Part shown: piece by piece, positions 1 through 64,000 of the stretch
How the letters are laid out: every line of letters begins with the position of its first letter
Numbering within the stretch: the stretch's first letter is position 1
DNA from: a virus
Taxonomy: Duplodnaviria > Caudoviricetes
DNA: 64,000 nucleotides
Reading direction: 5' to 3' (one strand)
IMG/VR virus record: IMGVR_UViG_3300001598_000001
Location: 1-64,000 of that record
The notes under the pieces: model-generated
Told to the model about the DNA's origin: nothing
The model's database searches: none
The model's input: only the letters and a program-made list of their open reading frames with translations
Made by a program: the position numbers and the translations under genes

Positions 1-1
1 G

Positions 2-598
2 GCTACCACTTGTTCTTCCTCTTGTGTATATAAAAAAACAAAAGTAATTAATTTAACTAATCAGGTGTTTGGACGATTAACGGTTATTTCTTCGGCAGGG
101 CCGTCAAAAGACGGACACATGTTATGAAGATGTCGTTGTTCCTGTGGAAACGAAACTTACGTAGAAGGACGTTATTTAACACGTGGACGCACTTGTTCTT
201 GTGGATCTTGTCCTGATTTACTTAAATCAGCAGGGAATAATTATATAAATAACTGATTATTGAATAAAAATATTAATTTTAAATCAGAGGTTCGTTTTGA
301 TGATTGTAAAAATAAAGTAACTTTACCATTTGATTTTGTATTATATGATCAAAATAATAATATTATTTGTTGTATTGAATATCAAGGCGTTCAACACTAT
401 ACACCCACAGGTGGCTGATTTACCGCTGATGTTGTCAAACAACAACAAAAACGAGATCAAATTAAAAGTCAATATTGTAAACATAATAATATACCTTTAT
501 ATATTATTAATTATCAAGATTTTCAAAAATTAGACGATATTTTACAAAAAATATTGGAGGAAAACAATTATGAAGACAAAAATAACTTTAAATACTAA
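2..598 (+). CDS. Homing endonuclease-like protein, 5'-partial (Cys-rich repeat + Vsr/DUF559-like PD-(D/E)XK nuclease); 3 TGA=Trp
   Basis: Frame 2 reads LTNQVFGRLTV..HML[TGA125]RCRCSCGN..RGRTCSCG, with TGA at the conserved W of WxCxCxCG, then LPFDF..IEYQGVQHY..RDQIKSQYC..IPLYII. Other TGAs at 254 and 416; TAA at 596. Missed by the ORF track. Confidence 0.85.
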
Positions 599-776
599 TA
601 CTAAATTAGTAGAAGCAATTCAAAATAGATTGAGATTAAATAATGGTTATTGTCCTTGTGCGTTAATTAAAAACGATGATACAAAATGTATGTGTAAAGA
701 ATTCAGAGAATCCATCGAAGAAGGTCCTTGTCACTGTGGATTATATATTAAAGAAAGGGTCAAAGACAATGCTTAA
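570..776 (+). CDS. Ferredoxin-thioredoxin reductase catalytic subunit-like small Fe-S protein
   Basis: GYCPC, CMC and CHCGLY motifs; GGAGG RBS. Confidence 0.8.
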   Translation: MKTKITLNTNTKLVEAIQNRLRLNNGYCPCALIKNDDTKCMCKEFRESIEEGPCHCGLYIKERVKDNA

Positions 777-1302
777 GTATTTTGACTCTGCTATAGTCTT
801 TGCTGAATTTCCAGATGAAGTTTGTTTAGCAGTAAATATTACGAATTGTCCTGGAACCTGTGAAAAATGTTCTGAACCTTGGCTAAGAGAAAATATTGGA
901 GTAGAATTAACTAATAATGATATTGATCAACTAATTAGTCAACATCCTGACATTACTATGTTTGGTTTAATGGGTGGAGATTCTGATCATTTAGATTGCT
1001 GTCGTATAGCTAATTATATTCACTCTACTTATCCTTATATTAAAGTGGGTATGTATAGTGGATTAGATTATTTAGATAGTAAATTATTAGATGTATTGGA
1101 TGCATATAAAATTGGCCGTTTTATTTCACCAAAAGGACCTATAGAAGATTGATTTAAAACTAATAATGGAGTTTTGAATTTTCCTTGATCTAATCAATTA
1201 TATTTTGAAAAAATTATAAAAGATGATCAAATTTATTGGCAAAACTCTACTTATAAGTTTAGAGATAAACCATTGGGCGATCCAAGTAAATATATTATTT
1301 AA
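769..1302 (+). CDS. nrdG: Anaerobic ribonucleotide reductase activating protein (radical SAM); 2 TGA=Trp
   Basis: VFAEFPDEVCLAVNITNCPGTCEKCSEPWL (CxxxCxxC), LMGGD, YKIG. Reading through TGA 1150 and 1186 restores the SNQ C-terminus and ends at TAA 1300. Confidence 0.88.
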
Positions 1303-1385
1303 CCGTCTATTAGTTTTTTTACTAAAAACGATTTTGGTTATAAATTTGATCGAAGTCGGGGTATGTTATATAGGAGGAAATAGTT

Positions 1386-1592
1386 GTGATAGAAAATAAA
1401 CAACCTACAATAACGTCTATTCATAAAATTAATTTAACTATGATTAATACATTATGTGGTCACTATATTACACAATGTAAATCAAGAGTAGACGCACAGC
1501 TTATCAAAGCTTTATCTAAAGATTTAATTACCATATTAGGTATTAAAGACGATAAAGATTATGGAGTTATTCCTATTGATAATATAAAATAA
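1386..1592 (+). CDS. hypothetical protein
   Basis: GTG start with GGAGG RBS. Confidence 0.6.
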   Translation: MIENKQPTITSIHKINLTMINTLCGHYITQCKSRVDAQLIKALSKDLITILGIKDDKDYGVIPIDNIK

Positions 1593-1597
1593 TTTTA

Positions 1598-1622
1598 AAT
1601 CACCTTGTATAGGTGATTTTTT
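1598..1622 (+). terminator. Intrinsic terminator overlapping the next promoter
   Basis: AAATCACC-TTGTATA-GGTGATTT + T run. Confidence 0.65.
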
Positions 1623-1633
1623 CCCATTATAAT
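1605..1633 (+). promoter_or_regulatory. CCCAT-type sigma70-like promoter (probably leaderless transcript)
   Basis: TTGTAT-17bp(..TTCCCAT)-TATAAT; ATG 8 nt downstream, no RBS. Confidence 0.75.
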
Positions 1634-1641
1634 GTTAATAT

Positions 1642-2247
1642 ATGAAAACAAAACTTAAAACAATAAAATACACAAAAAACAAAGTAATTAATACTATTAT
1701 TATGATCATGATGTTTTTAACACCATGGTTTTATGTTTTTATTAATCAAGATTTACCACAATCTATATCGGTTACTTATTATACTAATACAGGTCCTTTA
1801 TTTATTATAACTATGACTGGCACAGGATTCTTGTTATTAAGCGAAAATACAAGTAATATTTTTGAAACAATATTAAACGTTGTTATTTTCCTTGCTGATT
1901 TAGGTTTGGTTTGTAATCCTTGTCAACCAATTGATTTTAATGGCACTGGTGTTTACGGTGTTCTTAGTTTACCAATGCCACTATGCTCACAAATTCATAA
2001 TATTTGTACGACTATATTCTTTATAGGATTATTTATTAAAATGGGAATATTTTTAAATCTTAAAACCAAACTTAAAAACTGTGTAATTTATGTAATGATA
2101 ATAATGGTAACTATTTTATTATTATTGTGTTTATTATCGTCGTGGTTATCTGTGTGTCCTTATAAAACTTGGCTAATTGAAACTTTGTGTATTTCAAATA
2201 TTGGAATTGGCTGGCTTTTATATATTAGTGCCATGGATAAAGAATAG
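1642..2247 (+). CDS. Multi-pass membrane protein
   Basis: About 6 hydrophobic segments. Confidence 0.7.
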   Translation: MKTKLKTIKYTKNKVINTIIMIMMFLTPWFYVFINQDLPQSISVTYYTNTGPLFIITMTGTGFLLLSENTSNIFETILNVVIFLADLGLVCNPCQPIDFNGTGVYGVLSLPMPLCSQIHNICTTIFFIGLFIKMGIFLNLKTKLKNCVIYVMIIMVTILLLLCLLSSWLSVCPYKTWLIETLCISNIGIGWLLYISAMDKE

Positions 2248-2248
2248 T

Positions 2249-2277
2249 TTGAATATTATAATTTTTCCCATTATAAT
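2249..2277 (+). promoter_or_regulatory. CCCAT-type promoter
   Basis: TTGAAT-17bp(..TTCCCAT)-TATAAT. Confidence 0.75.
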
Positions 2278-2347
2278 AATAATATATAAAATATTGAATA
2301 AAAGCTACATTTTATTCGGAAAGGTGAAAAAAGAGGAATAAAAGATT

Positions 2348-2800
2348 ATGACAAGTAAAGAAGTGTTAAAATCTCAAGGACATTATGCTTTATATGAATT
2401 ATTTACAGATGTTGCAAAATTAAGAAATAATACTCATCCAACAGACAATGAAAAAGAGTTATTTAATATTATTGAGAAAGATTTAGAAGAATATGAAATA
2501 GCAAAAAATCTAATTCACGAATTACGTATTATTTTGTATGGTGATGATGAAGACTGTAAAACTGATTTTGATATAATTAGAAAATGTCAATTGAAGATTC
2601 TTAACTATTTAGAAGATAAAGCAAAGAGATTAGGAACTGAAAAACTTGTTAGAGAAGTTTTAATTCAAATTGCTAAAATGATAGCAAGTGGAGAAATACC
2701 AAATGAAGTTTATGATAAATATTTAAGTGAAACACCAATAGGTTTTATGCCCGAAGAAGATTTAATTAAATATTTAACAAAAGATTTAAAGGAAGAATAA
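2348..2800 (+). CDS. hypothetical protein
   Basis: 150 aa ORF with RBS. Confidence 0.7.
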   Translation: MTSKEVLKSQGHYALYELFTDVAKLRNNTHPTDNEKELFNIIEKDLEEYEIAKNLIHELRIILYGDDEDCKTDFDIIRKCQLKILNYLEDKAKRLGTEKLVREVLIQIAKMIASGEIPNEVYDKYLSETPIGFMPEEDLIKYLTKDLKEE

Positions 2801-2848
2801 TCATGACAAATTAAATTAGGATATTTTTATCCTATTTTTTATAAAGAG

Positions 2849-2877
2849 TTGTTTTTTGGAAAAATTACCATTATAAT
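2849..2877 (+). promoter_or_regulatory. CCCAT-type promoter (ACCAT variant)
   Basis: TTGTTT-17bp-TATAAT. Confidence 0.65.
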
Positions 2878-2933
2878 ATATATAGAATAAAATTGCCTTT
2901 TTATTTGGTAATTTTATAGAAAGGAAGTACTAC

Positions 2934-5345
2934 ATGCTTATTAATGAAATGATCGGGCAAAACATCAAAGCTCGTGTTAAATTACATAATTATAGATATC
3001 CGCGTTCTGGTGTTCAAGAATCTGGTTTTGCGATAGTCATTTTTGATGTTGTTTCTGTTTTAGAAGGACAAATGCCTGAAGATTTTATTTATGGTAATAA
3101 TGATGGTAAAATAGAATATCAACTTACTGCTGTTGGAACTATGCCTAAAATTGAACGTAATCAAGAATATGTTTTACAAGGTACTTGGGATATAGACAAA
3201 AAATGGGGACCTCAATGTAAAGTGGATTTTGTTAGAATGGATTATAATTTCAATTCTATAGATGATCAATGTAAGTTCTTTTCGTTCTTCATGACAGATA
3301 ATCAAATTAAGTCTTTATTCGATATTTATGATGATCCAGCATCTTTGTTAGAAAATCAAGATATAGAATCTTTAACTAAAATTAAAGGTATTGGTCCAGC
3401 AACTGCTCGAAGAATGTGTGTAAAATATGAACAATGTAAGGATAAAGGACAGGCTTATATTCAATTAAAAGCTTTTGGTCTTACTAAAACAGCAATTGAT
3501 CGTATTGTTGCGGCATACGGATCTCCAGATGAAGCGGCGGCACAAGTTAACGCTAATCCATATGTATTAATTAAACATGTTAGAGGTTTTGGCTGGTTAA
3601 AAGCTGATACGGCTGCTCGTGCTAGAGGTTTTGCTCGTAACTGTAAAGAAAGAGTAATGGCTTATATACAATACTATTTAGATATTCAAGCTGAAAGTGC
3701 TGGTAATATTTGGGTTACTATTGATGATTTAATGACCAATGTTATAAACGAATGTTCTCCTTTAACCAAAGATCAATTAAGCGTTTGGATTAAAGAAGTT
3801 ACTGCATCACAAAATCGTTTTGAAGAACTTTATGTAAATTATTTACAAGATCCTGGTACTGAATTCCCATTATTAATGTATTGTCAAGAAGGACGTAAAA
3901 TAGGCCTATCTTATTATCGTTTATTAGAACGTAAAATCGCAGATGAGCTTCAAAGATTACAAGAAGGTCCTCATAATTTACAATATGATAAACACATTTG
4001 TGAAAGTATGATCAATGAAGTTGAGGAAGAACAAGGATATGAATATACAGAAGAACAAATTAAAGCAATTTATGACATGCTTAATTCTAATGTTATTGTG
4101 TTAACTGGTTCAGCTGGTACAGGTAAAACCACCACACTTAAACCTGTTATTCGTATTTTAAGATATTATGGTATGTTTGTTAGTCAATGTGCCTTAGCTG
4201 GTCGTGCTTCAAGTTTATTAAGTGAAGTTACAGGTTTAGAAGGTAAAACTATTCATAGGTTATTGGGTTATATTCCTGAAACAGAAAAATTTGCACATTC
4301 TGCTACTAATCCATTAAAATCAGATGTTGTTATATTAGATGAAACTTCCATGGTTGGAGAAGAATTATTCTTATCATTATTAAAAGCAATTAAGACAGGA
4401 TCAAAATTGATTATGTTAGGAGATATTAAACAATTACCTCCAATTAATGTTGGTAATATCTTAAATGACTGTATTCGTTCAGGATATATTACAGCTGATG
4501 TATTAACTCAAACCCATAGACAAGCATTAAAAAGTGGAATCGTATCTCAATCTGTAAAAGTATGCTCTGGAGAATCTTTGTGTAAAAATGATTTCTATGG
4601 AGAGGAAATTCGTGGAGAATTACAAGATTTTAAATTAATTGCGGCATATGATTTAACTGAAATTCAAATGAAAATAATTGAAGAATTTAGACGTTTATAT
4701 TTCAAAGAACATATTGCATTAGATAAAATACAAATTATTATTCCAACTCGTGTTCGTGGAAACAACTCATGTAGAGTTATTAACAGCATGATTCAAGAAA
4801 TTGTAAACCCTGGTTTTAGAAATGATAGTGCAGTAGTTGAATATAATGAAAATGGTTTCAAATATACTGTCACATACAAAGTAAATGATAGAATTATTGT
4901 TAATCGTAATAATTACCACGCATTAAATGTCGACGGAGATGAAGTTGCAATATTCAATGGTAATTTAGGAATAATTAAAAAGATTTACAAAGATCACATG
5001 ATTATTGAACTACCTGATCAAGGAGAAGTTATTTTAGAAAGAGAAGATTGGTGGAATATTGGATTAGCTTATGCTATTACAGTACATAAACTTCAAGGAT
5101 CACAAGCTCCTTATACAATTGTTGCAATAGATTCATCTTCTTATGCATTATTATCACGTGAATTAATTTATACAGCAATTACACGTGCTACCAAATATTG
5201 TACATTAATCACTCAACCAAAAATGTTAAATTTGGGAATAAAAATTAGTGCCATTAAACAAAAACAAACATGGTTACAACAAGAATTATTTAATTTATAT
5301 ATAAGAACTCAAGAAAGAGACATTAAATATGGTGAAAATAACTAG
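2934..5345 (+). CDS. recD2: RecD2-like SF1B DNA helicase
   Basis: HhH IKGIGPATA, Walker A GSAGTGKTT, TIHRLLG, Walker B ILDETSMV, GDIKQLPP, YAITVHKLQGS, IYTAITRA. Confidence 0.93.
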   Translation: MLINEMIGQNIKARVKLHNYRYPRSGVQESGFAIVIFDVVSVLEGQMPEDFIYGNNDGKIEYQLTAVGTMPKIERNQEYVLQGTWDIDKKWGPQCKVDFVRMDYNFNSIDDQCKFFSFFMTDNQIKSLFDIYDDPASLLENQDIESLTKIKGIGPATARRMCVKYEQCKDKGQAYIQLKAFGLTKTAIDRIVAAYGSPDEAAAQVNANPYVLIKHVRGFGWLKADTAARARGFARNCKERVMAYIQYYLDIQAESAGNIWVTIDDLMTNVINECSPLTKDQLSVWIKEVTASQNRFEELYVNYLQDPGTEFPLLMYCQEGRKIGLSYYRLLERKIADELQRLQEGPHNLQYDKHICESMINEVEEEQGYEYTEEQIKAIYDMLNSNVIVLTGSAGTGKTTTLKPVIRILRYYGMFVSQCALAGRASSLLSEVTGLEGKTIHRLLGYIPETEKFAHSATNPLKSDVVILDETSMVGEELFLSLLKAIKTGSKLIMLGDIKQLPPINVGNILNDCIRSGYITADVLTQTHRQALKSGIVSQSVKVCSGESLCKNDFYGEEIRGELQDFKLIAAYDLTEIQMKIIEEFRRLYFKEHIALDKIQIIIPTRVRGNNSCRVINSMIQEIVNPGFRNDSAVVEYNENGFKYTVTYKVNDRIIVNRNNYHALNVDGDEVAIFNGNLGIIKKIYKDHMIIELPDQGEVILEREDWWNIGLAYAITVHKLQGSQAPYTIVAIDSSSYALLSRELIYTAITRATKYCTLITQPKMLNLGIKISAIKQKQTWLQQELFNLYIRTQERDIKYGENN

Positions 5346-5362
5346 AAAGGAAAATAAAAATT

Positions 5363-5923
5363 ATGAGTATATATGTTACTTCAGACTTACATTTTAATCA
5401 CAAAAATATTTTACAAATGTGTCGTACTCAATTTGAAACTATTGAAGAGCACAATAATTATATTATTCAACAATATAATTCTGTAGTGAAAAAAGATGAT
5501 TTAGTTTATATTTTAGGGGATATTGGTTTTACACCATATAATAAATTAACTCCTTTAATTAAACAATTAAATGGACGTAAAATATTAATCATTGGTAACC
5601 ATGATCAAGGCAAAGATAATGAATATCTTGCTATGGGATTTATTGAAGTAATACGCCACCCTGTTTATTATAATAGTAATATTATATTAAGTCATTTTCC
5701 TGTTCGAGAGGGATATGACAATCCATGGATATATAATCTACATGGTCATTTACACAATAACGAACTGACTTTAAAAAATTATATTAATGTTAATATAGAA
5801 TTAAATGATTATAAACCATTAGATTTAAAAGCATTGGCTGAGGAAATTGATGCAAAAACACCAAAATCGCGTTATCAATCTTTCGGTCAAGAATGGTTTT
5901 ATGAGTATTATAAAAACAAATAA
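5363..5923 (+). CDS. Calcineurin-like metallophosphoesterase
   Basis: SDLHFNH, LGD, GNHD, SHFP, HGHLH. Confidence 0.9.
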   Translation: MSIYVTSDLHFNHKNILQMCRTQFETIEEHNNYIIQQYNSVVKKDDLVYILGDIGFTPYNKLTPLIKQLNGRKILIIGNHDQGKDNEYLAMGFIEVIRHPVYYNSNIILSHFPVREGYDNPWIYNLHGHLHNNELTLKNYINVNIELNDYKPLDLKALAEEIDAKTPKSRYQSFGQEWFYEYYKNK

Positions 5924-5937
5924 AGATAAGTATTTAC

Positions 5938-5966
5938 TTGTCTTTTTGTTTTATTCCCATCATAAT
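5938..5966 (+). promoter_or_regulatory. CCCAT-type promoter overlapping a terminator hairpin
   Basis: TTGTCT-17bp(..TTCCCAT)-CATAAT; hairpin AAGATAAGTA/TACTTGTCTT. Confidence 0.7.
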
Positions 5967-5994
5967 AATAATATAGAAAGAAGGAATAAAAATT

Positions 5995-6279
5995 ATGAAA
6001 ATTAATCATGTAACTACTGTTATTAGACAAACAATTACAAAAAAAGGAATCGTTTTTGAAGAAAGAAATTCTGTTAGCACAAGCTCAGTATATTTCAAAA
6101 TCTATTCTAGTTCAAGAAAAGAATCATTATTATTTAGAATTGCTGATCATTATACTAAAGCTGATGTTATTACTTTAAGAATTGATCACAAATCTACAGA
6201 AAAAAGTGTCGAAAATTTTGTCATTAATCGTATTAATGATTTAAGAAAAAGATCTTTAAAAAATATTTTAGGAATGTAA
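5995..6279 (+). CDS. hypothetical protein
   Basis: 94 aa ORF with RBS. Confidence 0.7.
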   Translation: MKINHVTTVIRQTITKKGIVFEERNSVSTSSVYFKIYSSSRKESLLFRIADHYTKADVITLRIDHKSTEKSVENFVINRINDLRKRSLKNILGM

Positions 6280-6281
6280 TT

Positions 6282-6506
6282 ATGGGAAACAAAACAAACA
6301 TTATTGAAGCTTCTGGTATAGTTGTTGAAATTTTACCAGGAGAAGTATTTAAAATTAAATTAGACGAAAATGACGTTATTATTTATGGTCATATTAGTGG
6401 TAAATTACGTATTAATCATATACGTATTTTACCTGGTGATCATGTCAGAGTGGAATTATCAGTATATGATTTAACGCAAGGTCGTATTATATACAGAGAT
6501 AGATAA
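6282..6506 (+). CDS. infA: Translation initiation factor IF-1
   Basis: IEASGIVVEILP, HISGKLRINHIRILPGDHVRVELSVYDLTQGRIIYR. Confidence 0.95.
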   Translation: MGNKTNIIEASGIVVEILPGEVFKIKLDENDVIIYGHISGKLRINHIRILPGDHVRVELSVYDLTQGRIIYRDR

Positions 6507-6516
6507 GGAGTTATAT

Positions 6517-7737
6517 ATGAAATTAAACACGAGTATTTTTTTAGATGGAGCTTCTAATACTCCTTTAGACGCAAGAGTACTACAAGCAATGTTGCCTTAT
6601 TTAAATGAAAAATTTGTAGGGAATAGTTCTTCTACCCATGATCATGGAATTAGAGCATCAGAAGCAGTTGAAAATAGCAGACATAAAATTGCCTCGATTT
6701 TTGGTGTTGAAGATGATTCAATTATTTTTACGTCTGGTGCATCAGAATCTAATGCTATGGTTATTGAAGGATTGGGATTACACGAACTTAGTAAACCTAT
6801 TAAACAAAGAAAAATGAATATTGTTGTTTCTGCTTATGAACACGATTCAATATTGTCAGCTTGTAAAATATTACAATCTATAGGTTTTAATATTACTTAT
6901 ATATATCCAGATAATAAAGGACATATTACTCCCGAAATAGTGGAAAAATCGCTTAAAAATGACACTTTATTAGTATGTATTATGGCGGTTAATAATGAAA
7001 TAGGCACTATGAATAATATTTATGAATTGGGTGAAATTATTCATAAAAATAATTCTTTATTTTTATGTGATCTTACTCAAGCCATCAGTTATGGCGGTAG
7101 TAGTTTAGACGTTACTAATAGATATTATGGCGCAGATTATTATAGTTTTAGTGGACACAAAATATATGGTCCATTAGGAGTAGGATGTTTAATTCGTATT
7201 AATAATGCCCCAATTTATGGTATTATCGCACCAGGAGCACAAGAAAGGGGTTTACGTGGTGGAACATCTAATACACCAGGAATTGTTGGTTTAGGAGAAG
7301 CTATACAATTAATATCAGAAAATAGCTATAGTAAACATTATACAGCATTATATACATATCTTATGAGTCAGATACAATTATTACCAGATCCATTGAATAA
7401 AATTAGACCTACTGTAATTCCTGATCAATTAAATATTGTGAATTTAAATTGTTATCCATATTTACCAAGTTTTCAGTTAGCTAACAGTTTTGCTATGAAT
7501 GGTATTAGCTGCAGTGCTGGATCTGCTTGTAATACTACTGGAGAATCAATAGTTGGTTCTCATGTGTTGCGTTCAATCAAAGTGCCAGAAGAAGAAATAT
7601 CTTCTTGTATTCGATTATCATTTACTCGAGACACAACTACGCAAGATATTGATGCTTTTTTAGATACGTTGCTAATTTTATACAATGATAATTGTACAAT
7701 GTTGTCTAATTTAGACTCTATAAACAATGAAGGATAA
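6517..7737 (+). CDS. iscS: Cysteine desulfurase (IscS/NifS family)
   Basis: FTSGASESN, MAVNNEIG, PLP Lys in SGHKIYGPLGVG, RGGT, catalytic SAGSAC. Confidence 0.92.
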   Translation: MKLNTSIFLDGASNTPLDARVLQAMLPYLNEKFVGNSSSTHDHGIRASEAVENSRHKIASIFGVEDDSIIFTSGASESNAMVIEGLGLHELSKPIKQRKMNIVVSAYEHDSILSACKILQSIGFNITYIYPDNKGHITPEIVEKSLKNDTLLVCIMAVNNEIGTMNNIYELGEIIHKNNSLFLCDLTQAISYGGSSLDVTNRYYGADYYSFSGHKIYGPLGVGCLIRINNAPIYGIIAPGAQERGLRGGTSNTPGIVGLGEAIQLISENSYSKHYTALYTYLMSQIQLLPDPLNKIRPTVIPDQLNIVNLNCYPYLPSFQLANSFAMNGISCSAGSACNTTGESIVGSHVLRSIKVPEEEISSCIRLSFTRDTTTQDIDAFLDTLLILYNDNCTMLSNLDSINNEG

Positions 7738-7740
7738 AAT

Positions 7741-8451
7741 ATGTTTGAGAAAACTAGAAGTGTATTAAATAAGATTTTTAAAGACATAACCAAGCTTAAA
7801 ATAATTTGTGATATTATTTTGCAAGTTATTTTATTTGGATTATGTGTTTTTAACGTTATTTCTAATATTCATAATGTTATTAAACTTATCATCTATATTT
7901 GTATGCTTATATGTTCTATATTTTGGCTTATTTATTTAATTAATTTTTATTTAGGTAAATTGACTTCTGCTTACCAAAAAGCTAAGAAAAAAAATATTCA
8001 ACACATAGTTAAATATTTAAGATTAGGATATAGATTCGTTTTAGTAATTTTAGCCTGTGTTGACATATTTAGCGGTGCTTTATCAGGATTTGCTTTGTTT
8101 GTGCCTATCTTTACAGTAAGTAGTTATATATTAAAAATTATAATTACTGTAATATCAGAATTAATAGCTTATTATATTAGCTTATTATCTTTAGCGATCG
8201 AAGAAGATTTAAAACCAATTACCAATACTATTGATAATATTAAACATCCTTTGTATGGTATTTCTAAAGCATTATCAAAAGATAAAAACGAAGATCGAGT
8301 AGTAGACGCCAAAACACAAGATAAATTAGATATTATTAATTCACTTGCTGATGAGTGGAAAATAAATGTAGAAAAGAAAAAACAAGAACGAAAAGAATTA
8401 AGAAAACAATTTATTAAAAAAGTTTTCGGTAAAAAAACGGAGGAGGAATAA
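7741..8451 (+). CDS. Membrane protein with basic C-terminal tail
   Basis: 4 hydrophobic segments. Confidence 0.75.
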   Translation: MFEKTRSVLNKIFKDITKLKIICDIILQVILFGLCVFNVISNIHNVIKLIIYICMLICSIFWLIYLINFYLGKLTSAYQKAKKKNIQHIVKYLRLGYRFVLVILACVDIFSGALSGFALFVPIFTVSSYILKIIITVISELIAYYISLLSLAIEEDLKPITNTIDNIKHPLYGISKALSKDKNEDRVVDAKTQDKLDIINSLADEWKINVEKKKQERKELRKQFIKKVFGKKTEEE

Positions 8452-8454
8452 ATC

Positions 8455-9039
8455 ATGTTAACTACTAATTATAAAGATATTAAATGCCCACATTGTGGTA
8501 AATCACATTTTTCTGTTTTTCATTCTTCAGTTGAATTAATTCCTTCAGTTTTCACTATTCATCCAGACCCAATTTATAAAGATGGAGTTTTACAAAATCC
8601 AGAAATATATGACCCAAAACCAGAGCATGAATTATGCACCTGTCAAGAATGTGGTAAAAAGTTTTGGTTGAATACAAGATATGAATGTGGTCAAGTTATT
8701 CAAAGTGTAGAAACTGAAGAAGAAAGAAAAACAAGATTAGATAATGAATGGAACAATTTATTTAATAAAAATAAAGAAGAACAAGAAATTCAAGAAGAAG
8801 TAGAAAAAGTTGCAGAAATTCTTGGAGCAAAATTACCAGAGAATGATGATACTAAAATAGAAGATATAAGTGGTATAACTAATTTAGAAGCTGACCAAGG
8901 AATATTAACTTATAGATCTGATGAACCAACAATGAGCTATGCTCTTGATGATAAAACTTCATTTGAAGAAATTAAATCAAAAGTAGATGATATGTGGATT
9001 AGACTTGAAAAAATTGAAGGAGTTTTAAATGACAGGTAA
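8455..9039 (+). CDS. Zinc-ribbon protein
   Basis: CPHC and CQEC pairs; GGAGG RBS. Confidence 0.7.
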   Translation: MLTTNYKDIKCPHCGKSHFSVFHSSVELIPSVFTIHPDPIYKDGVLQNPEIYDPKPEHELCTCQECGKKFWLNTRYECGQVIQSVETEEERKTRLDNEWNNLFNKNKEEQEIQEEVEKVAEILGAKLPENDDTKIEDISGITNLEADQGILTYRSDEPTMSYALDDKTSFEEIKSKVDDMWIRLEKIEGVLNDR

Positions 9040-9334
9040 AGAATCATTGGAATATATATTAGAAAATTCAACATTTATGACAGCAAGAAACTGTAAGAAA
9101 AAATCTTTAATTCCTGAGTGTTGGGCGACTGTTATAAAATGTTTAGATGTGTTAGATTTAATTGTAAGTCGTATTTCTCAAATTGAAGCAAGTGATGAAA
9201 GAGATATTTATTATATGGATTTCTTTGGTAAAGATCGAGAAACAATAAAAAACTTTTTGAACCAAGATTTTGTATACGTTGCTAAAAAACTATTAAAAGA
9301 ACACCCTGAAGCATTTGCAAAATTAGGTAAATAA
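9029..9334 (+). CDS. hypothetical protein
   Basis: ORF overlapping the end of the previous gene. Confidence 0.65.
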   Translation: MTGKESLEYILENSTFMTARNCKKKSLIPECWATVIKCLDVLDLIVSRISQIEASDERDIYYMDFFGKDRETIKNFLNQDFVYVAKKLLKEHPEAFAKLGK

Positions 9335-9354
9335 TAATAAGGAGGATATCATTA

Positions 9355-9816
9355 ATGAATCAAGAAATTAATAAATTTGAATATATTTCTTCTGTCTCAG
9401 AATCTGAGAGAGAAACTTTTTCTCTTCCTACTCGTAGTAGTAAATATAGTGCTGGATATGATATTCATACTCCACAAGCTTTTGTATTAGAACCAGGAGA
9501 GAGCATTCAACTTAATTTAAAAATCAAAGCACGTATTAAATCTAACGAAGTATTGTTAATAGTGCCTCGTAGTAGTGTAGGATTTAAATATGGTATTCAA
9601 CTTTGGAATACAACAGGAGTTATTGATAGTGATTATTATAATAATCCTGATAACGAAGGTTGTATTCATGCTAAATTAATAAACAATGGATTAAAAGTTT
9701 GGGAAGTAAATGTCAATGATCGTATTCTTCAAGCAATCTTCGTACGTTATGATATAACAGAAGATGATGAAGCTACTCAGCAACGAAATGGCGGAATTGG
9801 ATCTACAGGAGTATAA
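9355..9816 (+). CDS. dut: dUTPase (trimeric type)
   Basis: SAGYD, PRSS, GVIDSDYY, RNGGIGSTG. Confidence 0.95.
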   Translation: MNQEINKFEYISSVSESERETFSLPTRSSKYSAGYDIHTPQAFVLEPGESIQLNLKIKARIKSNEVLLIVPRSSVGFKYGIQLWNTTGVIDSDYYNNPDNEGCIHAKLINNGLKVWEVNVNDRILQAIFVRYDITEDDEATQQRNGGIGSTGV

Positions 9817-9819
9817 TAT

Positions 9820-10122
9820 ATGGTTAATTTATTACAAGAAACAATTAAAGTGTTATCTTATTACGATAAAACCTTAGAAGACATAGAATATGTTCAACTA
9901 GATGATGAATATTGTTTATCAGGTGATTTTGTTAAACTCGCTGAAACAATTAATTATGATGCTGGTTATGGTTTAGCTTATATTAATCAAAACTTGTTAA
10001 TTATTGGAAATAACTGGTGGTTAGAACGTAGAGAATATGATGGCAGCGAATGGTGGGAATTTCAAACTTTTCCTCGTAAACCTCATATATATAATAAAAC
10101 ATTAAAAATAGAGGAAAGATAA
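9820..10122 (+). CDS. Conserved phage hypothetical protein
   Basis: YDAGYG and WWLERREYDGSEWWEF motifs. Confidence 0.75.
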   Translation: MVNLLQETIKVLSYYDKTLEDIEYVQLDDEYCLSGDFVKLAETINYDAGYGLAYINQNLLIIGNNWWLERREYDGSEWWEFQTFPRKPHIYNKTLKIEER

Positions 10123-10124
10123 TT

Positions 10125-10409
10125 ATGGCTACAAAAACTACAGAAACAACAAATAATTCACCACAAATTATAAATGACAACCACGAACAGTATTTTGTGG
10201 TTTTATATAGAAAAAATAAGGTAATAGAATTAAAACCTTATGACTCTAAAGAAAAATGTTTAGAAATATTAAACAAACTTCAAAACAATAAAGAACTATT
10301 TGCATTAGTTGAAGCTACTACTATTATTAAGCGTGATATGAGTAATTTCAAGGAAGGTTATATCTTTGGTTGTCCAAAAACTTATAACGTCTGTAAAAGT
10401 AAAAAATAA
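10125..10409 (+). CDS. hypothetical protein
   Basis: ORF with RBS. Confidence 0.7.
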   Translation: MATKTTETTNNSPQIINDNHEQYFVVLYRKNKVIELKPYDSKEKCLEILNKLQNNKELFALVEATTIIKRDMSNFKEGYIFGCPKTYNVCKSKK

Positions 10410-10524
10410 AAAATGGGATCCAGAAACTCTTTAATAATTTATTTAATATAAATTATTACATATAGTTAAAAAAGCTCTCTACGGGGCTAAAAATGCGTAT
10501 TACGAGCATTGTAGGAGGAAAGAT

Positions 10525-10824
10525 ATGAGTAGATCTTATAAGAAAACACCAGTTATAAAAGATAATGGACAAAGTAAAAAGAAAAACAAACAATTAGCCA
10601 ATCGTAAGGTTAGACGAAAATTAAAAGATATTAATTATGAATGTAGTCAAAATGGTGGTTATCAAAAAATTGTAAATAGCTGGGACATTGCTGATTACGT
10701 AAAGTATTGGTCTAAAGATGAAGCGATTCAACAGTGGAAGGAAAATCAATATGATTTACAAAAAAGATATTCTACTCTAGAATCGTGGTTATTATATTGG
10801 GAAAAAATTGTTAAGCGCAAATAA
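10525..10824 (+). CDS. Basic conserved phage hypothetical protein
   Basis: MSRSYKKTP..ANRKVRR..SWDIADY; GGAGG RBS. Confidence 0.75.
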   Translation: MSRSYKKTPVIKDNGQSKKKNKQLANRKVRRKLKDINYECSQNGGYQKIVNSWDIADYVKYWSKDEAIQQWKENQYDLQKRYSTLESWLLYWEKIVKRK

Positions 10825-10825
10825 T

Positions 10826-10854
10826 TTGCTTTTTGTGTTTATTCCCATTATAAT
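10826..10854 (+). promoter_or_regulatory. CCCAT-type promoter
   Basis: TTGCTT-17bp(..TTCCCAT)-TATAAT. Confidence 0.75.
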
Positions 10855-10877
10855 AATTAATAAGGAGGATGTTCATT

Positions 10878-11186
10878 ATGGAACACAACACTGAGTTTGA
10901 TAAAAAATATCAGGTTATATTTGTAGATGAATATAATAATTGGTTTGAAGTTGGTTAGTTTAACGATCTAAGAGAAGCAGAACCACAAATCAATGAATAT
11001 TTAAGAGACTATAAATTAGCACCTGAAGATGAAATGGATCCTGAAGGTACACCTAGATTCGGTGATGGTCCAGAAGATAACCAAGGAATCTTAAAAGAAT
11101 ACCCAGGAACGTTTGGTCCAGTATTTGACAGAATGATTGATGTCGAGGAAGGATATCTTCAAATTAGGGGTTTTGTTAGATATTAA
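10878..11186 (+). pseudogene. 102-codon acidic-protein gene with one internal TAG (10956)
   Basis: Promoter and AGGAGG RBS; MEHNTEF..FEVG[TAG]FNDLRE..GFVRY-TAA; frame open on both sides of the TAG. Confidence 0.65.
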
Positions 11187-11362
11187 ATATATACTTATAA
11201 ATACCCTAAAAATGCTCAATAAAATAACCATTTTATTCGGCATTAACAAAACATTGTTATATTTGCATCGTATTTAACTTAAATTATGATAAATACTGAA
11301 ATGCATTTACATATCAACACACATATAAATATACGCTTAAATGCACAGGAGGAAATAACATT

Positions 11363-11572
11363 ATGGCAAGTGTAACAGACAACAAGGTTTTAGATGAAGT
11401 TGAAGAAACTGTAGAAATTTCTATTGAAGATAAGAAAACTTTAGAAGATATTTTAAAAGCTTTTAAATTATTAAAGAACGCTGGTTTTGATTTTAGAAAA
11501 TCTTTAACAACTACAGAATTAGAAGTCACTAAAGCATATATGGCATTAATAATGAATGATTTGATAAAATAG
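11363..11572 (+). CDS. hypothetical protein
   Basis: GGAGG RBS. Confidence 0.7.
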   Translation: MASVTDNKVLDEVEETVEISIEDKKTLEDILKAFKLLKNAGFDFRKSLTTTELEVTKAYMALIMNDLIK

Positions 11573-11583
11573 GAGAAGATTAA

Positions 11584-12024
11584 ATGGATACATATATTAA
11601 ATTTGATAATATAGATTTTTCACAATATCACCCAGGAAGATTAGAAGTTTTTTATCGTGATCTTGGAATTATGGATGTTTTAGAAAAAGCTGTAACTAAA
11701 GAAAAATTAGATCCACATTTAATTTGTGGAGCAGATCACATTTGTGCAAATCATAAAACTGTTGAAAAGATGAAGCAAATGATTATAGATACTTGGAAAT
11801 ATTATAGTATTGATAAAATGAGTGGAACTTATAAAAATCCTAATAAAGAATATGTAAGACATAAAAAAGCTTCTGGATTATCTAAAAATGATGAAGATAA
11901 AATCAGTTTTAATTTCTTAAATTGGGGACCTTATGAAAATAGTGGTATGCCTGACAACTCAATTTGGGTTAATTGTAATTTTGACAAAGAAAAAGAACAA
12001 CAATCAAAAATAGGAGAAAAATAA
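11584..12024 (+). CDS. hypothetical protein
   Basis: ORF with RBS. Confidence 0.75.
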   Translation: MDTYIKFDNIDFSQYHPGRLEVFYRDLGIMDVLEKAVTKEKLDPHLICGADHICANHKTVEKMKQMIIDTWKYYSIDKMSGTYKNPNKEYVRHKKASGLSKNDEDKISFNFLNWGPYENSGMPDNSIWVNCNFDKEKEQQSKIGEK

Positions 12025-12031
12025 AAGATTT

Positions 12032-12487
12032 ATGGGATTAGATGCAGGATTTAAAACTCAACAAGGACAAAGATTATTTTATTTTCGTAAATTTTATGAA
12101 TTAGATGATTATATTTGTCACACTTGTAAAATTGGTAAACATTTAGTTTTAGATGATAGTGGGACAGAAATTCCCAACGAAGGTTATGAATATATAGTTC
12201 CAAAAACATTTTGGGATAAAGTTTATAAAGAACTTAAACCTTTTTATTTAACTATTAATAAATATTCTGATAGAGTTATAGATGCACTTGATGAAGGTGA
12301 AGACAATGGAGAAGTTGAGAAAAAAGATATAAGCATTATTCAAGACTGTTTATATAACTTAGACTCTGACTTTGATGATGTACGTTCTTCTTTCTTCTTA
12401 TTTAAATGTAGAAGATTATATGAATTTGCTGCATTTATGATAGAGAGTGAAATTGAAGAAGATATAATTTATTGGAGAAGTTATTAA
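12032..12487 (+). CDS. hypothetical phage protein (MGLD..YFRK type)
   Basis: ORF with RBS. Confidence 0.75.
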   Translation: MGLDAGFKTQQGQRLFYFRKFYELDDYICHTCKIGKHLVLDDSGTEIPNEGYEYIVPKTFWDKVYKELKPFYLTINKYSDRVIDALDEGEDNGEVEKKDISIIQDCLYNLDSDFDDVRSSFFLFKCRRLYEFAAFMIESEIEEDIIYWRSY

Positions 12488-12488
12488 T

Positions 12489-12974
12489 ATGGGAATGAAT
12501 TATTTTTTACAAGAAAAGGATAAAAAACCTTTTGTTATTCCTTATTCTGGAGTCGGGCACAACCTAGAATTAATTTGTGTCGGACAAAAACTATTAAACC
12601 AACCATCTGTAGAAATAGATGTAAATAAATGTGTATGTGAGATAGAAAAATTACATATTGGTAAAAGTAGTGCTGGATGGAAATTTCTTTTATGCATTTA
12701 TCCTTGTTTACAATTATATTCTTTAAAGGATTGGGAAAATATGTTTAACAATGAAAATTTTGTTATTGTTGATGAAGAAGACCAAATTATTCCTCCTTTA
12801 CAAATGATGAGTATAATTTCTAAACGTGCACCAGCAGATAAACTCGAAGCACATAAATCACAACTATTTGATCCAAGAGATCAAGAAGGAATGGAAAAAT
12901 TTCGTCCAGTAATAGTAACTTCTTTTACTACAGACGGAACATATGATTTAACATTGGAGTGGGATTTTGATTAA
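12489..12974 (+). CDS. hypothetical phage protein
   Basis: LHIGKSSAGWKF motif. Confidence 0.75.
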   Translation: MGMNYFLQEKDKKPFVIPYSGVGHNLELICVGQKLLNQPSVEIDVNKCVCEIEKLHIGKSSAGWKFLLCIYPCLQLYSLKDWENMFNNENFVIVDEEDQIIPPLQMMSIISKRAPADKLEAHKSQLFDPRDQEGMEKFRPVIVTSFTTDGTYDLTLEWDFD

Positions 12975-12975
12975 A

Positions 12976-13518
12976 ATGAAAACAGACGATTATGAATATG
13001 AACAATATTATGACTATGATGAGTGTGACGATTATGGGTTTGAAAAACTAAAACATAACGCAAAACCAAAGCGTAAAGGTCATCAAAGTAAACATCAAGG
13101 AAATAAAAATAAATGGAACTATGATAATGATGATTTATACAGTATACCAACAATACCCGTAACCACTCAACATTATGTTAAACCAAAAGAGATAAAGCCA
13201 AAAGAAGTATTTACGCCTGTTGCAAATAACATGACAAATACAAATAATGTTAGTGTAAATGCAACAACAAATACATCAACAAAAACTTTTACACCAGGAC
13301 CAAACAGTCATACTATTAAAAATGTTATTATCGATTTCGATCGTGTTATTAATATGGAAAAGGTATCTGGTCAACATAATAACATCATGACATATGGTAT
13401 CAAATTTTATTTTAAAAGTAAAAACAACACCTGTCGTATTATTTGGTTTAACCGTAATGAACGTGAACGTGACAACACTTTCAATACCGAATATGGTTAT
13501 TGGAAAACATTATCTTAG
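12976..13518 (+). CDS. hypothetical protein, low-complexity N-terminus
   Basis: ORF. Confidence 0.7.
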   Translation: MKTDDYEYEQYYDYDECDDYGFEKLKHNAKPKRKGHQSKHQGNKNKWNYDNDDLYSIPTIPVTTQHYVKPKEIKPKEVFTPVANNMTNTNNVSVNATTNTSTKTFTPGPNSHTIKNVIIDFDRVINMEKVSGQHNNIMTYGIKFYFKSKNNTCRIIWFNRNERERDNTFNTEYGYWKTLS

Positions 13519-13532
13519 GAGGTCATAAAGAA

Positions 13533-14276
13533 ATGATCAGAGTAACAAAAGAATTATTAAAAGACGGTTCTGTAGCTCCAACGGTAGATACCAAAAAAGA
13601 TACTACCACTAAGACCGTTACAACACAAAATACAACTCCTACCACACCAACGTCAGAGCCTTATAGTAAGAAGAAGAAAGTCTGGTTCAGCATTTTGTTC
13701 TGGTTCTTAAACTTAACATGGGGCGCCATTCTTACAATCCCAGGATTACTCATTACAGGGTTCTTAATCTTGATTGGTAAACCTGCTTACAAGAACGGAT
13801 GTAGCTATTATGTTGTTGTTGGAGGCAACTGGGGCGGAGCTGAAATCGGAGCTGTTTCTATCATTGGCGATTATCGTAAGAGTAGTTATTTAGCTCACAT
13901 TAGGAAGCACGAATTTGGACACAGTGTTCAACAAATGCTCTTAGGTCCTTTCCAAATTTTCTTAGTCTTCATACCTTCAGCTATTCGTTATTGGTATGAT
14001 AGATTGGATACCAAGCATGCTGCTGAAAGAGGTGTCGACTGGTATGACAGCATCTGGTTTGAAGGCACTGCAACTAAGTGGGGAACCATTTGGGTTGATC
14101 GCTTAGAAGGTGACAAAGTTAATACACTTAGACCACTTTGTGAGGGCAGAGACAAGAAACAAAACATCTCAAAACAACTTATAAACTTGTCTCAACAAAT
14201 CGCGTCACTCGAGCCAGAGACCTATGATATCTCACCAGAGAATCATGATCAAGACACAGACAAAATAACAAAATAA
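13533..14276 (+). CDS. Membrane protein with HExxH motif (putative zinc metallopeptidase)
   Basis: TM segments, KHEFGH, downstream WFE; AGGAGG RBS before ATG 13533. Confidence 0.7.
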   Translation: MIRVTKELLKDGSVAPTVDTKKDTTTKTVTTQNTTPTTPTSEPYSKKKKVWFSILFWFLNLTWGAILTIPGLLITGFLILIGKPAYKNGCSYYVVVGGNWGGAEIGAVSIIGDYRKSSYLAHIRKHEFGHSVQQMLLGPFQIFLVFIPSAIRYWYDRLDTKHAAERGVDWYDSIWFEGTATKWGTIWVDRLEGDKVNTLRPLCEGRDKKQNISKQLINLSQQIASLEPETYDISPENHDQDTDKITK

Positions 14277-14286
14277 TTTGTAAAAG

Positions 14287-14316
14287 AGCGTATCTATACG
14301 GATGCGTCCTTTTTTT
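14287..14316 (+). terminator. Intrinsic terminator
   Basis: GCGTATC/GATGCGT stem followed by a long T run. Confidence 0.6.
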
Positions 14317-14333
14317 ATTTTTTTCTTTATCTA

Positions 14334-15050
14334 CGCGTAAGGGATGTAGAGCTCCATGCCGCTAGGCGTGGTATTGCTGTACATCCCGCTACGCGGTCTT
14401 ACGCGACACTTCATCAATACCTTTGGAAAAACAAAAATCAAAAACTTCCCACCGTTAAAATGCGAATCTTCTGCGGTTTATATTTCTTTCTTTTTATTAT
14501 ATATATTTATATATATAATATTTCTTTCTTCTTTTATGTTACTTTTCTTCTTTCTTTTTCTTTCTTTATAAGGGGGATCTTCTAGAGCACGCGCACGCGC
14601 GCGAGGAAAATTTGTAAAAAAAGGGGTTATATGGAGCCTGCGGCAACATACTTATAGTCCCCCTACTTATTATAATAAAGATCCAAAGGAGCCTGCGGCA
14701 ACACTACATCAGATCGGGTATAAAATAAAAACAATATAATAAGAACATAACCGATAGGGTATAATAGGAGTAGTATAAATTAACTAAAAACATAGTCGTA
14801 AAATTAGGTTAAAAAATAATCTAATAAAGAAGGATCAGGAAACAAGAAAAGAGTCAAGTTAAAGGAAAAGAAAAGTGATAGATAAAGATGGTAGATAAAG
14901 GGGAGATAAATTGGTAGGTAGAATTAGGTGAAAGGGGATATAAGATAAGATCCAGGACAAGATCCAGGACAGGTCAGAGCACAGTATATAACATTAGTAC
15001 CTACGCACGCGCACGCGCACACGTAACGCACGCACGTATTATACGCGAGA
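14334..15050. other. Non-coding structured region, candidate replication origin
   Basis: GC-rich branched hairpin 14334-14405; pyrimidine tract 14480-14568; direct repeats GGAGCCTGCGGCAACA (14633, 14688) and AGATCCAGGACA x2; (GCAC/GC)n tracts. Confidence 0.4.
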
Positions 15051-15112
15051 AAGGAGGGTGAGAGAAAAAGAGGGAATAGGAGGAAAGAGCCTGGCCCCCC
15101 TCTCTCCTGAAC

Positions 15113-15141
15113 TTGACTTCCTCCCCCATACCCATTATAAT
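15113..15141 (+). promoter_or_regulatory. CCCAT-type promoter
   Basis: TTGACT-17bp(..TACCCAT)-TATAAT. Confidence 0.8.
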
Positions 15142-15164
15142 ATATATAGGAGGATATTATATAT

Positions 15165-15728
15165 ATGCAACGTATACAACAATATCATGAATATACTACC
15201 CATGAGTATGGCCGCGCTTCTGTCCACGGAGTCGCTATCCAGATCAGTGAATTTTTAGAAGCTCATCCTAACATGCGTGTAGCCTCTGTTACCTCTCTTG
15301 GCGAGGCCTCTGTTTTAGTGGTCTACGACGAGGTGACCCCTTCCGCTAAAGCGGCTTGTTCAAGTGAGTTAGAGAAGGTGTCAGATCATCCAGCTGTAAC
15401 TGTCGCTGATGACACCACCGCTGTAGATCTTTCGACCTGCTATGGTAAAGATGATGGAACCATTTTAGTAAGTGATACCGCCGATGTTACCGATACTACC
15501 GATGCGACATATCTATCCTTTGGTGGAGAACCAATTAGCGTTGCTCAAGCTGGCGCAATCATGAAACATCTTGTTAATGGTGATATTATTGATGACCCTC
15601 GTGATCCTAAAGATAGAGAGGTTGTCGATCATTCAGGAGCGACTAAGAAAAATGCTGCCGATTGGATAGCTCACCATCGTGCTGTATTAGAAAAAAAGAA
15701 AAAAGCAATTTTAGAAAAGGAACAATAA
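15165..15728 (+). CDS. hypothetical protein
   Basis: GGAGG RBS, 187 aa. Confidence 0.7.
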   Translation: MQRIQQYHEYTTHEYGRASVHGVAIQISEFLEAHPNMRVASVTSLGEASVLVVYDEVTPSAKAACSSELEKVSDHPAVTVADDTTAVDLSTCYGKDDGTILVSDTADVTDTTDATYLSFGGEPISVAQAGAIMKHLVNGDIIDDPRDPKDREVVDHSGATKKNAADWIAHHRAVLEKKKKAILEKEQ

Positions 15729-15734
15729 AAAATT

Positions 15735-16130
15735 ATGATCAGTAAACAAACTTTTATTGAAGGTATCGATCTTATCGTTTGGGGGCTAAGGTCTGAAGAA
15801 AAATTTTGTGACTGTTTAGAAAAGCTTAGCGATGACGCTGGTTACTGTGACGCGTTTATTTATAATCGTCATAATAACATGATCGAAAAGCTAATGGTCT
15901 GTGGTATGGGTGAAGATAGCCCAGACGAAAGTGTTGTAGAAAAAATAGCTGACACTATTGAGTGGTGGATCTACGATACCGAGTGTGGAAAATCTCATGC
16001 CTGTATTTACAACCCAGACACAGAAGAAGTAGAAGTAGAAATTAAAGACGCGGGAATACTTTATGATTACTTGGTCAAAGAATACAACCTTCCTGTCTTT
16101 CTAAATAAAACAAGTAAAAAGAAAAAATAG
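15735..16130 (+). CDS. hypothetical phage protein
   Basis: IEWWIYDTECG..LYDYL. Confidence 0.75.
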   Translation: MISKQTFIEGIDLIVWGLRSEEKFCDCLEKLSDDAGYCDAFIYNRHNNMIEKLMVCGMGEDSPDESVVEKIADTIEWWIYDTECGKSHACIYNPDTEEVEVEIKDAGILYDYLVKEYNLPVFLNKTSKKKK

Positions 16131-16144
16131 GAGGATTGAATTCT

Positions 16145-16267
16145 ATGGTAAGTTTAACAGGTGTGGTCGGTTTAGCCATGGGCTTTTTAATTACCATGGC
16201 CATTTCTCTCGCAAGAAAGAAAGCAAAGAAAACAAAGAAAACAAAGAAGACCCAAGCGAATATTTAG
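16145..16267 (+). CDS. Small membrane peptide (40 aa)
   Basis: GGAGG RBS; one TM followed by a Lys-rich tail. Confidence 0.55.
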   Translation: MVSLTGVVGLAMGFLITMAISLARKKAKKTKKTKKTQANI

Positions 16268-16407
16268 CAGCTAAAAATAAAGCTCTAGGGGTTCATGTCA
16301 TAATTGGTGGCGTCTGTGATTTTGCAGCTACTATCATGACTATTATTTTATGTCTTAAAATTATTTTTGGTTAATTGAAACTAACAACCAAAGGAGAAAC
16401 AAAAAAT

Positions 16408-16833
16408 ATGTGTATTAAATTTTTAAAGAAAATATTTGGCTGTAAAAAGAACGGGGGCGGATCATCTAAAGAAAATATTACCCCCGCTCCAATAATAACA
16501 GACGAAGAAAAAGAAAGTCATACTTTAGAAGTTAAAGAAGAAGATTATATCTCTCCTATCCCTCCTATCGTTTTAACAGAAGATAGTGAAGGAGCCGAGG
16601 TAGACGATGTCAACGACGGAAGCGTTAACGCCAGCTTTACAGGATTTGAAACAAGCATCCCTGGAACTTATACGATCGAAGTAGATATCGATGGAGATGC
16701 CGTTACAGATCAAACATATACAGTTACAGCAGAACAGATTAGTAAAACTGATGTAGATTCTTATAATGTTGACTATAATGGTGATGCTGTTGCAGACGCA
16801 GTAATTAAAGTTCAAAAAAAGAAAAGAAAATAA
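16408..16833 (+). CDS. Acidic hypothetical protein with two DxxGD motifs
   Basis: AGGAG RBS; DIDGDAVTD and DYNGDAVAD. Confidence 0.65.
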   Translation: MCIKFLKKIFGCKKNGGGSSKENITPAPIITDEEKESHTLEVKEEDYISPIPPIVLTEDSEGAEVDDVNDGSVNASFTGFETSIPGTYTIEVDIDGDAVTDQTYTVTAEQISKTDVDSYNVDYNGDAVADAVIKVQKKKRK

Positions 16834-16848
16834 AACAATGGGATAAAT

Positions 16849-16877
16849 TTGTAATAATAATAAATACCCATTATAAT
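16849..16877 (+). promoter_or_regulatory. CCCAT-type promoter with no downstream ORF
   Basis: TTGTAA-17bp(..TACCCAT)-TATAAT. Confidence 0.7.
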
Positions 16878-17321
16878 ATTAATAGAGAGTAGAGACGGCA
16901 AGGTGTCGAATTCTCTTTCTATGAAAAAGTAAAAACAACAATTCAATCTTTAAAGGCGAGTACGACTAAACTTAAAACGCTAATTATAAAATTAGTCATA
17001 ATAATCAAAGTAATTGTTGTTCATATCTTTATAGGTTAAATTTTTCATATTATTATCTCCTTTCTAAATATAAATAAAAGCAATAACTTCTTAGCTATTG
17101 CTCCTGGACATGGCCTTGCACGTGTTCAGGTTTTTTTTATGAAAAAAATTCCGCCCACACACTCCCCCCACCTCAGCGCATAAAAAAAAGAGGCCCCCGC
17201 CGAAAATAAAAAATAGGATCCTCTTCTTTTTTTAAAATTACAAAATAATTCCTATAAATACTTTTAAAATATAAATAAATATCTTATTAACTATAATTAA
17301 TTGTATTTAACCAACAATAAA

Positions 17322-17690
17322 TTATTTTGTTTTTTTCGCAACCTCGTTAATCTCTTTAGCTTCTTTGCTCTTTTCTAATTCGATATTAATTTGAGCTTGG
17401 ATGTCTTCTCCTATTTGGGCCATGCTGTTTCTTGCTTCGTCGCCAGCTCCACCGTTGGCTCCAGCGCTCTTAGCTTTACTAGCTGCTTCAGCTTTATCAG
17501 CAATGTCCATTAGGACGAACCACTTAATCATTTCTCCAACCATAATAGTAATGGTGTAGATGATCGCGGCCCCTATAGTTAGGACAGGTAAACCAAATAT
17601 AGCTCCAATTACCATTATAAAGAAAACAACCAAAGAATAAATTCTAAACATTGTTAGTTTAGTTGCTTTGCTTTTAGTAGGTTTTGCCAT
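17322..17690 (-). CDS. Two-TM membrane protein
   Basis: GGAGG RBS before ATG 17690; own promoter. Confidence 0.7.
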   Translation of the reverse strand: MAKPTKSKATKLTMFRIYSLVVFFIMVIGAIFGLPVLTIGAAIIYTITIMVGEMIKWFVLMDIADKAEAASKAKSAGANGGAGDEARNSMAQIGEDIQAQINIELEKSKEAKEINEVAKKTK

Positions 17691-17712
17691 CTTAATAAAA
17701 CCTCCTACTATT

Positions 17713-17741
17713 ATTATAATGGGAATCATTGTATTTTGCAA
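17713..17741 (-). promoter_or_regulatory. CCCAT-type promoter
   Basis: TTGCAA-17bp(..TTCCCAT)-TATAAT on the minus strand. Confidence 0.75.
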
Positions 17742-18186
17742 GCGGAACATAAAAAAGGGCCCGCCCAAGAAAATAAAAATAAGCCCCGCCAGGTATATAA
17801 AAAAAGATCTCCCCACATAATCAACCTCGAAATAAGAAAAAAGCGCCCTACGAGGCTAAAAACAAGGTCAGCGACAGAAATACTAATAATAGGTATATTC
17901 TTCTTTTGGATAAATAGCTTTTATTATATAGCAACGCAGTTATTTACCTACATAGTAGATAATTATTAAGAAATTATATACTATGCTGTAAAAAATGCCG
18001 TCGCCGTAGAAAAAAAATTTTTTTACCCGATAGGGAAAAAAAAGAGGGGCCCGATAAAAAATAAGGGGGTGGCTAATTAAAAAAAGGGGTGCGCAGCAGA
18101 AAAAAAAGGGGGGACCCCTAAAATAGTTTAACGTCGTCGCGGACGAAAAAGATTACTAATAATAATTACATGATTAGATTAAATAA

Positions 18187-18345
18187 TTACAAACCCAACC
18201 ACACAATTATCATCGGAATAAAAAGTAACGCAAGTATTCCAAATATTTGCATACCTTTATTATCAGGATAATTCCTTTTAATTTCGTGAACTCCTACATA
18301 ATAAAGCATACCGACTATAGCAAAAGTTAAAGCTACTAATCCCAT
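18187..18345 (-). CDS. Small membrane protein
   Basis: GGAGG RBS, two hydrophobic segments. Confidence 0.6.
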   Translation of the reverse strand: MGLVALTFAIVGMLYYVGVHEIKRNYPDNKGMQIFGILALLFIPMIIVWLGL

Positions 18346-18471
18346 ATTGTTTTCACCTCCTTGTACAATAATGTTTGACACTTTTTAAAATTTTCCATTT
18401 TGATGTAAATCATAAAGAAAAATCAAAAATGCAAGTAGTAAACAGAATGCCATTTATATTAATCCTCCTTT

Positions 18472-19035
18472 CTAAACCCTCTTCACTAACGCTAATGGTA
18501 ATATTGGTAAATATACCCATTCGGTTTTGTTACCAATTTTTACTTTAATTCTGTTTGTAGATCCTTCATATGCAGTATGATTAACAACATTAAGGTCTAT
18601 TCTATAATCAATTTGTTTTTCTAACATTTGTTTAACAGTAGACAACGAATATTTTTCTATCCATTGATAAGGAATAACTACTGATGATCTAATAGACAAC
18701 TGACCCAATATTTGATTAACAATATTTGGTTCTATTTTTATAGTAGTAAGTTTTTGTGATAAGTTTTTAATTTTTTGTTTCTCAAACAATTTTAACAAAT
18801 TACTTACATTTTGTAAATATGTAGAAGATAAAACTATTTTACCATTGGATGTACCCTGAGATAAAATATTATCAATTTGTGTATAATAGGTTTTAAAATT
18901 ACCTTTATTTAATTCATTAAAAACATTTTCTTCTTGTTGATCCCAAGAATATTTATTGTCATATGATAAATTATAATTATTTAAAATACGAACAATACTT
19001 GTAGGCAAAGTTTGATATACTTCACTTTCAGTCAT
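18472..19035 (-). CDS. hypothetical protein
   Basis: GGAGG RBS before MTESEV. Confidence 0.7.
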   Translation of the reverse strand: MTESEVYQTLPTSIVRILNNYNLSYDNKYSWDQQEENVFNELNKGNFKTYYTQIDNILSQGTSNGKIVLSSTYLQNVSNLLKLFEKQKIKNLSQKLTTIKIEPNIVNQILGQLSIRSSVVIPYQWIEKYSLSTVKQMLEKQIDYRIDLNVVNHTAYEGSTNRIKVKIGNKTEWVYLPILPLALVKRV

Positions 19036-19036
19036 A

Positions 19037-19891
19037 TTAATATCCTCCTTGTAATGATGATAATGTGTCAATTACTTCTTTGTCGTTTTGTAATTTTTCA
19101 ATAGCCTTTTTAATAATAAGTCTAATATTTTCACGACTACATCCATATTGTTGACTTATTTCTTCTAAAGTGCTTTCATGTCCTAATTGATTTAAATCAT
19201 ATTTTGCAACTAAAATATCAAATTCTTGTTGGGTTAATTTGGGTTGTAAAATATTAATAATAGTTTCATGAGTATCTAAACGATTAACATGCTCCTCTGG
19301 ACTTTCGATAGTTGTATCCACAATTAAATCTCCAAGACTAACTTTTGAATCTTCATCATTGCTAATTGTATGATCTAATGAAATGCATTGACGATTCATA
19401 ATTTCTAAACAGGTTTTAATTGTTTCAACACTATATGCACCAGCTAAACAATTTTCAATATCTTCAATTGTTGGGTCATTGCATAATATCTGTCTTAAAT
19501 AATTTTTAACCTGATAAATTTTATAACAGTCGTTTTGTACACCTGTTGGAATAGTTATAATAGAATTGGTGTCTTGTATATATTTATGCACAGCTGCATC
19601 AATCCAATTATACGCATAGGTACTAAAACGTATACCTCGTGTTTCATCATATTGATTAACCGCAGAAATTAATCCAAGGTTGCCAGCAGAAATATAATCA
19701 TTTCTATCTGTATCATTTGGATGATAGTGTTTTACAATATTTGCAACTAAACGTAAGTTACTGTTAATAAATTTTTCTCGAGCTTTTTCGTCCCCATTGT
19801 GCATACGACGTGCAAGTTCTTTTTCTTCTTCTGCTGAAAGAAGCGGATACTTACTAATTTCATAATAATAATCTGTCATTGAATTTGTCAT
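19037..19891 (-). CDS. RNA polymerase sigma70-family factor (RpoD-like regions 1.2-4)
   Basis: YPLLSAEEEKELA, NLRLV, GNLGLISAV..RGIRFSTYA, ISLD, TLEEI..SRENIR. Confidence 0.92.
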   Translation of the reverse strand: MTNSMTDYYYEISKYPLLSAEEEKELARRMHNGDEKAREKFINSNLRLVANIVKHYHPNDTDRNDYISAGNLGLISAVNQYDETRGIRFSTYAYNWIDAAVHKYIQDTNSIITIPTGVQNDCYKIYQVKNYLRQILCNDPTIEDIENCLAGAYSVETIKTCLEIMNRQCISLDHTISNDEDSKVSLGDLIVDTTIESPEEHVNRLDTHETIINILQPKLTQQEFDILVAKYDLNQLGHESTLEEISQQYGCSRENIRLIIKKAIEKLQNDKEVIDTLSSLQGGY

Positions 19892-19894
19892 AAT

Positions 19895-20320
19895 TTATTT
19901 TCCTCCTTTATTTAAATTTGTATATAAAACAGGCAAGTCTTCTATATCTACGCATTCACTAATATTTAAACCAGTTCTATAATTAGCGTCTTGAATTAAT
20001 TGTTGCCAATGTTTACCGTGACCTGTAATACGGTATCCATAATACACACTTAAATGTGCTAATTCATGTAATAGAATGGTTATTACTGCTTTTGGTGGTT
20101 CATTAATTAAAAATGAACTTAAAATAATAGTATTGGTATCATAATCAGTTTCACCAGCGACTTTTTGACTCTTGGTTAAACGCCAATGAATTGTGGAAGG
20201 AAGACCCCATTTCCAACGACGAACCATCATAGTGGTTTTATGAATCAAATTATTTAAATACCAATTATTAATTAATTTTCTTTTTTGCGACATAAGATTA
20301 AACCTCTCTAACCTTAACAT
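19895..20320 (-). CDS. SprT-like zinc metalloprotease
   Basis: LLHELAH..GHGKHW. Confidence 0.8.
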   Translation of the reverse strand: MLRLERFNLMSQKRKLINNWYLNNLIHKTTMMVRRWKWGLPSTIHWRLTKSQKVAGETDYDTNTIILSSFLINEPPKAVITILLHELAHLSVYYGYRITGHGKHWQQLIQDANYRTGLNISECVDIEDLPVLYTNLNKGGK

Positions 20321-20765
20321 GATATTTTGTTTTTAAATATTCGCACACAGTCTTTACATCATTTGGATGCCAAGCACAGTCAAAGATGTTCATATCTTCA
20401 TAAAAATCATATACTTGTTGTGCTCCTAAAATAGGATCCAATTCATTAGCATCGTCTACTAATAATAAACAACCATCAGGAATAGATATAAGATTATTTT
20501 TAACATATTGTTTAGCATTGTCTGGAATATCGTTAATTAATTGATCTCCATTTTCATATACTGATAATTCTCCCATTTTTGCATCATATAATAAATCTTG
20601 TAAAAGATCTATTTCACGTTTAGTGTGATTACGAATAAGAAAATCATTATTCATTTTATCTGTAACATACTCTAAACAATCTCTGTCTTCTCCATTATCA
20701 CATTGCCAAATTCCTGTAATACAAGAATTGTTTTGATAGTTTACACATTTTTTACAATCTTTCAT
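20298..20765 (-). CDS. hypothetical protein, Cys-rich N-terminus
   Basis: GGAGG RBS before MKDCKKC. Confidence 0.65.
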   Translation of the reverse strand: MKDCKKCVNYQNNSCITGIWQCDNGEDRDCLEYVTDKMNNDFLIRNHTKREIDLLQDLLYDAKMGELSVYENGDQLINDIPDNAKQYVKNNLISIPDGCLLLVDDANELDPILGAQQVYDFYEDMNIFDCAWHPNDVKTVCEYLKTKYHVKVREV

Positions 20766-20778
20766 ATTATTTTCCTCC

Positions 20779-22239
20779 TTAATATACATATGTATCTTCA
20801 ATATTATCGTTCTCGTCATATTTGATCATAATAATATCTAAATTTGCGTAATAGACTTTTAGTTGTCTATACCATTGATCAGCTTCTTCTTCTGTATTAA
20901 ATCTTGGGCTTTCTATTAGTGCAATATTTTCTTCTCCAACCTCGGTTAAATCAATTGCAATAGCCCATGTATATTTTTCCATAATTATTCCTCCTTTTAC
21001 CAATCAATCCAGGTTTCAATATGGTAGTCATCCTGGTATTCCATATCTTCTTGAAATTCTTTAGCTTCATCTTCTGTATTAAATGTCAGAATATCAGCCC
21101 AAGAATCATATAATGCGTCTCCTGTTTTATTACTTACTAAAATATAATATACAGTTCCATCATGTTTGTGCGCCATAATTTTATCCTCTTTGTATTATTT
21201 CCAGTATTTGGTCTTCAGCAATACCAATATTAACATTGTTTTCAATTGACCAATGTATTGATTCTGGATCTTTATTAATAATGGGTTCAATAACATTGAC
21301 TGAATATAGATCCATTTCAATCATATTATCATTCTCATCAAAACCAGGAACACCATCGACAATATCCTTTAATACTACCTTAGCAATCGTGTTGTTGTAT
21401 TTATAGCCTAAGTTTACTTTTAAAATATCGCCTATCTTTGTTATTATCTTTTGTTTCATATTATATATTACCTCCTATATAAAATTAAATCTGTACAATT
21501 ATAAAAAATATTGTCCATTTCTTTTTCACATTTATTAATATTGTAAATGTTGTCTATAAAATATGCAAATTTATTATCTTCTTCAATTAAAATATAATCT
21601 AATAATATTTCTATTAATTGATCTTGTGTTTCTGGATGAATTTGTGTGGCATCCAGAGTTTGTAAATTTTTTAAAGCTTCATAAATGTTAATTATAAAAT
21701 TCATACTTTATTTCCTCCTTTATAATTATTGTTCTGTTTGTACATTAGCTAATACAGCATCTAATTCTTCGTCTGTTAAAACATTTACTTTATCCATGTC
21801 CAAACATTCATCATAAATTAGTTTTTGCCATTTTCTTTGTTCGTTATAAATTTGAACTAATTGATTGATTTTTTCTTGTCTTGTCATATTCTTACTCCTT
21901 TCAATATTATAAATTAAAATAATTCTTTTGTCAAGAGAATTATCAGAAAAACTTATAAAATTAAGCTGAAACCATATTAATAACTTTTTCAACTATTTCT
22001 TCAATTAAAAAATCTTTATAAGAATTTTTAAGTAAGACCATACCACCATCATATTCTTCATTATCATAAACTTCTTGAATATCAAGATAGATGTCATAAT
22101 AAATATAATCTACATATCCTTGTTGTATATCTTCTTTTAGCAGATTATCACCCGTACCTTCCGTAATATGAATAATTTGTTCATTAAATTTAATCCAAAA
22201 ATCGCTTGGATTATTTTTATGTAATAATGTCCATTTCAT
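20779..22239 (-). other. Run of small hypothetical CDSs (20779-20982, 20997-21176, 21181-21459, 21468-21704, 21726-21887, 21961-22239)
   Basis: Tightly packed ORFs, each with an RBS and a TAA stop. Confidence 0.65.
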
Positions 22240-22255
22240 ATTGATTTACCTTTAA

Positions 22256-23065
22256 CTAGTGATCATATACGGCAGTTGTTCTACCTGTTTTAGTATAACA
22301 TCTTAAACAATGATCACAAGTAATATCATTACCATTGGCATCTTTAGCGTGCTTGCCTGTTTTAGTAACTGCTGGACAATGAGTGACGCCATTTAATCTT
22401 TTAAGATCTTCTTCTGATAAATTTTCTGGATAGTGATTAGAATCATCATATTCAAAAACATTAATCTTACCTTTATATTTAGACAAGAACGTATCTGCAC
22501 AATGATGCCATTGAGAAACATTGATACAGAAGTTTGTAGCAGAACCGCCCTTTTCATCTAATAATTTACCTAACGCTTCTAAGTTTTTAGTATATAAACC
22601 AAAATGAACCTCTGGACAACTTTCTGCTAATGTATTCCAACGAAGTAATTCTTCGTAAGAAGTAATTTCTCCACTGACATTAATTCTAAACCAAGCCACT
22701 TTTAAATCTTTGCGATCTTGACTTTTATAATATTTAGAATTTTTAGTTTGAATAAAGTCTTTAATTTCTTTAAACAAGCGTTCAGGTTGTTCTCTTAAAA
22801 GAACAGTATTTTCACCCCATGCAGGAATAACTGCATTAGAATGAAGTTTTGCAGAATTAACTGCATAACAAGCACCGAAACAACCATCACATAAATGTGT
22901 ACAGGTTCCTTCGACATTTGTTAATAATACGGAATTTTTTAAGACCAACATGTGATCTTTATTACCTGGTAAAGTACTAAAATTCCAAATAGTCTTACCA
23001 ATTTTCGAATTTCCTTGGCTAAGGTGAAGTTTTGCTTCTTTTTTATTAATTACATATAATGCCAT
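22256..23065 (-). CDS. Gp88-like Cys-rich (radical-SAM-like) phage protein
   Basis: GNSKIG, TC..C..C..ACYA, FRINVSGEI, YTK, CPA, TCDHCLRC. Confidence 0.75.
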   Translation of the reverse strand: MALYVINKKEAKLHLSQGNSKIGKTIWNFSTLPGNKDHMLVLKNSVLLTNVEGTCTHLCDGCFGACYAVNSAKLHSNAVIPAWGENTVLLREQPERLFKEIKDFIQTKNSKYYKSQDRKDLKVAWFRINVSGEITSYEELLRWNTLAESCPEVHFGLYTKNLEALGKLLDEKGGSATNFCINVSQWHHCADTFLSKYKGKINVFEYDDSNHYPENLSEEDLKRLNGVTHCPAVTKTGKHAKDANGNDITCDHCLRCYTKTGRTTAVYDH

Positions 23066-23084
23066 ATATTTCCTCCTTTATAAA

Positions 23085-23534
23085 TTAATAATAATCTCCA
23101 TAATATGCACGTTCTGCCGCTTCTTCTGATAAAGCTTCTTCATATTCTTCATAAATGTTTTGATAAAGCTGATTATCACAGTCCCAGCGTTCTTCTATAT
23201 CTTTTTTAATTTTTTCTAATAAAACATCAATAGTCTCAGATGCTATGGAGGTATTATATTCTTCTTCTAAATATTCTTGTAACCACTTTGACATATGTGA
23301 GTCAAAAGCTATTTTAATACCATGTATTTCTGTTTCCCAAAATTTTAGAATACCACCAGGAACATCTCCGTCACCAATAGCATCTAAATAGGTTTCACCA
23401 TCAACATCAATTTCCATGTCAGTAAGTTCAAAACCTATAAACCACGCAAGTGGAAGATTGCACTGCTTAATATATTCTATGGTTTCTGGTGATAATAAGG
23501 ATTCAGTGATATTACAACTTAAATAAATGTCCAT
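23085..23534 (-). CDS. Acidic hypothetical protein
   Basis: GGAGG RBS. Confidence 0.7.
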   Translation of the reverse strand: MDIYLSCNITESLLSPETIEYIKQCNLPLAWFIGFELTDMEIDVDGETYLDAIGDGDVPGGILKFWETEIHGIKIAFDSHMSKWLQEYLEEEYNTSIASETIDVLLEKIKKDIEERWDCDNQLYQNIYEEYEEALSEEAAERAYYGDYY

Positions 23535-23545
23535 ATTTTTACCTC

Positions 23546-23764
23546 CTATTCTTCAACAATTTTCATTCCAAATACACCAGGAAAAAATTCACGATAACCT
23601 GTTGTAGATTCGTCTCCTGGTTTATGAGCATAAACTCTACCAGTACTTCCTGGGTGGTGACCTTTGGAATAACTTTCAATTACCCATTTTTCACCACGAA
23701 AGTCTGAATAAACTTCATTAAGCTTAATAGCTTTTTGTGTTTTTTCATCAATTAATTTAATCAT
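23546..23764 (-). CDS. hypothetical protein
   Basis: DFRGE..STGRVY..FFPGVF. Confidence 0.7.
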   Translation of the reverse strand: MIKLIDEKTQKAIKLNEVYSDFRGEKWVIESYSKGHHPGSTGRVYAHKPGDESTTGYREFFPGVFGMKIVEE

Positions 23765-23829
23765 AATGTTTTCCTCCTTTTATATTTTATACTAATTCAT
23801 TAAACTTATTTCCATAATAATATTTCATT

Positions 23830-24276
23830 TTATTTCACCTCCTTAGTTAATTGTTCATATAATTCTTTGTAATCATCTTCTGAATAATTACCAACAAGTA
23901 AAGATTCCATTGGTTCCATATAGGCTTCAAAGAATCCTTCGTCAGCGTCACCATCGTCGGCATTTTCATAATCTTGTGGTCTATAACCTTCTCGATTATT
24001 TTCATTAAAGAATTTTTTAAATACTGAAATATTTTCCATAATAAATTCTTTAACTAAACATGGGGAATACCAATCGTTTCTTATTGTAACACATTTTATG
24101 TTTAATGCAAGCAATAACATGAATTTATCATAATAATCTTTGCATTGTTCCCAGTTTTCTTCACAACAGAAGAAGGTTCCCCAATCAAATGTATCATCAC
24201 AAATATCTAAACCTTGTGTTTGCATAGCCGCATCATATAATCTTATTTCACTTCTTTCGACCTTTGTATTAATCAT
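23830..24276 (-). CDS. Acidic hypothetical protein
   Basis: GGAGG RBS. Confidence 0.7.
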   Translation of the reverse strand: MINTKVERSEIRLYDAAMQTQGLDICDDTFDWGTFFCCEENWEQCKDYYDKFMLLLALNIKCVTIRNDWYSPCLVKEFIMENISVFKKFFNENNREGYRPQDYENADDGDADEGFFEAYMEPMESLLVGNYSEDDYKELYEQLTKEVK

Positions 24277-25042
24277 AGTTTTCCTCCTTATTTAAATTTT
24301 CTAAAATATCTTCACCAGAAGTTATACAATAAGCACCTTGCTTAATAAGTTCATTATTATAGGTGTTATCATCAATTGGATGAGGTACAACATAAATATC
24401 TTTACCATCAGCAACCGCATATTGTACAGTGATTAGAGTACCACTCTTTTCTTTGCACTCTGGAATTATAAGTAAATCACTAATACCAGCAATAATCCTG
24501 TCTCTCATAGGGAAGTGTTCTGGAGCAGGTTGTACCCCCAAAGGATATTCACTTAGAATTAATCCATTGTGGTCTAAAATATCGTCCACTAATCCTTTAT
24601 TGTCTAACGGATAAACAATATCCAAACCATTACCAATTACAGCAATTGTTTCACCATGACGAGTTATGGTTGTTAAGTGAGCAATTGTATCTATTCCTTT
24701 TGCTAGTCCAGAAACAATAACAATATTATCACGAGTTAACTTACTAACTATGGTTTTACAGGCTATTTTTCCATATTCACTAACTTCTCTAGATCCTGAT
24801 ACTCCAATCAGATTTTTTCTTTTTAATAAATTTATATTACCTTTATAAAATAAGACAAAAGGTGGTTTTAAACTGTGCTTTAAAGACAAAGGATAGTCAT
24901 CGTCTAATATGGTAATATAATTCAATTTACTATCATCTATATCTTCTGGCGGTTCTAGTTTTTGAGATATGTGATTATAAATTTGATCCCAATCTCCATT
25001 ATAATAAACGGCTAAATTTAATAATAATTTTTTACTGTCCAT
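24269..25042 (-). CDS. dprA: DNA-processing protein DprA/Smf
   Basis: YPLSLK..PPFVLFYKGN, GSREVSEYG, IVSGLAKGID..AH, SEYP, FPMRDRIIAGIS, SGTLIT. Confidence 0.93.
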   Translation of the reverse strand: MDSKKLLLNLAVYYNGDWDQIYNHISQKLEPPEDIDDSKLNYITILDDDYPLSLKHSLKPPFVLFYKGNINLLKRKNLIGVSGSREVSEYGKIACKTIVSKLTRDNIVIVSGLAKGIDTIAHLTTITRHGETIAVIGNGLDIVYPLDNKGLVDDILDHNGLILSEYPLGVQPAPEHFPMRDRIIAGISDLLIIPECKEKSGTLITVQYAVADGKDIYVVPHPIDDNTYNNELIKQGAYCITSGEDILENLNKEENYD

Positions 25043-25056
25043 ATTAATATCCTCCT

Positions 25057-25626
25057 TTATAATATTTCTAAATTATCAGTATTAAAAATTAATTGTAAAT
25101 TTTTATACTTAATTTCTGGATGTTTGTCAGATATCCATTTTGCGAACTCGTTAACAGATAAAAAATTACAATGAACATAATCTTTTTGCCATTCACGATC
25201 AATAATTCCCAAAGTGGTCCAGCGATCTTGAAAAATCTTTTTAGCTTGTTGAACATCTTCATAACGATCTTCAATAGTTAATTCTAAAGCTTCCAAATCA
25301 TCTCCGTCAATATGATCAGCAGTTTTGGTTTTGAGCCATTCATATTCACTAGTTGCGGGGTTATATGATGAGTCCAATCTTTGTAAACAAGCTAATACTT
25401 TTTGTTTAAATTCTTGGCGGAGCTCTGGCGTAATATTGTCGACATAGCGTTCATCAGCACATCCGCCATTACCAGCTTGATATACGTCACAAATTTTGTG
25501 ATCGTGATAATAAATATCACATTTCATCCCACCATCTTCGCCATATTCCATAGATGGGAATCTTTGTAAATTTCTAATTTCTAAACCCTCTTTAGTTTTA
25601 ATATTTAAATCTTTAATATCTTTCAT
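25057..25626 (-). CDS. hypothetical protein
   Basis: GGAGG RBS; QAGNGG motif. Confidence 0.7.
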   Translation of the reverse strand: MKDIKDLNIKTKEGLEIRNLQRFPSMEYGEDGGMKCDIYYHDHKICDVYQAGNGGCADERYVDNITPELRQEFKQKVLACLQRLDSSYNPATSEYEWLKTKTADHIDGDDLEALELTIEDRYEDVQQAKKIFQDRWTTLGIIDREWQKDYVHCNFLSVNEFAKWISDKHPEIKYKNLQLIFNTDNLEIL

Positions 25627-25642
25627 AATTATTCCTCCTTTT

Positions 25643-25822
25643 CTAATAATTGTAAGGTAAAAAGGCAACTGCATAATATTTACCAGCAATTTCTCTTTTA
25701 ATATAGATATTTGATTTTAATTTATCTCTTAAATTTTCAGCTATCTTTCTTACATAATCAAGAGACCAATTACATTTATCTAACACTTCAAGTTCTGTAT
25801 TTGTTCTAATATATCTTTTCAT
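25643..25822 (-). CDS. hypothetical protein
   Basis: GGAGG RBS. Confidence 0.6.
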   Translation of the reverse strand: MKRYIRTNTELEVLDKCNWSLDYVRKIAENLRDKLKSNIYIKREIAGKYYAVAFLPYNY

Positions 25823-25845
25823 AATTCTATTCCTCCAAAAATTTT

Positions 25846-26289
25846 TTACCATTTAATAGTAATTTCTTGACAATAATATTTTAACCAAGATTCATTAGAT
25901 CTAGATGACACTGAAAAACCCAAATCTTTTAATTTATTTAATGTCAACTCTAAAATTTGTGGGCCAACTTTACGTTGTATATCTCGTAAATCAACTTTTT
26001 TATATGTATAACTTTCATAGCCCTTTGGATTTTCTGGATTATTCCATCTGATTCCAGATGTGCGAAAAAGAGTTGAAGAGCACCCAGAAGCATAGCCCCA
26101 GAATTCTAGCTCTAAGGTTGTAGAACGTCTTAACAACGCTTCTTTTTCTGAACATCGTTTTTCTATATATTTGACATAATTATCTTTTTCTAATTCTTGT
26201 TTAAAATATTCTACTATTTCTTTAACAACAGTTTCGTTTGTATTATTTAATTCATTTGATTTGTTATTTAATGTGTCTGCTAAATTCAT
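25846..26289 (-). CDS. hypothetical protein
   Basis: GGAGG RBS before MNLADT. Confidence 0.7.
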   Translation of the reverse strand: MNLADTLNNKSNELNNTNETVVKEIVEYFKQELEKDNYVKYIEKRCSEKEALLRRSTTLELEFWGYASGCSSTLFRTSGIRWNNPENPKGYESYTYKKVDLRDIQRKVGPQILELTLNKLKDLGFSVSSRSNESWLKYYCQEITIKW

Positions 26290-26290
26290 A

Positions 26291-26824
26291 TTATTTTTCC
26301 TCCTTGTTTTCTTTTGCATATTCTGCGTCTAATTCATCCCAATATTCTGGGGATTCAAATTCATATTTAATACTAAAATCGCGTAAATCTCCATTACATT
26401 CAAACCACATACCGTGTTCGAACCCTCCACCAAAACCTGCACCAGGTTCATAATAGTAATAATTAAATTCTAAATGTGGATTATCCATAATTAGTTTCTT
26501 AATTGGATTTTCACATGGAGACCAAGCTGTACCAAACCAAATTTCTATTTCAGTACATTCGCTTTCTTCTATTTCTTCAATTGTTGGACCCTGAAGATCA
26601 AATGTGTTCCATTTTGTTCCCCAAAACGCAACGTGCCAATCATACCAATTAAACCATGGGCGTTCTTTGTCTTCGGCTAATCGATATTGTTTTGGGCATT
26701 CTTCAATTGTTAATGGTTCTGGTATGATTTTGTTTAAATCACAATAATCATATTGTTGGATAAACTTAATTAGATCTTTTGTGGAACCACGCACAATTAA
26801 TCTATTTTCACAATAATTTGGCAT
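26291..26824 (-). CDS. YubB/DUF1281-like ferredoxin-fold protein
   Basis: MPNYCEN, WYDWHVAFWGTKWN, FGTAWSP, YYEPG. Confidence 0.8.
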   Translation of the reverse strand: MPNYCENRLIVRGSTKDLIKFIQQYDYCDLNKIIPEPLTIEECPKQYRLAEDKERPWFNWYDWHVAFWGTKWNTFDLQGPTIEEIEESECTEIEIWFGTAWSPCENPIKKLIMDNPHLEFNYYYYEPGAGFGGGFEHGMWFECNGDLRDFSIKYEFESPEYWDELDAEYAKENKEEK

Positions 26825-26837
26825 ATAGTTACCTCCT

Positions 26838-27008
26838 TTATAATGCTACGCGTCTATGAATAACGCGATAATTTGCTGGTTGGTTTTCTTGATAAGATTT
26901 TAAGTCGGATTTTAATTCAGACATTTCATCTTTTTCATACGTTACAAGGTCATCCCAACCATAACCATAATTACCTTGTAATACTGCAACTTCTTTTGTT
27001 TTAGCCAT
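26838..27008 (-). CDS. Small phage hypothetical protein
   Basis: LQGNYGYGWDD..YQEN..YRVIHRR; GGAGG RBS; below the ORF-track cutoff. Confidence 0.65.
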   Translation of the reverse strand: MAKTKEVAVLQGNYGYGWDDLVTYEKDEMSELKSDLKSYQENQPANYRVIHRRVAL

Positions 27009-27023
27009 ATTTTACACCTCCTT

Positions 27024-28059
27024 TTATTCTAGTGATGTCGTACTAGGTTCTGGTACGTTAGTTATCACCATGGTCGATAAATTTTGTAATGAATCAAAAT
27101 ATTGTTTATCTTTATAATAAACCCAAGTTTTAGCTTGATATTTACTTTTTAGCGCAACGGGTTTTGTTTTCCCATCGCGCTTTTTTTCCATAACATATTT
27201 TCCTGTTTTTATATTTTTAATATAATAGCAAAAATGATGTTGATATTCCCAACAATATTTATGATATCCCACTAATTGAAAATCTAAAACAACAGGAAAT
27301 TGTTGAAGCATTCTATGAAAATCATTAGATTGTGGATCTATATGTGTTAATGGTGCACCAGTAACCGCTTCTTGATAAGTAGCGCCGCATGCAAATTTCA
27401 TATTATTTTACCTCTTTTCTGACCATAATTATTTTTTCAATCCACGGTAATAATTGTTCTAAATCATTAATTTCTATACAATTAGGATGTGCATCTAATA
27501 GGTCGTCTTCGGCGTCTTCAATTGTTTTATAATCATAATGACCTTGACCCCAAGAACCAGTTGATAAATTGTAATACCAACCCCAAGCATATGGATGAAT
27601 ACCATCACCACGTTTAACAATAATATTAATATCACCAAGATTACCACTGCTTAAATCAATATACATCTTAATAATTTCCCATTGTTGATTTGTATGGGTA
27701 ACAAATTCTGCATCAATAGCAGAAACAGATAATTTTTGTTCCATATATTTCCTCCTTTAAATAATATTAGATACTTCACAAGTATAATTGTGATCTTTAG
27801 TTATATAAGCAAACCACATACAATTATTCTTGTAGTATGTAAAACCAACTTGAAAACACCAACCATTATAGCCAGTGATTTTCATATCACGTCCATGATA
27901 TTTTTCTCTTATTCTTTCACAATCACAATAAGCACAATACTTATCATTAGAATAATGAGAAGTATAACAATCATCTAAATCATATAAATTAGAATTTAAA
28001 TAGGATTGATATACTTGTCCTAATCTTCTACGTATAGATCTGCTTGTTACATATTCCAT
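27024..28059 (-). other. Three hypothetical CDSs (27024-27401, 27403-27744, 27757-28059)
   Basis: Packed ORFs with RBS. Confidence 0.65.
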
Positions 28060-28074
28060 AATTTTTATCTCCTA

Positions 28075-28713
28075 CTAAGATTCAACAAAGTCTAAAGTGT
28101 CGGTAATATCATTATAATCATTTTTATAAAAATCATTATAATCTTTCCAATTAACAATTTCAATAATATCACCAGCCCACATACCAATTTTATCTTCATT
28201 GATGCCATAATAACAACCGCCGCCTTTACCATGACCAAGTGCGGTTAATAATGGTAACGGATGGATTGGCATAAAATATGAAACGTTGTTATGTTTTTGA
28301 CACATATTTTTATAATAACGCGATAGAATAATTAATTCTTTTTTAGAATGATTAATAATATAAAGATACATATCAGTTAATGAAAAAGGCGAATCTTCGT
28401 CATCTTCAATTTCTGGACCGTTTTGACCAAAATCATCTGGATCGTTTTCTGGCCACGCTTGTCTCCACATAGTAGTTAAAACAGCTTTTTGATCATCTGA
28501 ATAATTTTGTAAATCATCAGAATCTGTATAATCTCCAACCCAAGCTAAGTGTTGAGGATTGTTAAATAATAAAGAATCAATAGCCATAACGTAATGATTA
28601 CCTATATAGCTATGCTCCATAATTTTGGACCCATTATCATAAGCCCATGATGATAATACGACACATTTATCATCATCTTTTTTCTTTAACGTCGCTCTAA
28701 AATATTCTCCCAT
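28075..28713 (-). CDS. Conserved phage hypothetical protein
   Basis: KIMEHSYIGN, WVGDY, IHPLPLLTALG, GMWAGD. Confidence 0.8.
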   Translation of the reverse strand: MGEYFRATLKKKDDDKCVVLSSWAYDNGSKIMEHSYIGNHYVMAIDSLLFNNPQHLAWVGDYTDSDDLQNYSDDQKAVLTTMWRQAWPENDPDDFGQNGPEIEDDEDSPFSLTDMYLYIINHSKKELIILSRYYKNMCQKHNNVSYFMPIHPLPLLTALGHGKGGGCYYGINEDKIGMWAGDIIEIVNWKDYNDFYKNDYNDITDTLDFVES

Positions 28714-28731
28714 AATATTACCTCCTAAGGA

Positions 28732-29163
28732 CTAAACACCTTTTTCACAACTACTATCATCTTCTATATTATAAGATCCTTTTCCTATTAATACAAGATG
28801 ATCTTCATATGCTGCGTAAATTTGATAATCAATTTTAGTAATCTTTTGAACACCAAAACCACTATCATTAGCACCAGCAATAATGCTTGATTTATTTAAA
28901 TTACCGATTGATATATCATAGGGTTCCATCTCAATAGTTCCTTTTTCTTCATACCAATCAATAATATGAGCAGTACCTTTAATAATATATTTAGTTAAAG
29001 ATAATTCAATAGTTTTTGCTAAACTATTTTCAAGTAATAATAAATTACCTTGATTTTTATCATCTATTTCTTTCCAACATGCCATTCTATATCTTTCTTC
29101 ATCCCAACGATGATGAGGACAGTTATTACAACTGCCCTTTGGTTTTGTACAAATAATTGCCAT
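28732..29163 (-). CDS. hypothetical protein
   Basis: CNNCPHH N-terminus. Confidence 0.65.
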   Translation of the reverse strand: MAIICTKPKGSCNNCPHHRWDEERYRMACWKEIDDKNQGNLLLLENSLAKTIELSLTKYIIKGTAHIIDWYEEKGTIEMEPYDISIGNLNKSSIIAGANDSGFGVQKITKIDYQIYAAYEDHLVLIGKGSYNIEDDSSCEKGV

Positions 29164-29176
29164 AATTATACCTCGT

Positions 29177-29803
29177 TTATAAAACTTGTTTGTCTAAAGA
29201 TAAAATGTTATTGATATCAATTGCAAAAATTGGAGTGTCTTCTGTATTACCCCAGTTATTAGACTTAGTAATATTTTGAATACTATTTGGAGCAATTTTA
29301 ACCCCATTTTTATAATAACTTACAACAGTTTTATGTTTAGGACTGCGACTTTTAGTAATTCTTAAATAACTCTTGTCATTATGAGCAATAAGATATTGGT
29401 TTTCCCAAGTACCCCATGGTAACTCGTGGTCTAACTTGTTTATTTTACCAGTAACGGCATTCATTTCAATAACAGATGAAATGTGACTATATTTAACGCC
29501 CAAACGACACACTGTGGTTGTAATTTTTGTAATAACTGGAATATTACCATATTCAAATGTATAATTTGAGGTATTATGTTTTAAAGTACCTCTACACAAC
29601 TTGGTAATAGCAACGGTGCTCATACCTGTTTCCGCAGCAGCTTCATCAATGGTGTTAAAACTTTTAATCAAATTTCCTTGTAAATCATATTGAACAACGG
29701 GTTTACTACCTTCTAATAGCTCTAGTTGTGTTTGCCAAGAAATATTTCTATAAACACCCTTCTTTTTAGACTCAATAATATTCATTAATTTTTCTTTTTG
29801 CAT
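29177..29803 (-). CDS. Hypothetical protein with an internal NUMOD1-type HTH domain
   Basis: KPVVQYDLQGNLIKSFNTIDEAA..ITKLCRG; GGAGG RBS before MQKEKL. Confidence 0.75.
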   Translation of the reverse strand: MQKEKLMNIIESKKKGVYRNISWQTQLELLEGSKPVVQYDLQGNLIKSFNTIDEAAAETGMSTVAITKLCRGTLKHNTSNYTFEYGNIPVITKITTTVCRLGVKYSHISSVIEMNAVTGKINKLDHELPWGTWENQYLIAHNDKSYLRITKSRSPKHKTVVSYYKNGVKIAPNSIQNITKSNNWGNTEDTPIFAIDINNILSLDKQVL

Positions 29804-29819
29804 AAATTTACCTCCTTTA

Positions 29820-30200
29820 TTAATCTTTAATTTTTTGTGCAAAAACACAATCACACCAATTACTTTTATAATAAGCAACAGGTTGTAATTTTAATGGTGT
29901 AATATCATTTTTACTAGCAATAGCTTTAACGATATCACGAGTTTGACCAACTTCTTGAACCTTTTCATTTAGTTCTAAAATTTGATCTTCAGTAAGATTA
30001 CCCATACATATAATATGGTATAATTCATTACTGATAAATTTATCTTGAAGCCCTTGGATCTTTTGGGCCAAAGATTTCATTTCTATCCACTTGTTTGTGG
30101 TCCAAGAACTAAAAGATTTACTTTCTTCTGAAATGTATTGACCTTGATCAATTAAATCATTGATTTGATCAACAAGATAATTATAATTTTTTCTTTCCAT
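29820..30200 (-). CDS. hypothetical protein
   Basis: ORF with RBS. Confidence 0.7.
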   Translation of the reverse strand: MERKNYNYLVDQINDLIDQGQYISEESKSFSSWTTNKWIEMKSLAQKIQGLQDKFISNELYHIICMGNLTEDQILELNEKVQEVGQTRDIVKAIASKNDITPLKLQPVAYYKSNWCDCVFAQKIKD

Positions 30201-30217
30201 ACAACTACCTCCTCCGA

Positions 30218-30745
30218 TTACATTCCAAAAATTTTCGGATTAACATTTCGATTGTATTCAGAATTATTTGCGAGAGTTTCGCAAAGATTCATTCTGTCAT
30301 CATCAATATGTTTTTTATAATATTGATTACCTTTAGCAGTCAATACTCTAAATTCATAGTGATTTCCACTACATGGAGCATCATGATGCGTTTCATTTAA
30401 AACAAACACTCCATTATCATCGAACGACCATATTGGCCATATTGGGGTACTTTCGTCCATTATGATATTGCTGCAAGCATCTTTTAAACTACTATAGACC
30501 TTTCCACCACGTTGTGGACCCATCCAAGACATAAAATATCCTGTAACAACCACAGGCATGTCTTTTTCATTACCACATTCTGATAGAAAATTATGCCAAT
30601 CTTCTTCTAAAAGATAACTTATTTCATCATATGCTTCGTCATCAGAAACATCTTCTATGTTACGATCATTGCCTTCAGCAATTCCTTGTTTAATTTCATC
30701 AAGATTGTAATCACTAGAATCTAATATAAAAACAATTTTATCCAT
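30218..30745 (-). CDS. hypothetical protein
   Basis: ETHHD..NHYEFR. Confidence 0.7.
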   Translation of the reverse strand: MDKIVFILDSSDYNLDEIKQGIAEGNDRNIEDVSDDEAYDEISYLLEEDWHNFLSECGNEKDMPVVVTGYFMSWMGPQRGGKVYSSLKDACSNIIMDESTPIWPIWSFDDNGVFVLNETHHDAPCSGNHYEFRVLTAKGNQYYKKHIDDDRMNLCETLANNSEYNRNVNPKIFGM

Positions 30746-30763
30746 ATTTTCACCTCCTTATCT

Positions 30764-32134
30764 TTATGCGGCTCTAGGATGTTTTGCTTCCTGAGAGTCA
30801 TATATCAAATCAAACTTTTTAGCCCAAGCTTGAAGTGCTATATCTTGTTTAGCGGTTACAGGTTTATTACTTGCTTGTAAAGCTTGAGTAACGTTTTGAC
30901 CTACAACTTCAATAGTGACTTCTGAAATTTCTGGAGTTTCTTTATTTCTCATAAATAAGATATTACATCTTCCTTCAGTAAACTTATTAATATAAGAAGC
31001 TAAGCAATTAGCTTGTTGGTGTGCTTCTTCAATAAAGTCTTCTTTAGTTTGAGGAGCCAAGAAAGTATAATCTCCATCTTTCATAGTCCAAGTTAAACGA
31101 TCTGTGTCTTTAACTTGTTTTTCAAACAACTCTTCATTTATTTGTTCTCTTCTTAATTCATACTTATCACTCATTTGATCGTGATGAGTTTGAAGATTTT
31201 TAGGATATTTTTCTTTAACATATCCATAAACTTTTTCTTGCATGTTTAAATCGTCTTTCCATGTTCGAATAAATTCTCTGAAACTGGTTCTATAACCAAA
31301 TCTAATACCTGAATATAAACAATATTCTTTAAATTGATTATAATCTAATACAGATTTATGTCTGATAGAATTCTCGCGCTTATATTCTCTATAATAATAC
31401 GATCCTTCTGGATCTTGTATGCTGTCAAGATTGTAAACTGTTAATTCTAACTCATCCATAAAATCTCTAACATTGTTTAAACCAAAAGTTTCGATTAGGT
31501 CATACAAACTACAAGGGCAATATGTTAACATACGTAGCCCTGCTTGTTTATCGTAATATTCACGAATCAATGGTTTAATTACTGGAAACTGACGTAAATT
31601 ATCTTTAAGTCCTCTTAAATCAGCACTACTATTTCCATACCCTTCATCTGGTTTAAATTTAAATGAAGCATATTTACATATACCCATTTTAATAAATTCT
31701 TTATAATTCTTAATAAATTCCATCATAGGATTATAAAACTTTTTACCACTTCTAATAACTGGGGTCCAAAAATCTTCTATGGTTTGTTCCTCCATGCCAG
31801 AAGTAAAATCTGCATAGTTATCATCAGTTAATACTTCAATTGGATTATCTTCATTATTTAATAATCTAATAAAATAGCTGTCTTGAGAAACCATTACTAC
31901 TAATTGTTTAACAGTTCTAGCAGTGGTTTTAGTAATAGTAAAATCTGGATAATTAGCTTCTATTTTAAAACCAATTTCTGGTTTTAATGCATTAGAAGAG
32001 GTGGTAGTTTTCTCTTCTTTTTGTTTTAGAAGTTCACCAACCTCTCCTGAATTAAGTAATTTAGCAATTTGTGCTAGAGTTTTTACATCTACATCTTTTT
32101 GCATTAATAATTCTTTTAATTCTTCTTTTGTCAT
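30764..32134 (-). CDS. PcfJ-like domain protein
   Basis: KYPKNLQTHHD, EAHQQANCLASY, ILFMR..P..SEVTIEV. Confidence 0.8.
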   Translation of the reverse strand: MTKEELKELLMQKDVDVKTLAQIAKLLNSGEVGELLKQKEEKTTTSSNALKPEIGFKIEANYPDFTITKTTARTVKQLVVMVSQDSYFIRLLNNEDNPIEVLTDDNYADFTSGMEEQTIEDFWTPVIRSGKKFYNPMMEFIKNYKEFIKMGICKYASFKFKPDEGYGNSSADLRGLKDNLRQFPVIKPLIREYYDKQAGLRMLTYCPCSLYDLIETFGLNNVRDFMDELELTVYNLDSIQDPEGSYYYREYKRENSIRHKSVLDYNQFKEYCLYSGIRFGYRTSFREFIRTWKDDLNMQEKVYGYVKEKYPKNLQTHHDQMSDKYELRREQINEELFEKQVKDTDRLTWTMKDGDYTFLAPQTKEDFIEEAHQQANCLASYINKFTEGRCNILFMRNKETPEISEVTIEVVGQNVTQALQASNKPVTAKQDIALQAWAKKFDLIYDSQEAKHPRAA

Positions 32135-32150
32135 ATTTTTCCCTCCTTTA

Positions 32151-32336
32151 TTAATTTTCATCAATTTTAAATTCACCAACACGGTTGCCATTATAATCAA
32201 TAATAGCTCCATTGGTACGACCATTTTTAATTTGCTCTACTATGGTTTGTAGAGTTATAGCAACAGCTTCGAGACAAAGGTTTTCATCTTCATCTCTAAA
32301 AGCTGCATTACCAGTAGTAAATACTATAGTTACCAT
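32151..32336 (-). CDS. Small phage hypothetical protein
   Basis: TGNAAF..IIDYNGNRVG. Confidence 0.7.
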   Translation of the reverse strand: MVTIVFTTGNAAFRDEDENLCLEAVAITLQTIVEQIKNGRTNGAIIDYNGNRVGEFKIDEN

Positions 32337-32348
32337 ATTTATACCTCC

Positions 32349-34835
32349 TTATCTATTAGCGCATAAAGCACCATATTGTCCTTTAATAGATGTCTCAACA
32401 ACACTATTTTTATGAGCCTTAGCCCATCTTAATAAAAATTGTACAATTTCAGGTGTTGGATTACAATTTTGTAAACCATGAACTTGTCTTACAGTCCCGT
32501 CATTTAAAATTTCCATAGTAAAATATGGAGTTTCAATATCATTTTTCTTACGAATAAATAATACATTAGTAGTACCATTTGCAATTGGTTCTACGAATCC
32601 ACCTACACAATGATGTAATTCAGATCCTTCACGAGTTAAATTTGCAATTGATTTAGGAGGAATAATACAAAGATCTTCTTTTTCATCGATCCATTCCCAA
32701 TCTTTAACTCTTTTAAGAGCTTTGTCAAAAGCAGCAGCTTTAGCAGCATCTTGATATCTTGTAATTATATCACTTATATAATCATGCAGATGTTGTAAGT
32801 GCTTGTCATCATTTGGTCTAACAAGATAAACTTTAGGATCCCAAAGATCTGGTCTGTTGATTCTTGTTGCTAATAATTCTAAACGCTCTCTCATATTGAG
32901 ATAATCATTATAAGTTGTAGGATCGGAGAATTTTACCATGAATTTAATTTTATCTTTTGGAGATAATTTATCCATGATTTCTTTGACCCCTCCACGAGAG
33001 TAATCAGACAAATTATGAGAACCATAATAGTTTCTTCGATTTACCATAGCCTCTCTATTATTTTTAATAAAATTTAATACTAATTGAAACGTATCTAAAT
33101 CTAAACAATTTAGATCTCCAATTATTTTACTTATATTATATAATGGTGGAATAACACTATCATCACTGAAACAATCTCCATCTGGATGATCAATCATTTG
33201 TTTATTAATTGATTCTTGACAAAAATTATTTACTAAACTTAATTGCTTATTAGATAGTAAAAATACTTCTTTCGCATTTTTACCCTTGGAATTAATTGCC
33301 ATTTGTCCATGGTAATCGCCATAATATTTCTTTGTATTGCTTAAGTCTCTTAAACAATCAGCAGAAGTTAAACCTCCTACTAACAATATAGCAGCTAATA
33401 ATCCAATATTGTTGGTTTTAATTAATTGTTCACACACAACATCTTTTTGGGAACATAATAAACTAAATCCAATACTAGACCAGGTATTAGGAGTAATTGC
33501 ATCTTGAATTTTAATCCATTTATTAGAAGATGTACTAACCCAATTACTCGTATCATTATATCTGTAAATATGTTTAGTAATAAATAATACTTCTGGTTTT
33601 TGATCTAATAATAATTTAATATTAGTATTGTCCCAAACTTCATCAAATGATTTTAAATAAGTTATACTATGTGGAATAACATTATCATATTTTTGATGCC
33701 AATTATTATCATTATTGTTTTTAGTGGCAGTAGAAAATAATTTTGTAATAGTTCTTTCACTAGCGACACTACTAGTATAACAACCATGAGGATTTCCAGT
33801 AATTATTTTCTTTTTACCTGTGATGGTATTTAAAAGTAATAAATTCTTTTGATGACTTTGTCCTGATATTTGAGTAATCAAGATATATTCATTTTGTCTA
33901 TCAAAATATAATTCTAATGTACGTTCTGGATATTGAATATTCAAAGAATTAATTAAATTGTCTAAATTAGTTTTTGCAGTTTGACTGCTTTGTGTTACAC
34001 TTGTTCCGTTAGGACAGTATAATAAAGTTAATAGGTCTGTCCAATTGGTAATAACTTCTTTATCAGTTTTTGCAACATAATTGGCACTAATAGTTGGTTT
34101 GTCATATGAACTTAGTTGAAAAAATTCTTTTAACTTTTCTTGAGTTTCTGGAGCAAAATCAAGATCTTTATCATTTTTATCGTATGATTTAACACCAAAA
34201 ACTTTGTTATTGGCCAAGTCTGGAATGTATCCATCATAAACCCCAACATATTTATTACCTTGTTTGCTTTTTACACGATAATATTCTGGAATTTCTTCGA
34301 CATTTTTAACTATAAGAAAAACTTTGTGTCCATTCTGATCTAACTTTTTTAACATTTCAGCATTACGCTGAGAAGTAAGAGATTCATTGTCTCTTAATCT
34401 ATTATAACGACTACCATTTGGAGAAATTACATATCTTACAATATCTCCATTAATATTAGTCATAGTTTTTAAAAAGACAGCAGTACCATCTTTAAAAATG
34501 ACTAAACCACCGCCATAATATCCTGGTCCAGAATAAAGATGAGGATTTTGTTTATAATCTCCGACTCTATTTAGAACCATATAACGCTGTATTTCAATAC
34601 AATTTTCATAAAATATAAAACTACAGCTTGTTAACGTCCAAAATCCTTGTGTTTGATGTATAACAATTGGATTCTTCAAATTTTTACAAACTCTTTGATT
34701 GAAATAGTCTGTACGAGACAAACGGCCAAAAGGTTCTTCGGATTTTTTGCTGCGATCAAACCTGTCTCCTTTACTGGTATAATAAATACCAGATTCTGTT
34801 ACTAAAACAGTGTCTCTTTTTGTAATATCTATCAT
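32349..34835 (-). CDS. Large PcfJ-like domain protein
   Basis: YNDYLNM, LHD, REGSELHHCVGGF, LFIRK..TPYFTMEI, QVHGLQN. Confidence 0.85.
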   Translation of the reverse strand: MIDITKRDTVLVTESGIYYTSKGDRFDRSKKSEEPFGRLSRTDYFNQRVCKNLKNPIVIHQTQGFWTLTSCSFIFYENCIEIQRYMVLNRVGDYKQNPHLYSGPGYYGGGLVIFKDGTAVFLKTMTNINGDIVRYVISPNGSRYNRLRDNESLTSQRNAEMLKKLDQNGHKVFLIVKNVEEIPEYYRVKSKQGNKYVGVYDGYIPDLANNKVFGVKSYDKNDKDLDFAPETQEKLKEFFQLSSYDKPTISANYVAKTDKEVITNWTDLLTLLYCPNGTSVTQSSQTAKTNLDNLINSLNIQYPERTLELYFDRQNEYILITQISGQSHQKNLLLLNTITGKKKIITGNPHGCYTSSVASERTITKLFSTATKNNNDNNWHQKYDNVIPHSITYLKSFDEVWDNTNIKLLLDQKPEVLFITKHIYRYNDTSNWVSTSSNKWIKIQDAITPNTWSSIGFSLLCSQKDVVCEQLIKTNNIGLLAAILLVGGLTSADCLRDLSNTKKYYGDYHGQMAINSKGKNAKEVFLLSNKQLSLVNNFCQESINKQMIDHPDGDCFSDDSVIPPLYNISKIIGDLNCLDLDTFQLVLNFIKNNREAMVNRRNYYGSHNLSDYSRGGVKEIMDKLSPKDKIKFMVKFSDPTTYNDYLNMRERLELLATRINRPDLWDPKVYLVRPNDDKHLQHLHDYISDIITRYQDAAKAAAFDKALKRVKDWEWIDEKEDLCIIPPKSIANLTREGSELHHCVGGFVEPIANGTTNVLFIRKKNDIETPYFTMEILNDGTVRQVHGLQNCNPTPEIVQFLLRWAKAHKNSVVETSIKGQYGALCANR

Positions 34836-34855
34836 ATTGTTGTTTCCTCCTTATA

Positions 34856-35284
34856 TTATTGGACTCTAGTAAGTCCTCCTCCAAACGCTTGAACGCAAAT
34901 GGTTCCATATTCTGAAAAGTCAGGAACACTTTTATTCCAAACATAAGCATATGGAAAGAATTTTGTTCCATTGGCTTCTAATTTATCATCTACTTCATCT
35001 TCTCTATATTTAGAAACGATGAGTAATGAATAACATTCGCCAAATTCAAATATTTCGTGAGTAGCGGCATATACCATGTCTCCTGTTCTTTCTTCATAAG
35101 CACAAATATAATCTTCTAATTCTTTTTCGCCGTTATCAGCGGTTGCATAATAACCACCGAATCTTTCAAAAAAGGTAATTACACCCTTTTCTTCAAAAGC
35201 TTTAATATATGGTTTATAAATATCCATTTGTTTTAATCTAATTAAAGCTAATGTTTTTTGTTCTTCTTTTGTTAATAATTCCAT
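34856..35284 (-). CDS. hypothetical protein
   Basis: YAYVWN..FSEYG; GGAGG RBS. Confidence 0.7.
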   Translation of the reverse strand: MELLTKEEQKTLALIRLKQMDIYKPYIKAFEEKGVITFFERFGGYYATADNGEKELEDYICAYEERTGDMVYAATHEIFEFGECYSLLIVSKYREDEVDDKLEANGTKFFPYAYVWNKSVPDFSEYGTICVQAFGGGLTRVQ

Positions 35285-35435
35285 AATTTTAATTTCCTCC
35301 TTTATGAAATGTAACAAACAACAAATGAACCTAATTGGTTCTTCAATCGTCTGTATAAATAAAACGTTCTTTTTATTCTGGGAACGTTATAGACCAGAGA
35401 ATATTTTTATAGAATATTCAAACTATTGATGAAAA

Positions 35436-36020
35436 TTACCAATCTTCTTCTTCATCATCGTCATAGTCGTCGTAATCATCGTCGTAACAATCATCACAAT
35501 CACAACTACAGGCAGCTCTTTCTTCAAGAATAGCAGTTTTTGCTTTTTCAACTAATAAAGCATCAATTGCTTCTTCTGGTAAAGTAATACCAGTTAATTC
35601 TTCTGGAAGGCAAGCAAGCTCTTCATTGTTAAGAGTGTAAATTTTATTAGTTTCATAACTAATCATTAATTTAACTCCTTCAACTTCAACTTCTTTGGAT
35701 GGTTTAATACCAGCTTCAGTAGTTTTACAAGCAGTTTGAATATAAGACATTGTTTTATAAACATTTCCACCTGTGGCTTTTAAAGCTTCTCTTAAAAGCT
35801 TTTCACAGGCTTTCTTATCACTTTCGGTAACATAACCAAAAGCTAAAGCTTTACATGGTTCACCATCAATAACTGGTGTACAATATCCATATCCATTGCT
35901 TTGAAATTGGATGGTAAATTCAGTTTGATTGAGTTCACCTTCATGTGTGTTGATTTCAACACTAGTTGCAGTTGCAACTGCTTCTTCTGCGTCAACTAAG
36001 ACTTTCTTTTCATTTTCCAT
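35436..36020 (-). CDS. Hypothetical protein with highly acidic C-terminus
   Basis: GGAGG RBS; ends DDDYDDYDDDEEEDW. Confidence 0.75.
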   Translation of the reverse strand: MENEKKVLVDAEEAVATATSVEINTHEGELNQTEFTIQFQSNGYGYCTPVIDGEPCKALAFGYVTESDKKACEKLLREALKATGGNVYKTMSYIQTACKTTEAGIKPSKEVEVEGVKLMISYETNKIYTLNNEELACLPEELTGITLPEEAIDALLVEKAKTAILEERAACSCDCDDCYDDDYDDYDDDEEEDW

Positions 36021-36206
36021 ATTAATACCTCCTATATTGTATCAGTTCTTGAAATTATCTCCGCTGCCTGGTCGAATGGATCGCCAGGATTTATTGCCTT
36101 ATTCTATGGTAACTGACATAAACCCATATTAATATTAATTATTTAACGACGCTAATATTAAAACGTCTATATAATAACAGAGATATAATCCCTGGGGTTT
36201 TAATAC

Positions 36207-36389
36207 CTATTGTATTGTAAAACCACTTTTAAGTATATCTACCAACTCCCAAACCATTAGTGTATCTGTTAAAATAGGACTATAGTTTTTACAAAACAAT
36301 CCATCATCCTGTTTAATAAAATCAGTTTGATCGTTGTGATATTTCAATATTGTACCATTTGGTAATGCTTTAATTTCTTCTAATGTCAT
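36207..36389 (-). CDS. hypothetical protein
   Basis: GGAGG RBS. Confidence 0.6.
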   Translation of the reverse strand: MTLEEIKALPNGTILKYHNDQTDFIKQDDGLFCKNYSPILTDTLMVWELVDILKSGFTIQ

Positions 36390-36407
36390 AGCTTTTCCTC
36401 CTTATTT

Positions 36408-37988
36408 TTAATTTAAACTTTGTAAAATTAATTCTATTGGTTCATAATTTTCTGTTGAACCTATCAAAGTAATAATACCATTTTCAATATGATAATTATA
36501 ATTTGTTGTGGATAAAACATCAAAAGTTTGAATTGTTCTATTATTAATTAAAACCAAATCTTCTCCAATAATTTCAGACAATACTTCTTTTTCTCCACCA
36601 CTACAATGATCAATAATATTATAATAAGCTATAATACTATTATTACTGTATACTAATAAAATATCATCACTATGCATAAAACATGAATTAATAGCATAAT
36701 TATGTAAATCAAATGGATATATATCTTTTTGTTGATATACACCTGTAATTATATCAATTGTAGCAAACAATGTAGTAAAGACATTATATCCACTTTGATA
36801 ATGTTTATGTTGATTGGTTAAATAAATTAATCCATTTTCAATTTTATATGGATGTTCATTAACGAATCCATCTTCTAAAAATCTATTTGGAATTTTAAGT
36901 TGATCAAATATGTCGGTAGTAGTTAAATCGCGCATTGTGAAATCTTCTTGCATTAATTTAAAACTATCATATGCGTTTCCGTCCCAGTGACCTAAAATCA
37001 TTTCATGGGTATTAGTCATAAAAGGAATATTAGATACTGAACTAGTATTACAATTCTTTTCTTTTACAAAAACAAAGTGTTTTTCTGTATCTATTCTATC
37101 AATTTTATCATTCCAAATGTAATAGAACCCATATTTATCCTTCCAAATATCATAAACTATAACATTTGGATTTTGAATTACTGGAATGATTTTTAATTCA
37201 TCATTTTCTAAAACAAAATCATAATAACTATTACTATTTGATTGTATTTGAACCAAACCATTATAGATATTATAAATGTGTTCTTTGATTGAATAAATTT
37301 TTCCAGTAGTATTGTTTATCAAATATGATTGTCTAGTGTTATCAGAATAATAATCACATAAATCATATAAATCTATTCCATCATCATTCATTCCTAAACT
37401 ATGTCTTTGACTCATACCCATTGGTACAAATGACATAAATGTAAATTTAGTACCAACATAAAGTTTATCAATTTCAGAACTCAACTCCTCTTGAGTGATT
37501 TCAATTTGATCATCTGGATCAACTCCATTAACATCTCTAGAAATATTTGTAATAGTTTTAGTAAAAGTAATTTCTATTAATTGGTTGTTTTCAATTATTG
37601 GATCATCAGCAGTAATTTCTTCTGTTGATCCTACTAAAACATATCTTGGTAAAATTTCTTCTTCTGGAGTTTCTTCTTCGGATTCACTTTCATTACCCGA
37701 TTCTGGTTCAACTTCTGCACTTAGTTTTTTAATTCCAAGTTGTTTCATACCTGATATATTAGCAGTTAATCCTTCTAGGGTATCCAAGGTTTCGATTGAA
37801 GCATTAGATACTGTAGTTGTATTAGCACTAACATGGTCTTTTATTGTACTAATGGTATTGATAATTGTGGTGGTGTTGCTTGGTGTACAACATACACTTA
37901 TCATACTTAAACCTATTAAAGTACAAATAATTGAGTGTTGCAAAATTTTCTTTGCAATATTTGTGTTTGTATTATTTTTCTTATTCAT
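36408..37988 (-). CDS. Putative membrane-anchored or secreted protein
   Basis: Basic N-terminus plus hydrophobic stretch ending SVCC; beta-rich body. Confidence 0.75.
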   Translation of the reverse strand: MNKKNNTNTNIAKKILQHSIICTLIGLSMISVCCTPSNTTTIINTISTIKDHVSANTTTVSNASIETLDTLEGLTANISGMKQLGIKKLSAEVEPESGNESESEEETPEEEILPRYVLVGSTEEITADDPIIENNQLIEITFTKTITNISRDVNGVDPDDQIEITQEELSSEIDKLYVGTKFTFMSFVPMGMSQRHSLGMNDDGIDLYDLCDYYSDNTRQSYLINNTTGKIYSIKEHIYNIYNGLVQIQSNSNSYYDFVLENDELKIIPVIQNPNVIVYDIWKDKYGFYYIWNDKIDRIDTEKHFVFVKEKNCNTSSVSNIPFMTNTHEMILGHWDGNAYDSFKLMQEDFTMRDLTTTDIFDQLKIPNRFLEDGFVNEHPYKIENGLIYLTNQHKHYQSGYNVFTTLFATIDIITGVYQQKDIYPFDLHNYAINSCFMHSDDILLVYSNNSIIAYYNIIDHCSGGEKEVLSEIIGEDLVLINNRTIQTFDVLSTTNYNYHIENGIITLIGSTENYEPIELILQSLN

Positions 37989-38059
37989 ATTCTTTCCTCC
38001 TTTTAATTACAATAACAAACAGATTTTAGTTAACGTCGACAATCCTAACCGACACAAGA

Positions 38060-38245
38060 TTACCAACACTTTCTGTTATTCTTAGCTTTTTTCTTAGCTT
38101 TAATTGTTTTATCAAAGTTAATTTTTGCGTAATCTTTTTTACCGTAAGATTTTGCATTTTGTGCGGTTTTGGACCCAGATTTTCTGGTCTTTACAAAACC
38201 ACCAACTTCATAATCTTCATAATCTTCATAATTAAAGTACATCAT
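38060..38245 (-). CDS. Small basic protein
   Basis: GGAGG RBS. Confidence 0.6.
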   Translation of the reverse strand: MMYFNYEDYEDYEVGGFVKTRKSGSKTAQNAKSYGKKDYAKINFDKTIKAKKKAKNNRKCW

Positions 38246-38360
38246 TGTTATTTCCTCCTATAGATGTATATAATTCTTTATATGGTAGAATTACACCACT
38301 TGCTATAACGGGCAGGTCCCAGTGTTGTTTCCAACACTAAAAAATATAATGTATAATAAA

Positions 38361-38726
38361 CTAATTCCAGTAGTCTGCTTCAACAGTTTCATAAAAACCA
38401 CCATCTTTTAACAGCTCTGTTTCTCCATATTCATTAATACGACTCAATGGTAGCATTAATGATTCATCTTCCTCATCATTAGATATAAGAGCAATCGATT
38501 CTCGATCAATATAAAATCTTATAACATCTTCTCCTAAAGTATATCCATTTATTTTATATACTTTGTATAAAAAACGCATAAATGCTTGATCAATTGAAAC
38601 GGCTTGTACTATCATTTCAATATAATAAGCATTTTCATGATAGTCATAATAATAGCCATTATAGCTATATGACTGTAGTTCTTTTTTCATAGAATTCCTT
38701 TCTATTCGACAGGTTTTTCTTTCCAT
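38361..38726 (-). CDS. hypothetical protein (start may be 38690)
   Basis: ORF. Confidence 0.6.
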   Translation of the reverse strand: MERKTCRIERNSMKKELQSYSYNGYYYDYHENAYYIEMIVQAVSIDQAFMRFLYKVYKINGYTLGEDVIRFYIDRESIALISNDEEDESLMLPLSRINEYGETELLKDGGFYETVEADYWN

Positions 38727-38879
38727 GGAATAAAAAATAAAATATTCTTTATTTCATTAAACAAAAACTTATTGAATTTTTTAAAGTCACCTGTAAACAA
38801 TGTGACTATTTCGATTAATACCAATGCAAATAAAGCATACATACATGCTATTAACCATAGATAGAATAAAGTTTTCATT

Positions 38880-39197
38880 TTATTCTCCTTTCTTGTTTAC
38901 GCTTAAAAGCGTATAAATGTCGTGCATTTTGTGAACAGCGTTTTGATAGTGTTGTTCAATTTCTTCTAGTTGCATAATGGCAACATTGATGCCTAGTGTA
39001 GTTAAATCTACATTAAGACATTCAGTTTGTAGGAAATCTGGATGTTCATCTTTTAGTGTAAGACTATTATAATCCTTAATTTCCTTAGATTGTGGGTAAT
39101 TAACCCAGAGTTGAGCTTTTTCTGTGCCAAGTGTATTGGCTTTAATTGAAAAACCAAGCTCTTTTAATTTTTCAATCTTTTCTTTTAAAGTACACAT
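38880..39197 (-). CDS. hypothetical protein
   Basis: GGAGG RBS; first gene of the 18-39 kb block. Confidence 0.7.
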   Translation of the reverse strand: MCTLKEKIEKLKELGFSIKANTLGTEKAQLWVNYPQSKEIKDYNSLTLKDEHPDFLQTECLNVDLTTLGINVAIMQLEEIEQHYQNAVHKMHDIYTLLSVNKKGE

Positions 39198-39573
39198 GTT
39201 ATATTTTTCCTCCTTTGTACTTATTGAGCTTTATTCGCTCATTAAAACCCTCAATATATTTTAATTGAAAGTTTTAATGAAGGAATAAATCCTTCATTTA
39301 AGCAATAAAATTATTAACTTCGGAATTATTTTGAAAACTCCAAAAGTTATTATTCCATATTAAATTTACTTCTAAATATTCGTTAGATTTAATTAGTGTT
39401 AAATCGGAGTGATTTTTATTTAAAACAAAATCAATATGGTTTTTGTTTAGCCACTCTATTAAACTTGCTAAACAACTTTCATTAAATACTCCATTAAAAT
39501 GTCTAATTTACATTTTTCATTTCATTAAATGATTCTATTTTATTCTTATCTGGTCTCCGTCTCCACCCGACAT

Positions 39574-39599
39574 AAAAAAAAGAAGGGTTCTCCCCTTCT
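39574..39599 (-). terminator. Intrinsic terminator ending the RNA polymerase operon
   Basis: AGAAGGG-GAGAA-CCCTTCT + T run on the minus strand. Confidence 0.75.
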
Positions 39600-41724
39600 A
39601 TATCTCCTCGACTTCCCCTGTTACCTCTTCTAAGAATTCTGAAAGCAAAAGCATAATCATTCCTTCTTTACTGTATATTTCTTCTGAGTCATATTCTACC
39701 TTCCTTGGTAATTTAAATGTACGACCATAATATGTGACATTTGTAATATAGCGTTTTGATGATGTATTATTATCCTTCATAATCTTCCATCTCCGCTATT
39801 TCCATAGCTTCATTATATAACTCTTCAGGTGTAAGAAGAGAATAGTCTTCGTCATGATAAGATCCTATTTCCTCTCCATAAATATAAACTGTTAAATATC
39901 CGAAACGGTCAACAGAGTAAGTTACATCTGGGACATCATCTTCTAAATCAAACTCTGCATTTCTTTGTTGTGCGGTAAGATCAAAGATTTGTTGCTCCCA
40001 AGTTTTTTTCTTTTTTCTGCCCATATTATTTGGCCTCTTTTAATTTATCGATAATATGTTTAAGCATACTGTTTTCATCATCGCGTCTCCAACAATAATC
40101 TTGTAAATCGGAAATTTGATTATTTAAACCTTGAATACGACGTTGAGATTCTACCAATGCTGTTTGCTTGGTGGCAAGTTCTTCGACAAGCATTACTATA
40201 AGTTCTCTGTAATGTTGAATAGCAGCATAATCTTGATTGTAATCACTGCCGTTGCAACACTCGTTGCGTTGATATTTAGTGTCATCGTCGTCTATCAAGC
40301 CAAGTTCTTTGGCTAATTCATAATATTCATCATTCATATTATTTTTCTTCCTCCTGATTAATATATAAAGTTCCTGTTAATTCTTGAGAAGTGTGATGTC
40401 CTTCTTTGACAAGAATGAATTGAGAATAACTTCCGTAGTCGCAAGAAATAACCGAATCACTAAATAAGATGGAACGGGTATAGTGAGACGATGCTTGAAG
40501 TTTTGGATCTAAAATTAATAATGGATTAACGCGGTGAATATTTTCTTCATAAACATAAGAAACTTTTAAAACCGTGTCAACATAATCAACAGATCCCGAA
40601 TACCATGCAACAGTATATTCTTTGAGTTCCGAAGATTCAAAATCTAAAAACTCGACTGATTTAAGTTGAACATTTTTCTCTGCCATAAATCGGATAACCT
40701 CCTTTGAGTATTATTTAAAACAAAACGTAATATACATTTATTGAAATAAAATGTAATTACAGTTATATAATATGCTAATTTTTAAAATAGAAAAGAATCA
40801 ATAATATCTTCAACCTCTTGTTCTAAATCTTGTTTAGTCATTGAAGCGTATTTTTTCTTTTTAAATGTGCCAAGTAATTTACCATCTAAATAAACATAGA
40901 GTACACCATTTTCATCTACATAGTATTGACCTGGGCCTGTGCTGTCCAAATCAGCAAAACCGCCTGTATTAACATCTTGAGTAGAACAAAGTAGGCGACG
41001 AAGTTGAAATATTAACATAAATAATTATCCTCCTGTATATGTGCTTTGAAACCTATATTTAATTATTTTTTTATTTTTTGAATTATATATAAGTAGTAAT
41101 TATAATATACACGCGCATCGCGTATATGTGTGCGTATATATACGTACGCGCATACGTAAATGAAAAGTTAATTTAATTAAATATCTGTACTTTGAACATT
41201 TACCAAACTAATACCCAATCTAACTAAATCACGAAAGATTGGATAATCATTTGCATCAACATAATCTATACAACGAATACCGACAGGACTTAAATATGCC
41301 CCTTCGTCTGCATCATAATAAATAAATGTTAAAACAATATAATTTGGTTCTTTGTCAGGATTAAAATGATTACAATTATATTCAATACTTAATCCTTCAC
41401 AAACAGGAAGGGTAACGAATCCTTCCGCATTGTCGCTGATTTTAGTAATATTACAAATACGGAAAGGACCTCTAATTATATCGATAGTAGAACCCGATAT
41501 CATAATTATTTACCTTCTTTTTTTACGGGATGATCAGCAGGTGCAACAGTTGGTTGAACTTCAACATAAGAATTAACAACTTGTTCAATTTGTGTTAAAG
41601 CATCTAAAGCACCAGCATAATAATCATAATTTTCTTTGGTACAATTACGATTACTAATAGAAGGGTAAATATTATTTCTTAAATTAGAAATAGTTTGTAA
41701 TAAAGTTTCTTTTAATGTGGCCAT
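39598..41724 (-). other. Seven small hypothetical CDSs (39598-39780, 39770-40024, 40026-40337, 40339-40686, 40782-41018, 41177-41503, 41506-41724)
   Basis: Packed ORFs with RBS. Confidence 0.65.
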
Positions 41725-41747
41725 ATGTTTCTTCTCCTTTTATATGT

Positions 41748-42419
41748 TTAATTTAAAATATGCGAATCGACGCCATTATCATTTTCATGGTCGTCGTAAT
41801 CACTGTGATTGGGATCAACAGGTTTATTAAAATGTTTGTCAATATTATCTTGAAAAATTTTTAATTCATCGGTTGAAAATTCATATCCTTTACTTTTTAA
41901 CAAAGTTAGATATAATGGATCAAATTTTGTAATATCTAAAGACGTAATATACATTGGTTCTTCCTCGGGTGCAGCAAAAGAAAAATCTAACGGTACACAA
42001 TTATAAAACATTCTCATCATTGATGCAACCTCTACGGCAGATAAATGCATTTTAGCAATACTGTAAATATTTTTTGGATCATCTGGGTCTAAACAAGAAG
42101 TTAGATATTCATTCCAAAGTTCAGAAGTGTAAGACGGAATCTTTGTGTCATCTTTAACATGTTGCACACACCAGCTTTTAAAATGATCATAATTATTATA
42201 ATAAGTAAAACGACCGATAGCTTCTGTGGCTTCTTCTAATGAAGATACTACACATAATAATTTGTTAGAATTATGTGATGGAAAAATACCATAACAAATA
42301 ACGCTGTCTTTTGCAACAGCAGATGTTTTACCACGCTTCTTGGCTTTTTTAATATTCGATTTTGGCTTACAACGAAACAATGTGGATAATAACAATTTAA
42401 TTTTTACTAATGATATCAT
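41748..42419 (-). CDS. hypothetical protein
   Basis: GGAGG RBS before MISLVK. Confidence 0.7.
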   Translation of the reverse strand: MISLVKIKLLLSTLFRCKPKSNIKKAKKRGKTSAVAKDSVICYGIFPSHNSNKLLCVVSSLEEATEAIGRFTYYNNYDHFKSWCVQHVKDDTKIPSYTSELWNEYLTSCLDPDDPKNIYSIAKMHLSAVEVASMMRMFYNCVPLDFSFAAPEEEPMYITSLDITKFDPLYLTLLKSKGYEFSTDELKIFQDNIDKHFNKPVDPNHSDYDDHENDNGVDSHILN

Positions 42420-42420
42420 A

Positions 42421-43116
42421 CTAATTTTTTCCTCCCACATTTTGAGTATCTATAATATATTTATAAATTATTTTAATAGTATTTGGAGTATAAGGTCCAA
42501 AATATATTTTTTCATCATCTTTTTGAGACTCTAATATATCATGACACCACTCCAAAGTAAAACAAGGAATTGGTTGCTTAGAACCCACTACTTCCATATT
42601 TAAATTATAATGGGAATGCAGGTAACTTGTCAATTGGTTTTGCTGAGTAGTGGACAAACGAGTAATATCTGCTAAATAGAATATAACTTTACGATCGTAA
42701 TATACTCAATGAGATGAGTGAAAAAATTTACGATAATATACTGTAAACGCAATTAATAATTGTAAAATTTTAGAATCAAAATTATGTGCAGGAGAAGAAT
42801 TATATAATTCTTGTGCAAAAGTTATTAATTGTTGTACATCACTATTATATAAAAATATTTGACCTTCATCGGACTGAGCGACATCTAAAAGACAGACGTC
42901 TAAAAATTTATCATAAAATTCAGGAGCTGTTAAACGATCATAAATTAAATTAGCTATTGGAGCAACAGAAGAAACTGGAAACGAATAATCTGTAGTAAGA
43001 ACAGAAATAATATTATTAACGGTTTCTTCTTTAGAAGTGTTAGCAGTTAAATGATTGCGTACTAAACGATACATTTGTTGTCATTCAACTGGTTGTAGTT
43101 CAATAAGTTCTTTCAT
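42421..43116 (-). CDS. Hypothetical protein, 231 aa; 2 TGA=Trp
   Basis: GGAGG RBS + ATG 43116; TGA at 43081 and 42706 joins two same-frame track ORFs. Confidence 0.75.
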
Positions 43117-43118
43117 AA

Positions 43119-46019
43119 TTATTCGCCTCCTTCATCATCATCTTCTTCAATATTTAAATCATCATCTTCCACGTTATTATAGTTTGATCAATTAAACATA
43201 GCTTCAATTAATCGATCTACCGCAATACTTGTGGTATCAGATACATCTTTTAAATAATATTTATTTCCTAAATATTCATATGTACCTTCTTCATTATCTT
43301 TAACAGGTGCAAAAGTTGGACCAGGAGGAATTAATTCAACAATCTTTTCTCCTATAATTTCCCAAGCAAATCCTCAGTTAAAATTAGACAATGTTTGAGA
43401 TAGTTTGTGACAATAGAATAAGAACTCCTCATATGATAAACCAGTATCTAATAATTGGATTTGTAATTCTTTGATAATAGCATCATAGATATTAGAACGT
43501 AATTCAATATAGTCATCATCAAAAGTGTCCTTATTATATAATGCAGTTAAACGTTTAATTTGTTTTTTAGATGTGTAGGATGAATACATCTTTTTAACCT
43601 TTGCTAATTTAATTTCGTCAAAACTATTTTCATAATCTTTTTCATATGTTGGTAGTTTTGATATTTTATATTTCTTATTTCCTGTTTGAACATCTTTTGC
43701 AAATTTAATATCAAAATCAATTGATTCAAATTCACGACAGAGTCTATTCATGGTACAATCAGAAGTGATTAAAGGAGAATATTTTTGATAACGACGAATT
43801 AACATTTTTTCTTCTTCTGTTTGATTTTCTTTCTTTAATAACTTTTTAAATTTAATTCCAAACATATCACGACTGATTTGATTATAAGAATCTTCAAAAC
43901 GTTTAAATTTTTGATTTAGTTCTGGATATAAATATCTAAAGAAATAAGGTTTTTTAGCAACAACAATAGCATTGTTTTTAATCTTTTTTAAACGGGTTTC
44001 AGCATCGTCTTCAGGATCTATTTTTTCAAATTTCTTTCATTCTGAAGGTAAGAATGGTTTATCTGCTCCTTTAATACGGTCAATTTCCTGTCCAACAATT
44101 TCACGTAATAATTTAATACGAGTCATGATGATATTATATTGATCTTCATGTCCTGGTTTATTAAAGATTGCAGCCATTGCATAAAGTATAGTTGCAGTAT
44201 TAGAAAATCCACCAACTCCAGTACCAAAACCTTTCATAACTGTTTTTGTAATATTGTTAACCGTCATTTTTGCTGGAACGGCTAATCCTTTTTCATAAGT
44301 GATAATACTGTGATCTTTATGAGAACCTTTAATAAAATATTCATTATCAGTAGATAATACAATATCTCCATCAAAGTCAGCGTCTTCGGCTCTAAATACA
44401 GCAGTGTCGTATGTAGAAAAAACAATACCACTGTTTAAATAACGCAACCAATAATCTGCTTCGTCATTATGTAACAAAACTTTACTTGGATTATGTTCAT
44501 GGACATCAATCATTGGGCTACGACATAAATCAACGATATCAGCATTTCTTTTATTTCAGAACGATGACCAAATAGTGTCTTTTGGAACAATACCAACTGG
44601 ATCTAATCCCAAAGCAGCTTGACACTGAGCTACAGGATCGCTAACCATAAATTGATAATTTCCTTTGATTCATATTTTTCCTAATTTAGCATGATTAATA
44701 GATTCGGCAATATTTTTATAAATTTTATATTGAACATAACTATCTTGTAAAAAATCAACATTTTTCACAACAGCTTTCATTGCTGATGTTTGAGCAATAC
44801 TGTACATTGAATCATAATCTACGTCATTGTCTTTTACACCAAATGAATATAATAATGTTGGTAATAATTCACCAGAACAAATTTGTTGAATTCAATTTAC
44901 TGTAGGTTGAATTAATTGCTTAATATCTTCTTTACTCAACTCAAGAGATTGAATATATTGATAATTAGCTAAAACATATTCTTCATCTTGACGTTTGTTG
45001 TATCTAGCTACACCTCAATGAATTTCACCTTGTTTAGCATATTCACAATATTCTTGCCAACTATTATAATATTTATAAGTTTTAAATTGTGATTCGGAAA
45101 GTAAAACATCAATATCATTGATATTGTATTCTACACCCCAACGATCTCTAATGGTGAAGATATTATGTTTATGAGCATATTCTTTAAAATCAAATGTTGC
45201 TAAATTACCTTTAATAAAACAAGATCTTGCTACAAATGAACAAGGGGTATAAGATAAATTCATATCTTGTGCCCAAAGCTCAGCAAAATAAGGATCAATT
45301 AATCCTTGTCCATCAGCACAGTTTAATTCTAAGTCCATAATTCTTGGATCAATATATGATTTACCATTTTCATCTTTACAAATAAAATCCACTTTTTCGT
45401 TTGGTAAAGTACGATAAAAATCTTTTATTACACAAACTCTTGGTGTTCTTACCCAAAGAATAGAGGAAAAAGCTAATGCAAAATAAGCACTATACTTAGC
45501 TAAAACAAATTGAGAAGTTTTTTCATCTAATCCACAATTTAATCTTTTAACTAAAAAATCATACAATTCTTCATTTACAAAAGTAGCTGTGTTACGTCTA
45601 ATTTGTCCAGACCCAGAACATAAATAAACATAATGAATTCCATTAACATTAAATCCATTGACACGAAATTTATGAAAGTCAGATTTTTTACCGTCTAAAT
45701 AAACGTTAATAATATCTTTAACAAATAATTTTTCAGTAATCGCTCTATCTAAAATATGTGCTTCTTTATACTTACCTTGCTTTTTATAAATATGCATGGT
45801 ACTACGTAATTGACTAATTTTATTAAAAAGTTTATTATGTTCTTGATAATTTCCATAGTAATATCTGATTTGTTGAAAAATTAGATTATCACCAATTGAA
45901 ACAATATTTTCTTCTTTTTCTCCACGTGATATGGTATAATTTTCAATTTGACAATTGTTAGCAACTATAAACGAAGCAGGTAATTTAAAGACTTGATATA
46001 AGTTTTGACAAACTGCCAT
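43119..46019 (-). CDS. yonO: Single-subunit double-psi-barrel DNA-dependent RNA polymerase (SPbeta YonO / cellular RdRP-like), 966 aa; 7 TGA=Trp
   Basis: SGQIR, ADGQGLI, FIKG, NYQYIQ, GKI[W]IKGNYQ, RSPM, catalytic DADFDGD, EIDRIKG, KKPYFFRYLYP, FAWE. One frame with only TGA interruptions; joins three track ORFs. Confidence 0.92.
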
Positions 46020-46030
46020 TGCTTTCCTCC

Positions 46031-46396
46031 TTAATTATTATCAATTGAAATTCAATCAGAATCTAATGCATCTAAATTTTCAGCATCATATTTTTTATAA
46101 TATATTTCTGTGTGTTGTATCATAAAATCTATCATCTCAGATAATTCTTTGTCGTTTTTAACATAAAAAACATTATCATAAATATTATTATTTTTATAAT
46201 TATTTAAAGGTGATATATTTAATAAAATAGTGTAATTGTTTTCTTCGAATGGTGTATTATTATTTAAAATAAAAATATATTCTTTGTCTGAACTAGCATC
46301 AATAATATTAATGTTTAATCAGGTATTTTGTAATTTTTGATTATATTTATTATTAATTTCATTTAACACGGTTTGTATTTCTTCTGGTGTAATCAT
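46031..46396 (-). CDS. Hypothetical protein, 121 aa; 2 TGA=Trp
   Basis: AGGAG RBS; open to TAA if TGA is read through. Confidence 0.7.
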
Positions 46397-46487
46397 AGTT
46401 ACCAATCTCCTCAAAATTTATATTTTATATCATAATTTGTTTGATTTTTTAATTAACTATATAATATAGTTAACCTCATCTATTAAT

Positions 46488-46516
46488 ATTATATTGGGAA
46501 AAATTTTATTGTGCAA
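46488..46516 (-). promoter_or_regulatory. CCCAT-type promoter for the RNA polymerase operon
   Basis: TTGCAC-17bp(..TTCCCAA)-TATAAT. Confidence 0.75.
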
Positions 46517-46826
46517 GTAAAATTGAATAAAAAGAAAGAAAAAAAAGAAAAGTAACAAAAGAAATAAATAAAGAAATAAAAAAACAACTCATACTTCGTA
46601 TTCGTTGTAGTGCCTACGGCGTGGAGTGATTTTTTAAATAACTCATATATTCGTTATTATAAAAAATAACGTTATATTTGGTGGTGATTAATTATTATAT
46701 AAAATATATAAATAATATTAAAGATAATAAAAAAATTTTTAATTATTTTAATAATAATTAGATAAAAAACCTAATGTTTAAAAAAAGAAAAATAAAAAAA
46801 AGAAAAAAATAAAAAACTATTTTATC

Positions 46827-46855
46827 TTGACATTCTTGTAAAAACCCATTATTAT
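46827..46855 (+). promoter_or_regulatory. CCCAT-type promoter (probably leaderless)
   Basis: TTGACA-17bp(..ACCCAT)-TATTAT; ATG 8 nt downstream. Confidence 0.75.
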
Positions 46856-46863
46856 ATTGGTGT

Positions 46864-47694
46864 ATGATACTTGATTGGTATAGTTATTGTGAAACAGTTC
46901 ACAGTACAAAAAAATTATTAACAAAAGATCCTGCTGATCACAAGAGTTTATTTAAGCAGGAAATTTTCTATGTTCGTTATTTAATTTATAAAAAACATTA
47001 TACTAAATTACAATGTTATACAGAGTGGCGTAAAATTAAAAATGGAAGAGCAAATATTTTGAAAAAAGATCCCGATCAATTAGCTATAGAATTTTTTAAT
47101 ATTTATCAAGCCGCTAATAGGATAAATAGAATTCCTGGTCCTTTATCTGAAATTATAATTTTTAAAGATGAAGTAGATTATTTGAATTCTCTTCAAGTTC
47201 CTAAATGGATTAAAGAATTTTGGATGGCAGAGCTAATATATTATAAGTTTGCTACACAAATTTATAGTCAGGTAGAGTTAACACCAACAGTATTGTCTTG
47301 GTGTCTTAGACAGGTTACTGATTTAAAAGCTTCTAATAGAACATTTTTTGACCATCGAGATCAAATCGGAAAATACAATGCTCAGTTTGAAGTTATTAAA
47401 ATTAACAATTTAAACAATCATGAATATAATATTATGACACCAAAATTTTTAAACACCGACAATAAAAGTCCTGTATTAATTATTAATAACTTAGATCAAA
47501 TTAAGACAGGAATTAAATTAATTAAAGATAATTATGAAATTTGTGAAAATTGTGGTAAAAAATTTATTAAAAGTTCCAAGAGTCAAACACAATTATGCAC
47601 AGGATGTTATAAAAAATATCGTCGAAAATACAAAACCGAAAAACAAAAAAAATATGACGATCAAAAAAGTCTTGAAAAAATCAGAGAAAATTAA
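46864..47694 (+). CDS. Hypothetical protein with C-terminal zinc ribbon
   Basis: CENC..CTGC plus basic tail. Confidence 0.75.
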   Translation: MILDWYSYCETVHSTKKLLTKDPADHKSLFKQEIFYVRYLIYKKHYTKLQCYTEWRKIKNGRANILKKDPDQLAIEFFNIYQAANRINRIPGPLSEIIIFKDEVDYLNSLQVPKWIKEFWMAELIYYKFATQIYSQVELTPTVLSWCLRQVTDLKASNRTFFDHRDQIGKYNAQFEVIKINNLNNHEYNIMTPKFLNTDNKSPVLIINNLDQIKTGIKLIKDNYEICENCGKKFIKSSKSQTQLCTGCYKKYRRKYKTEKQKKYDDQKSLEKIREN

Positions 47695-47817
47695 GTTTTC
47701 TGGACAGCTAAATCATGTTTACTCTTTTATGGAAGAGGAGTAATAAAAATTGGTTTTATATTTATATAAAACCTTACGAAATGAAAAGAAAAAAGGATAA
47801 AAAGGAGAAATAAACAA

Positions 47818-49053
47818 ATGACAAAAAAAGAATTTTTAGAGTATGTTGACTCTTTTGATAGAGATACTGGTGAATTTACTGAAGAAGAATTATATGCTAT
47901 TGGAACACAATATAAGGAATTACCAGTTTCAGAAAAAAATTGGGAAGAATTGGTTAAAATACTTGGTGTTAATAAAACAGGTGAAAATTTTAGAACTTGG
48001 ATTAAAAGCAGACAATATGCCGATGGAACAATTAAAAAGAATATTCAATTATTATCTGGTCAGACAGTTGAAGATTTAAGTTTTCCAGAAGCTGAAGAAA
48101 AAATTGAAGAAATTAAAAGAGATTTATACAAACAACAAGTAAAAACTAGAGATACTTGAAACGCTTATAGAAGAGATGTACGTAAAGATGCTCGTGAAGA
48201 AAATTTTTATGATATGTTTGCGGAAGCTGTTAAAACATATCCAGCATTACCTCAATATAAAACATTACCAGTTATTTCTACTGATAACGAGGCTGTAATG
48301 TTATTATCAGATATTCATTTGGGTATGGAAATTAATAATTTCTTTAATCATTATAATTTAGAAATTGCTAAAAAAAGATTTGATACTTATATTGATGAAG
48401 TTATTAAAATGTGTCAATTACATCAAGTTCGTAGATTAAATATTTGTAATCTTGGTGATTGTATTCACGGTATTATTAATGTTACTGGTAGAATTGAAGC
48501 CGAAATGAATGTAATTGATCAAGTTATGCAAGTTGCAGAAATGTTAGCTCAAGGATTAAATAAATTACAAAATGCAGCTTCTGAAGTTATTTACAGAAGC
48601 GTTACTGATAATCATAGTAGAGCTATGGCCAATTTCAAAGAAAATATGGAATCTGAAAATCTTAGTAGATTAATTGATTTTTATCTCAAGCCAAGATTAA
48701 AAGATACTTCTATTATTTTTGCTGAAGATAATTTAGATTACGATATTTCATTCTTTGAATTATTAAATGGTCAAAAGGTTATTTGTTCTCATGGTCACCG
48801 TGATAATATTAATGTAGCGGTACAAGGATACTTAGGTGCCACTAAACAATTTGTTGATTATATTTGTTTAGGACACTTCCACGAAAGCAAAATGAAATCG
48901 TTCCAAGGCGCTAAAGTAATTGTAAATGGTAGCGTTTGTGGTTCTGATTCTTATGCTCAATCTAAGAGATTATATGGTGATCCAGAACAAACTTTAATAA
49001 TTATAGATAATAATTCAGTTATTATAGATAATGTTAAGCTAAATATTCAATAA
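47818..49053 (+). CDS. Metallophosphoesterase with N-terminal extension, 411 aa; 1 TGA=Trp
   Basis: LSDIHLG, LGDCIHG, DNH, SHGH, GHFH, NGS; TGA 48157 joins two same-frame ORFs. Confidence 0.85.
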
Positions 49054-49056
49054 AAC

Positions 49057-49083
49057 AAAACCTCTCGATATCGAGGGGTTTTT
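49057..49083 (+). terminator. Intrinsic terminator
   Basis: AAAACCTCTCG-ATAT-CGAGGGGTTTT. Confidence 0.7.
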
Positions 49084-49106
49084 ATTATAAAAGGAAGTGA
49101 AAAGGT

Positions 49107-50204
49107 ATGATAGAACAAGAAAAAGAAATAAATGAAAATATTGAAGTTGCTGAAGAATTAGAAGAAAACGTTACAGAAACACACATTGAGACGCCAGAAC
49201 ACCAAGAGTTTGCTCAATTATATTCTAAGAACAACGAGGATTTTGCTAAAGCTGTTTTTGAATATTGTTTTTTACACAACCTTTTCTTTCATGAAGTTTA
49301 CGTTAATAAGATTATTAGTAGTGATATAGAAAATAAATTTTTTAATATGCCTGAATTATATATTGATATGATTAATAATGATTTTCGTTGTAATGGTTTA
49401 AATTTTTTTGATCAATTAAAGATTGAGAATTTTGAAAAAATTTATAGTGAAGATTTAAATTTATTAATGTTATCAGAAGATGATAAAAAAAACAGACAAG
49501 CATGTCTTGATATTATTGGCTATGATCCTTTTAAAGATGAAGCTATTGAAGATCGTCCACAATTATATAGAGATTTAACAGGTATGTTGACTGATGCAAT
49601 GAGAAAAGATATTGCTAAGTCTAAAGCTGCTTTATCAATTGTTCGTTCATATCAAAATATTGAAAAATATCAACGTAAGGTTACTGAACTTACGTCTAGT
49701 GGTAAAGTTGATGAAGATACTCAAAAAACTTTAGATCAATATTTAAAAGTTATTGCCACCATACAAACCACTATTAACCAAACAGCAGAAAAAAATAATT
49801 TTACTGTTAGAGGTATTGGTTCTAATGGCAAGGGTATGTTGTCAGATGTTATGAATCAAATAGAAGACATGGGAATTGATGAGGGTATTACAAATTTTTA
49901 TGATATTGAAACCTCTAAATCTATTGAAGAAGTTGCTAATATTAGTTTTAAAGCTCAATTAAATCAATTAAATTTATCTAAAACTGATTATGTAGAGATT
50001 TTATCTGCTCAAGCACAAGCTGTTAAAGAAGCACAAAAGACAGCAGCCAAAGCAAATGAAGCATTACGATTAGCTAAAGAAAAAATTACTAAACAAGAAT
50101 TGTTAATTGAACTTGAAAAAGATTATCGTAAAAAAGGAATATCAGAAGAAGAAATTACAGAGTTTATTGGTAGAGAATATAAATTATATGATGGAGAAGA
50201 ATAA
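49107..50204 (+). CDS. Conserved protein upstream of terL (possible terminase small subunit)
   Basis: Position; IIGYDPF motif; coiled-coil C-terminus. Confidence 0.6.
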   Translation: MIEQEKEINENIEVAEELEENVTETHIETPEHQEFAQLYSKNNEDFAKAVFEYCFLHNLFFHEVYVNKIISSDIENKFFNMPELYIDMINNDFRCNGLNFFDQLKIENFEKIYSEDLNLLMLSEDDKKNRQACLDIIGYDPFKDEAIEDRPQLYRDLTGMLTDAMRKDIAKSKAALSIVRSYQNIEKYQRKVTELTSSGKVDEDTQKTLDQYLKVIATIQTTINQTAEKNNFTVRGIGSNGKGMLSDVMNQIEDMGIDEGITNFYDIETSKSIEEVANISFKAQLNQLNLSKTDYVEILSAQAQAVKEAQKTAAKANEALRLAKEKITKQELLIELEKDYRKKGISEEEITEFIGREYKLYDGEE

Positions 50205-50206
50205 TT

Positions 50207-52126
50207 ATGATTAGTATTTATAAACGTAAAATTAATAATAATTTAACCATACGTGATTATGACTCTATGAAGAAATATATTCGACTTATACAATGGGGAC
50301 GTAAGAATCCTGTACAATTTATAGAAAAAATTTTTGGTATCACTTTAATGGATTATCAAAAATGATTAATTGCAGAGTCTTGGACCAAAGAGTATGTTGT
50401 TTGAGCTTGTAGTCGTAATGCTGGTAAATCATTTTTAATTGGTTTGTTTATTATGGCTCGTAATTTGTTATTTCCAAAATTACAAACTCAAATTATTTCT
50501 GAAAACTGACAAACTTGTAATGATACTTTTTTAACAATGGAAAAAATTGCCACAAACAATATCAAAACCATTATTAATGACAATACTGTATTTATTGATG
50601 AATTATATAAAACTAAATCTGATTCAGACGGATTTATTCACGATGCCAAAGGTGGAAACAAGTGTAAATTATCAAACGGATCATCTATTTCGGCAATTGC
50701 TGGATCATCTAGATCTGCCAGAGGCCGAAGATCAAACTTAAATGTTTATGATGAAGCTGGTTTTATTGGTAAAGATACTTTTGATATTACTGAACCTTAT
50801 ATGGGTCAATCTTCAGAATTTAAATTAGGTTCTTCTTATGATCCAGAAGTTTACCCAAGAGAAATACCTAATATTCGTTTGTATATTGGTTCAGCATCTG
50901 ATACTAATTCATTGTTTTATGAAAAATACAAAGAAGGGGTTAAACAAATGTTAGCTGGAAGTAATAAATATTTTGTTGCTGACATTAGTTGTGAAATTCC
51001 TAAACATCCTACTGTTAAAGGAAAAGAAGCCAAACCTTTGCTTTCTCAAGAAGAAATTGATCGTAAGATGAGAGAAAATGAAATTGTCGCTATGAGAGAA
51101 TATTACAATATTTTTGATCATTTTGATTTAGAAGATTCTATTGTAACTCGTTCTGACATTTTTACAAATACTGAAACATTTGTTCCAGCAATTACTTGGG
51201 GTGGTAAAAAACATAAATATATTATTTCATATGACCCAGCATCTAAAAACGATAACGCGCCTGTACTAGTTACAGATATGTTTAAAAATGAAGATGGAGA
51301 AATTTGTGGTCGCTGTGTCCATATGGAGAATTTGATTGTTACTTATGGTGATGGATCTAAACGCCCCATGAGAATTGATGAACAAGTTCAGAGATTACGA
51401 GAAATGATATATGAATATAATGGTCGAGAAAATATTGCACCATATGAAAATGTTGTTGTCTTATTAGATTTTGGTGTTGGTGGACAAGCTAGTTCTATTT
51501 GTCAAGAGTTATGTAAAGATTGGACCGATAGTAAAGGAAAGGTTCATCCAGGAATTTATGATGAAGAAAATGAATTTAGCAGATTATGGGCTGAAAAATT
51601 TCCTCATGCAGTTCCAGGGTGTCTAAAAATGGTTGAGCCACGTAAATTTAGAAATGATTTATTTACATCTGCAAAAACATTGGTTCCAATGGGTGCTATT
51701 AAATTTTCACCAAAATGCCCAAAATATGATATTTTGGTTTTAGATGATGGTACTGAAAGAAAATTAGGTAAATCTGAACTAAACTCTTTAATTCAGATGG
51801 ATTTAATGAAAGAAGAAATAGCTTCAATTGTTAGAATCAAAAACCCAACTGGTAATATCACTTTTCAGTTACCACCAGAAAAACGTGGTAAAATGCATGA
51901 TGACCGTTGTTATGTTTTTGTATTAGCATGTTGATGGATTCATCAACAGAGAACTAATGAAACTTTTGGAGATGATGGTGTAGGTTTAGATTATAGTAAA
52001 TTAATCGGTGCTACTCCTGTTAGGTCTCAAGTTTCTAATGATGATCCTTGATTAAAAGGATTATCGGGAAATAAATCTACTATTAAAAGGAGTCCGTTCC
52101 AGGGTAAATCTCCATTTAGTAGATAA
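50207..52126 (+). CDS. terL: Terminase large subunit, 639 aa; 5 TGA=Trp
   Basis: Walker A V[W]ACSRNAGKS, ARGRRS, Walker B VYDEAGF, YIGSAS, nuclease YDPA and MHDDR; TGA at 50363, 50402, 50507, 51932, 52049. Confidence 0.92.
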
Positions 52127-52373
52127 ATTTCATTTTAATAATTTCAGTATAAAAAATATACTGTTATTATATATTATTAATATCATTGATGTACAGATGA
52201 TATCGCTTTTTATTGTAAAAAATAAAAAGAATAGAATATATGTTGCCCTTAAATATTTATTATTTTTGGGCAACAGTGTAATATTATTAATTAATTGATT
52301 AAAACAAATGAGAGTAGTTGTTTGTTTTACTGAATTAATTAATATATTTAAGAAAGTAAAAAGGAGTAGAGAT

Positions 52374-52766
52374 ATGATTTGTTGTAAAATTATTTTTGAT
52401 TATCAAAATCCTCAAGGGGATTTTAAATTATTATTAGAAAAATTAGGATCTTATGGTGATGTTCTATGAGATCAACATACTTTATATTTTAGTGACACAT
52501 CTGGCAATATAACTGAACAACAAATTGTATCGGTTATACAAAGCTGTAAATATAGTAAAATTTTTATTGACAGTTATGATCGTAACAATCAACCAAATTA
52601 TGAAAACGATTATGTGATGGGATGACTTACAGATCATTTAATGAAAATTTCTTATAATTTATGTGAGCAAGCTAGTCAAAAAACTTTTCAAGACATATCT
52701 AAAGGATTAGACATTTTAAATGAACAATTAGATAAACAATTAAGTGAACAAAAAAACAACATTTAA
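52374..52766 (+). CDS. Hypothetical protein, 130 aa; 2 TGA=Trp
   Basis: AAGGAG RBS; open to TAA 52764 with TGA readthrough. Confidence 0.7.
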
Positions 52767-52795
52767 AATAGATCAATACTATAGGAGGTTACAAT

Positions 52796-54628
52796 ATGGA
52801 AAATGAACAAGAAAAGAAAAAAGTTGGACGTCCAAAAAATAACCCAATAGTTCAAGAAGTCGTCGATGAAAAAAATCAAGATCGTTTAGATATGGAAAAA
52901 CGATCTCAAGAAGAATATATCACTATTGATGATTTGGGAAAACGTTGGAGTGCTACTTTTCAAAAAATTGCTGCATTAGATCAAACTACTGGTATTGGTA
53001 CTGTAGCAACACAATGAAATAAATTAAATCCATTTTTACAAAATCAAAGAATTAAAAATTTATATAGTACAGCACGTACTTATAACAAAGCTAATATTAG
53101 TGAATTTTTAGCTAATCCAGCTAATTTTGAAAAAGAGTTACGTAGTCTTAGCTGGGCTAATAGTAGTAGTCAACAAATTTATTATAATATTTTAAGACGT
53201 GCTAGTGATATTCCATTATATAATTATTATTTAATACCAGAATTATTAGATATAGAAGAATATAATGATAAAGATTTTCAATCTGAAGATAGACTAATTC
53301 ATGAATGGGTTGAAACTTTTAATATTCCTAATACTTTTAAAACAATGGCTTTAGAAATTAAGAGAGAGGGAAAGTCTAGCTATTTATTACGAAATAAATT
53401 TATTGGAGAAGGTAAAAACAAACATGTTGGTTTTACTACTTTACAAAAGTTACCAAGTGATTGAGTAAAAATTACTGGTAAATCACAATTAGGTTTTACC
53501 ATCTCATTTGATATGATGTATTTTCTTAACATTGCTAATTCACCAGCAGATTTTGGTGATTTTATGGTCAAAGCTTGAGCTGATATGGTAAATAAAGGTA
53601 TTGTTACTAATACTGACAACCAAGGAAAATGAGAATTTAATTCTGGTAAAGCTGCAAATTATAGTTTTAATTATGGTAATAATAATTATGCTTCTACGAT
53701 TGAAATTATGAAGAAAGGTCGTAAGATGAACTACATGTTCTGGTTAAAATTACCTTTTGATATTTGTTATACTTTTGGAAGTGATAATTCACAACCTTGG
53801 GTAGCGCCAGATACTATGGGATTAATGTTGAAATTACAAGAATTAACTGACTATGGACAATTAGCTGGTTTAATAGCTAGCACACCTTTAACTGCTGTAT
53901 TAACTGGAGAAATTGAAACAATTGATAATCCAAGAGCTGGTAAAAATGAATCAGTATATAGTCCAGAAGTATTACAAGGATATATGACTCAATTTAATCA
54001 AGCCACATCAACAAATGTTGAAGCCTGGTTATGGCCAGCAAAAAATATTAAATTACAACAATTATCTTCAGATGTTAATTCATCTGAAATAATTTCTTCA
54101 GCAACTGAAAATTTTGTTTCTACAGCTGGAGAAGGTGGTTTAACTATTACTACTGAAAAACCTAACGTTGCACAAGTTACTGTTACAAAACAATTAGCTG
54201 CGGCACAACAAAATTATGTTACTTTACAATTTGAAAATGTTTTAAATTATATTATTAAACATAAATTAGGTTTTTCTTATGCATGAAAAATTAAAATTTG
54301 AGGAGATGTTTTTAATCACGAAAGCGATCGTAAATTTTTAAAAGAAGTTGTCGCTAATGGTAATATTGCATTATTACCAAAACTAATGTCCGCAGAAGGA
54401 ATTTCTATTCGAGATACTAAAGCAATGACGGAGTATATCAAAACATTTGATTTTTATAAAGATTTTATGACTTATACTCAAACAACTCAAATTGCTCAAA
54501 AAGAAGAAGATGAAGCACAAGGAGCGGTTGGAAGACCTGGTTTAGACGATGAAGAAATAGACAATGATGCAACAGCTGCATCTAAAGAAGCTGGTACTAA
54601 TACTAGTGATAATCGTGACCAGGAGTAA
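52796..54628 (+). CDS. Portal protein, 610 aa; 6 TGA=Trp
   Basis: Position after terL; LANPANFEKELRSLS and C-terminal GRP; TGA at 53015, 53462, 53576, 53630, 54284, 54299. Confidence 0.8.
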
Positions 54629-54641
54629 TGGGGGTATAAAT

Positions 54642-55136
54642 ATGAGAATGACAGAAGAAACTTATAATAAGTTAAATTTATTAATGGCCGAATGTTTTGA
54701 TGGAAATGCGGTAATTGATAATTTGGCATATAATTTAGATTTTTATTATTTTAATGAAATTGCTGATATTGTACATCATCAAATTGCACACATATTACCT
54801 GAATGGGCTGATATGATTAGTAATAAAATGTTAGAATTATCTGCAAGACCAATTAGATTAGACATTGGTGGTTATCAAGATGATATATCAAATTTAACTG
54901 AAATTTTTACTATTTTGTATAATACAATAAGAAAAATTTTAGAAGATACAAGGTCATTAATCGCCACAGCAGATATGAACGGTGACGATGAAGTTAGAAT
55001 TTTTGCAGAAAGTTTTTTAGAAAAAGTGAGTTCCTATGTAAAACAAGGAGAAGAGTGGGTTAATTCTTCAAAAACATTAACTCCTGCTGAAATGAATATA
55101 CACATTAAACAGTATACTCATTTTATTAAATTGTAA
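54642..55136 (+). CDS. Helical protein, possible ferritin-like fold
   Basis: Amphipathic helices with a His/Glu pattern. Confidence 0.55.
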   Translation: MRMTEETYNKLNLLMAECFDGNAVIDNLAYNLDFYYFNEIADIVHHQIAHILPEWADMISNKMLELSARPIRLDIGGYQDDISNLTEIFTILYNTIRKILEDTRSLIATADMNGDDEVRIFAESFLEKVSSYVKQGEEWVNSSKTLTPAEMNIHIKQYTHFIKL

Positions 55137-55140
55137 AACT

Positions 55141-55590
55141 ATGGAAGCTAGTCAAATTATTTCACTAGTTATAAGCATTTTATCTTTTTTCGGAATAGGC
55201 ACTATATTTGCCCAATTTTGAAAAGATAAATATGAAAAAAAACAACAAGAAACTCAACAAGCTAAAGAACAACAAAAAAGACAAAAACAAGAAGAAATGC
55301 GTGAAGTAATTCATCAAGAAAATGTTGAGATTATCAAACGTATTGAAAAAATTGAAAGAAATACAGATTTGTCTCTTGAAGCTGATGTATTAGCTTTAAG
55401 ATGTAATATGAAAGCTATTATGGAAAGATGTAAACACCAAGGTTATTCAGACATTGGAGATAAATCAACTATGAAACAATTAAGGAAAAAATATGAAGAA
55501 CTTGGTGGTAATGAATTTAAAAATTACGTTGATCATTGGTGTAATTTAGTAAAAACATTACCAGATAGTAAAGAAGAAGGAGGAAAATAA
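55141..55590 (+). CDS. Single-TM coiled-coil protein (holin-like); 1 TGA=Trp
   Basis: N-terminal TM, TGA 55219, YEELGGN motif. Confidence 0.65.
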
Positions 55591-55592
55591 TC

Positions 55593-57212
55593 ATGGAAAC
55601 TAAAAAATTATATTTTGATATTGATGCTAGTACCATAGATATTAAGCCTCTATTACGTAAAGATTTTTTAGAGTTGTCAATGAAAGCTATCAGTAGTGCA
55701 AATCCTAATAGAAACAATTCTTGGTTTACTAGAGAATCTATGGAAAAATCTATTGACACCTTTAGAAACAAACCAATTTTAGGTTATTTTGAAAACGGAG
55801 ATTTTGTTAGTCACAACGGTGAATGAACCAGTGATTCCGAAACTCAAATGGAATATTGGGACACATTAGGTAAAAAAGGAGAAAGAATTTTAGGACTTAT
55901 TCGTAGTGAAGATGAAGTTAAAATCGTTGAAGATAAAAACGGATTATCTTGAATTTGTCTTTCTTGTGCTTTATGAACTCAATATAGTTTTAAACAAGTT
56001 AAGCGTTTATTAAAAGATGCAAAACGAGCAAAGCAAACAGGTGAAGCTACTAAAAATGTTTCGGTAGAAGTAGATATCACTGATTATGAAATGCTTGAAA
56101 ACGGCGTTATGAAAATTAACGCGTTTAATTTAATCGGTATTACTATTCTTGGTTCTAGAAATGGTGTAAAAGTAGAACCAGGTATTGAAGATGCTGAATT
56201 ATCTGTTGTTGATATCATGGGTAGAGAATTATATGAAAGACAGGCAAATAGTATAAGACTTGCTTATGAAAGATTAGACAACAAAGTACAAAAGGAGGAA
56301 TTTTCTCAAATGGATAACGAATTAAAAACAGAAAACATTGAACAACCAGTTGTTCCAGAAAATTCTGATGTCATTGTTAACGATGTTATAGTAGAAGAAC
56401 CAAAAGAAGAAAACATTGTTATCGAAGAAGCTGAATCCACAGAACCTGTTTCTGAAGAACCAAAAGCAGAAGAAGTTATCATGGAAGAAAAAACTGAATC
56501 AATTGAAAATGTTGAAACAGATAATTCTGTAAACGATTCAGAAAACGTTCCAGAAGAATCTACAGTTATTGTAGAAGAAAAAACTGAAGAAATTAATGAA
56601 CATCTAGAAGAAAACAACGATTGTCATTGTGAAGAACATGATGAAAATCCCGATGAAGAAGAAAAAGATGACGAAGATGAAGATGAAGATGAAGAAGAAA
56701 TAGAAGAACCAAAAGAAGAGGAACATGAAGAAGAAGAAATTTGCCCTGGATGTGGTAAAAATCCTTGTGAATGTGAAAAACATACTTGCGAAGAGCAAGT
56801 AGATTCTGTTGATTCTATTGAAGTCATTAATTGGGAAGAAAAATATGGTATTCTAGAGCAAGAATTTAACACTTTAAAAGAACAATATGAAAATGTTGTT
56901 AAAGATTTAAGTATTTATAAAAAAGCTGAATTTTTAAGTCATGCTAAAGAATTATTAATTCAATCAAAGATTACTGAAAAAGCTGTTGAAGATTTTTACA
57001 CAGCATGTGAACAAGATGAAATTACTAATTTAGATGATTTAAAAGTTAAAGTTGCTTTGTATATGCTTGATAAAACTATTAAAATTGAAGAAGTTGGTTT
57101 TGAAACTTCTGCAATTATTACACCAGACACTAAATCTGCTTTTGAAACAAACAAAGGCAAAGAAGCAAAGAAGACAAATTGGTCCACTTTGCAAGAATAT
57201 ATTGGTAAATAA
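55593..57212 (+). CDS. Prohead protease / scaffold fusion, 539 aa; 3 TGA=Trp
   Basis: NRNNS, NKPILG, DFVSH, SVEV, GITILG..EPG, then an acidic scaffold region; TGA at 55824, 55950, 55974. Confidence 0.8.
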
Positions 57213-57231
57213 AAAAGATCTTTTATTTAAT

Positions 57232-57260
57232 TTGCATTTTTTATAAAAACCCAATATAAT
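57232..57260 (+). promoter_or_regulatory. CCCAT-type promoter for the capsid operon
   Basis: TTGCAT-17bp(..ACCCAA)-TATAAT. Confidence 0.75.
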
Positions 57261-57447
57261 ATTATTATATTAGAGCTAGGAACTCGTTAAACTCATCTCG
57301 TATATTTTATTTATACGTATATTTATGGATTAAAACATTAATTATATTAATTATTATTTTTTATAGAGCCGAACTATAAAAAATTTTGTATTATATATAA
57401 TAATGATTTTAATATTTTTAAAAAATTTTTTAAAAGGAGAAACAATT

Positions 57448-57987
57448 ATGGCATATGTTTTTAAAAGAGGCAAAATGGCTAGTGGCGTTTTAGATGTCAT
57501 GTTAGCTAATGCTGTTTGTACAAGCGGTGTAAAAGATGGTTCTTTACTAGTTCTTGGAAACTTAGCTTCAGATACTACTTACAGTGCTACAGGTGTTGAA
57601 TATGACACTTATGTTGCTACTGCTCCAGCTGCAGCAACAAACGAAGTTGTTATTTGTGATTATGCTGGAATTTCAGAAGGCATTATTTCAGGTAACGAAT
57701 ATAAAATGGGAAATAAATTATATGATTTAGAAGTACCAGCAGGTGAAATCTTCAGAGTTAGAAGATTAGGATTACATGATAAATTCTGGTTAGGCGAACA
57801 TAACTTTGTTGGAAATTCTCCAGTTGTTGGCGAATATGCAACTGCAACTGCAGGTGACTGCAGACATACTCCAGCTGCATCATTACCAGCATCAGGTTAT
57901 GCAGTTAAAATTTTATTATCAGAAGATTTAACAGCAGGTATGGCTTCAAAAGGATTAATTTATCTTTGCGAAGTTGTCCAATTATAA
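57448..57987 (+). CDS. Head decoration / capsid-associated structural protein
   Basis: Lies between protease and capsid; Ala/Gly/Thr-rich; AAGGAG RBS. Confidence 0.7.
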   Translation: MAYVFKRGKMASGVLDVMLANAVCTSGVKDGSLLVLGNLASDTTYSATGVEYDTYVATAPAAATNEVVICDYAGISEGIISGNEYKMGNKLYDLEVPAGEIFRVRRLGLHDKFWLGEHNFVGNSPVVGEYATATAGDCRHTPAASLPASGYAVKILLSEDLTAGMASKGLIYLCEVVQL

Positions 57988-58006
57988 TTAGGGAGGGCTT
58001 AGAGTT

Positions 58007-58498
58007 ATGAAAAAATATTTTGGATACACAAAAAGCTCTGATGAAGTTTTTAATTCATTAGTTGAAAATACCCTTGAATTAGCTAGAGAAGCTCACGAAG
58101 GTAAAAAATCAGCAAATTATGCTGAAAAGAATTCTGACTTACTTGTTGCTATGGGTAAGAAAGCTATTGAAGGTACTAGATTTGAAGCTGATTTTGAAGC
58201 TGAAGGTTTAGCTATCTACAATAAGCCAATGGTAAAATCTAACACCACAGTTAGAGAAAACTTCAACGCAGTTATTGCACAAGTTGTTACTGCAATAGTT
58301 CCTGAAGTTGTCAACGATACTTTCTCACAATTTATCGCTGAAGTTCACCAAGTTGGTTATGGTGAAACTGCAAGATTCATTATTGAATCTAACGATTTAT
58401 TCAAAGTCAATTCTAAAGCTGAAGGCGTTAGAAAAGGCGTTGATCAACCTATGTTTGATGATGAAATTACTGTAAATGCAAAACCAGTCACAGTCGAT
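58007..58498 (+). CDS. Major capsid protein, exon 1
   Basis: FIAEVHQVGYGETARF; ends AKPVTVD at the 5' splice site. Confidence 0.85.
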
Positions 58499-59001
58499 TA
58501 ACCTGTTTACTGTCAAGTAAACTAACCAGTCGGCATATACAGAAATGTGTATGTAGTGCTAAGAGTTATTAGTCTTAGCCAACACTATCTTAATTGCTGG
58601 AAATCCCTAAAGCTATATAAACTACAACGTAAAACCTATTATTAGGTTTAAGCGTGAATGTTACGAAAGTAGAAAAAATTATATAGATGGCGCATGGTCA
58701 AATCCTAAACGCATATCCAATCATAAAATGGGAAATCAGCATCCAAGCTCGAAAGAGAAGGTTCAACGACTATCTCCCGTGAGGAGAGTAGGATCAAGTG
58801 ATCCGAAAGAGATAGGCCTTAACGTGTCATGACGAAGGATATAATATAGTCTATGCTTATATGAGAATATAAGAAGTTCACTAAAGAACTGTGTGAAAAA
58901 TAACGAATTCACATGAATTATGAAATATTTGAATATATGAATAAATAATCTTTATATATATTACAATTAAAAATAAAATAAACCCACTATAAAATGAAAT
59001 A

Positions 59002-59065
59002 TAGTAGTGGGACAGCAGGTTCGAAACTGTTTTCAATGACTTATCTAGTTGAATTACCACTATTA
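59002..59065 (+). ncRNA. Three-way-junction RNA element (copy inside the intron)
   Basis: TAGTAGTGG/CCACTATTA, AGCAG/CTGTT, TTCAA/TTGAA. Confidence 0.55.
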
Positions 59066-59068
59066 TTA

Positions 59069-59182
59069 TATTTACCTGATAAACAGTCTGCTGGAGAAAA
59101 TAAACGTATGCATGATTTAGGTTATCACAAACTTTGTGATTGTGGTACAAAAACTTGGGTGTATACTAAATATTGCAATTAA
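59069..59182 (+). pseudogene. Deleted remnant of an endonuclease gene paralogous to 59962-61497
   Basis: QSAGENKRMHDLGYHKLCDCGTKTWV versus QAAGEVARMHNKGYYRICDCGTKTWI. Confidence 0.85.
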
Positions 59183-59240
59183 TAACAATAATTAATTGTA
59201 GTATATATAAAGATTATTAAATATATTCAAAATTTCTCAG

Positions 59241-59834
59241 TGTTGTATTGATTGGTACCCATTTGCTGCTGGAATTTTCGACATGGGTAACTTTGCCCTA
59301 AAGATCGGTAGATCTTTCATGGCATACATTTTCTTAAAGGCTGTTAGAGGTATGACAGCTGCAACTAGTGCTTATGGTGCTGCTTATACTGTTGCTGGTG
59401 TTACACCAACTTTATTTGGTACTTTAAGAGAAAGAGTATCAGCTGCTAATGGTGGTATGAATGTTATTGCCATTGGTACTGCTGTTGCTTTAAGCCAATG
59501 TTCATTAGGTGGAAACTATCAAGTTGAAATTGGTGAAGAAATGAACAAAGTTGGATACTTAGATCAATATCTTGGTGTTCCATTAATTGGTTTAAAGAAC
59601 GTTTTAGTTCCAGGAACTACTAACACTACTGCTCAACTAGCTTTACCAGATGACAAGATTTATATGATTCCTGTCGGTGGAAGCAGACCAGTTAAGATCG
59701 TCTTCGAAGGCGACGAAGTTAGCGTTATGTTCAACCCAGAAACTACTTCTGACAAGAGATATGGATTATCTGTTGAATTAAGAGTTGGTGTTGAAGCTGT
59801 CTTAGGTGCGAAGTACGGAACTATCACTTTATAA
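59241..59834 (+). CDS. Major capsid protein, exon 2 (spliced product 361 aa)
   Basis: CCIDWYPFAAGIFDMGNF..GYLDQYLGVPL..PVKIVFEG. Confidence 0.85.
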   Translation, partial: CCIDWYPFAAGIFDMGNFALKIGRSFMAYIFLKAVRGMTAATSAYGAAYTVAGVTPTLFGTLRERVSAANGGMNVIAIGTAVALSQCSLGGNYQVEIGEEMNKVGYLDQYLGVPLIGLKNVLVPGTTNTTAQLALPDDKIYMIPVGGSRPVKIVFEGDEVSVMFNPETTSDKRYGLSVELRVGVEAVLGAKYGTITL

Positions 59835-59835
59835 T

Positions 59836-59864
59836 TTGTAAAATTATAAAAAACCCGTTATAAT
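59836..59864 (+). promoter_or_regulatory. CCCAT-type promoter (CCCGT variant) of the endonuclease gene
   Basis: TTGTAA-17bp-TATAAT. Confidence 0.7.
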
Positions 59865-59870
59865 ATAAAT

Positions 59871-59929
59871 AAGTGGGACAGTGGGTTGCAAACCATTTCT
59901 AAATACCTATATTATTTAGATTACCACTT
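59871..59929 (+). ncRNA. Three-way-junction 5' leader of the endonuclease gene
   Basis: AAGTGG/CCACTT, AGTGG/CCATT, TCTAAATA/TATTTAGA. Confidence 0.55.
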
Positions 59930-59961
59930 TTTTAAAAATCTATATAGGAGAGGAAAATACA

Positions 59962-61497
59962 ATGATAACCGTTGATAAAGAAGACATAGTAGAATATTAT
60001 ATTAATCAAAACCATTCAGTCCAACAAACAGCTGAACATTTTAATATTAATTGTAAAACTTTTTTTGGATGGCTACACAGATTAAATATTCACAAAGACA
60101 AAACATTAAGTCAACAAAATGCACAAAAAGCATTAAAAGATAAGCACATTATGGAAAATAATCATCCAACTAAAGATGAATTATATCAATATTATATTGT
60201 TCAAAATCATTCTGAAACAGAATGTTGTCAATATTTTTCAGTATCACGTTCGTCTATTCAACGTAGGATTAAAAAGTATCAATTAAATAAAGATACACAA
60301 CAAATTCAAAAATGTACCCAACATACTGTTTTAAATAAATATGGTTATAATTTTGTTTTACAAGATCCACAAATACAAAAAATAAATAAAGCACGACTAC
60401 AAGAAAAATACGGTGTACAAAATATTGCACAGCAATATATTCAACATTTAGATATATGGAATGATAAAGATAAATTTGTAAAATTTTTAAAACAGCAAAA
60501 TGTAAAAATGACAGCAGTAAGTTTGGGTAGATATTTTAATGCTCATATAAGTACTTGTTTGAGAAAAATCCATAGTTTGGGGTTAGAAAATCTTATTGAT
60601 ATTAAGCCTGCTACATCGCAATATGAACAAGAAATTATTGATTTATTACATAATGAGTTTAATATTGATAATATTATTCAAAATGATAGAACAGTATTAA
60701 ATGGGAAAGAAATTGATATTTATTTACCAGATTATAATTTTGGAATTGAATTTAATGGTGAATATTGGCATTCAGAAATTGGTCACCCTCATTATGCTGA
60801 AAGAAATGGTAGATCCACTTATCACCAACAAAAATCTTTAGAGGCAGAACAAAAGAATGTTTTTTTATTTCATATTTTTGAACATGAATGGTGTGAACCA
60901 TTTACAACTGTAAATCCTAAATTTACAAATAGTCGTAAAAAAATTATTAGTCGTTTAAGATCAATATTACATTATAATGAAAAGACTATAGGTGCTCGTC
61001 AATGTGTAATAAAAGAATTAAGTTATGATGAAAAAACACAATTTCTAGATTGTAATCATTTTCAAGGTAATGATATATCTAGTAATTATTATTTAGGATT
61101 ATTTTATCAAAATGAGTTGGTTAGTTGTATGACTTTTGGTAAATCTAAATACAAAAAATATACCTGGGAACTAAGTAGATTTTGTAATAAAGAAAATTAT
61201 CAAATTCTTGGTGGTGCCTCAAAGTTACTTAAATATTTTGTAGATAATAAAATGTGTAAAAATGATATTTTAGTTTCTTACAGTGATATTACTAAAACTA
61301 GTGGAAATTTATATAAAACATTGGGTTTTACTAATACTCAAATTAATGATCCTAATTATTGGTGGGTTAATTTTAATACTGGTGATGTAAGAACTAGATA
61401 TCAAGAACAAGCTGCTGGTGAAGTAGCGCGTATGCATAATAAAGGATATTATAGAATCTGTGATTGTGGTACAAAGACATGGATTTTGAAAAAATAA
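59962..61497 (+). CDS. Free-standing Hef-like homing endonuclease (HTH repeats + PD-(D/E)XK nuclease + GNAT/Mom-like C-terminal domain)
   Basis: EIDIYLP..GIEFNGEYWHS..FHIFEHEW; NHFQG, WELSRF, GGASKLL, SYSD, GNLYKTLGF. Confidence 0.82.
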   Translation: MITVDKEDIVEYYINQNHSVQQTAEHFNINCKTFFGWLHRLNIHKDKTLSQQNAQKALKDKHIMENNHPTKDELYQYYIVQNHSETECCQYFSVSRSSIQRRIKKYQLNKDTQQIQKCTQHTVLNKYGYNFVLQDPQIQKINKARLQEKYGVQNIAQQYIQHLDIWNDKDKFVKFLKQQNVKMTAVSLGRYFNAHISTCLRKIHSLGLENLIDIKPATSQYEQEIIDLLHNEFNIDNIIQNDRTVLNGKEIDIYLPDYNFGIEFNGEYWHSEIGHPHYAERNGRSTYHQQKSLEAEQKNVFLFHIFEHEWCEPFTTVNPKFTNSRKKIISRLRSILHYNEKTIGARQCVIKELSYDEKTQFLDCNHFQGNDISSNYYLGLFYQNELVSCMTFGKSKYKKYTWELSRFCNKENYQILGGASKLLKYFVDNKMCKNDILVSYSDITKTSGNLYKTLGFTNTQINDPNYWWVNFNTGDVRTRYQEQAAGEVARMHNKGYYRICDCGTKTWILKK

Positions 61498-61569
61498 ATA
61501 TAATATTGTACTATGCCTTCTTTATTGAAGGTGTTTTTAATTAAAAGGAAACAAAAGGAGAAAAAAATT

Positions 61570-62250
61570 ATGGCTGAAACAAAAAATACTACTGCAGTAA
61601 AAACTGCAACTACTAAAACTACTACATCTACTAAAGAAAAACAATTAGAAGAACAAGTTGCTCAATTAATGGAACAAGTTAAAATTTTAACTTCTGCATT
61701 AAATGCAACTGCACAATCTAGCAATGTTGTAACTACTCCAACAGCAGTTAACAGTAATTCAGATGTTTCTTTAGTTTATATGTCTGATAGTTTAGGTGTT
61801 ATTCGTTATGGTAATGGCATTGAATTAAATTGCACTAGATTTGGTGAAGAATTTGTCATTACTCGTTCTGCTTTCGATGAAATCGTTGGAAGATATAGAA
61901 AGTGGTTCGATGCTGGTATGTTAGCTGTCTCATATAAAAATGTTGATGTAGCTGCTGCTAAAGGTGTTAGAACTGATAAAGAATATGCTTTAAGTGCGGA
62001 AAAATTACATGATTTAGGTAAAATATCTGTTCAAGATATTGAAAAATTATGGGAAGAAAACCCTACTGAAGCACATAGATTAAGTATTGTTACTTATTTT
62101 AAGAGAAAATTTATTGAAGGTAAAGAATCTGGATTCCGTGATAGAAGCAGAGTCGATTGCTTAAATAGATTAACTAACGGTGGATTTGCTCAAGAAAGCA
62201 GAGAATTAGGTGGAGATTATAAAATCAGACCTACTAATATGAACGATTAA
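61570..62250 (+). CDS. Conserved protein downstream of the capsid gene
   Basis: AAGGAG RBS; position. Confidence 0.7.
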   Translation: MAETKNTTAVKTATTKTTTSTKEKQLEEQVAQLMEQVKILTSALNATAQSSNVVTTPTAVNSNSDVSLVYMSDSLGVIRYGNGIELNCTRFGEEFVITRSAFDEIVGRYRKWFDAGMLAVSYKNVDVAAAKGVRTDKEYALSAEKLHDLGKISVQDIEKLWEENPTEAHRLSIVTYFKRKFIEGKESGFRDRSRVDCLNRLTNGGFAQESRELGGDYKIRPTNMND

Positions 62251-62315
62251 TAATAGTATTATAAAAGATAGATTATATAACTTAAATAACTCTTGTTAAG
62301 TAGGGGGTAGAGCAA

Positions 62316-63008
62316 ATGATTTATTTTTATGATATTTTCGAACGCGCTTTCAATTTATTTGATGACCCCGACATAAGTCGTAAATATTTTTGTGACCAAG
62401 CAGGTTTTCAACATGATATGTTGGATTATTTAATTAATGGCAAAAATAAATTTACTTTCCCTACAGCTATTACAGATAAATTGGTTATTTGTGATGAACC
62501 TGAGGGACGACAAGAAATTATTGAGGGTGAAGGCACAAATACTTATGTACTAGTTACTACGCCAAAAGAGGGATCGGGTTTCACTTATCGAATTGGTGAA
62601 GAATTAGTTCAAGGACAATATATTCCAGAAACTAATTCAGTGGTTTTTCCACGCACTATTGAAGTTGGTCAAACCTGTTCTGTAACGTGGTACTATGCTG
62701 GTGCGTTTTCAGCGGACTTTTCTAATTGTTTACGTTCTGATTTTCCTATAGATGCAATAATAGAAAAAGTAATTACTATATTAGCATACGGATTATTATC
62801 AGCATGAGGAGATAAGGAAGTAGGCAGAGTATTAGAAGTTCGTAATATATTAACTGATACAGATTTTAATATGTATTCGCCAGCGAATTCGGCAAAAGCA
62901 AAAGTAGAGTGGCGAGATAAGATGAATGAAAACATGGATACCTTGATTTCGGAGTTAAATTGACGAATCATGGCTACTCCTAGAGGAGGAACTCGTTTTG
63001 GAAAATAA
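62316..63008 (+). CDS. Putative head-tail connector, 230 aa; 2 TGA=Trp
   Basis: DFNMYSPAN motif lies after TGA 62805; second TGA at 62961. Confidence 0.75.
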
Positions 63009-63357
63009 AGAATGTTTAGATACAGAAATCAGTTCAGTCTCAATTCGTTTCTCTCTAGAAGAAGAAAAGGAATGATATATTAATTTACGTGGACAATTAA
63101 TTAAATTATTGTATATGATCGAAGCGGAACAAAAGGGCGAGTGTACAGCAGATTTATGATTTTATGGATTTATGCACGAACTTACATCATCAAATTCGCT
63201 TTGTCAAAATAAATTAACAAAAGTTGTTGTAAAAATTTTTGGTTTATTTGAAGACAATAAATATAAAACCATGTCTCACGAACAAATTAAACGTCAAATC
63301 ATGGAATCGAGAGGAATTGTTGACCATTTAATTAAAGAAATGGAAAAAGAAAAATAA
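62998..63357 (+). CDS. Hypothetical protein, 119 aa; 2 TGA=Trp
   Basis: GGAGG RBS + TTG start; same frame as track ORF 63172-63357. Confidence 0.7.
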
Positions 63358-63380
63358 GTAGTACAGGGGGAAGAGCTAAT

Positions 63381-64000
63381 ATGGCACGTAAAGTTATCGA
63401 TGTTACTCGTTCTGTTGATAAATACGACATATTATCACAGACACCTAATAACTACAATTCTCAAAATTATTATTTAAAAGAATTACAAGATAAAGTTAAC
63501 GCTGAATGGAATTATCGTCCAAACAGAGTTACGGTTGAATATGAACATATTTGGGGCAGTCAGCAATATTCCCCACTCGAAGTTGTTGTACAAACTGTAA
63601 AATCAGAAAAAGGTACAGTAATTTCGGATGATTGTAAAAGTTTGGTTTTTAGAGATATTTCTGAAGACAGATTTAAAATTGGTAGTAAATTTAGATTTGC
63701 TCCTAATTTTAACAATCGTGCTGATCAAGTTCTTGGAGTCGATATTAAAAAGAATGTTGATGATATTGATGAATATGAAGATGTTTATATGGAGAATGAT
63801 GGTACATTAGTTGAAGATCTCATTCCTGTAAAATATCGTACTAATATTAAATATAAAAATGTATGGTTAGTTACAAATACTAATACAGCTAAGATGACTT
63901 CTAATGTCATCATCCAACGTTGTAATGGTACTCTTGGTAGTACTTATAAAGACAGCCAAGGAATTTCACACAGACATTATGAACCTGTTATTCAAGGCCA
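63381..64000 (+). CDS. Putative neck / head-completion protein, 3'-partial
   Basis: Open from ATG 63381 to the window end; VWLV..IIQRCN. Confidence 0.7.
   Translation, partial: MARKVIDVTRSVDKYDILSQTPNNYNSQNYYLKELQDKVNAEWNYRPNRVTVEYEHIWGSQQYSPLEVVVQTVKSEKGTVISDDCKSLVFRDISEDRFKIGSKFRFAPNFNNRADQVLGVDIKKNVDDIDEYEDVYMENDGTLVEDLIPVKYRTNIKYKNVWLVTNTNTAKMTSNVIIQRCNGTLGSTYKDSQGISHRHYEPVIQG

Follow-up and report, generated by a model that had tools for sequence, protein, structure and literature searches.

As judged from homologous sequences, TGA has been reassigned to tryptophan in this phage, and a large set of its genes, among them most of the left third of the genome, is kept free of in-frame TGA by purifying selection rather than by mutation bias or gene age. 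The phage is a complete tailed genome of 131,489 bp from gut or rumen and is probably virulent; the window, i.e., the whole stretch of DNA analysed here, is its first 64 kb. As an overall explanation we consider it likely that this is a complete phage of a standard-code Bacillota host, in which TGA-free early genes are followed by a tRNA(UCA) and this in turn by the TGA-bearing genes. A phage-encoded RNA polymerase is among the recoded genes, and its predicted part in late transcription is discussed below.

TGA codons in the window and their decoding

Reading TGA as sense increases the ORF coverage of the genome (GC content 29%) from 78.3% (code 11) to 91.7% (code 4) and the median ORF length from 126 to 165 aa, while TAG or TAA as sense gives a far smaller gain in coding density. 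Stop codons are TAA or TAG throughout, which extends to all stops what a preceding sequence-only reading had reported. The code-4 gene calls contain 39 in-frame TGAs in 13 genes of the window; the earlier count had the right number of genes but 38 TGAs. Between 1386 and 42440, the 70 credible genes (12,038 codons) have 0 TGA and 166 TGG, against 167 TGA and 148 TGG in the genome outside this block (Fisher p=9e-41). The TGA-free block proposed from the sequence (1386-42419) is thus real, including the tryptophans of RecD2 (8/8 TGG) and of an 828-aa PcfJ-like protein (11/11 TGG), and a tally of TGA and TGG per gene over the full genome, re-called with table 4, confirms the partition. A greedy ORF caller placed five TGA-bearing ORFs inside the block, each of them antisense or without a ribosome-binding site. 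Four of the five give way to TGA-free ORFs whose ribosome-binding site is clear (AGGAGG- or GGAG-type), and the remaining one (18278-18520, 80 aa) is ambiguous, as the rival TGA-free ORF (18187-18381) is weak.

At the left end of the window there is a recoded HNH/homing endonuclease gene (2..598, + strand; 3 TGA, 0 TGG; phrog_559, 9e-32), followed by a gene for a NrdG-like activase (676..1302, +; 2 TGA, 2 TGG) with a weak match to phrog_626 (8e-4) and a CxxxCxxC motif in its translation. The rightward half of the TGA-free block (1386..16833, +) contains a RecD2 helicase (2934-5345), a phosphoesterase, a class-V aminotransferase and many small ORFs. The leftward half (17322..42440, -) contains a DprA-like protein, two PcfJ-like proteins (30764-32224 and 32349-34835, -), many ORFs of unassigned function and a TGA-free sigma-70-family factor (19037..19891, -; phrog_351, 6e-52), which is complete with regions 1.2, 2, 3 and 4 (Pfam Sigma70_r1_2, r2, r3, r4).

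To the right of the polymerase operon, the plus strand encodes an SbcD/Mre11-like exonuclease (47818..49053; 1 TGA; phrog_284, 6e-57), the large terminase (50207..52126; 5 TGA, 6 TGG; phrog_2, 1e-17), a head-module gene of unassigned function (52197..52766; 3 TGA, 0 TGG), the portal protein (52796..54628; 6 TGA, 7 TGG; phrog_2739, 1e-22) and two further head-module genes (55141-55590, 1 TGA; 55593-57212, 3 TGA). An early-type promoter (57232-57260, +) then precedes TGA-free genes that start with 57403-57987 and continue to 62250. They include a split phrog_4088 gene (58007-58501 and 59283-59834, +), likely the capsid gene, a homing endonuclease (59962-61497, +) with its own promoter (59836-59864) and a gene at 61513-62250 (+). 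Two recoded virion-module genes follow (62316-63008 and 62998-63357, +; 2 TGA each).

Over the genome, the recoded genes outside the block include those for terminase, portal, tail and tape-measure proteins, homing endonucleases (TGA/TGG 8/1, 3/0 and 2/0) and a YonO-like RNA polymerase. Besides the block, the helicase, primase, DNA polymerase and Erf-type annealing genes are TGA-free. Recoded codons are hence found mainly in late genes, and early and replication genes have none apart from a single TGA, against 67 TGG, at conserved Trp columns.

The decoding of TGA can be read from homologues. At 28 of the 31 alignable TGA sites in the window, at least one standard-code sister phage has a TGG-encoded Trp. 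In columns where the present phage (G000) has TGA, W is found at 44/81 sites in G002, 45/88 in G004c4 and 46/90 in G005c1, against a background frequency of 1.1%; no other residue exceeds 10 sites, and Gly is found at 4/81. For the polymerase, standard-code relatives have W at 6/7 TGA sites, for the large terminase all 5 sites are W in at least one of them, and for the portal 5/6 are W in all three. The sequence-only reading had proposed TGA as Trp from motifs that are indeed present in the HNH endonuclease (LxRCRCSCG), the large terminase (VxACSRNAGKS) and the RNA polymerase (SFxN), and had named Gly or random residues as the contrary outcome; the columns, dominated by W, agree with its proposal. 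When TGA is counted as Trp, the Trp content evens out between the two compartments (13.8 vs 12.6 per 1000 codons).

A tRNA(UCA) gene is located just beyond the window, at genome position 72548-72642 (ARAGORN; Rfam tRNA model 59.9 bits), and G001, a second recoded relative, has a homologous tRNA. The acceptor is Trp-type, with an A1-U72 pair and a G73 discriminator, and the stem AGGGG...CCCCU followed by G is common to the tRNAs of G000 and G001 and to the tRNA-Trp(CCA) of G002. Instead of a short variable loop of 4-5 nt, the tRNA has an arm of 22 nt in G000 and one of about 27 nt in G001. A 22-nt arm is atypical of tRNA-Trp and is usually seen in Ser, Leu and Sec tRNAs, and charging with Trp is therefore only presumed; on the comparative evidence, tRNA(UCA) appears to be a Trp decoder, though not a canonical tRNA-Trp. 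From the hardware that had been suggested for a search (a UCA tRNA, TrpRS, a release factor), this tRNA is what the genome provides, as six-frame searches found no RF-1 or TrpRS domain.

Selection on the TGA-free genes and the code of the host

Both compartments have 69.4 out-of-frame TGAs per 1000 codons, and the depletion is therefore specific to the reading frame. Among genes inherited vertically, those of the block and of replication have 1 TGA and 67 TGG at conserved, i.e., ancestral, Trp columns, against 53 and 71 in the other genes (p=1.8e-11). The same TGA partition is found in G001, where TGA status agrees with that of the orthologue in the present phage for 26/30 genes, and the two phages are not sister lineages (all branches 100/99; AU test p=6e-5). 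In G001, the orthologues of conserved block and replication genes have TGA at none of 43 shared Trp columns, while the joint TGA/TGG state of the two phages is near-random in the remaining genes (cell counts 27, 18, 20 and 31). These counts argue that the block, which the sequence-only reading had described as readable under both codes, is kept so by selection.

It could instead be supposed that the block is recently acquired standard-code DNA, too young for TGG-to-TGA changes to have occurred. For most of the 70 block genes there is no homologue in either G001 or G002, and the absence of TGA from these could equally be due to recent acquisition; GC3 is also slightly higher in the block (0.181 vs 0.136), and the TGA-free homing endonuclease at 59962-61497 has no homologue in the relatives. 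However, the vertically inherited block and replication genes have TGA at 1/68 ancestral Trp columns against 53/124 elsewhere, and the depletion at the 43 shared columns of G001 recurs in a recoded lineage that is not a sister. For conserved genes the gene-age reading is largely refuted, and we regard it as unlikely to account for the pattern. It is about equally improbable that the partition reflects expression level, with TGA avoided, irrespective of timing, in genes whose translation has to be efficient or accurate, suppression being leaky and costly. The putative capsid and scaffold genes, which are TGA-free and have a strong promoter, would be in line with this, but they have just 0-2 Trp codons and thus carry little information, while the abundant portal and tail proteins are TGA-rich and the low-copy replication enzymes have no TGA.

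A third alternative, that code 4 (or code 25) is already the code of the host, with a pattern of codon usage and no switch, can be considered highly improbable. The host is, on indirect evidence from genome comparisons, very likely a standard-code, low-GC Bacillota, since four sister phages stop at TGA (24 ORFs in G002, 5 in G003, 32 in G004c4 and 9 in G005c1) and the phage carries its own tRNA(UCA), preceded by a perfect promoter of sigma-70 type. The earlier suggestion to check the code and prfB of the host could be followed on four MAG bins with related phage contigs: rpoB is free of in-frame stops in all four and prfB is found in 3/4, with the reservation that binning of free phage contigs is a weak link to a host. 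A code-4 host would fit the low GC content (29%) and one candidate bin that belongs to an order of small-genome Bacilli (0.8-2.4 Mb), from which prfB was not recovered, this bin being incomplete. Against it stand, besides the TGA stops of the sister phages and the rpoB genes without in-frame TGA, the 166 TGG and 0 TGA of the block, opposite to the usage of code-4 organisms, the low count of Gly at TGA columns (4/81), and the fact that cultured phages with a YonO-like polymerase infect standard-code Bacillota.

Promoters, the recoded RNA polymerase and late transcription

A sigma-70-type promoter signature, TTGnnn-N12-CCCAtTATAAT, precedes TGA-free genes and tRNA(UCA). Promoters matching 12/12 positions occur four times in the genome against 0.49 expected (0/200 shuffles reached four), one of them being 208 nt upstream of tRNA(UCA). 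The CCCATTATAAT motif has 28 occurrences compared with 6.2+-2.4 in shuffles, and the first gene downstream of it is TGA-free in 13/14 cases, the exception being the polymerase operon. Early-type promoters are found in the rightward half of the block (1623, 2267, 2867, 5956, 10844, 15131 and 16867) and upstream of the TGA-free putative capsid genes and the replication module; the signature is missing over most of 47.8-107 kb. No late promoter motif or class could be defined in the genome, and the early motif is not conserved in G001 or G002.

The polymerase operon (- strand) consists of a small first gene without known family (46031..46414; 2 TGA, 0 TGG), the YonO-like single-chain two-barrel RNA polymerase (43119..46019, 966 aa; 7 TGA, 7 TGG) and a third gene (42421..43116; 2 TGA, at codons 12 and 137). 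These three genes contain 11 TGAs, yet 74 nt upstream of the operon there is an early-type promoter, TTGCAC-N17-TATAAT with CCCAA (46488..46516, -). A divergent sigma-70-type promoter (11/12; 46827..46855, +) precedes the TGA-free gene 46864-47694. At the other end of the operon, a perfect TTGACA-N18-TATAAT promoter with the CCCATTATAAT motif (42604..42633, -) is embedded in the 3' part of the recoded third gene, downstream of both its TGAs and 164 nt upstream of the first TGA-free gene.

The polymerase matches Pfam RdRP PF05183 (32.8 bits vs a cut-off of 23.8, E=4e-8) and phrog_8308 (4e-89), and tblastn finds SPbetaL2 (27% identity, 5e-31) among 24 Bacillus phage records, as well as other Bacillota phages. 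Its catalytic DADFDGD is at 546-552, with D546, D548, D550, G551 and D552 invariant across four relatives. The TGA codons are at 335, 376, 450, 488, 661, 882 and 944; as the first precedes the catalytic motif, a complete polymerase is impossible without suppression, and the idea that the phage's own polymerase needs the code switch therefore holds.

We suggest the following order of events. Host RNA polymerase would read the promoters in front of the TGA-free genes and tRNA(UCA). Genes needed before the suppressor tRNA builds up, i.e., the 41-kb block and the helicase, primase, DNA polymerase and Erf-type annealing genes, would be those that the comparative data indicate to be held TGA-free by purifying selection. 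With neither a TrpRS nor a release factor in the phage genome, the tRNA is presumably charged by the host TrpRS, and only then would the TGA-bearing polymerase, terminase, portal, tail, tape-measure and homing-endonuclease mRNAs be fully translated. The early-type promoter and 11 TGAs of the polymerase operon imply that its product would be delayed at translation, not transcription. By analogy with YonO, which transcribes the late genes of SPbeta (PMC5467207), the polymerase is predicted to transcribe late genes, and would thus serve at least part of the late region. In the tape-measure gene 28 TGAs would have to be read efficiently against host RF2, which we count against this mechanism. Middle or late transcription might be driven by the TGA-free sigma factor; this and the lack of conservation of the promoter motif in G001 and G002 we count against the polymerase step.

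The sequence-only reading had gone further, with the switch gating the whole late transcription programme. While TGA as Trp, the code-neutral block and the suppression-dependent polymerase stand, this last part is not supported, given the TGA-free sigma factor, the early-type promoters before putative capsid genes and the absence of a definable late promoter class in the genome. The recoding of the polymerase might even be incidental, the gene being one of many not needed before the suppressor, with the sigma factor and host polymerase mainly controlling late transcription and the switch gating translation only; we put this at only a little below an even chance. The polymerase has TGA at 7/14 Trp codons, equal to the late-gene mean of 53%, so it tolerates TGA without being specially enriched, and in a TAG-recoded sister lineage it has 1 TAG against 41 CAA/CAG, compared with 30 TAG against 68 CAA/CAG (31% of 98 Gln codons) in the neighbouring head genes. 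Likewise, the complete sigma factor is inside the TGA-free block, early-type promoters precede both putative capsid and replication genes, and standard-code relatives run the same polymerase without any gate. On the other hand, the polymerase depends on a suppressor in all three recoded lineages (7 TGA, 7 TGA and 1 TAG, the latter at codon 20 in the conserved N-terminus), its operon is the sole TGA carrier among 14 promoter-proximal genes despite the early-type promoter, and YonO is the late-gene polymerase of SPbeta. It can tentatively be speculated, with clearly less than even confidence, that the switch upstream of the polymerase in every recoded lineage found, together with late mRNAs that need the same tRNA, forms a feed-forward timer with two layers, and that such a timer arose more than once. 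If so, the tRNA would be needed twice, to translate the polymerase and then the late mRNAs that the polymerase makes.

Comparison with known systems

The window polymerase shares with SPbeta YonO the single-chain two-barrel architecture, the DxDGD catalytic loop, PF05183 and tblastn homology, and YonO transcribes the late structural and lysis operon of SPbeta (PMC5467207). However, SPbeta uses the standard code, and for the window polymerase a late-gene role is predicted by analogy. Phage P23-45 has a virion RNA polymerase fused to the tape measure and a second, non-virion polymerase (10.1101/2022.12.01.518664). Similarly, the present phage has a 3911-aa tape-measure protein with an RxP...DxDGD-like motif at residue 1322 and a separate two-barrel polymerase gene, a tentative likeness that is at motif level only (BLASTP 16.5 bits). 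The tape-measure protein matches no PDB sequence, and the sister phages lack a counterpart of its N-terminal 2100 aa.

In crAss phage, the RNA polymerase is a giant protein of the virion, unlike the 966-aa YonO-type polymerase found here outside the virion module. Block-wise code use is known from crAss-like and Lak phages (Mgcod preprint 10.1101/2022.06.29.495998; PMC9523058), which also have standard-code and recoded blocks, recoded late genes and a phage suppressor tRNA. These phages, however, mostly recode TAG to Gln and have Bacteroidota hosts, whereas the present phage has Bacillota-style Shine-Dalgarno sites.

Judged only by its size, code, habitat type and gene pattern, the phage most likely belongs to, or adjoins, the Agate clade. 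The published version of Borges et al. reportedly appeared in Nat Microbiol in 2022. In the preprint (10.1101/2021.08.26.457843), Agate phages are described as TGA-recoded gut phages with a model of switching from the standard to an alternative code. Agate and the present phage have in common TGA to Trp, a suppressor tRNA, animal-gut sources, Firmicutes hosts (predicted for the present phage) and very close standard-code relatives, and the genome size is similar (131 kb, compared with a ~127 kb lineage in a clade of 154+-27 kb). In both, TGA is found in structural but not DNA-replication genes, homing endonucleases are strongly TGA-biased, and the model has early standard-code genes precede the code change. 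The 'code change module' of Jade phages (Borges et al.) comprises tRNA(UCA), TrpRS and RF1, of which the present phage has the tRNA only; as in Jade, the switch hardware is readable under both codes and ahead of the recoded genes. The early-standard/late-recoded layout is thus already known, and the phage matches the published model. What differs from the Agate description is the recoded polymerase operon and the single sigma-70-type promoter class that ties the TGA-free genes to the tRNA; the text of Borges et al. contains 0 occurrences of a phage RNA polymerase, and the only novel angle is such a polymerase placed behind the switch.

Distribution and meaning of in-frame TGA

The genome of the phage (G000), whose first 64 kb make up the window, is a single contig of 131,489 bp with 29.4% GC and a terminal overlap of 34 bp; CheckV gives a completeness of 100% and IMG/VR assigns it to the class with direct terminal repeats. 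It encodes virion proteins (large terminase, portal, a 3911-aa tape-measure protein and tail proteins), proteins of replication and metabolism (DnaE-type DNA polymerase, DnaB, primase, an Erf-like annealing protein, RecD2, NrdD and NrdG), several homing endonucleases and a 966-aa YonO-like RNA polymerase. Megablast of 20 kb of the genome against the phage collection returned AT-rich chance matches only. A phrog_4088 gene, probably encoding the capsid (window 58007-59834), is split into 58007-58501 and 59283-59834 by an insert of ~780 nt, which matches no Rfam intron family; in the recoded relative G001 and the standard-code sister phage G002 it is one uninterrupted gene of 361-366 aa.

Reading TGA as sense raises the ORF coverage of the genome from 78.3% to 91.7%, while the gain from reading TAG or TAA as sense is far smaller. 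No gene in the whole genome ends in TGA, as the sequence-only reading had said of the stops it checked. That reading had also counted 38 in-frame TGAs in 13 genes of the window; the 13 genes are the same, but the count is 39, and the peptide contexts that it quoted around TGA are genuine. Its claim of a TGA-free block is clearly borne out, with 0 TGA and 166 TGG in 70 credible genes (12,038 codons) at 1386-42440. A second TGA-free stretch, 116533-124521, contains 0 TGA and 35 TGG, and the remaining genome contains 167 TGA and 148 TGG (Fisher p=9e-41). The few TGA-containing ORFs called inside the block by a crude caller are antisense or lack a ribosome-binding site; four were replaced by TGA-free ORFs with clear ribosome-binding sites, and one 80-aa ORF (18278-18520) is ambiguous. 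The partition of TGA is thus a real and statistically overwhelming feature of this genome.

The meaning of TGA was examined using two complete IMG/VR genomes, the recoded G001 (144.9 kb) and the standard-code G002 (154.7 kb), together with two MAG-binned contigs that each span a whole phage, G004c4 (130 kb) and G005c1 (138.7 kb), plus the partial genome G003; the last three also use the standard code. In the three well-covered standard-code relatives, Trp stands at 44/81, 45/88 and 46/90 of the TGA columns, compared with a background Trp frequency of 1.1%; every other residue is found in 10 cases or fewer, Gly in no more than 4. Among the 39 TGA sites in the window 31 are alignable, and 28 of these have TGG-Trp in at least one relative. 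When TGA is counted as Trp, the Trp content of the two compartments, the block and the remaining genome, is evened out (13.8 vs 12.6 per 1000 codons). Judged from these alignments and from the Trp content, the earlier proposal that TGA is translated as Trp is well supported. Code 25 (TGA=Gly) and selenocysteine are both excluded by the residues found at the TGA columns of the relatives. Readthrough at leaky TGA contexts was also rejected, as TGA-C, the weak-termination context, is not enriched. Across the whole genome, C follows in-frame TGA in 5% of cases and A in 44%, compared with 17% and 27%, respectively, after TGG in the same genes (chi-square p=0.0014).

Suppressor tRNA, promoters and host

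The sequence-only reading had named a tRNA-Trp(UCA), a TrpRS and a release factor as what the rest of the genome might hold. The tRNA(UCA) is present, 8.5 kb beyond the window, as a 95-nt gene at genome 72548-72642 (= L001:8548-8642), while six-frame searches of the genome found neither release-factor nor TrpRS domains. Its acceptor end is of Trp type (A1-U72, GGGG/CCCC, G73, encoded CCA), but its variable arm has 22 nt. A homologous tRNA(UCA) in G001 has a variable arm of ~27 nt and a type-II-like D arm; GTCCAA occurs in the variable arms of both. G002, with the standard code, carries an ordinary tRNA-Trp(CCA). A ROOL RNA (Rfam RF03087, 233 bits; genome 72654-73177, = L001:8654-9177) starts 12 nt after the tRNA(UCA) and probably shares its promoter. 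Since no ROOL RNA lies beside the tRNA(UCA) of G001, we do not count it as a component of the switch. A further tRNA-like gene at genome 72221-72291 (= L001:8221-8291; 31% GC) was found by Rfam only (54.7 bits) and is not detected by ARAGORN; in its anticodon loop, UCAGUAA, position 33 is C and the anticodon appears to be AGU.

Perfect sigma-70-type promoters (TTGACA-N16-18-TATAAT) occur four times in the genome, where 0.49 are expected, and 0/200 shuffles reached four. One, 72312-72340, is located 208 nt upstream of the tRNA(UCA). Another, 42604-42633(-), sits exactly at the block boundary: it is embedded in the 3' end of recoded gene 42421-43116, and the first TGA-free gene follows 164 nt further on. 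The third (108806) is ahead of the replication module and the fourth inside the block. They are all members of a broader class, TTGnnn-N12-CCCAtTATAAT, which has 28 matches compared with 6.2±2.4 in shuffles; about 20 of the 28 are intergenic and co-oriented with the downstream gene. In the window, sites with this signature are found at 1623, 2267, 2867, 5956, 10844, 15131, 16867, 42604, 46488, 46845, 57250 and 59854, and seven more lie beyond it. Of the 14 genes that come first after such a promoter, 13 are TGA-free; the lone exception follows the promoter 46488-46516(-), which precedes the three-gene polymerase operon (2, 7 and 2 TGA). A promoter of this class at 57232-57260 also precedes the putative capsid genes, which are TGA-free, and another precedes a homing endonuclease (59962-61497), likewise TGA-free, which lies directly downstream of the split phrog_4088 gene. 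It may be the sigma factor of the phage itself that recognises the CCCA at the extended -10 position. In G001 and G002 the early promoter motif CCCATTATAAT is at background level, so the signature is lineage-specific. Alternating purine/pyrimidine tracts of ACGCACGCGCACGCG type, whose high GC content stands out against the 29% GC genome, occur at window about 14950-15060 and 41030-41100, directly upstream of promoters. The switch is best explained by the phage tRNA(UCA), expressed from a consensus promoter and putatively charged with Trp.

Strong AGGAGG ribosome-binding sites, together with the fact that all cultured phages with a homologous polymerase infect Bacillota, point to a Bacillota host. 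A host that itself uses code 4 is very unlikely. TGA terminates 24, 5, 32 and 9 ORFs in the sister phages G002, G003, G004c4 and G005c1, respectively. Related phage contigs are found in four MAG bins (Clostridium sp. CAG:343, an uncultured Bacilli bacterium, Gemmiger and an alphaproteobacterial bin); rpoB has no internal stops in 4/4 of them and prfB is present in 3/4, bin membership being weak host evidence. A DNA search of 200 genomes from the order to which one candidate bin belongs gave, apart from the phage contig of that bin, nothing but short AT-rich matches of low complexity, and no usable CRISPR-like match.

Selection on early genes and the possible role of the RNA polymerase

Why do the early and replication genes stay TGA-free? 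Mutation bias is ruled out, as the two compartments have the same frequency of out-of-frame TGA, 69.4 per 1000 codons. Gene age as the sole cause is ruled out by the Trp columns conserved with a standard-code relative, where the block and replication genes have 1 TGA and 67 TGG, and the other genes 53 and 71 (p=1.8e-11). None of the 43 shared Trp columns is TGA in the G001 orthologues of the block and replication genes, whereas the remaining genes show a nearly random TGA/TGG state when the two genomes are compared (four cells: 27, 18, 20, 31). TGA status at the gene level is concordant in 26/30 orthologue pairs. The core tree (seven proteins, 3693 columns) is (G001,G005c1),(G000,(G002,G004c4)), with every branch at least 100/99. 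An AU test rejects a clade of G000 and G001 (p=6e-5), this group having been chosen after viewing a quick tree. As the two do not form a clade, recoding arose at least twice or was lost once, and the same partition is present in both recoded lineages. For the many block genes that are lineage-specific accessory genes, recent acquisition may be part of the reason why TGA is absent. In the replication operon, TGA-free genes are interleaved with three TGA-bearing ones (a homing endonuclease, a 165-aa protein and an exonuclease); therefore the partition acts gene by gene at translation and not simply by transcription unit. Taken together, these comparisons show that the early and replication genes are kept TGA-free by selection rather than by historical accident.

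The polymerase (43119-46019(-)) matches Pfam RdRP above cut-off as well as phrog_8308, has an invariant catalytic loop, DADFDGD (546-552), and has matches in SPbeta-type phages; sequence searches of the PDB gave no match. Read with the standard code, the protein terminates at codon 334, before the catalytic loop is reached, and therefore its synthesis in a standard-code cell depends on the suppressor. The earlier claim that the polymerase needs the code switch thus holds, and its suppressor dependence is demonstrable. Of 45 IMG/VR loci with a related polymerase, G001 alone is TGA-recoded; its polymerase has 7 TGA, all at columns with Trp in G000. A TAG->Gln sister lineage in the same phage family (L077, L089 and L102, including IMGVR_UViG_3300029705_000055; 67% polymerase identity) has 30 TAG vs 68 CAA/CAG in the terminase, portal and two neighbouring genes, and in its head genes TAG makes up 22-38% of the Gln codons. 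Its polymerase has one TAG (codon 20, inside the conserved N-terminus) vs 41 CAA/CAG. Thus, every recoded lineage has a suppressor-dependent polymerase, as TGA or TAG lies inside the gene in each, although the density of recoded codons varies widely. An apparent recoding of the polymerase only, in relatives at 45% identity (G003, L006-L008 and others), was rejected: the TGAs there are an N-terminal over-extension and a true stop codon.

The sequence-only reading went further and proposed that the polymerase gates the whole late transcription programme. This idea has a precedent, since YonO transcribes the SPbeta late operon (PMC5467207). Against it stand a complete sigma-70-family factor in the TGA-free block, early-type promoters ahead of capsid-region genes, a TGA share in the polymerase equal to the late-gene mean, and the same enzyme being ungated in standard-code relatives. 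There is also no definable late promoter; 8-mer enrichment upstream of late genes recovered only the ribosome-binding site. The likeness of the tape-measure protein to a virion polymerase, at motif level, also counts against it. Gating of all late transcription is not supported, and we infer that the polymerase plausibly adds a second timing layer.

The tape-measure protein (genome 76554-88289, = L036:554-12289) has 28 TGA. Its N-terminal ~2100 aa, which are missing from the sister phages, include an RDP...GDYDGD motif (residue 1322) that recalls the virion RNA polymerase fused to the tape measure in phage P23-45 (10.1101/2022.12.01.518664), a likeness at motif level only. BLASTP between the polymerase and the tape-measure N-terminus shows motif-level similarity that is not significant, and a PDB sequence search with the first 1700 aa found no match. 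If true, a virion polymerase here would change which enzyme transcribes the early genes. A tyrosine recombinase/integrase inside the virion module (genome 70184-71191, = L037:7184-8191) has 5 TGA and 1 TGG; its orthologues have 4 TGA in G001 and 6 TGG in G002. The integrases of temperate recoded phages, in contrast, are reported to be TGA-free, which suggests a late function here rather than lysogeny.

Relation to known recoded phages

RNA polymerase is not mentioned in the preprint of Borges et al. (10.1101/2021.08.26.457843), and our literature search found no paper tying YonO-type polymerases to recoding. The present genome is a concrete case for asking whether recoding times a phage-encoded RNA polymerase. 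The same preprint describes the TGA-recoded 'Agate' phages, a ~127 kb lineage within a clade of 154±27 kb, from cattle, pig and tortoise gut and with Firmicutes hosts. They have standard-code relatives at >90% nucleotide identity and an intron endonuclease that is strongly TGA-biased; TGA occurs in their structural genes and is missing from those for DNA replication. The explicit model of the authors is one of standard-code early genes and a suppressor tRNA, followed by recoded late-gene translation (10.1101/2021.08.26.457843). Block-wise code use is also what the Mgcod tool rests on (10.1101/2022.06.29.495998). The observation and most of its interpretation are therefore already known, and the gain is incremental as the general principle has been published. 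G000 is best explained as an Agate-like phage with a stage-partitioned TGA->Trp code in a standard-code Bacillota host. It is a clean and complete example of such recoding with unusually good controls in the same family, i.e., four sister phages with the standard code and two lineages that were recoded independently, one for TGA and one for TAG.

Follow-up and report, generated by a model that had tools for sequence, protein, structure and literature searches.

The capsid gene of an uncultured phage from the gut or rumen is interrupted by a predicted self-splicing group I intron, and the long stem that closes this intron encloses what is left of an endonuclease cassette. With a probability of about 0.85, the intron belongs to a family which carries such a cassette inside its closing stem, and the sequence found here is the intron's own cassette after an internal deletion. 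The window that was analyzed is a stretch of 64,000 nucleotides from the start of a phage record, which is complete and has 131,489 bp, direct terminal repeats and a G+C content of 29%. Coordinates given without a prefix are those of the window, and the features described for the capsid region all lie on its plus strand.

The capsid gene and its intron

Two open reading frames at 58007-58501 and 59283-59834 were identified as the two halves of one gene, and in combination they matched an uninterrupted 361-aa protein. Exon 1 (58007-58498), an open reading frame which is contiguous with exon 2 in intron-less relatives, encodes residues 1-164, and exon 2 (59241-59834) encodes residues 165-361 and the stop codon. 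In more than 30 intron-less homologues and related contigs, residue 164 of exon 1 directly abuts the first residue of exon 2 with no gap, which fixes the junction at 58498|59241. A search of the phage genome showed that the capsid gene is present in a single copy. Therefore, the intron would have to splice. The product is probably a member of the YonB family of SPbeta-type capsid proteins, a label which is based on precomputed PF27364 matches on homologues, an Atlas score of 0.98 and the gene order. AlphaFold models of the protein reached a pLDDT of 31 from the single sequence and of 51.5 from 22 sequences, both too poor for a fold search, and sequence and profile searches of the PDB with the capsid protein gave no match.

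The predicted intron comprises 742 nt (58499-59240), with boundaries taken from the intron-less alleles. The RF00028 covariance model matched at 58527-58873 with 55.7 bits against a cut-off of 50 (cmscan, model positions 1-253), and this was the only match to the model in the genome. The alignment covers the ribozyme core up to P9, which is a small hairpin at 58856-58873. The first codon of the intron is an in-frame TAA and its last base is the G at 59240; when the intron was read with TGA as tryptophan, no longer open reading frame was obtained. GUCGG at 58529-58533 is the probable internal guide, for which pairing with UCGAU at the end of exon 1 (58494-58498) is predicted, with a U.G pair at the splice site. 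The same GUCGG occurs in the intron of the related phage L017, and the exon likewise ends in CGAU.

P9 is followed by two small hairpins (58875-58914), which are conserved in the related phages L016 and L017, and then by a composite closing stem of 5, 11 and 27 bp. The 5' arm of this stem lies at 58922-58970 and the 3' arm at 59192-59236, ending 4 nt before the 3' splice site. The 27-bp arms (58944-58970 and 59192-59218) form 26 Watson-Crick pairs and one G.U pair. The minimum free energy fold of 58874-59240 adds 11 bp (58928-58938 with 59221-59231) and 5 bp (58922-58926 with 59232-59236) and leaves 4 nt ahead of the terminal G at 59240. The energy of this region was -92.1 kcal/mol, compared to -55.1 kcal/mol for shuffled sequences (z = -7.8). 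An earlier reading of the window, made from the sequence only, had described a stem of these three segments closing 4 nt before the splice site, and both the pairing of the arms and the fold confirmed it. The same reading had named it the P9 hairpin; since it is the third hairpin after P9 proper, the stem is instead regarded as an extension of P9.

The free-standing endonuclease gene

Downstream of exon 2 lies a free-standing cassette, which is located between the capsid stop codon and the apparent original capsid terminator. It consists of a promoter box CCCGTTATAAT (59854-59864), an intact leader RNA with the form of a three-way junction (59869-59930) and a gene encoding a 511-aa protein (59962-61497), hereafter called the neighbour. 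At the ribosome-binding site, the sequence AUAUAGG (59942-59948) is complementary to the loop of hairpin 2 in the leader (CCUAUAU, 59906-59912), and this complementarity can be read in three intact copies of the leader.

In the 511-aa protein, two HTH repeats (HTH_28 at E 3e-7 and a second repeat) and DUF7487 are accompanied by a putative Vsr-like core and, at the C-terminus, a GNAT-like domain. Pfam REase_MTES_1575 was matched with an E-value of 0.005 only, and the family profile gave a weak match (E 0.05, 15.7 bits) to PDB 3R3P, the entry for I-Bth0305I, in which D252, N265, H270 and D280 of the family were aligned with D196, N208, H213 and D222 of I-Bth0305I. This intron-encoded phage enzyme is the prototype of the EDxHD (Vsr-like) homing endonucleases (PMC3239194; PDB 3R3P). 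Like I-Bth0305I, the family has N-terminal HTH/NUMOD-type repeats, here followed by a putative Vsr-like core; in contrast to it, the proteins of the family have roughly double the length, contain DUF7487 repeats and end in an additional GNAT-like domain of ~180 aa. The 511-aa protein is considered a candidate Vsr-like (EDxHD-type) homing endonuclease. The family has more than 1,300 database members, among which no functional name was found (all are annotated as 'hypothetical protein'), and a literature search for DUF7487 returned no paper mentioning it.

The 3' flank of the neighbour contains a segment (61494-61532), overlapping a terminator-like hairpin, that is complementary to codons 3-15 of the same gene (59968-60006). 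The two segments are 85% complementary over 39 nt, with a duplex energy of -36.7 kcal/mol (z = -8.2), and the complementarity was absent from the four other family members tested. It may represent a translation throttle or the scar of an inverted gene fragment.

Contents of the closing stem

The closing stem of the intron encloses about 220 nt. In order, these contain a CCCACTATAAA box, a three-way-junction leader, a junction of about 20 nt, and the 3' end of an endonuclease gene (34 codons and the stop). The box (58983-58993) is promoter-like and belongs to the promoter class of the phage itself, with the last base of the -10 element changed from T to A. The genome contains 19 other boxes of this class, CCCA(T/A)TATAAT and close variants, which all end in TATAAT; the box in the intron is the sole member ending in TATAAA. 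Boxes of the CCCA(T/A)TATAAT type (e.g. at 1623, 2267, 10844, 57250 and 117043) mostly precede a ribosome-binding site by a few tens of bases, and the one at 57250 is located ahead of the capsid module.

The leader remnant (58999-59066) can still be folded into the three-way junction and has a mean column identity of 74% to the leader of the neighbour. Its hairpin 2 has 5 bp only and a 12-nt loop and is the weakest among the 39 leaders compared. The coding remnant (59078-59182) includes a segment (59078-59179) that matched the last 30 residues of the neighbour at 18 positions (E 5e-13), with 71% identity at the DNA level. It aligned to residues 481-511 of the neighbour only; the nuclease core (residues 246-310) is missing and the remnant has no catalytic domain. 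In an alignment of four full-length family members and the remnant (A3), all 13 invariant residues of the C-terminal segment are kept, which fits a recent deletion and would also fit selection on the remnant. The box survey, the leader alignment and the C-terminal match bear out the earlier description of a loop with a decayed promoter, the leader and about 30 C-terminal codons, from an element of which the middle part is lost.

A YLPD fragment of the nuclease had been listed as well. The four codons are present at 59069-59080, and they are either a fragment of a catalytic motif or a chance match. By chance, an in-frame tetrapeptide match of the YLPD type to the neighbour was obtained in 2% of simulated junctions and to any of four family members in 7%, and blastn-short gave no nucleotide-level support for YLPD, so that the sequence stands but its assignment to the nuclease is weak.

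Intact endonuclease genes in homologous introns

Homologous introns were found in L016, L017 and L178. All three interrupt the capsid gene directly after residue 104, and their 5' exons end in CGAU. They contain intact endonuclease genes encoding 582 aa (L016), 504 aa (L017) and about 570 aa (L178), which directly follow the post-P9 hairpins and belong to the same family as the remnant. In alignment A4, the window was about 80% identical to L016 and L017 in the core, in the hairpins following P9 and in the 5' arm of the closing stem. A composite stem of 31-43 bp surrounds the cassette in the window, L016 and L017 and ends 3-5 nt before the splice site; in L016 and L017 it has 31-36 bp and the cassette within it is intact. 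The sequences of the stem arms differ between these three introns, and both arms change together. Since the arms change together and the stem is also present around intact cassettes, it is interpreted as the device with which the intron loops out its cargo and not as the end of a transposon.

The introns with an intact gene sit at insertion site 104, and intact alleles at site 164 are inferred from proteins alone. Public assemblies encode at least 15 distinct N-terminal capsid pieces that end exactly at residue 164 (...TID or ...TVD), and many C-terminal capsid pieces of 183-184 aa are present in the protein database. Therefore, the intron at site 164 appears to be common. A C-terminal piece of 183 aa and the 494-aa family member P0087 are both assigned to a contig of 133,874 bp, and a site-164 intron with an intact endonuclease gene probably exists. 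Intron-less and intact-gene (at site 104) forms were seen among the relatives and the deleted form in the window, which provides the comparison of alleles proposed in the sequence-only reading. With an invariant 21-mer of the intron core as the query, only L016, L017 and one unrelated phage were found in IMG/VR.

The contig of 133,874 bp (P0178, P0073, P0087 and P0124) apparently encodes a 104-aa N-terminal and a 183-aa C-terminal capsid piece, and apparently contains both capsid introns and two full-length endonuclease genes. A 230-kb phage has a more distantly related intron of this family (L138:6990-8484), in which a TnpB (IS605 OrfB) gene follows P9, an arrangement as in IStrons (PMC4227781). 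Just upstream, the sequence at L138 6800-6865 resembles the 3' terminus of another intron within this gene.

Origin of the remnant

When the C-terminus of the remnant was compared with 120 family members, the closest were the 494-aa proteins P0068 (25/28 identical residues) and P0087 (24/32), and the signature GENKRM..GYHK is common to these two proteins and the remnant. The neighbour, with its 18 of 30 residues, ranked in the bottom 15% of the 120 homologues. Hairpin 1 of the remnant leader has the same sequence as in L021 and L092, whereas hairpin 1 of the neighbour has that of L017. As the C-terminus is nearest to the 494-aa proteins and hairpin 1 differs, it is very unlikely that the remnant was copied from the neighbour. 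The remnant had been called a miniature copy of the neighbouring element, which is not supported on these grounds, and a paralogue of the 511-aa nuclease, which holds for membership of the same family and not for descent from the neighbour.

The presence of an intact gene at the same place in sister introns and a best C-terminal match elsewhere than in the neighbour together indicate that the remnant derives from the endonuclease gene of the intron itself. One of the two explanations offered originally, the decay of an intron-encoded endonuclease, is strongly supported by the sister introns, in which the intact gene has the same position within the same kind of long stem. The remnant may be orthologous with the 494-aa lineage, as suggested by ~30 residues and the common assignment to the contig of 133,874 bp. 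Scans of IMG/VR for close relatives of P0068 and P0087 found none.

In L017, one TTGACA-N17-TATAAT module serves both endonuclease genes and one ordinary gene. The promoters in the window and in L017 are of the type of the resident phage, which suggests that the cassette of the remnant had adapted to this phage lineage. Decay of endonuclease genes recurs in the family: L161 lacks ~1.35 kb from within its free-standing endonuclease gene, a clean deletion that distinguishes it from the otherwise near-identical L170 (L161:5900-5925 compared with L170:5915-7265), and in the corresponding spacer of L148 and L157 nothing but a leader is left.

The leader RNA

When IMG/VR was scanned for the pattern of the leader motif, at least 119 stretches were obtained, and they peaked at the expected spacing. 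MAFFT with RNAalifold did not align the variable hairpins and was replaced by constrained folds of each sequence. In these, 39 of 39 distinct leaders tested folded into the same three-way junction, a count which shows consistency and is not an unbiased statistic, since the 39 leaders had been pre-selected for hairpins. Among the 39 sequences, most positions in the leader helices show three to five different Watson-Crick pair types. On these folds and pair changes, the leader is a real and widespread RNA. No family was found for it in Rfam.

The motif (GUGGGACAG, hairpin, UUUY, hairpin, RAUUACCAC; L018-L136, IMG/VR) also precedes GIY-YIG, HNH and TnpB genes, and in some phages it precedes ordinary genes, namely those for the portal, a class II aminoacyl-tRNA synthetase, a clamp loader and a NUDIX protein. 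Solo leaders, with no endonuclease gene, were observed between the capsid gene and the next gene in two phages (L148:5628-5669 and L157:4489-4536). Their closing stems have covaried, with AUGG/CCAU and GCGG/CCGC replacing GUGG/CCAC, and the leader may therefore be functional by itself. In hairpin 1, the loops of the remnant (59023-59030) and the neighbour (59889-59896) contain the palindromes UUCGAA and UUGCAA, respectively, each of which could pair with itself and not with the other.

Alternative explanations

The alternative that survives best, and is nevertheless considered unlikely, is collaborative homing in trans, in which the 511-aa enzyme would cut the intron-less allele at or near codon 164 and so mobilize the intron. 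The layout mirrors that of T4 mobE and the defunct I-TevIII (PMC2790892) and that of F-CphI, which adjoins the ORF-less psbA intron of cyanophage S-PM2 in an example of collaborative homing (PMC3984707; PMC6083498). As with F-CphI, the free-standing gene is immediately downstream of the intron-bearing gene, here 0.6 kb from the insertion site, and of the four alleles with an intron that were seen as DNA, two (the window and L017) also have a free-standing copy. However, the gene also follows the capsid gene in the intron-less L149, L170 and L161 (in L161 in its deleted form) and is absent from the intron-bearing L016 and L178; the free-standing element can clearly exist without the intron. Both were present in 2 cases, the intron only in 2, the free-standing gene only in 3 and neither in 28, which, with the deleted form of L161 counted as free-standing and phylogeny ignored, gives a one-sided Fisher p of about 0.09 and is not significant. 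In addition, a shared target is not expected, because the neighbour is 42% identical to P0068, a member of the lineage closest to the remnant, and a search of both cassettes for a copy of the intron-less junction found none. The intron also differs from the psbA intron of S-PM2 in that it is not ORF-less by origin and holds the wreck of its own gene, and the nuclease family is a different one from that of F-CphI with its Endo VII motif.

It is very unlikely that the remnant is a shortened secondary copy of the neighbouring cassette, formed by ectopic recombination or duplication. The two share the promoter class and the type of leader within one genome, with DNA identities of 71-74% at their ends, but the promoter type is simply that of the resident phage, as in L017, and the intact gene is already found at this spot in the sister introns. 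The C-terminus and hairpin 1, described above, point away from the neighbour as well.

An equally improbable possibility is that the remnant has been retained for a function, either as a leader that modulates the leader of the neighbour or as a C-terminal peptide of 24-62 aa. The 13 retained invariant residues, a GGAG that precedes an internal ATG at 59108 by 12 nt and the persistence of solo leaders with covarying closing stems in L148 and L157 would agree with this; the damaged -10 element, the degraded hairpin 2 and the hairpin-1 loops, which cannot pair with each other at their centres, argue against it.

Homing endonucleases move by double-strand-break repair and not by recognition of repeat ends. 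A MITE-like non-autonomous element with 27-bp terminal inverted repeats, mobilized by the neighbour, is hardly credible. In its favour, a copy with an internal deletion is framed by long inverted repeats that are nearly perfect, and the gene of the neighbour is flanked by its 39-nt repeat of 85% complementarity, but no target-site duplication was noticed, the former repeat is homologous to the closing stems around intact genes in L016 and L017, the latter lies partly within the coding region and is not shared by the four other members, and a genome search found no other full or miniature copy. The pair of an autonomous and a non-autonomous element, the second explanation offered originally, is not supported for the same reasons, as its 'terminal repeats' are the conserved closing stem of the intron and occur once in the genome.

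Discussion

The reading preferred here, in which the remnant is the internally deleted cassette of the intron itself, would imply the following history. In this intron family, the long stem before the 3' splice site would loop out a complete endonuclease expression cassette, with a promoter of the resident type, the three-way-junction leader, a gene for a Vsr-like/EDxHD-type protein of roughly 500 aa and, at the 3' end, a short tail. A deletion that began at the ribosome-binding site and reached about codon 480 would have removed about 1.45 kb in this phage, leaving behind the promoter box with a damaged -10 element, the weakened leader and the last 30-34 codons. The closing stem would still bring the 3' splice site to the ribozyme core, and splicing and capsid production would therefore be unaffected or even helped. 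The intron would no longer home by its own enzyme and would be kept by vertical descent. Co-conversion may also contribute, if the free-standing paralogue cuts genomes lacking the endonuclease during mixed infections and carries the intron along; this part is speculative and is put forward tentatively. It is rather doubtful whether whole cassettes travel between the capsid 3' spacer and the closing stem of the intron, with the free-standing paralogue then maintaining the intron by co-conversion.

The closest precedent appears to be the nrdB group I intron of T4, with a defunct, deleted I-TevIII and the free-standing mobE, for which co-conversion was shown (Wilson and Edgell, 2009; PMC2790892). 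The T4 arrangement seems to be conceptually repeated here: a phage group I intron contains a deletion remnant of its own endonuclease gene, of which intact versions exist in relatives, and a free-standing endonuclease gene in the adjacent spacer could carry the intron by co-conversion. An intact I-TevIII is reportedly present in phage RB3. In contrast to T4, where MobE and I-TevIII are unrelated, the defunct and the free-standing genes belong to one family and have the same leader RNA; moreover, the host gene is the capsid gene, and the system is known from sequence alone.

The remnant represents a well-known stage in the decay of homing endonucleases and not a new kind of system. For annotation, the split capsid gene should be treated as one spliced gene, and the remnant should not be annotated as a gene. 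The locus shows a clean stage of the cycle in which homing endonucleases invade, decay and are lost; intron-less, intact-gene and deleted alleles of one capsid gene can be compared side by side, and the endonuclease family involved is large and uncharacterized.

Follow-up and report, generated by a model that had tools for sequence, protein, structure and literature searches.

A portable three-way-junction RNA leader of phage endonuclease genes, predicted to hide the ribosome-binding site

Homing endonucleases are needed in small and well-timed amounts, and for phages of Gram-positive hosts only the T4 paradigm is available as a guide. The locus studied here raises the question of what a structured sequence, found twice ahead of endonuclease sequence, does for the gene behind it. 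It lies in a stretch of 64,000 nucleotides (the window), the first 64 kb of a complete phage record of 131,489 bp with terminal repeats, and both copies are situated in the structural-gene region of the phage. A preliminary description of the window had proposed two copies of a three-way-junction RNA leader with compensatory stem changes, serving either as a cis-regulator (attenuator or autorepression site) of a toxic nuclease or as a small RNA partner of the nuclease. The two copies are present, with all the motifs and stems listed for them, at the positions given below.

Both copies are on the + strand. Copy A occupies positions 59868-59932 and scores 79.2 bits (E ~1e-21) with covariance model R1. 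Its P1 stem pairs AAGUGG (59871-76) with CCACUU (59924-29) and leads through the junction segment J1/2, GAC (59877-79), into P2, AGUGG/CCAUU (59880-84 and 59893-97), which is closed by the loop GUUGCAAA (59885-92), a palindromic G-UUGCAA-A. P3 follows P2 directly and pairs UCUAAAUA (59898-905) with UAUUUAGA (59913-20) around the loop CCUAUAU (59906-12), an anti-Shine-Dalgarno (anti-SD) sequence. The junction is completed by J3/1, UUA (59921-23), and a run of six U residues stands at 59928-33. A sigma70-type promoter, TTGTAA-17-TATAAT, is found at 59836-59864 (+ strand; 10 of 12 matches, the best of the region). It ends 8 nt before GUGG, so that the predicted transcript start of the endonuclease cassette falls at P1 or a few nucleotides before it, and copy A does begin near the predicted +1, as had been proposed. 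Promoter-like hexamers also occur inside copy A at 59886-59915, with TTGCAA in the P2 loop and TATATT/TATTAT in the P3 loop (9 of 12 matches); these hexamers fall on loops that differ between members of the family, are not conserved, and are probably there by chance.

Copy B (59002-59065; 66.6 bits with model R1) has an intact core. Its P1 is formed by 59001-10 and 59057-66, its P2 is AGCAG/CUGUU with the loop GUUCGAAA (G-UUCGAA-A), and its P3 is UUCAA/UUGAA. A 21-nt pattern common to the two copies occurs twice in the window against an expectation of 0.01. The three-way junction is the minimum-free-energy structure of the + strand (z ~ -2.6), and it was not obtained on folding the - strand. 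Model R1 found no leader copies beyond A and B in the 131-kb SPbeta-like phage genome.

Pattern scans of viral, metagenome and MAG/genome contigs yielded about 50 distinct true homologues, some of them in metagenomes of rumen and digesters, others in large phage contigs or in one MAG each of Romboutsia and Clostridia. When the 5' core was dropped from the pattern, most matches were chance ones in coding sequence (L040-L054); these were set aside, as were L009, L010, L017, L024, L035, L055, L057-59, L061-62, L072, L098, L107, L112, L115 and L124. The homologue search by covariance model that had been suggested was thereby borne out: model R1, built from the roughly 50 homologues, recovers all of them, adds copies missed by every pattern, and places copies A and B at 79 and 67 bits. 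The compensatory changes first noticed between the two copies are real. In the model alignment of 60 distinct rows, 91.7% of the cells pair, compared with 39-61% when the partners are slid, and 14 of the 19 pairs change on both sides; the observed values were reached in none of 500 shuffles. The near-invariant core consists of GUGG-GAC-AG...UU and UUA-CCAC, together with the basal pairs of P2 (A-U and G-U) and of P3 (U-A). About 22 near-invariant nucleotides surround the junction while the other stems vary, a contrast that overstates the invariance of the core and understates its true variability, the search patterns having fixed the core and the A4 alignment having been fitted to the model; the covariation itself is solid. 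The G-U pair in P2 never varies and only the + strand takes up the fold, and the leader is therefore read as a structured RNA feature and not as a DNA feature.

Nothing in Rfam matched the element, at gathering scores or at E<=10, when the Rfam check that had been proposed was made. When the leader was compared with 50,697 phage records by blastn, only chance matches came up, and none of the papers covered by literature searches describes an endonuclease leader motif. Among the 151 Clostridia genomes sampled, the leader was present in two, one of them the genome at the centre of the search, and from this rarity it follows that the leader is mainly carried by non-integrated phages. Judged by its covariation and distribution, it is a real, well-supported, widespread and uncatalogued RNA family. 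Promoters that score 9 of 12 matches or better occupy the matching position in 17 of 51 leaders (shuffled mean 3.5); seven of them are perfect, and these sigma70-type promoters end 3-16 nt upstream of the leader.

The two copies in the window have different fates. The free-standing homing endonuclease gene behind copy A (59962-61497, + strand; PHROG 3339/559, 'homing endonuclease') encodes 511 amino acids with N-terminal HTH repeats and DUF7487, and a sequence search of the PDB with this protein gave no match. It stands between the capsid gene and the next gene, an order that is the same in the relatives L084, L111, L096 and L116. The capsid gene is YonB-like (SPbeta-type, PHROG 4088; protein atlas score 0.99 to PF27364 clusters) and is split into exon 1 (58007-58498) and exon 2 (59241-59834), both on the + strand, by a group I intron of about 742 nt (58499-59240, + strand). 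The catalytic core of the intron (58527-58873, + strand) matches Rfam RF00028 with 55.7 bits against a cut-off of 50, a match that needed lax filters on a short stretch, the default Rfam filters on the whole window having missed the intron. Blastn matches it to annotated phage group I introns. Its boundaries were inferred from the uninterrupted homologues L096 and L084, with which the capsid exons align end to end, U (58498) being the last base of the exon and G (59240) that of the intron. The assignment to group I is given by a score above the Rfam cut-off and by exons that rejoin in frame.

The 3' tail of this intron carries copy B and an endonuclease gene remnant (59078-59182, + strand) that retains the last ~30 codons followed by a stop. 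The remnant is 57-60% identical to residues 481-511 of the 511-aa protein (blastx E 2.6e-10 in a small database; E 8e-8 in a second search). Copy B is therefore best read as a deletion relic in the capsid-gene intron, in which an internal deletion joined the leader to the last 30 codons. Its P3 loop has no partner downstream, the best match being only 5 nt long and not at an SD, because the deletion of about 480 codons also took the SD and the start codon. The persistence of the leader in the copy without the open reading frame had been taken as a hint that it has a function of its own; as the 5' flank of an internal deletion that has lost its P3 target, copy B is no evidence of this. Copy A is the complete working unit. 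Both endonuclease-derived sequences of the phage genome thus carry the leader, and no other recognisable endonuclease gene was found there.

The genes behind the leader in other members of the family are mutually unrelated. They encode GIY-YIG, HNH, LAGLIDADG, DUF7487/HTH and DUF559/Vsr-like proteins, TnpB, and RepA_N/DnaD-like proteins; the TnpB (OrfB) genes, of IS605 type, follow the leader in L034/L039 and L038. Like copy B, several others (L003, L020 and L121) are found immediately downstream of the core of a group I intron. Because the leader precedes unrelated nuclease families as well as replication initiators, it is read as a portable cis element and not as the partner RNA or autorepression site of one nuclease. 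The idea of a cis-regulatory leader of the nuclease gene is supported by this distribution, and that of autorepression by, or partnership with, the 511-aa protein has to be given up, the same core heading unrelated nucleases and replication initiators.

The best clue to mechanism is a pairing that had escaped the first reading, as had the palindromic nature of the P2 loop and the position of copy B inside a group I intron. In copy A, the P3 loop CCUAUAU is complementary to AUAUAGG at 59942-48 (+ strand), which overlaps the Shine-Dalgarno sequence AGGAGAGG (59946-53), and AUAUAGG stands 13 nt before the ATG at 59962. In nearly every homologue both the P3 loop and the SD region differ in sequence and their complementarity is kept; further pairs are CCUACAC with GUGUAGG and CUACUCCU with AGGAGUAG. 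With the number of paired bases as the score, a G-U counting one half, and the comparison confined to the 24 nt that lead up to the start codon, a complement of the P3 interior scoring at least 7 precedes the member's own start in 63% of members, compared with 7% when the leaders of other members are used (Mann-Whitney p 5.6e-19). From the end of the matched site to the start codon there are 5-13 nt, and the GG of the SD lies within the site. The leaders of the TnpB genes (L034/L039 and L038) have their P3-loop target just upstream of the SD, without overlap. A second, 'decoy' target of the P3 loop was looked for in the leader family and not found, only the single site being present. The covarying complementarity predicts that the P3 loop pairs with the SD region within the leader RNA; the pseudoknot does not appear in the minimum-free-energy fold, as such structures are beyond the folding tool. 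At 7 bp the pairing is, by estimate, comparable in strength to that between the SD and 16S rRNA, and repression may therefore be mild.

A sub-class of leaders (L080, L091, L095, L100, L029, L031, L114 and others) has a conserved P3, CC-GAAAC...AGUA-GG, that resembles the AGUA/GAA motif of loop E and the sarcin-ricin loop. Its 3' strand, UAGGG, resembles an SD and can itself pair with the anti-SD. This sub-class mostly precedes RepA_N/DnaD-like replication initiator genes and not nuclease genes.

The P2 loop had been called T-loop-like. This description does not fit the family variants UAGCUA, UGGCCA, CUGCAG and GGCC; what the loops have in common is self-complementarity. A T-loop or tRNA-like element was likewise rejected, with no tRNA or tRNA-like Rfam match on the element and a T-arm register that does not pair. 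A palindrome of at least 6 nt is present in 11 of the 23 distinct P2 loops (null mean 1.4, maximum 6 in 2000 shuffles). Five palindromic hexamers were seen, UUGCAA (copy A), UUCGAA (copy B), UAGCUA, UGGCCA and CUGCAG, so that a palindromic hexamer is kept in the apical loop despite changes of sequence. In several P2 loops the palindrome spans just 4 nt or is absent (L074 and L095), and no partner was found for them. A perfect 6-nt complement further downstream occurs in only two of the 51 members (null 1.7%), in both of which the loop is non-palindromic: UUCCUG in L037 (4102-4164, - strand) and CGUCAA in L064 (12108-12170, - strand). The complement forms the loop of a small downstream hairpin, and these two, whose leaders lie directly downstream of tRNA genes, look like an intramolecular kissing version of the leader family. 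Because these two outliers match a downstream hairpin loop instead, the P2 loop is marked as a kissing loop. For most members the sole available partner of the P2 loop is a second copy of the same loop, which suggests that it is an RNA-RNA kissing loop able to form homodimers.

Three leaders stand 1.3-1.7 kb apart at 45693-48764 of the phage record of L019 (G001), all with the loop UUCGAA; the loops being identical, leaders of different genes could pair with one another. Phage G002 and the window each have one UUGCAA and one UUCGAA loop.

Taken with the covarying loop and ribosome site, these features lead us to regard the leader as probably a translational brake acting in cis, in which the anti-SD P3 loop hides the ribosome site, P2 is a kissing module, and the nuclease is kept low. 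The leader would be the 5' part of a mobile nuclease-gene cassette, made both from its own sigma70-type promoter and on read-through transcripts. The three-way junction would present two loops, P2 and P3. Pairing of the P3 loop with the ribosome-binding region, which lies 13-20 nt downstream of P1, would create a pseudoknot that denies the 30S subunit access to the site, and translation of the toxic endonuclease would stay low. In intron-borne copies the same pairing would also keep ribosomes out and so spare the folding of the intron. The 6-nt palindrome in P2 of most members would allow two leader RNAs to form a homodimer, and in the two exceptional members P2 would pair with the downstream hairpin loop of the same RNA. 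The fold, the covariation, the loop-SD complementarity, the palindrome excess and the link to unrelated genes come from sequence analysis, and from them we infer repression of translation by the pairing, the formation of dimers, and any means by which the repression might be lifted.

Dimerisation through P2 is reasonable to expect; a tighter repression at high transcript levels as its consequence is speculation. We put forward only tentatively, and as a less than likely elaboration, a two-input RNA device in which P3 is rewritten for each ribosome site and P2 dimers tighten repression with transcript or phage copy number, which would make the leader a copy-number-sensing brake on the nuclease. 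If true, this would be the first kissing-loop homodimer controlling the translation of a bacterial-virus mRNA, and it would give the orphan int-alpA motif, discussed below, a function.

The near-invariant nucleotides of the junction exceed what a passive scaffold would seem to need, and they hint at a ligand or a protein. The highest-rated of the rival explanations builds on this: the leader would be a regulated switch, with the junction as a small-molecule pocket or as the site of a host or phage protein (including an RNase) and the anti-SD pseudoknot as the expression platform, so that a signal would switch translation on or off where a brake would only damp it. Hiding of the SD in a pseudoknot is familiar from riboswitches such as SAM-II and preQ1-II, and a switch would suit the invariance of GUGG/CCAC, GAC, UUA, the A-U and G-U at the P2 base and the U-A at the P3 base in about 60 distinct rows while the other stems vary, although this invariance is inflated by patterns that fixed the core. 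We nevertheless consider a switch improbable: no Rfam riboswitch match was found, the downstream genes have no common metabolic theme that would point to a ligand, and a search of the leader family for an alternative 'ON' pairing or a decoy site found neither.

If P1 and the U run acted together as a terminator, most transcripts would end at about 65 nt and leave an attenuator or a stand-alone short RNA acting in trans or with the nuclease. The U run of the preliminary description is indeed present in copy A, where CCAC is followed by UUUUUU in a transcript that begins right after the promoter, but it is not a trait of the family: UUUU directly follows CCAC in only 6 of 51 members, and attenuation as the family mechanism is not supported. 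Instead, the base after CCAC and the one before GUGG vary together and extend P1 by a pair, and a terminator scan makes no call at the P1/U6 site of copy A. The P3 loop is moreover fitted in cis to the SD of the next gene, and the downstream proteins are mutually unrelated. The survival of copy B without an open reading frame, which would also suit a short RNA, is accounted for by the deletion. A terminated RNA of this kind is therefore very unlikely.

We give little credence to a 5'-terminal stabiliser, which would guard the mRNA from 5'-end-dependent RNases (RNase J/Y in Firmicutes), either with the SD pairing as an incidental feature or as a second role beside repression. It would leave the covarying loop-SD match, the palindromic loop and the invariant junction unexplained, and in the two thirds of members without an obvious promoter of their own the leader would be internal to longer transcripts. 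Its appeal is that 5' stem-loops stabilise Bacillus mRNAs and that, where a promoter is present, its -10 box stops 6-14 nt short of GUGG, which leaves few or no unpaired 5' nucleotides. A DNA-level element, with the palindromes as operators for a DNA-binding dimer, or with the repeat as a site of recombination or homing, is barely credible: palindromic hexamers do stand at a fixed distance downstream of the promoter, and I-TevI autorepresses at an operator, but in DNA the conserved G-U wobble would become a G-T mismatch, only one strand gives the fold, the covariation in P1 and P3 is nested and long-range, the L037 and L064 loops are complementary to downstream hairpin loops, and five different hexamers stand ahead of unrelated proteins.

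As a translational brake, the leader represents a known kind of control, sequestration of the ribosome-binding site (RBS) of homing-endonuclease genes, with a design like that of int-alpA, and it carries an unusual self-complementary loop. The closest relative by design is int-alpA (Rfam RF02996), an orphan candidate RNA typed 'sRNA'. As read from the Rfam consensus and five real instances, with loop-site matches in L144-L147, int-alpA is also a three-way junction of ~60-70 nt ahead of a gene, and its P3 loop CCUUxx is complementary to a downstream xxAAGG, the two changing together. Membership of the leader in int-alpA was rejected, there being no detectable homology in either direction. The RF02996 model found nothing at E<=10 in positions 57000-62000 of the window, in the phage's own genome or in 20 homologue loci, and nothing at E<=1 in five other leader-bearing phage genomes; in a control it scored above gathering (35.8 bits) in 33 of 151 Pseudomonadota genomes. 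Model R1 gave at most 9.6 bits on true int-alpA loci. The alpA region of E. coli K-12 yielded no int-alpA copy, and the true instances came from Pseudomonadota genomes.

The two RNAs also differ in architecture. The int-alpA consensus is P1-UA-P2(loop GACGU)-GAAAA-P3-CU-P1', whereas that of the leader is GUGG-GAC-P2(palindromic loop)-P3-UUA-CCAC, which gives junction segments of 2/5/2 nt (UA, GAAAA, CU) in the former and 3/0/3 (GAC, none, UUA) in the latter. In int-alpA, P1 is variable and rich in GC, and P2 has 4 bp and a conserved GACG(U) loop that is not palindromic. Its hosts are Pseudomonadota, whereas the leader family belongs to Clostridia-type and SPbeta-like phages. In four of the five int-alpA instances the target of the loop occurs twice, first as a separate site and then as the real SD, whereas the leader family has a single site. 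In L144-L147 the first P3-loop target of int-alpA closes the Rfam model, and the second follows after another 10-15 nt as the real SD; the double target suggests a two-state switch for int-alpA.

The function predicted for the leader has its precedent in T-even phages, where an RBS hidden in RNA structure controls I-TevI, I-TevII, I-TevIII, segB and mobE and protects splicing of the td intron (PMC2988022). There, too, the SD of an intron-borne or free-standing homing endonuclease gene is hidden by RNA structure, which limits the nuclease and protects splicing (PMC2988022). The T-even structures are simple, gene-specific hairpins that form on read-through transcripts only, a late promoter inside the hairpin giving rise to a translatable mRNA. 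The leader, by contrast, is a conserved and portable three-way junction that the cassette promoter precedes, and it would be present on every transcript; a promoter inside the structure, giving a transcript without the inhibitory strand, was not found, the leader's promoter lying upstream of the whole leader. It differs also in the predicted pseudoknot pairing of loop and SD and in its extra self-complementary loop.

In that loop the leader resembles the HIV-1 DIS and guanidine-II RNAs, which carry a 6-nt self-complementary sequence in a hairpin loop of 6-8 nt, often with flanking unpaired purines. The P2 hexamer of the leader varies between copies and stays palindromic, as kissing-loop dimerisation sites do, and the corresponding dimer is predicted on this pattern; the loop complements in cis of L037 and L064 support it indirectly. 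Unlike the HIV-1 element it stands in a bacterial-virus mRNA leader and not in a retroviral genome, and unlike guanidine-II it is without the ligand-binding ACGR loop. With its self-complementary loop the leader may be an instance of prokaryotic gene control that involves mRNA dimers.

The leader module has passed among, or has been taken up by, no fewer than five unrelated nuclease families as well as TnpB and some replication initiators, and its specificity loop is retuned for each ribosome site. If our reading is true, it provides a testable mechanism for an uncatalogued RNA class and suggests a role for int-alpA, and the leader would be a compact natural part (~60 nt with a 7-nt target) for tunable translational repression.

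At the capsid locus itself, the slot taken by the cassette at 59835-61512 of the window also holds a free-standing endonuclease cassette in L084, L111 and L096, phages in which the capsid proteins share only 47-76% identity. With a free-standing nuclease next to an intron that has lost its own, the arrangement recalls 'collaborative homing'. From these gene arrangements the capsid gene is, by all appearances, a repeated target of the leader-nuclease cassette. The same capsid gene has an intron at another position, after residue 104 and not 164, in the related phages L020, L116 and L013. This residue-104 intron carries the leader together with an endonuclease gene, which is intact at 504 aa in L020 and L116; in L013 the contig ends after 147 aa of the intron endonuclease. 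L116 has a second leader after the endonuclease gene.
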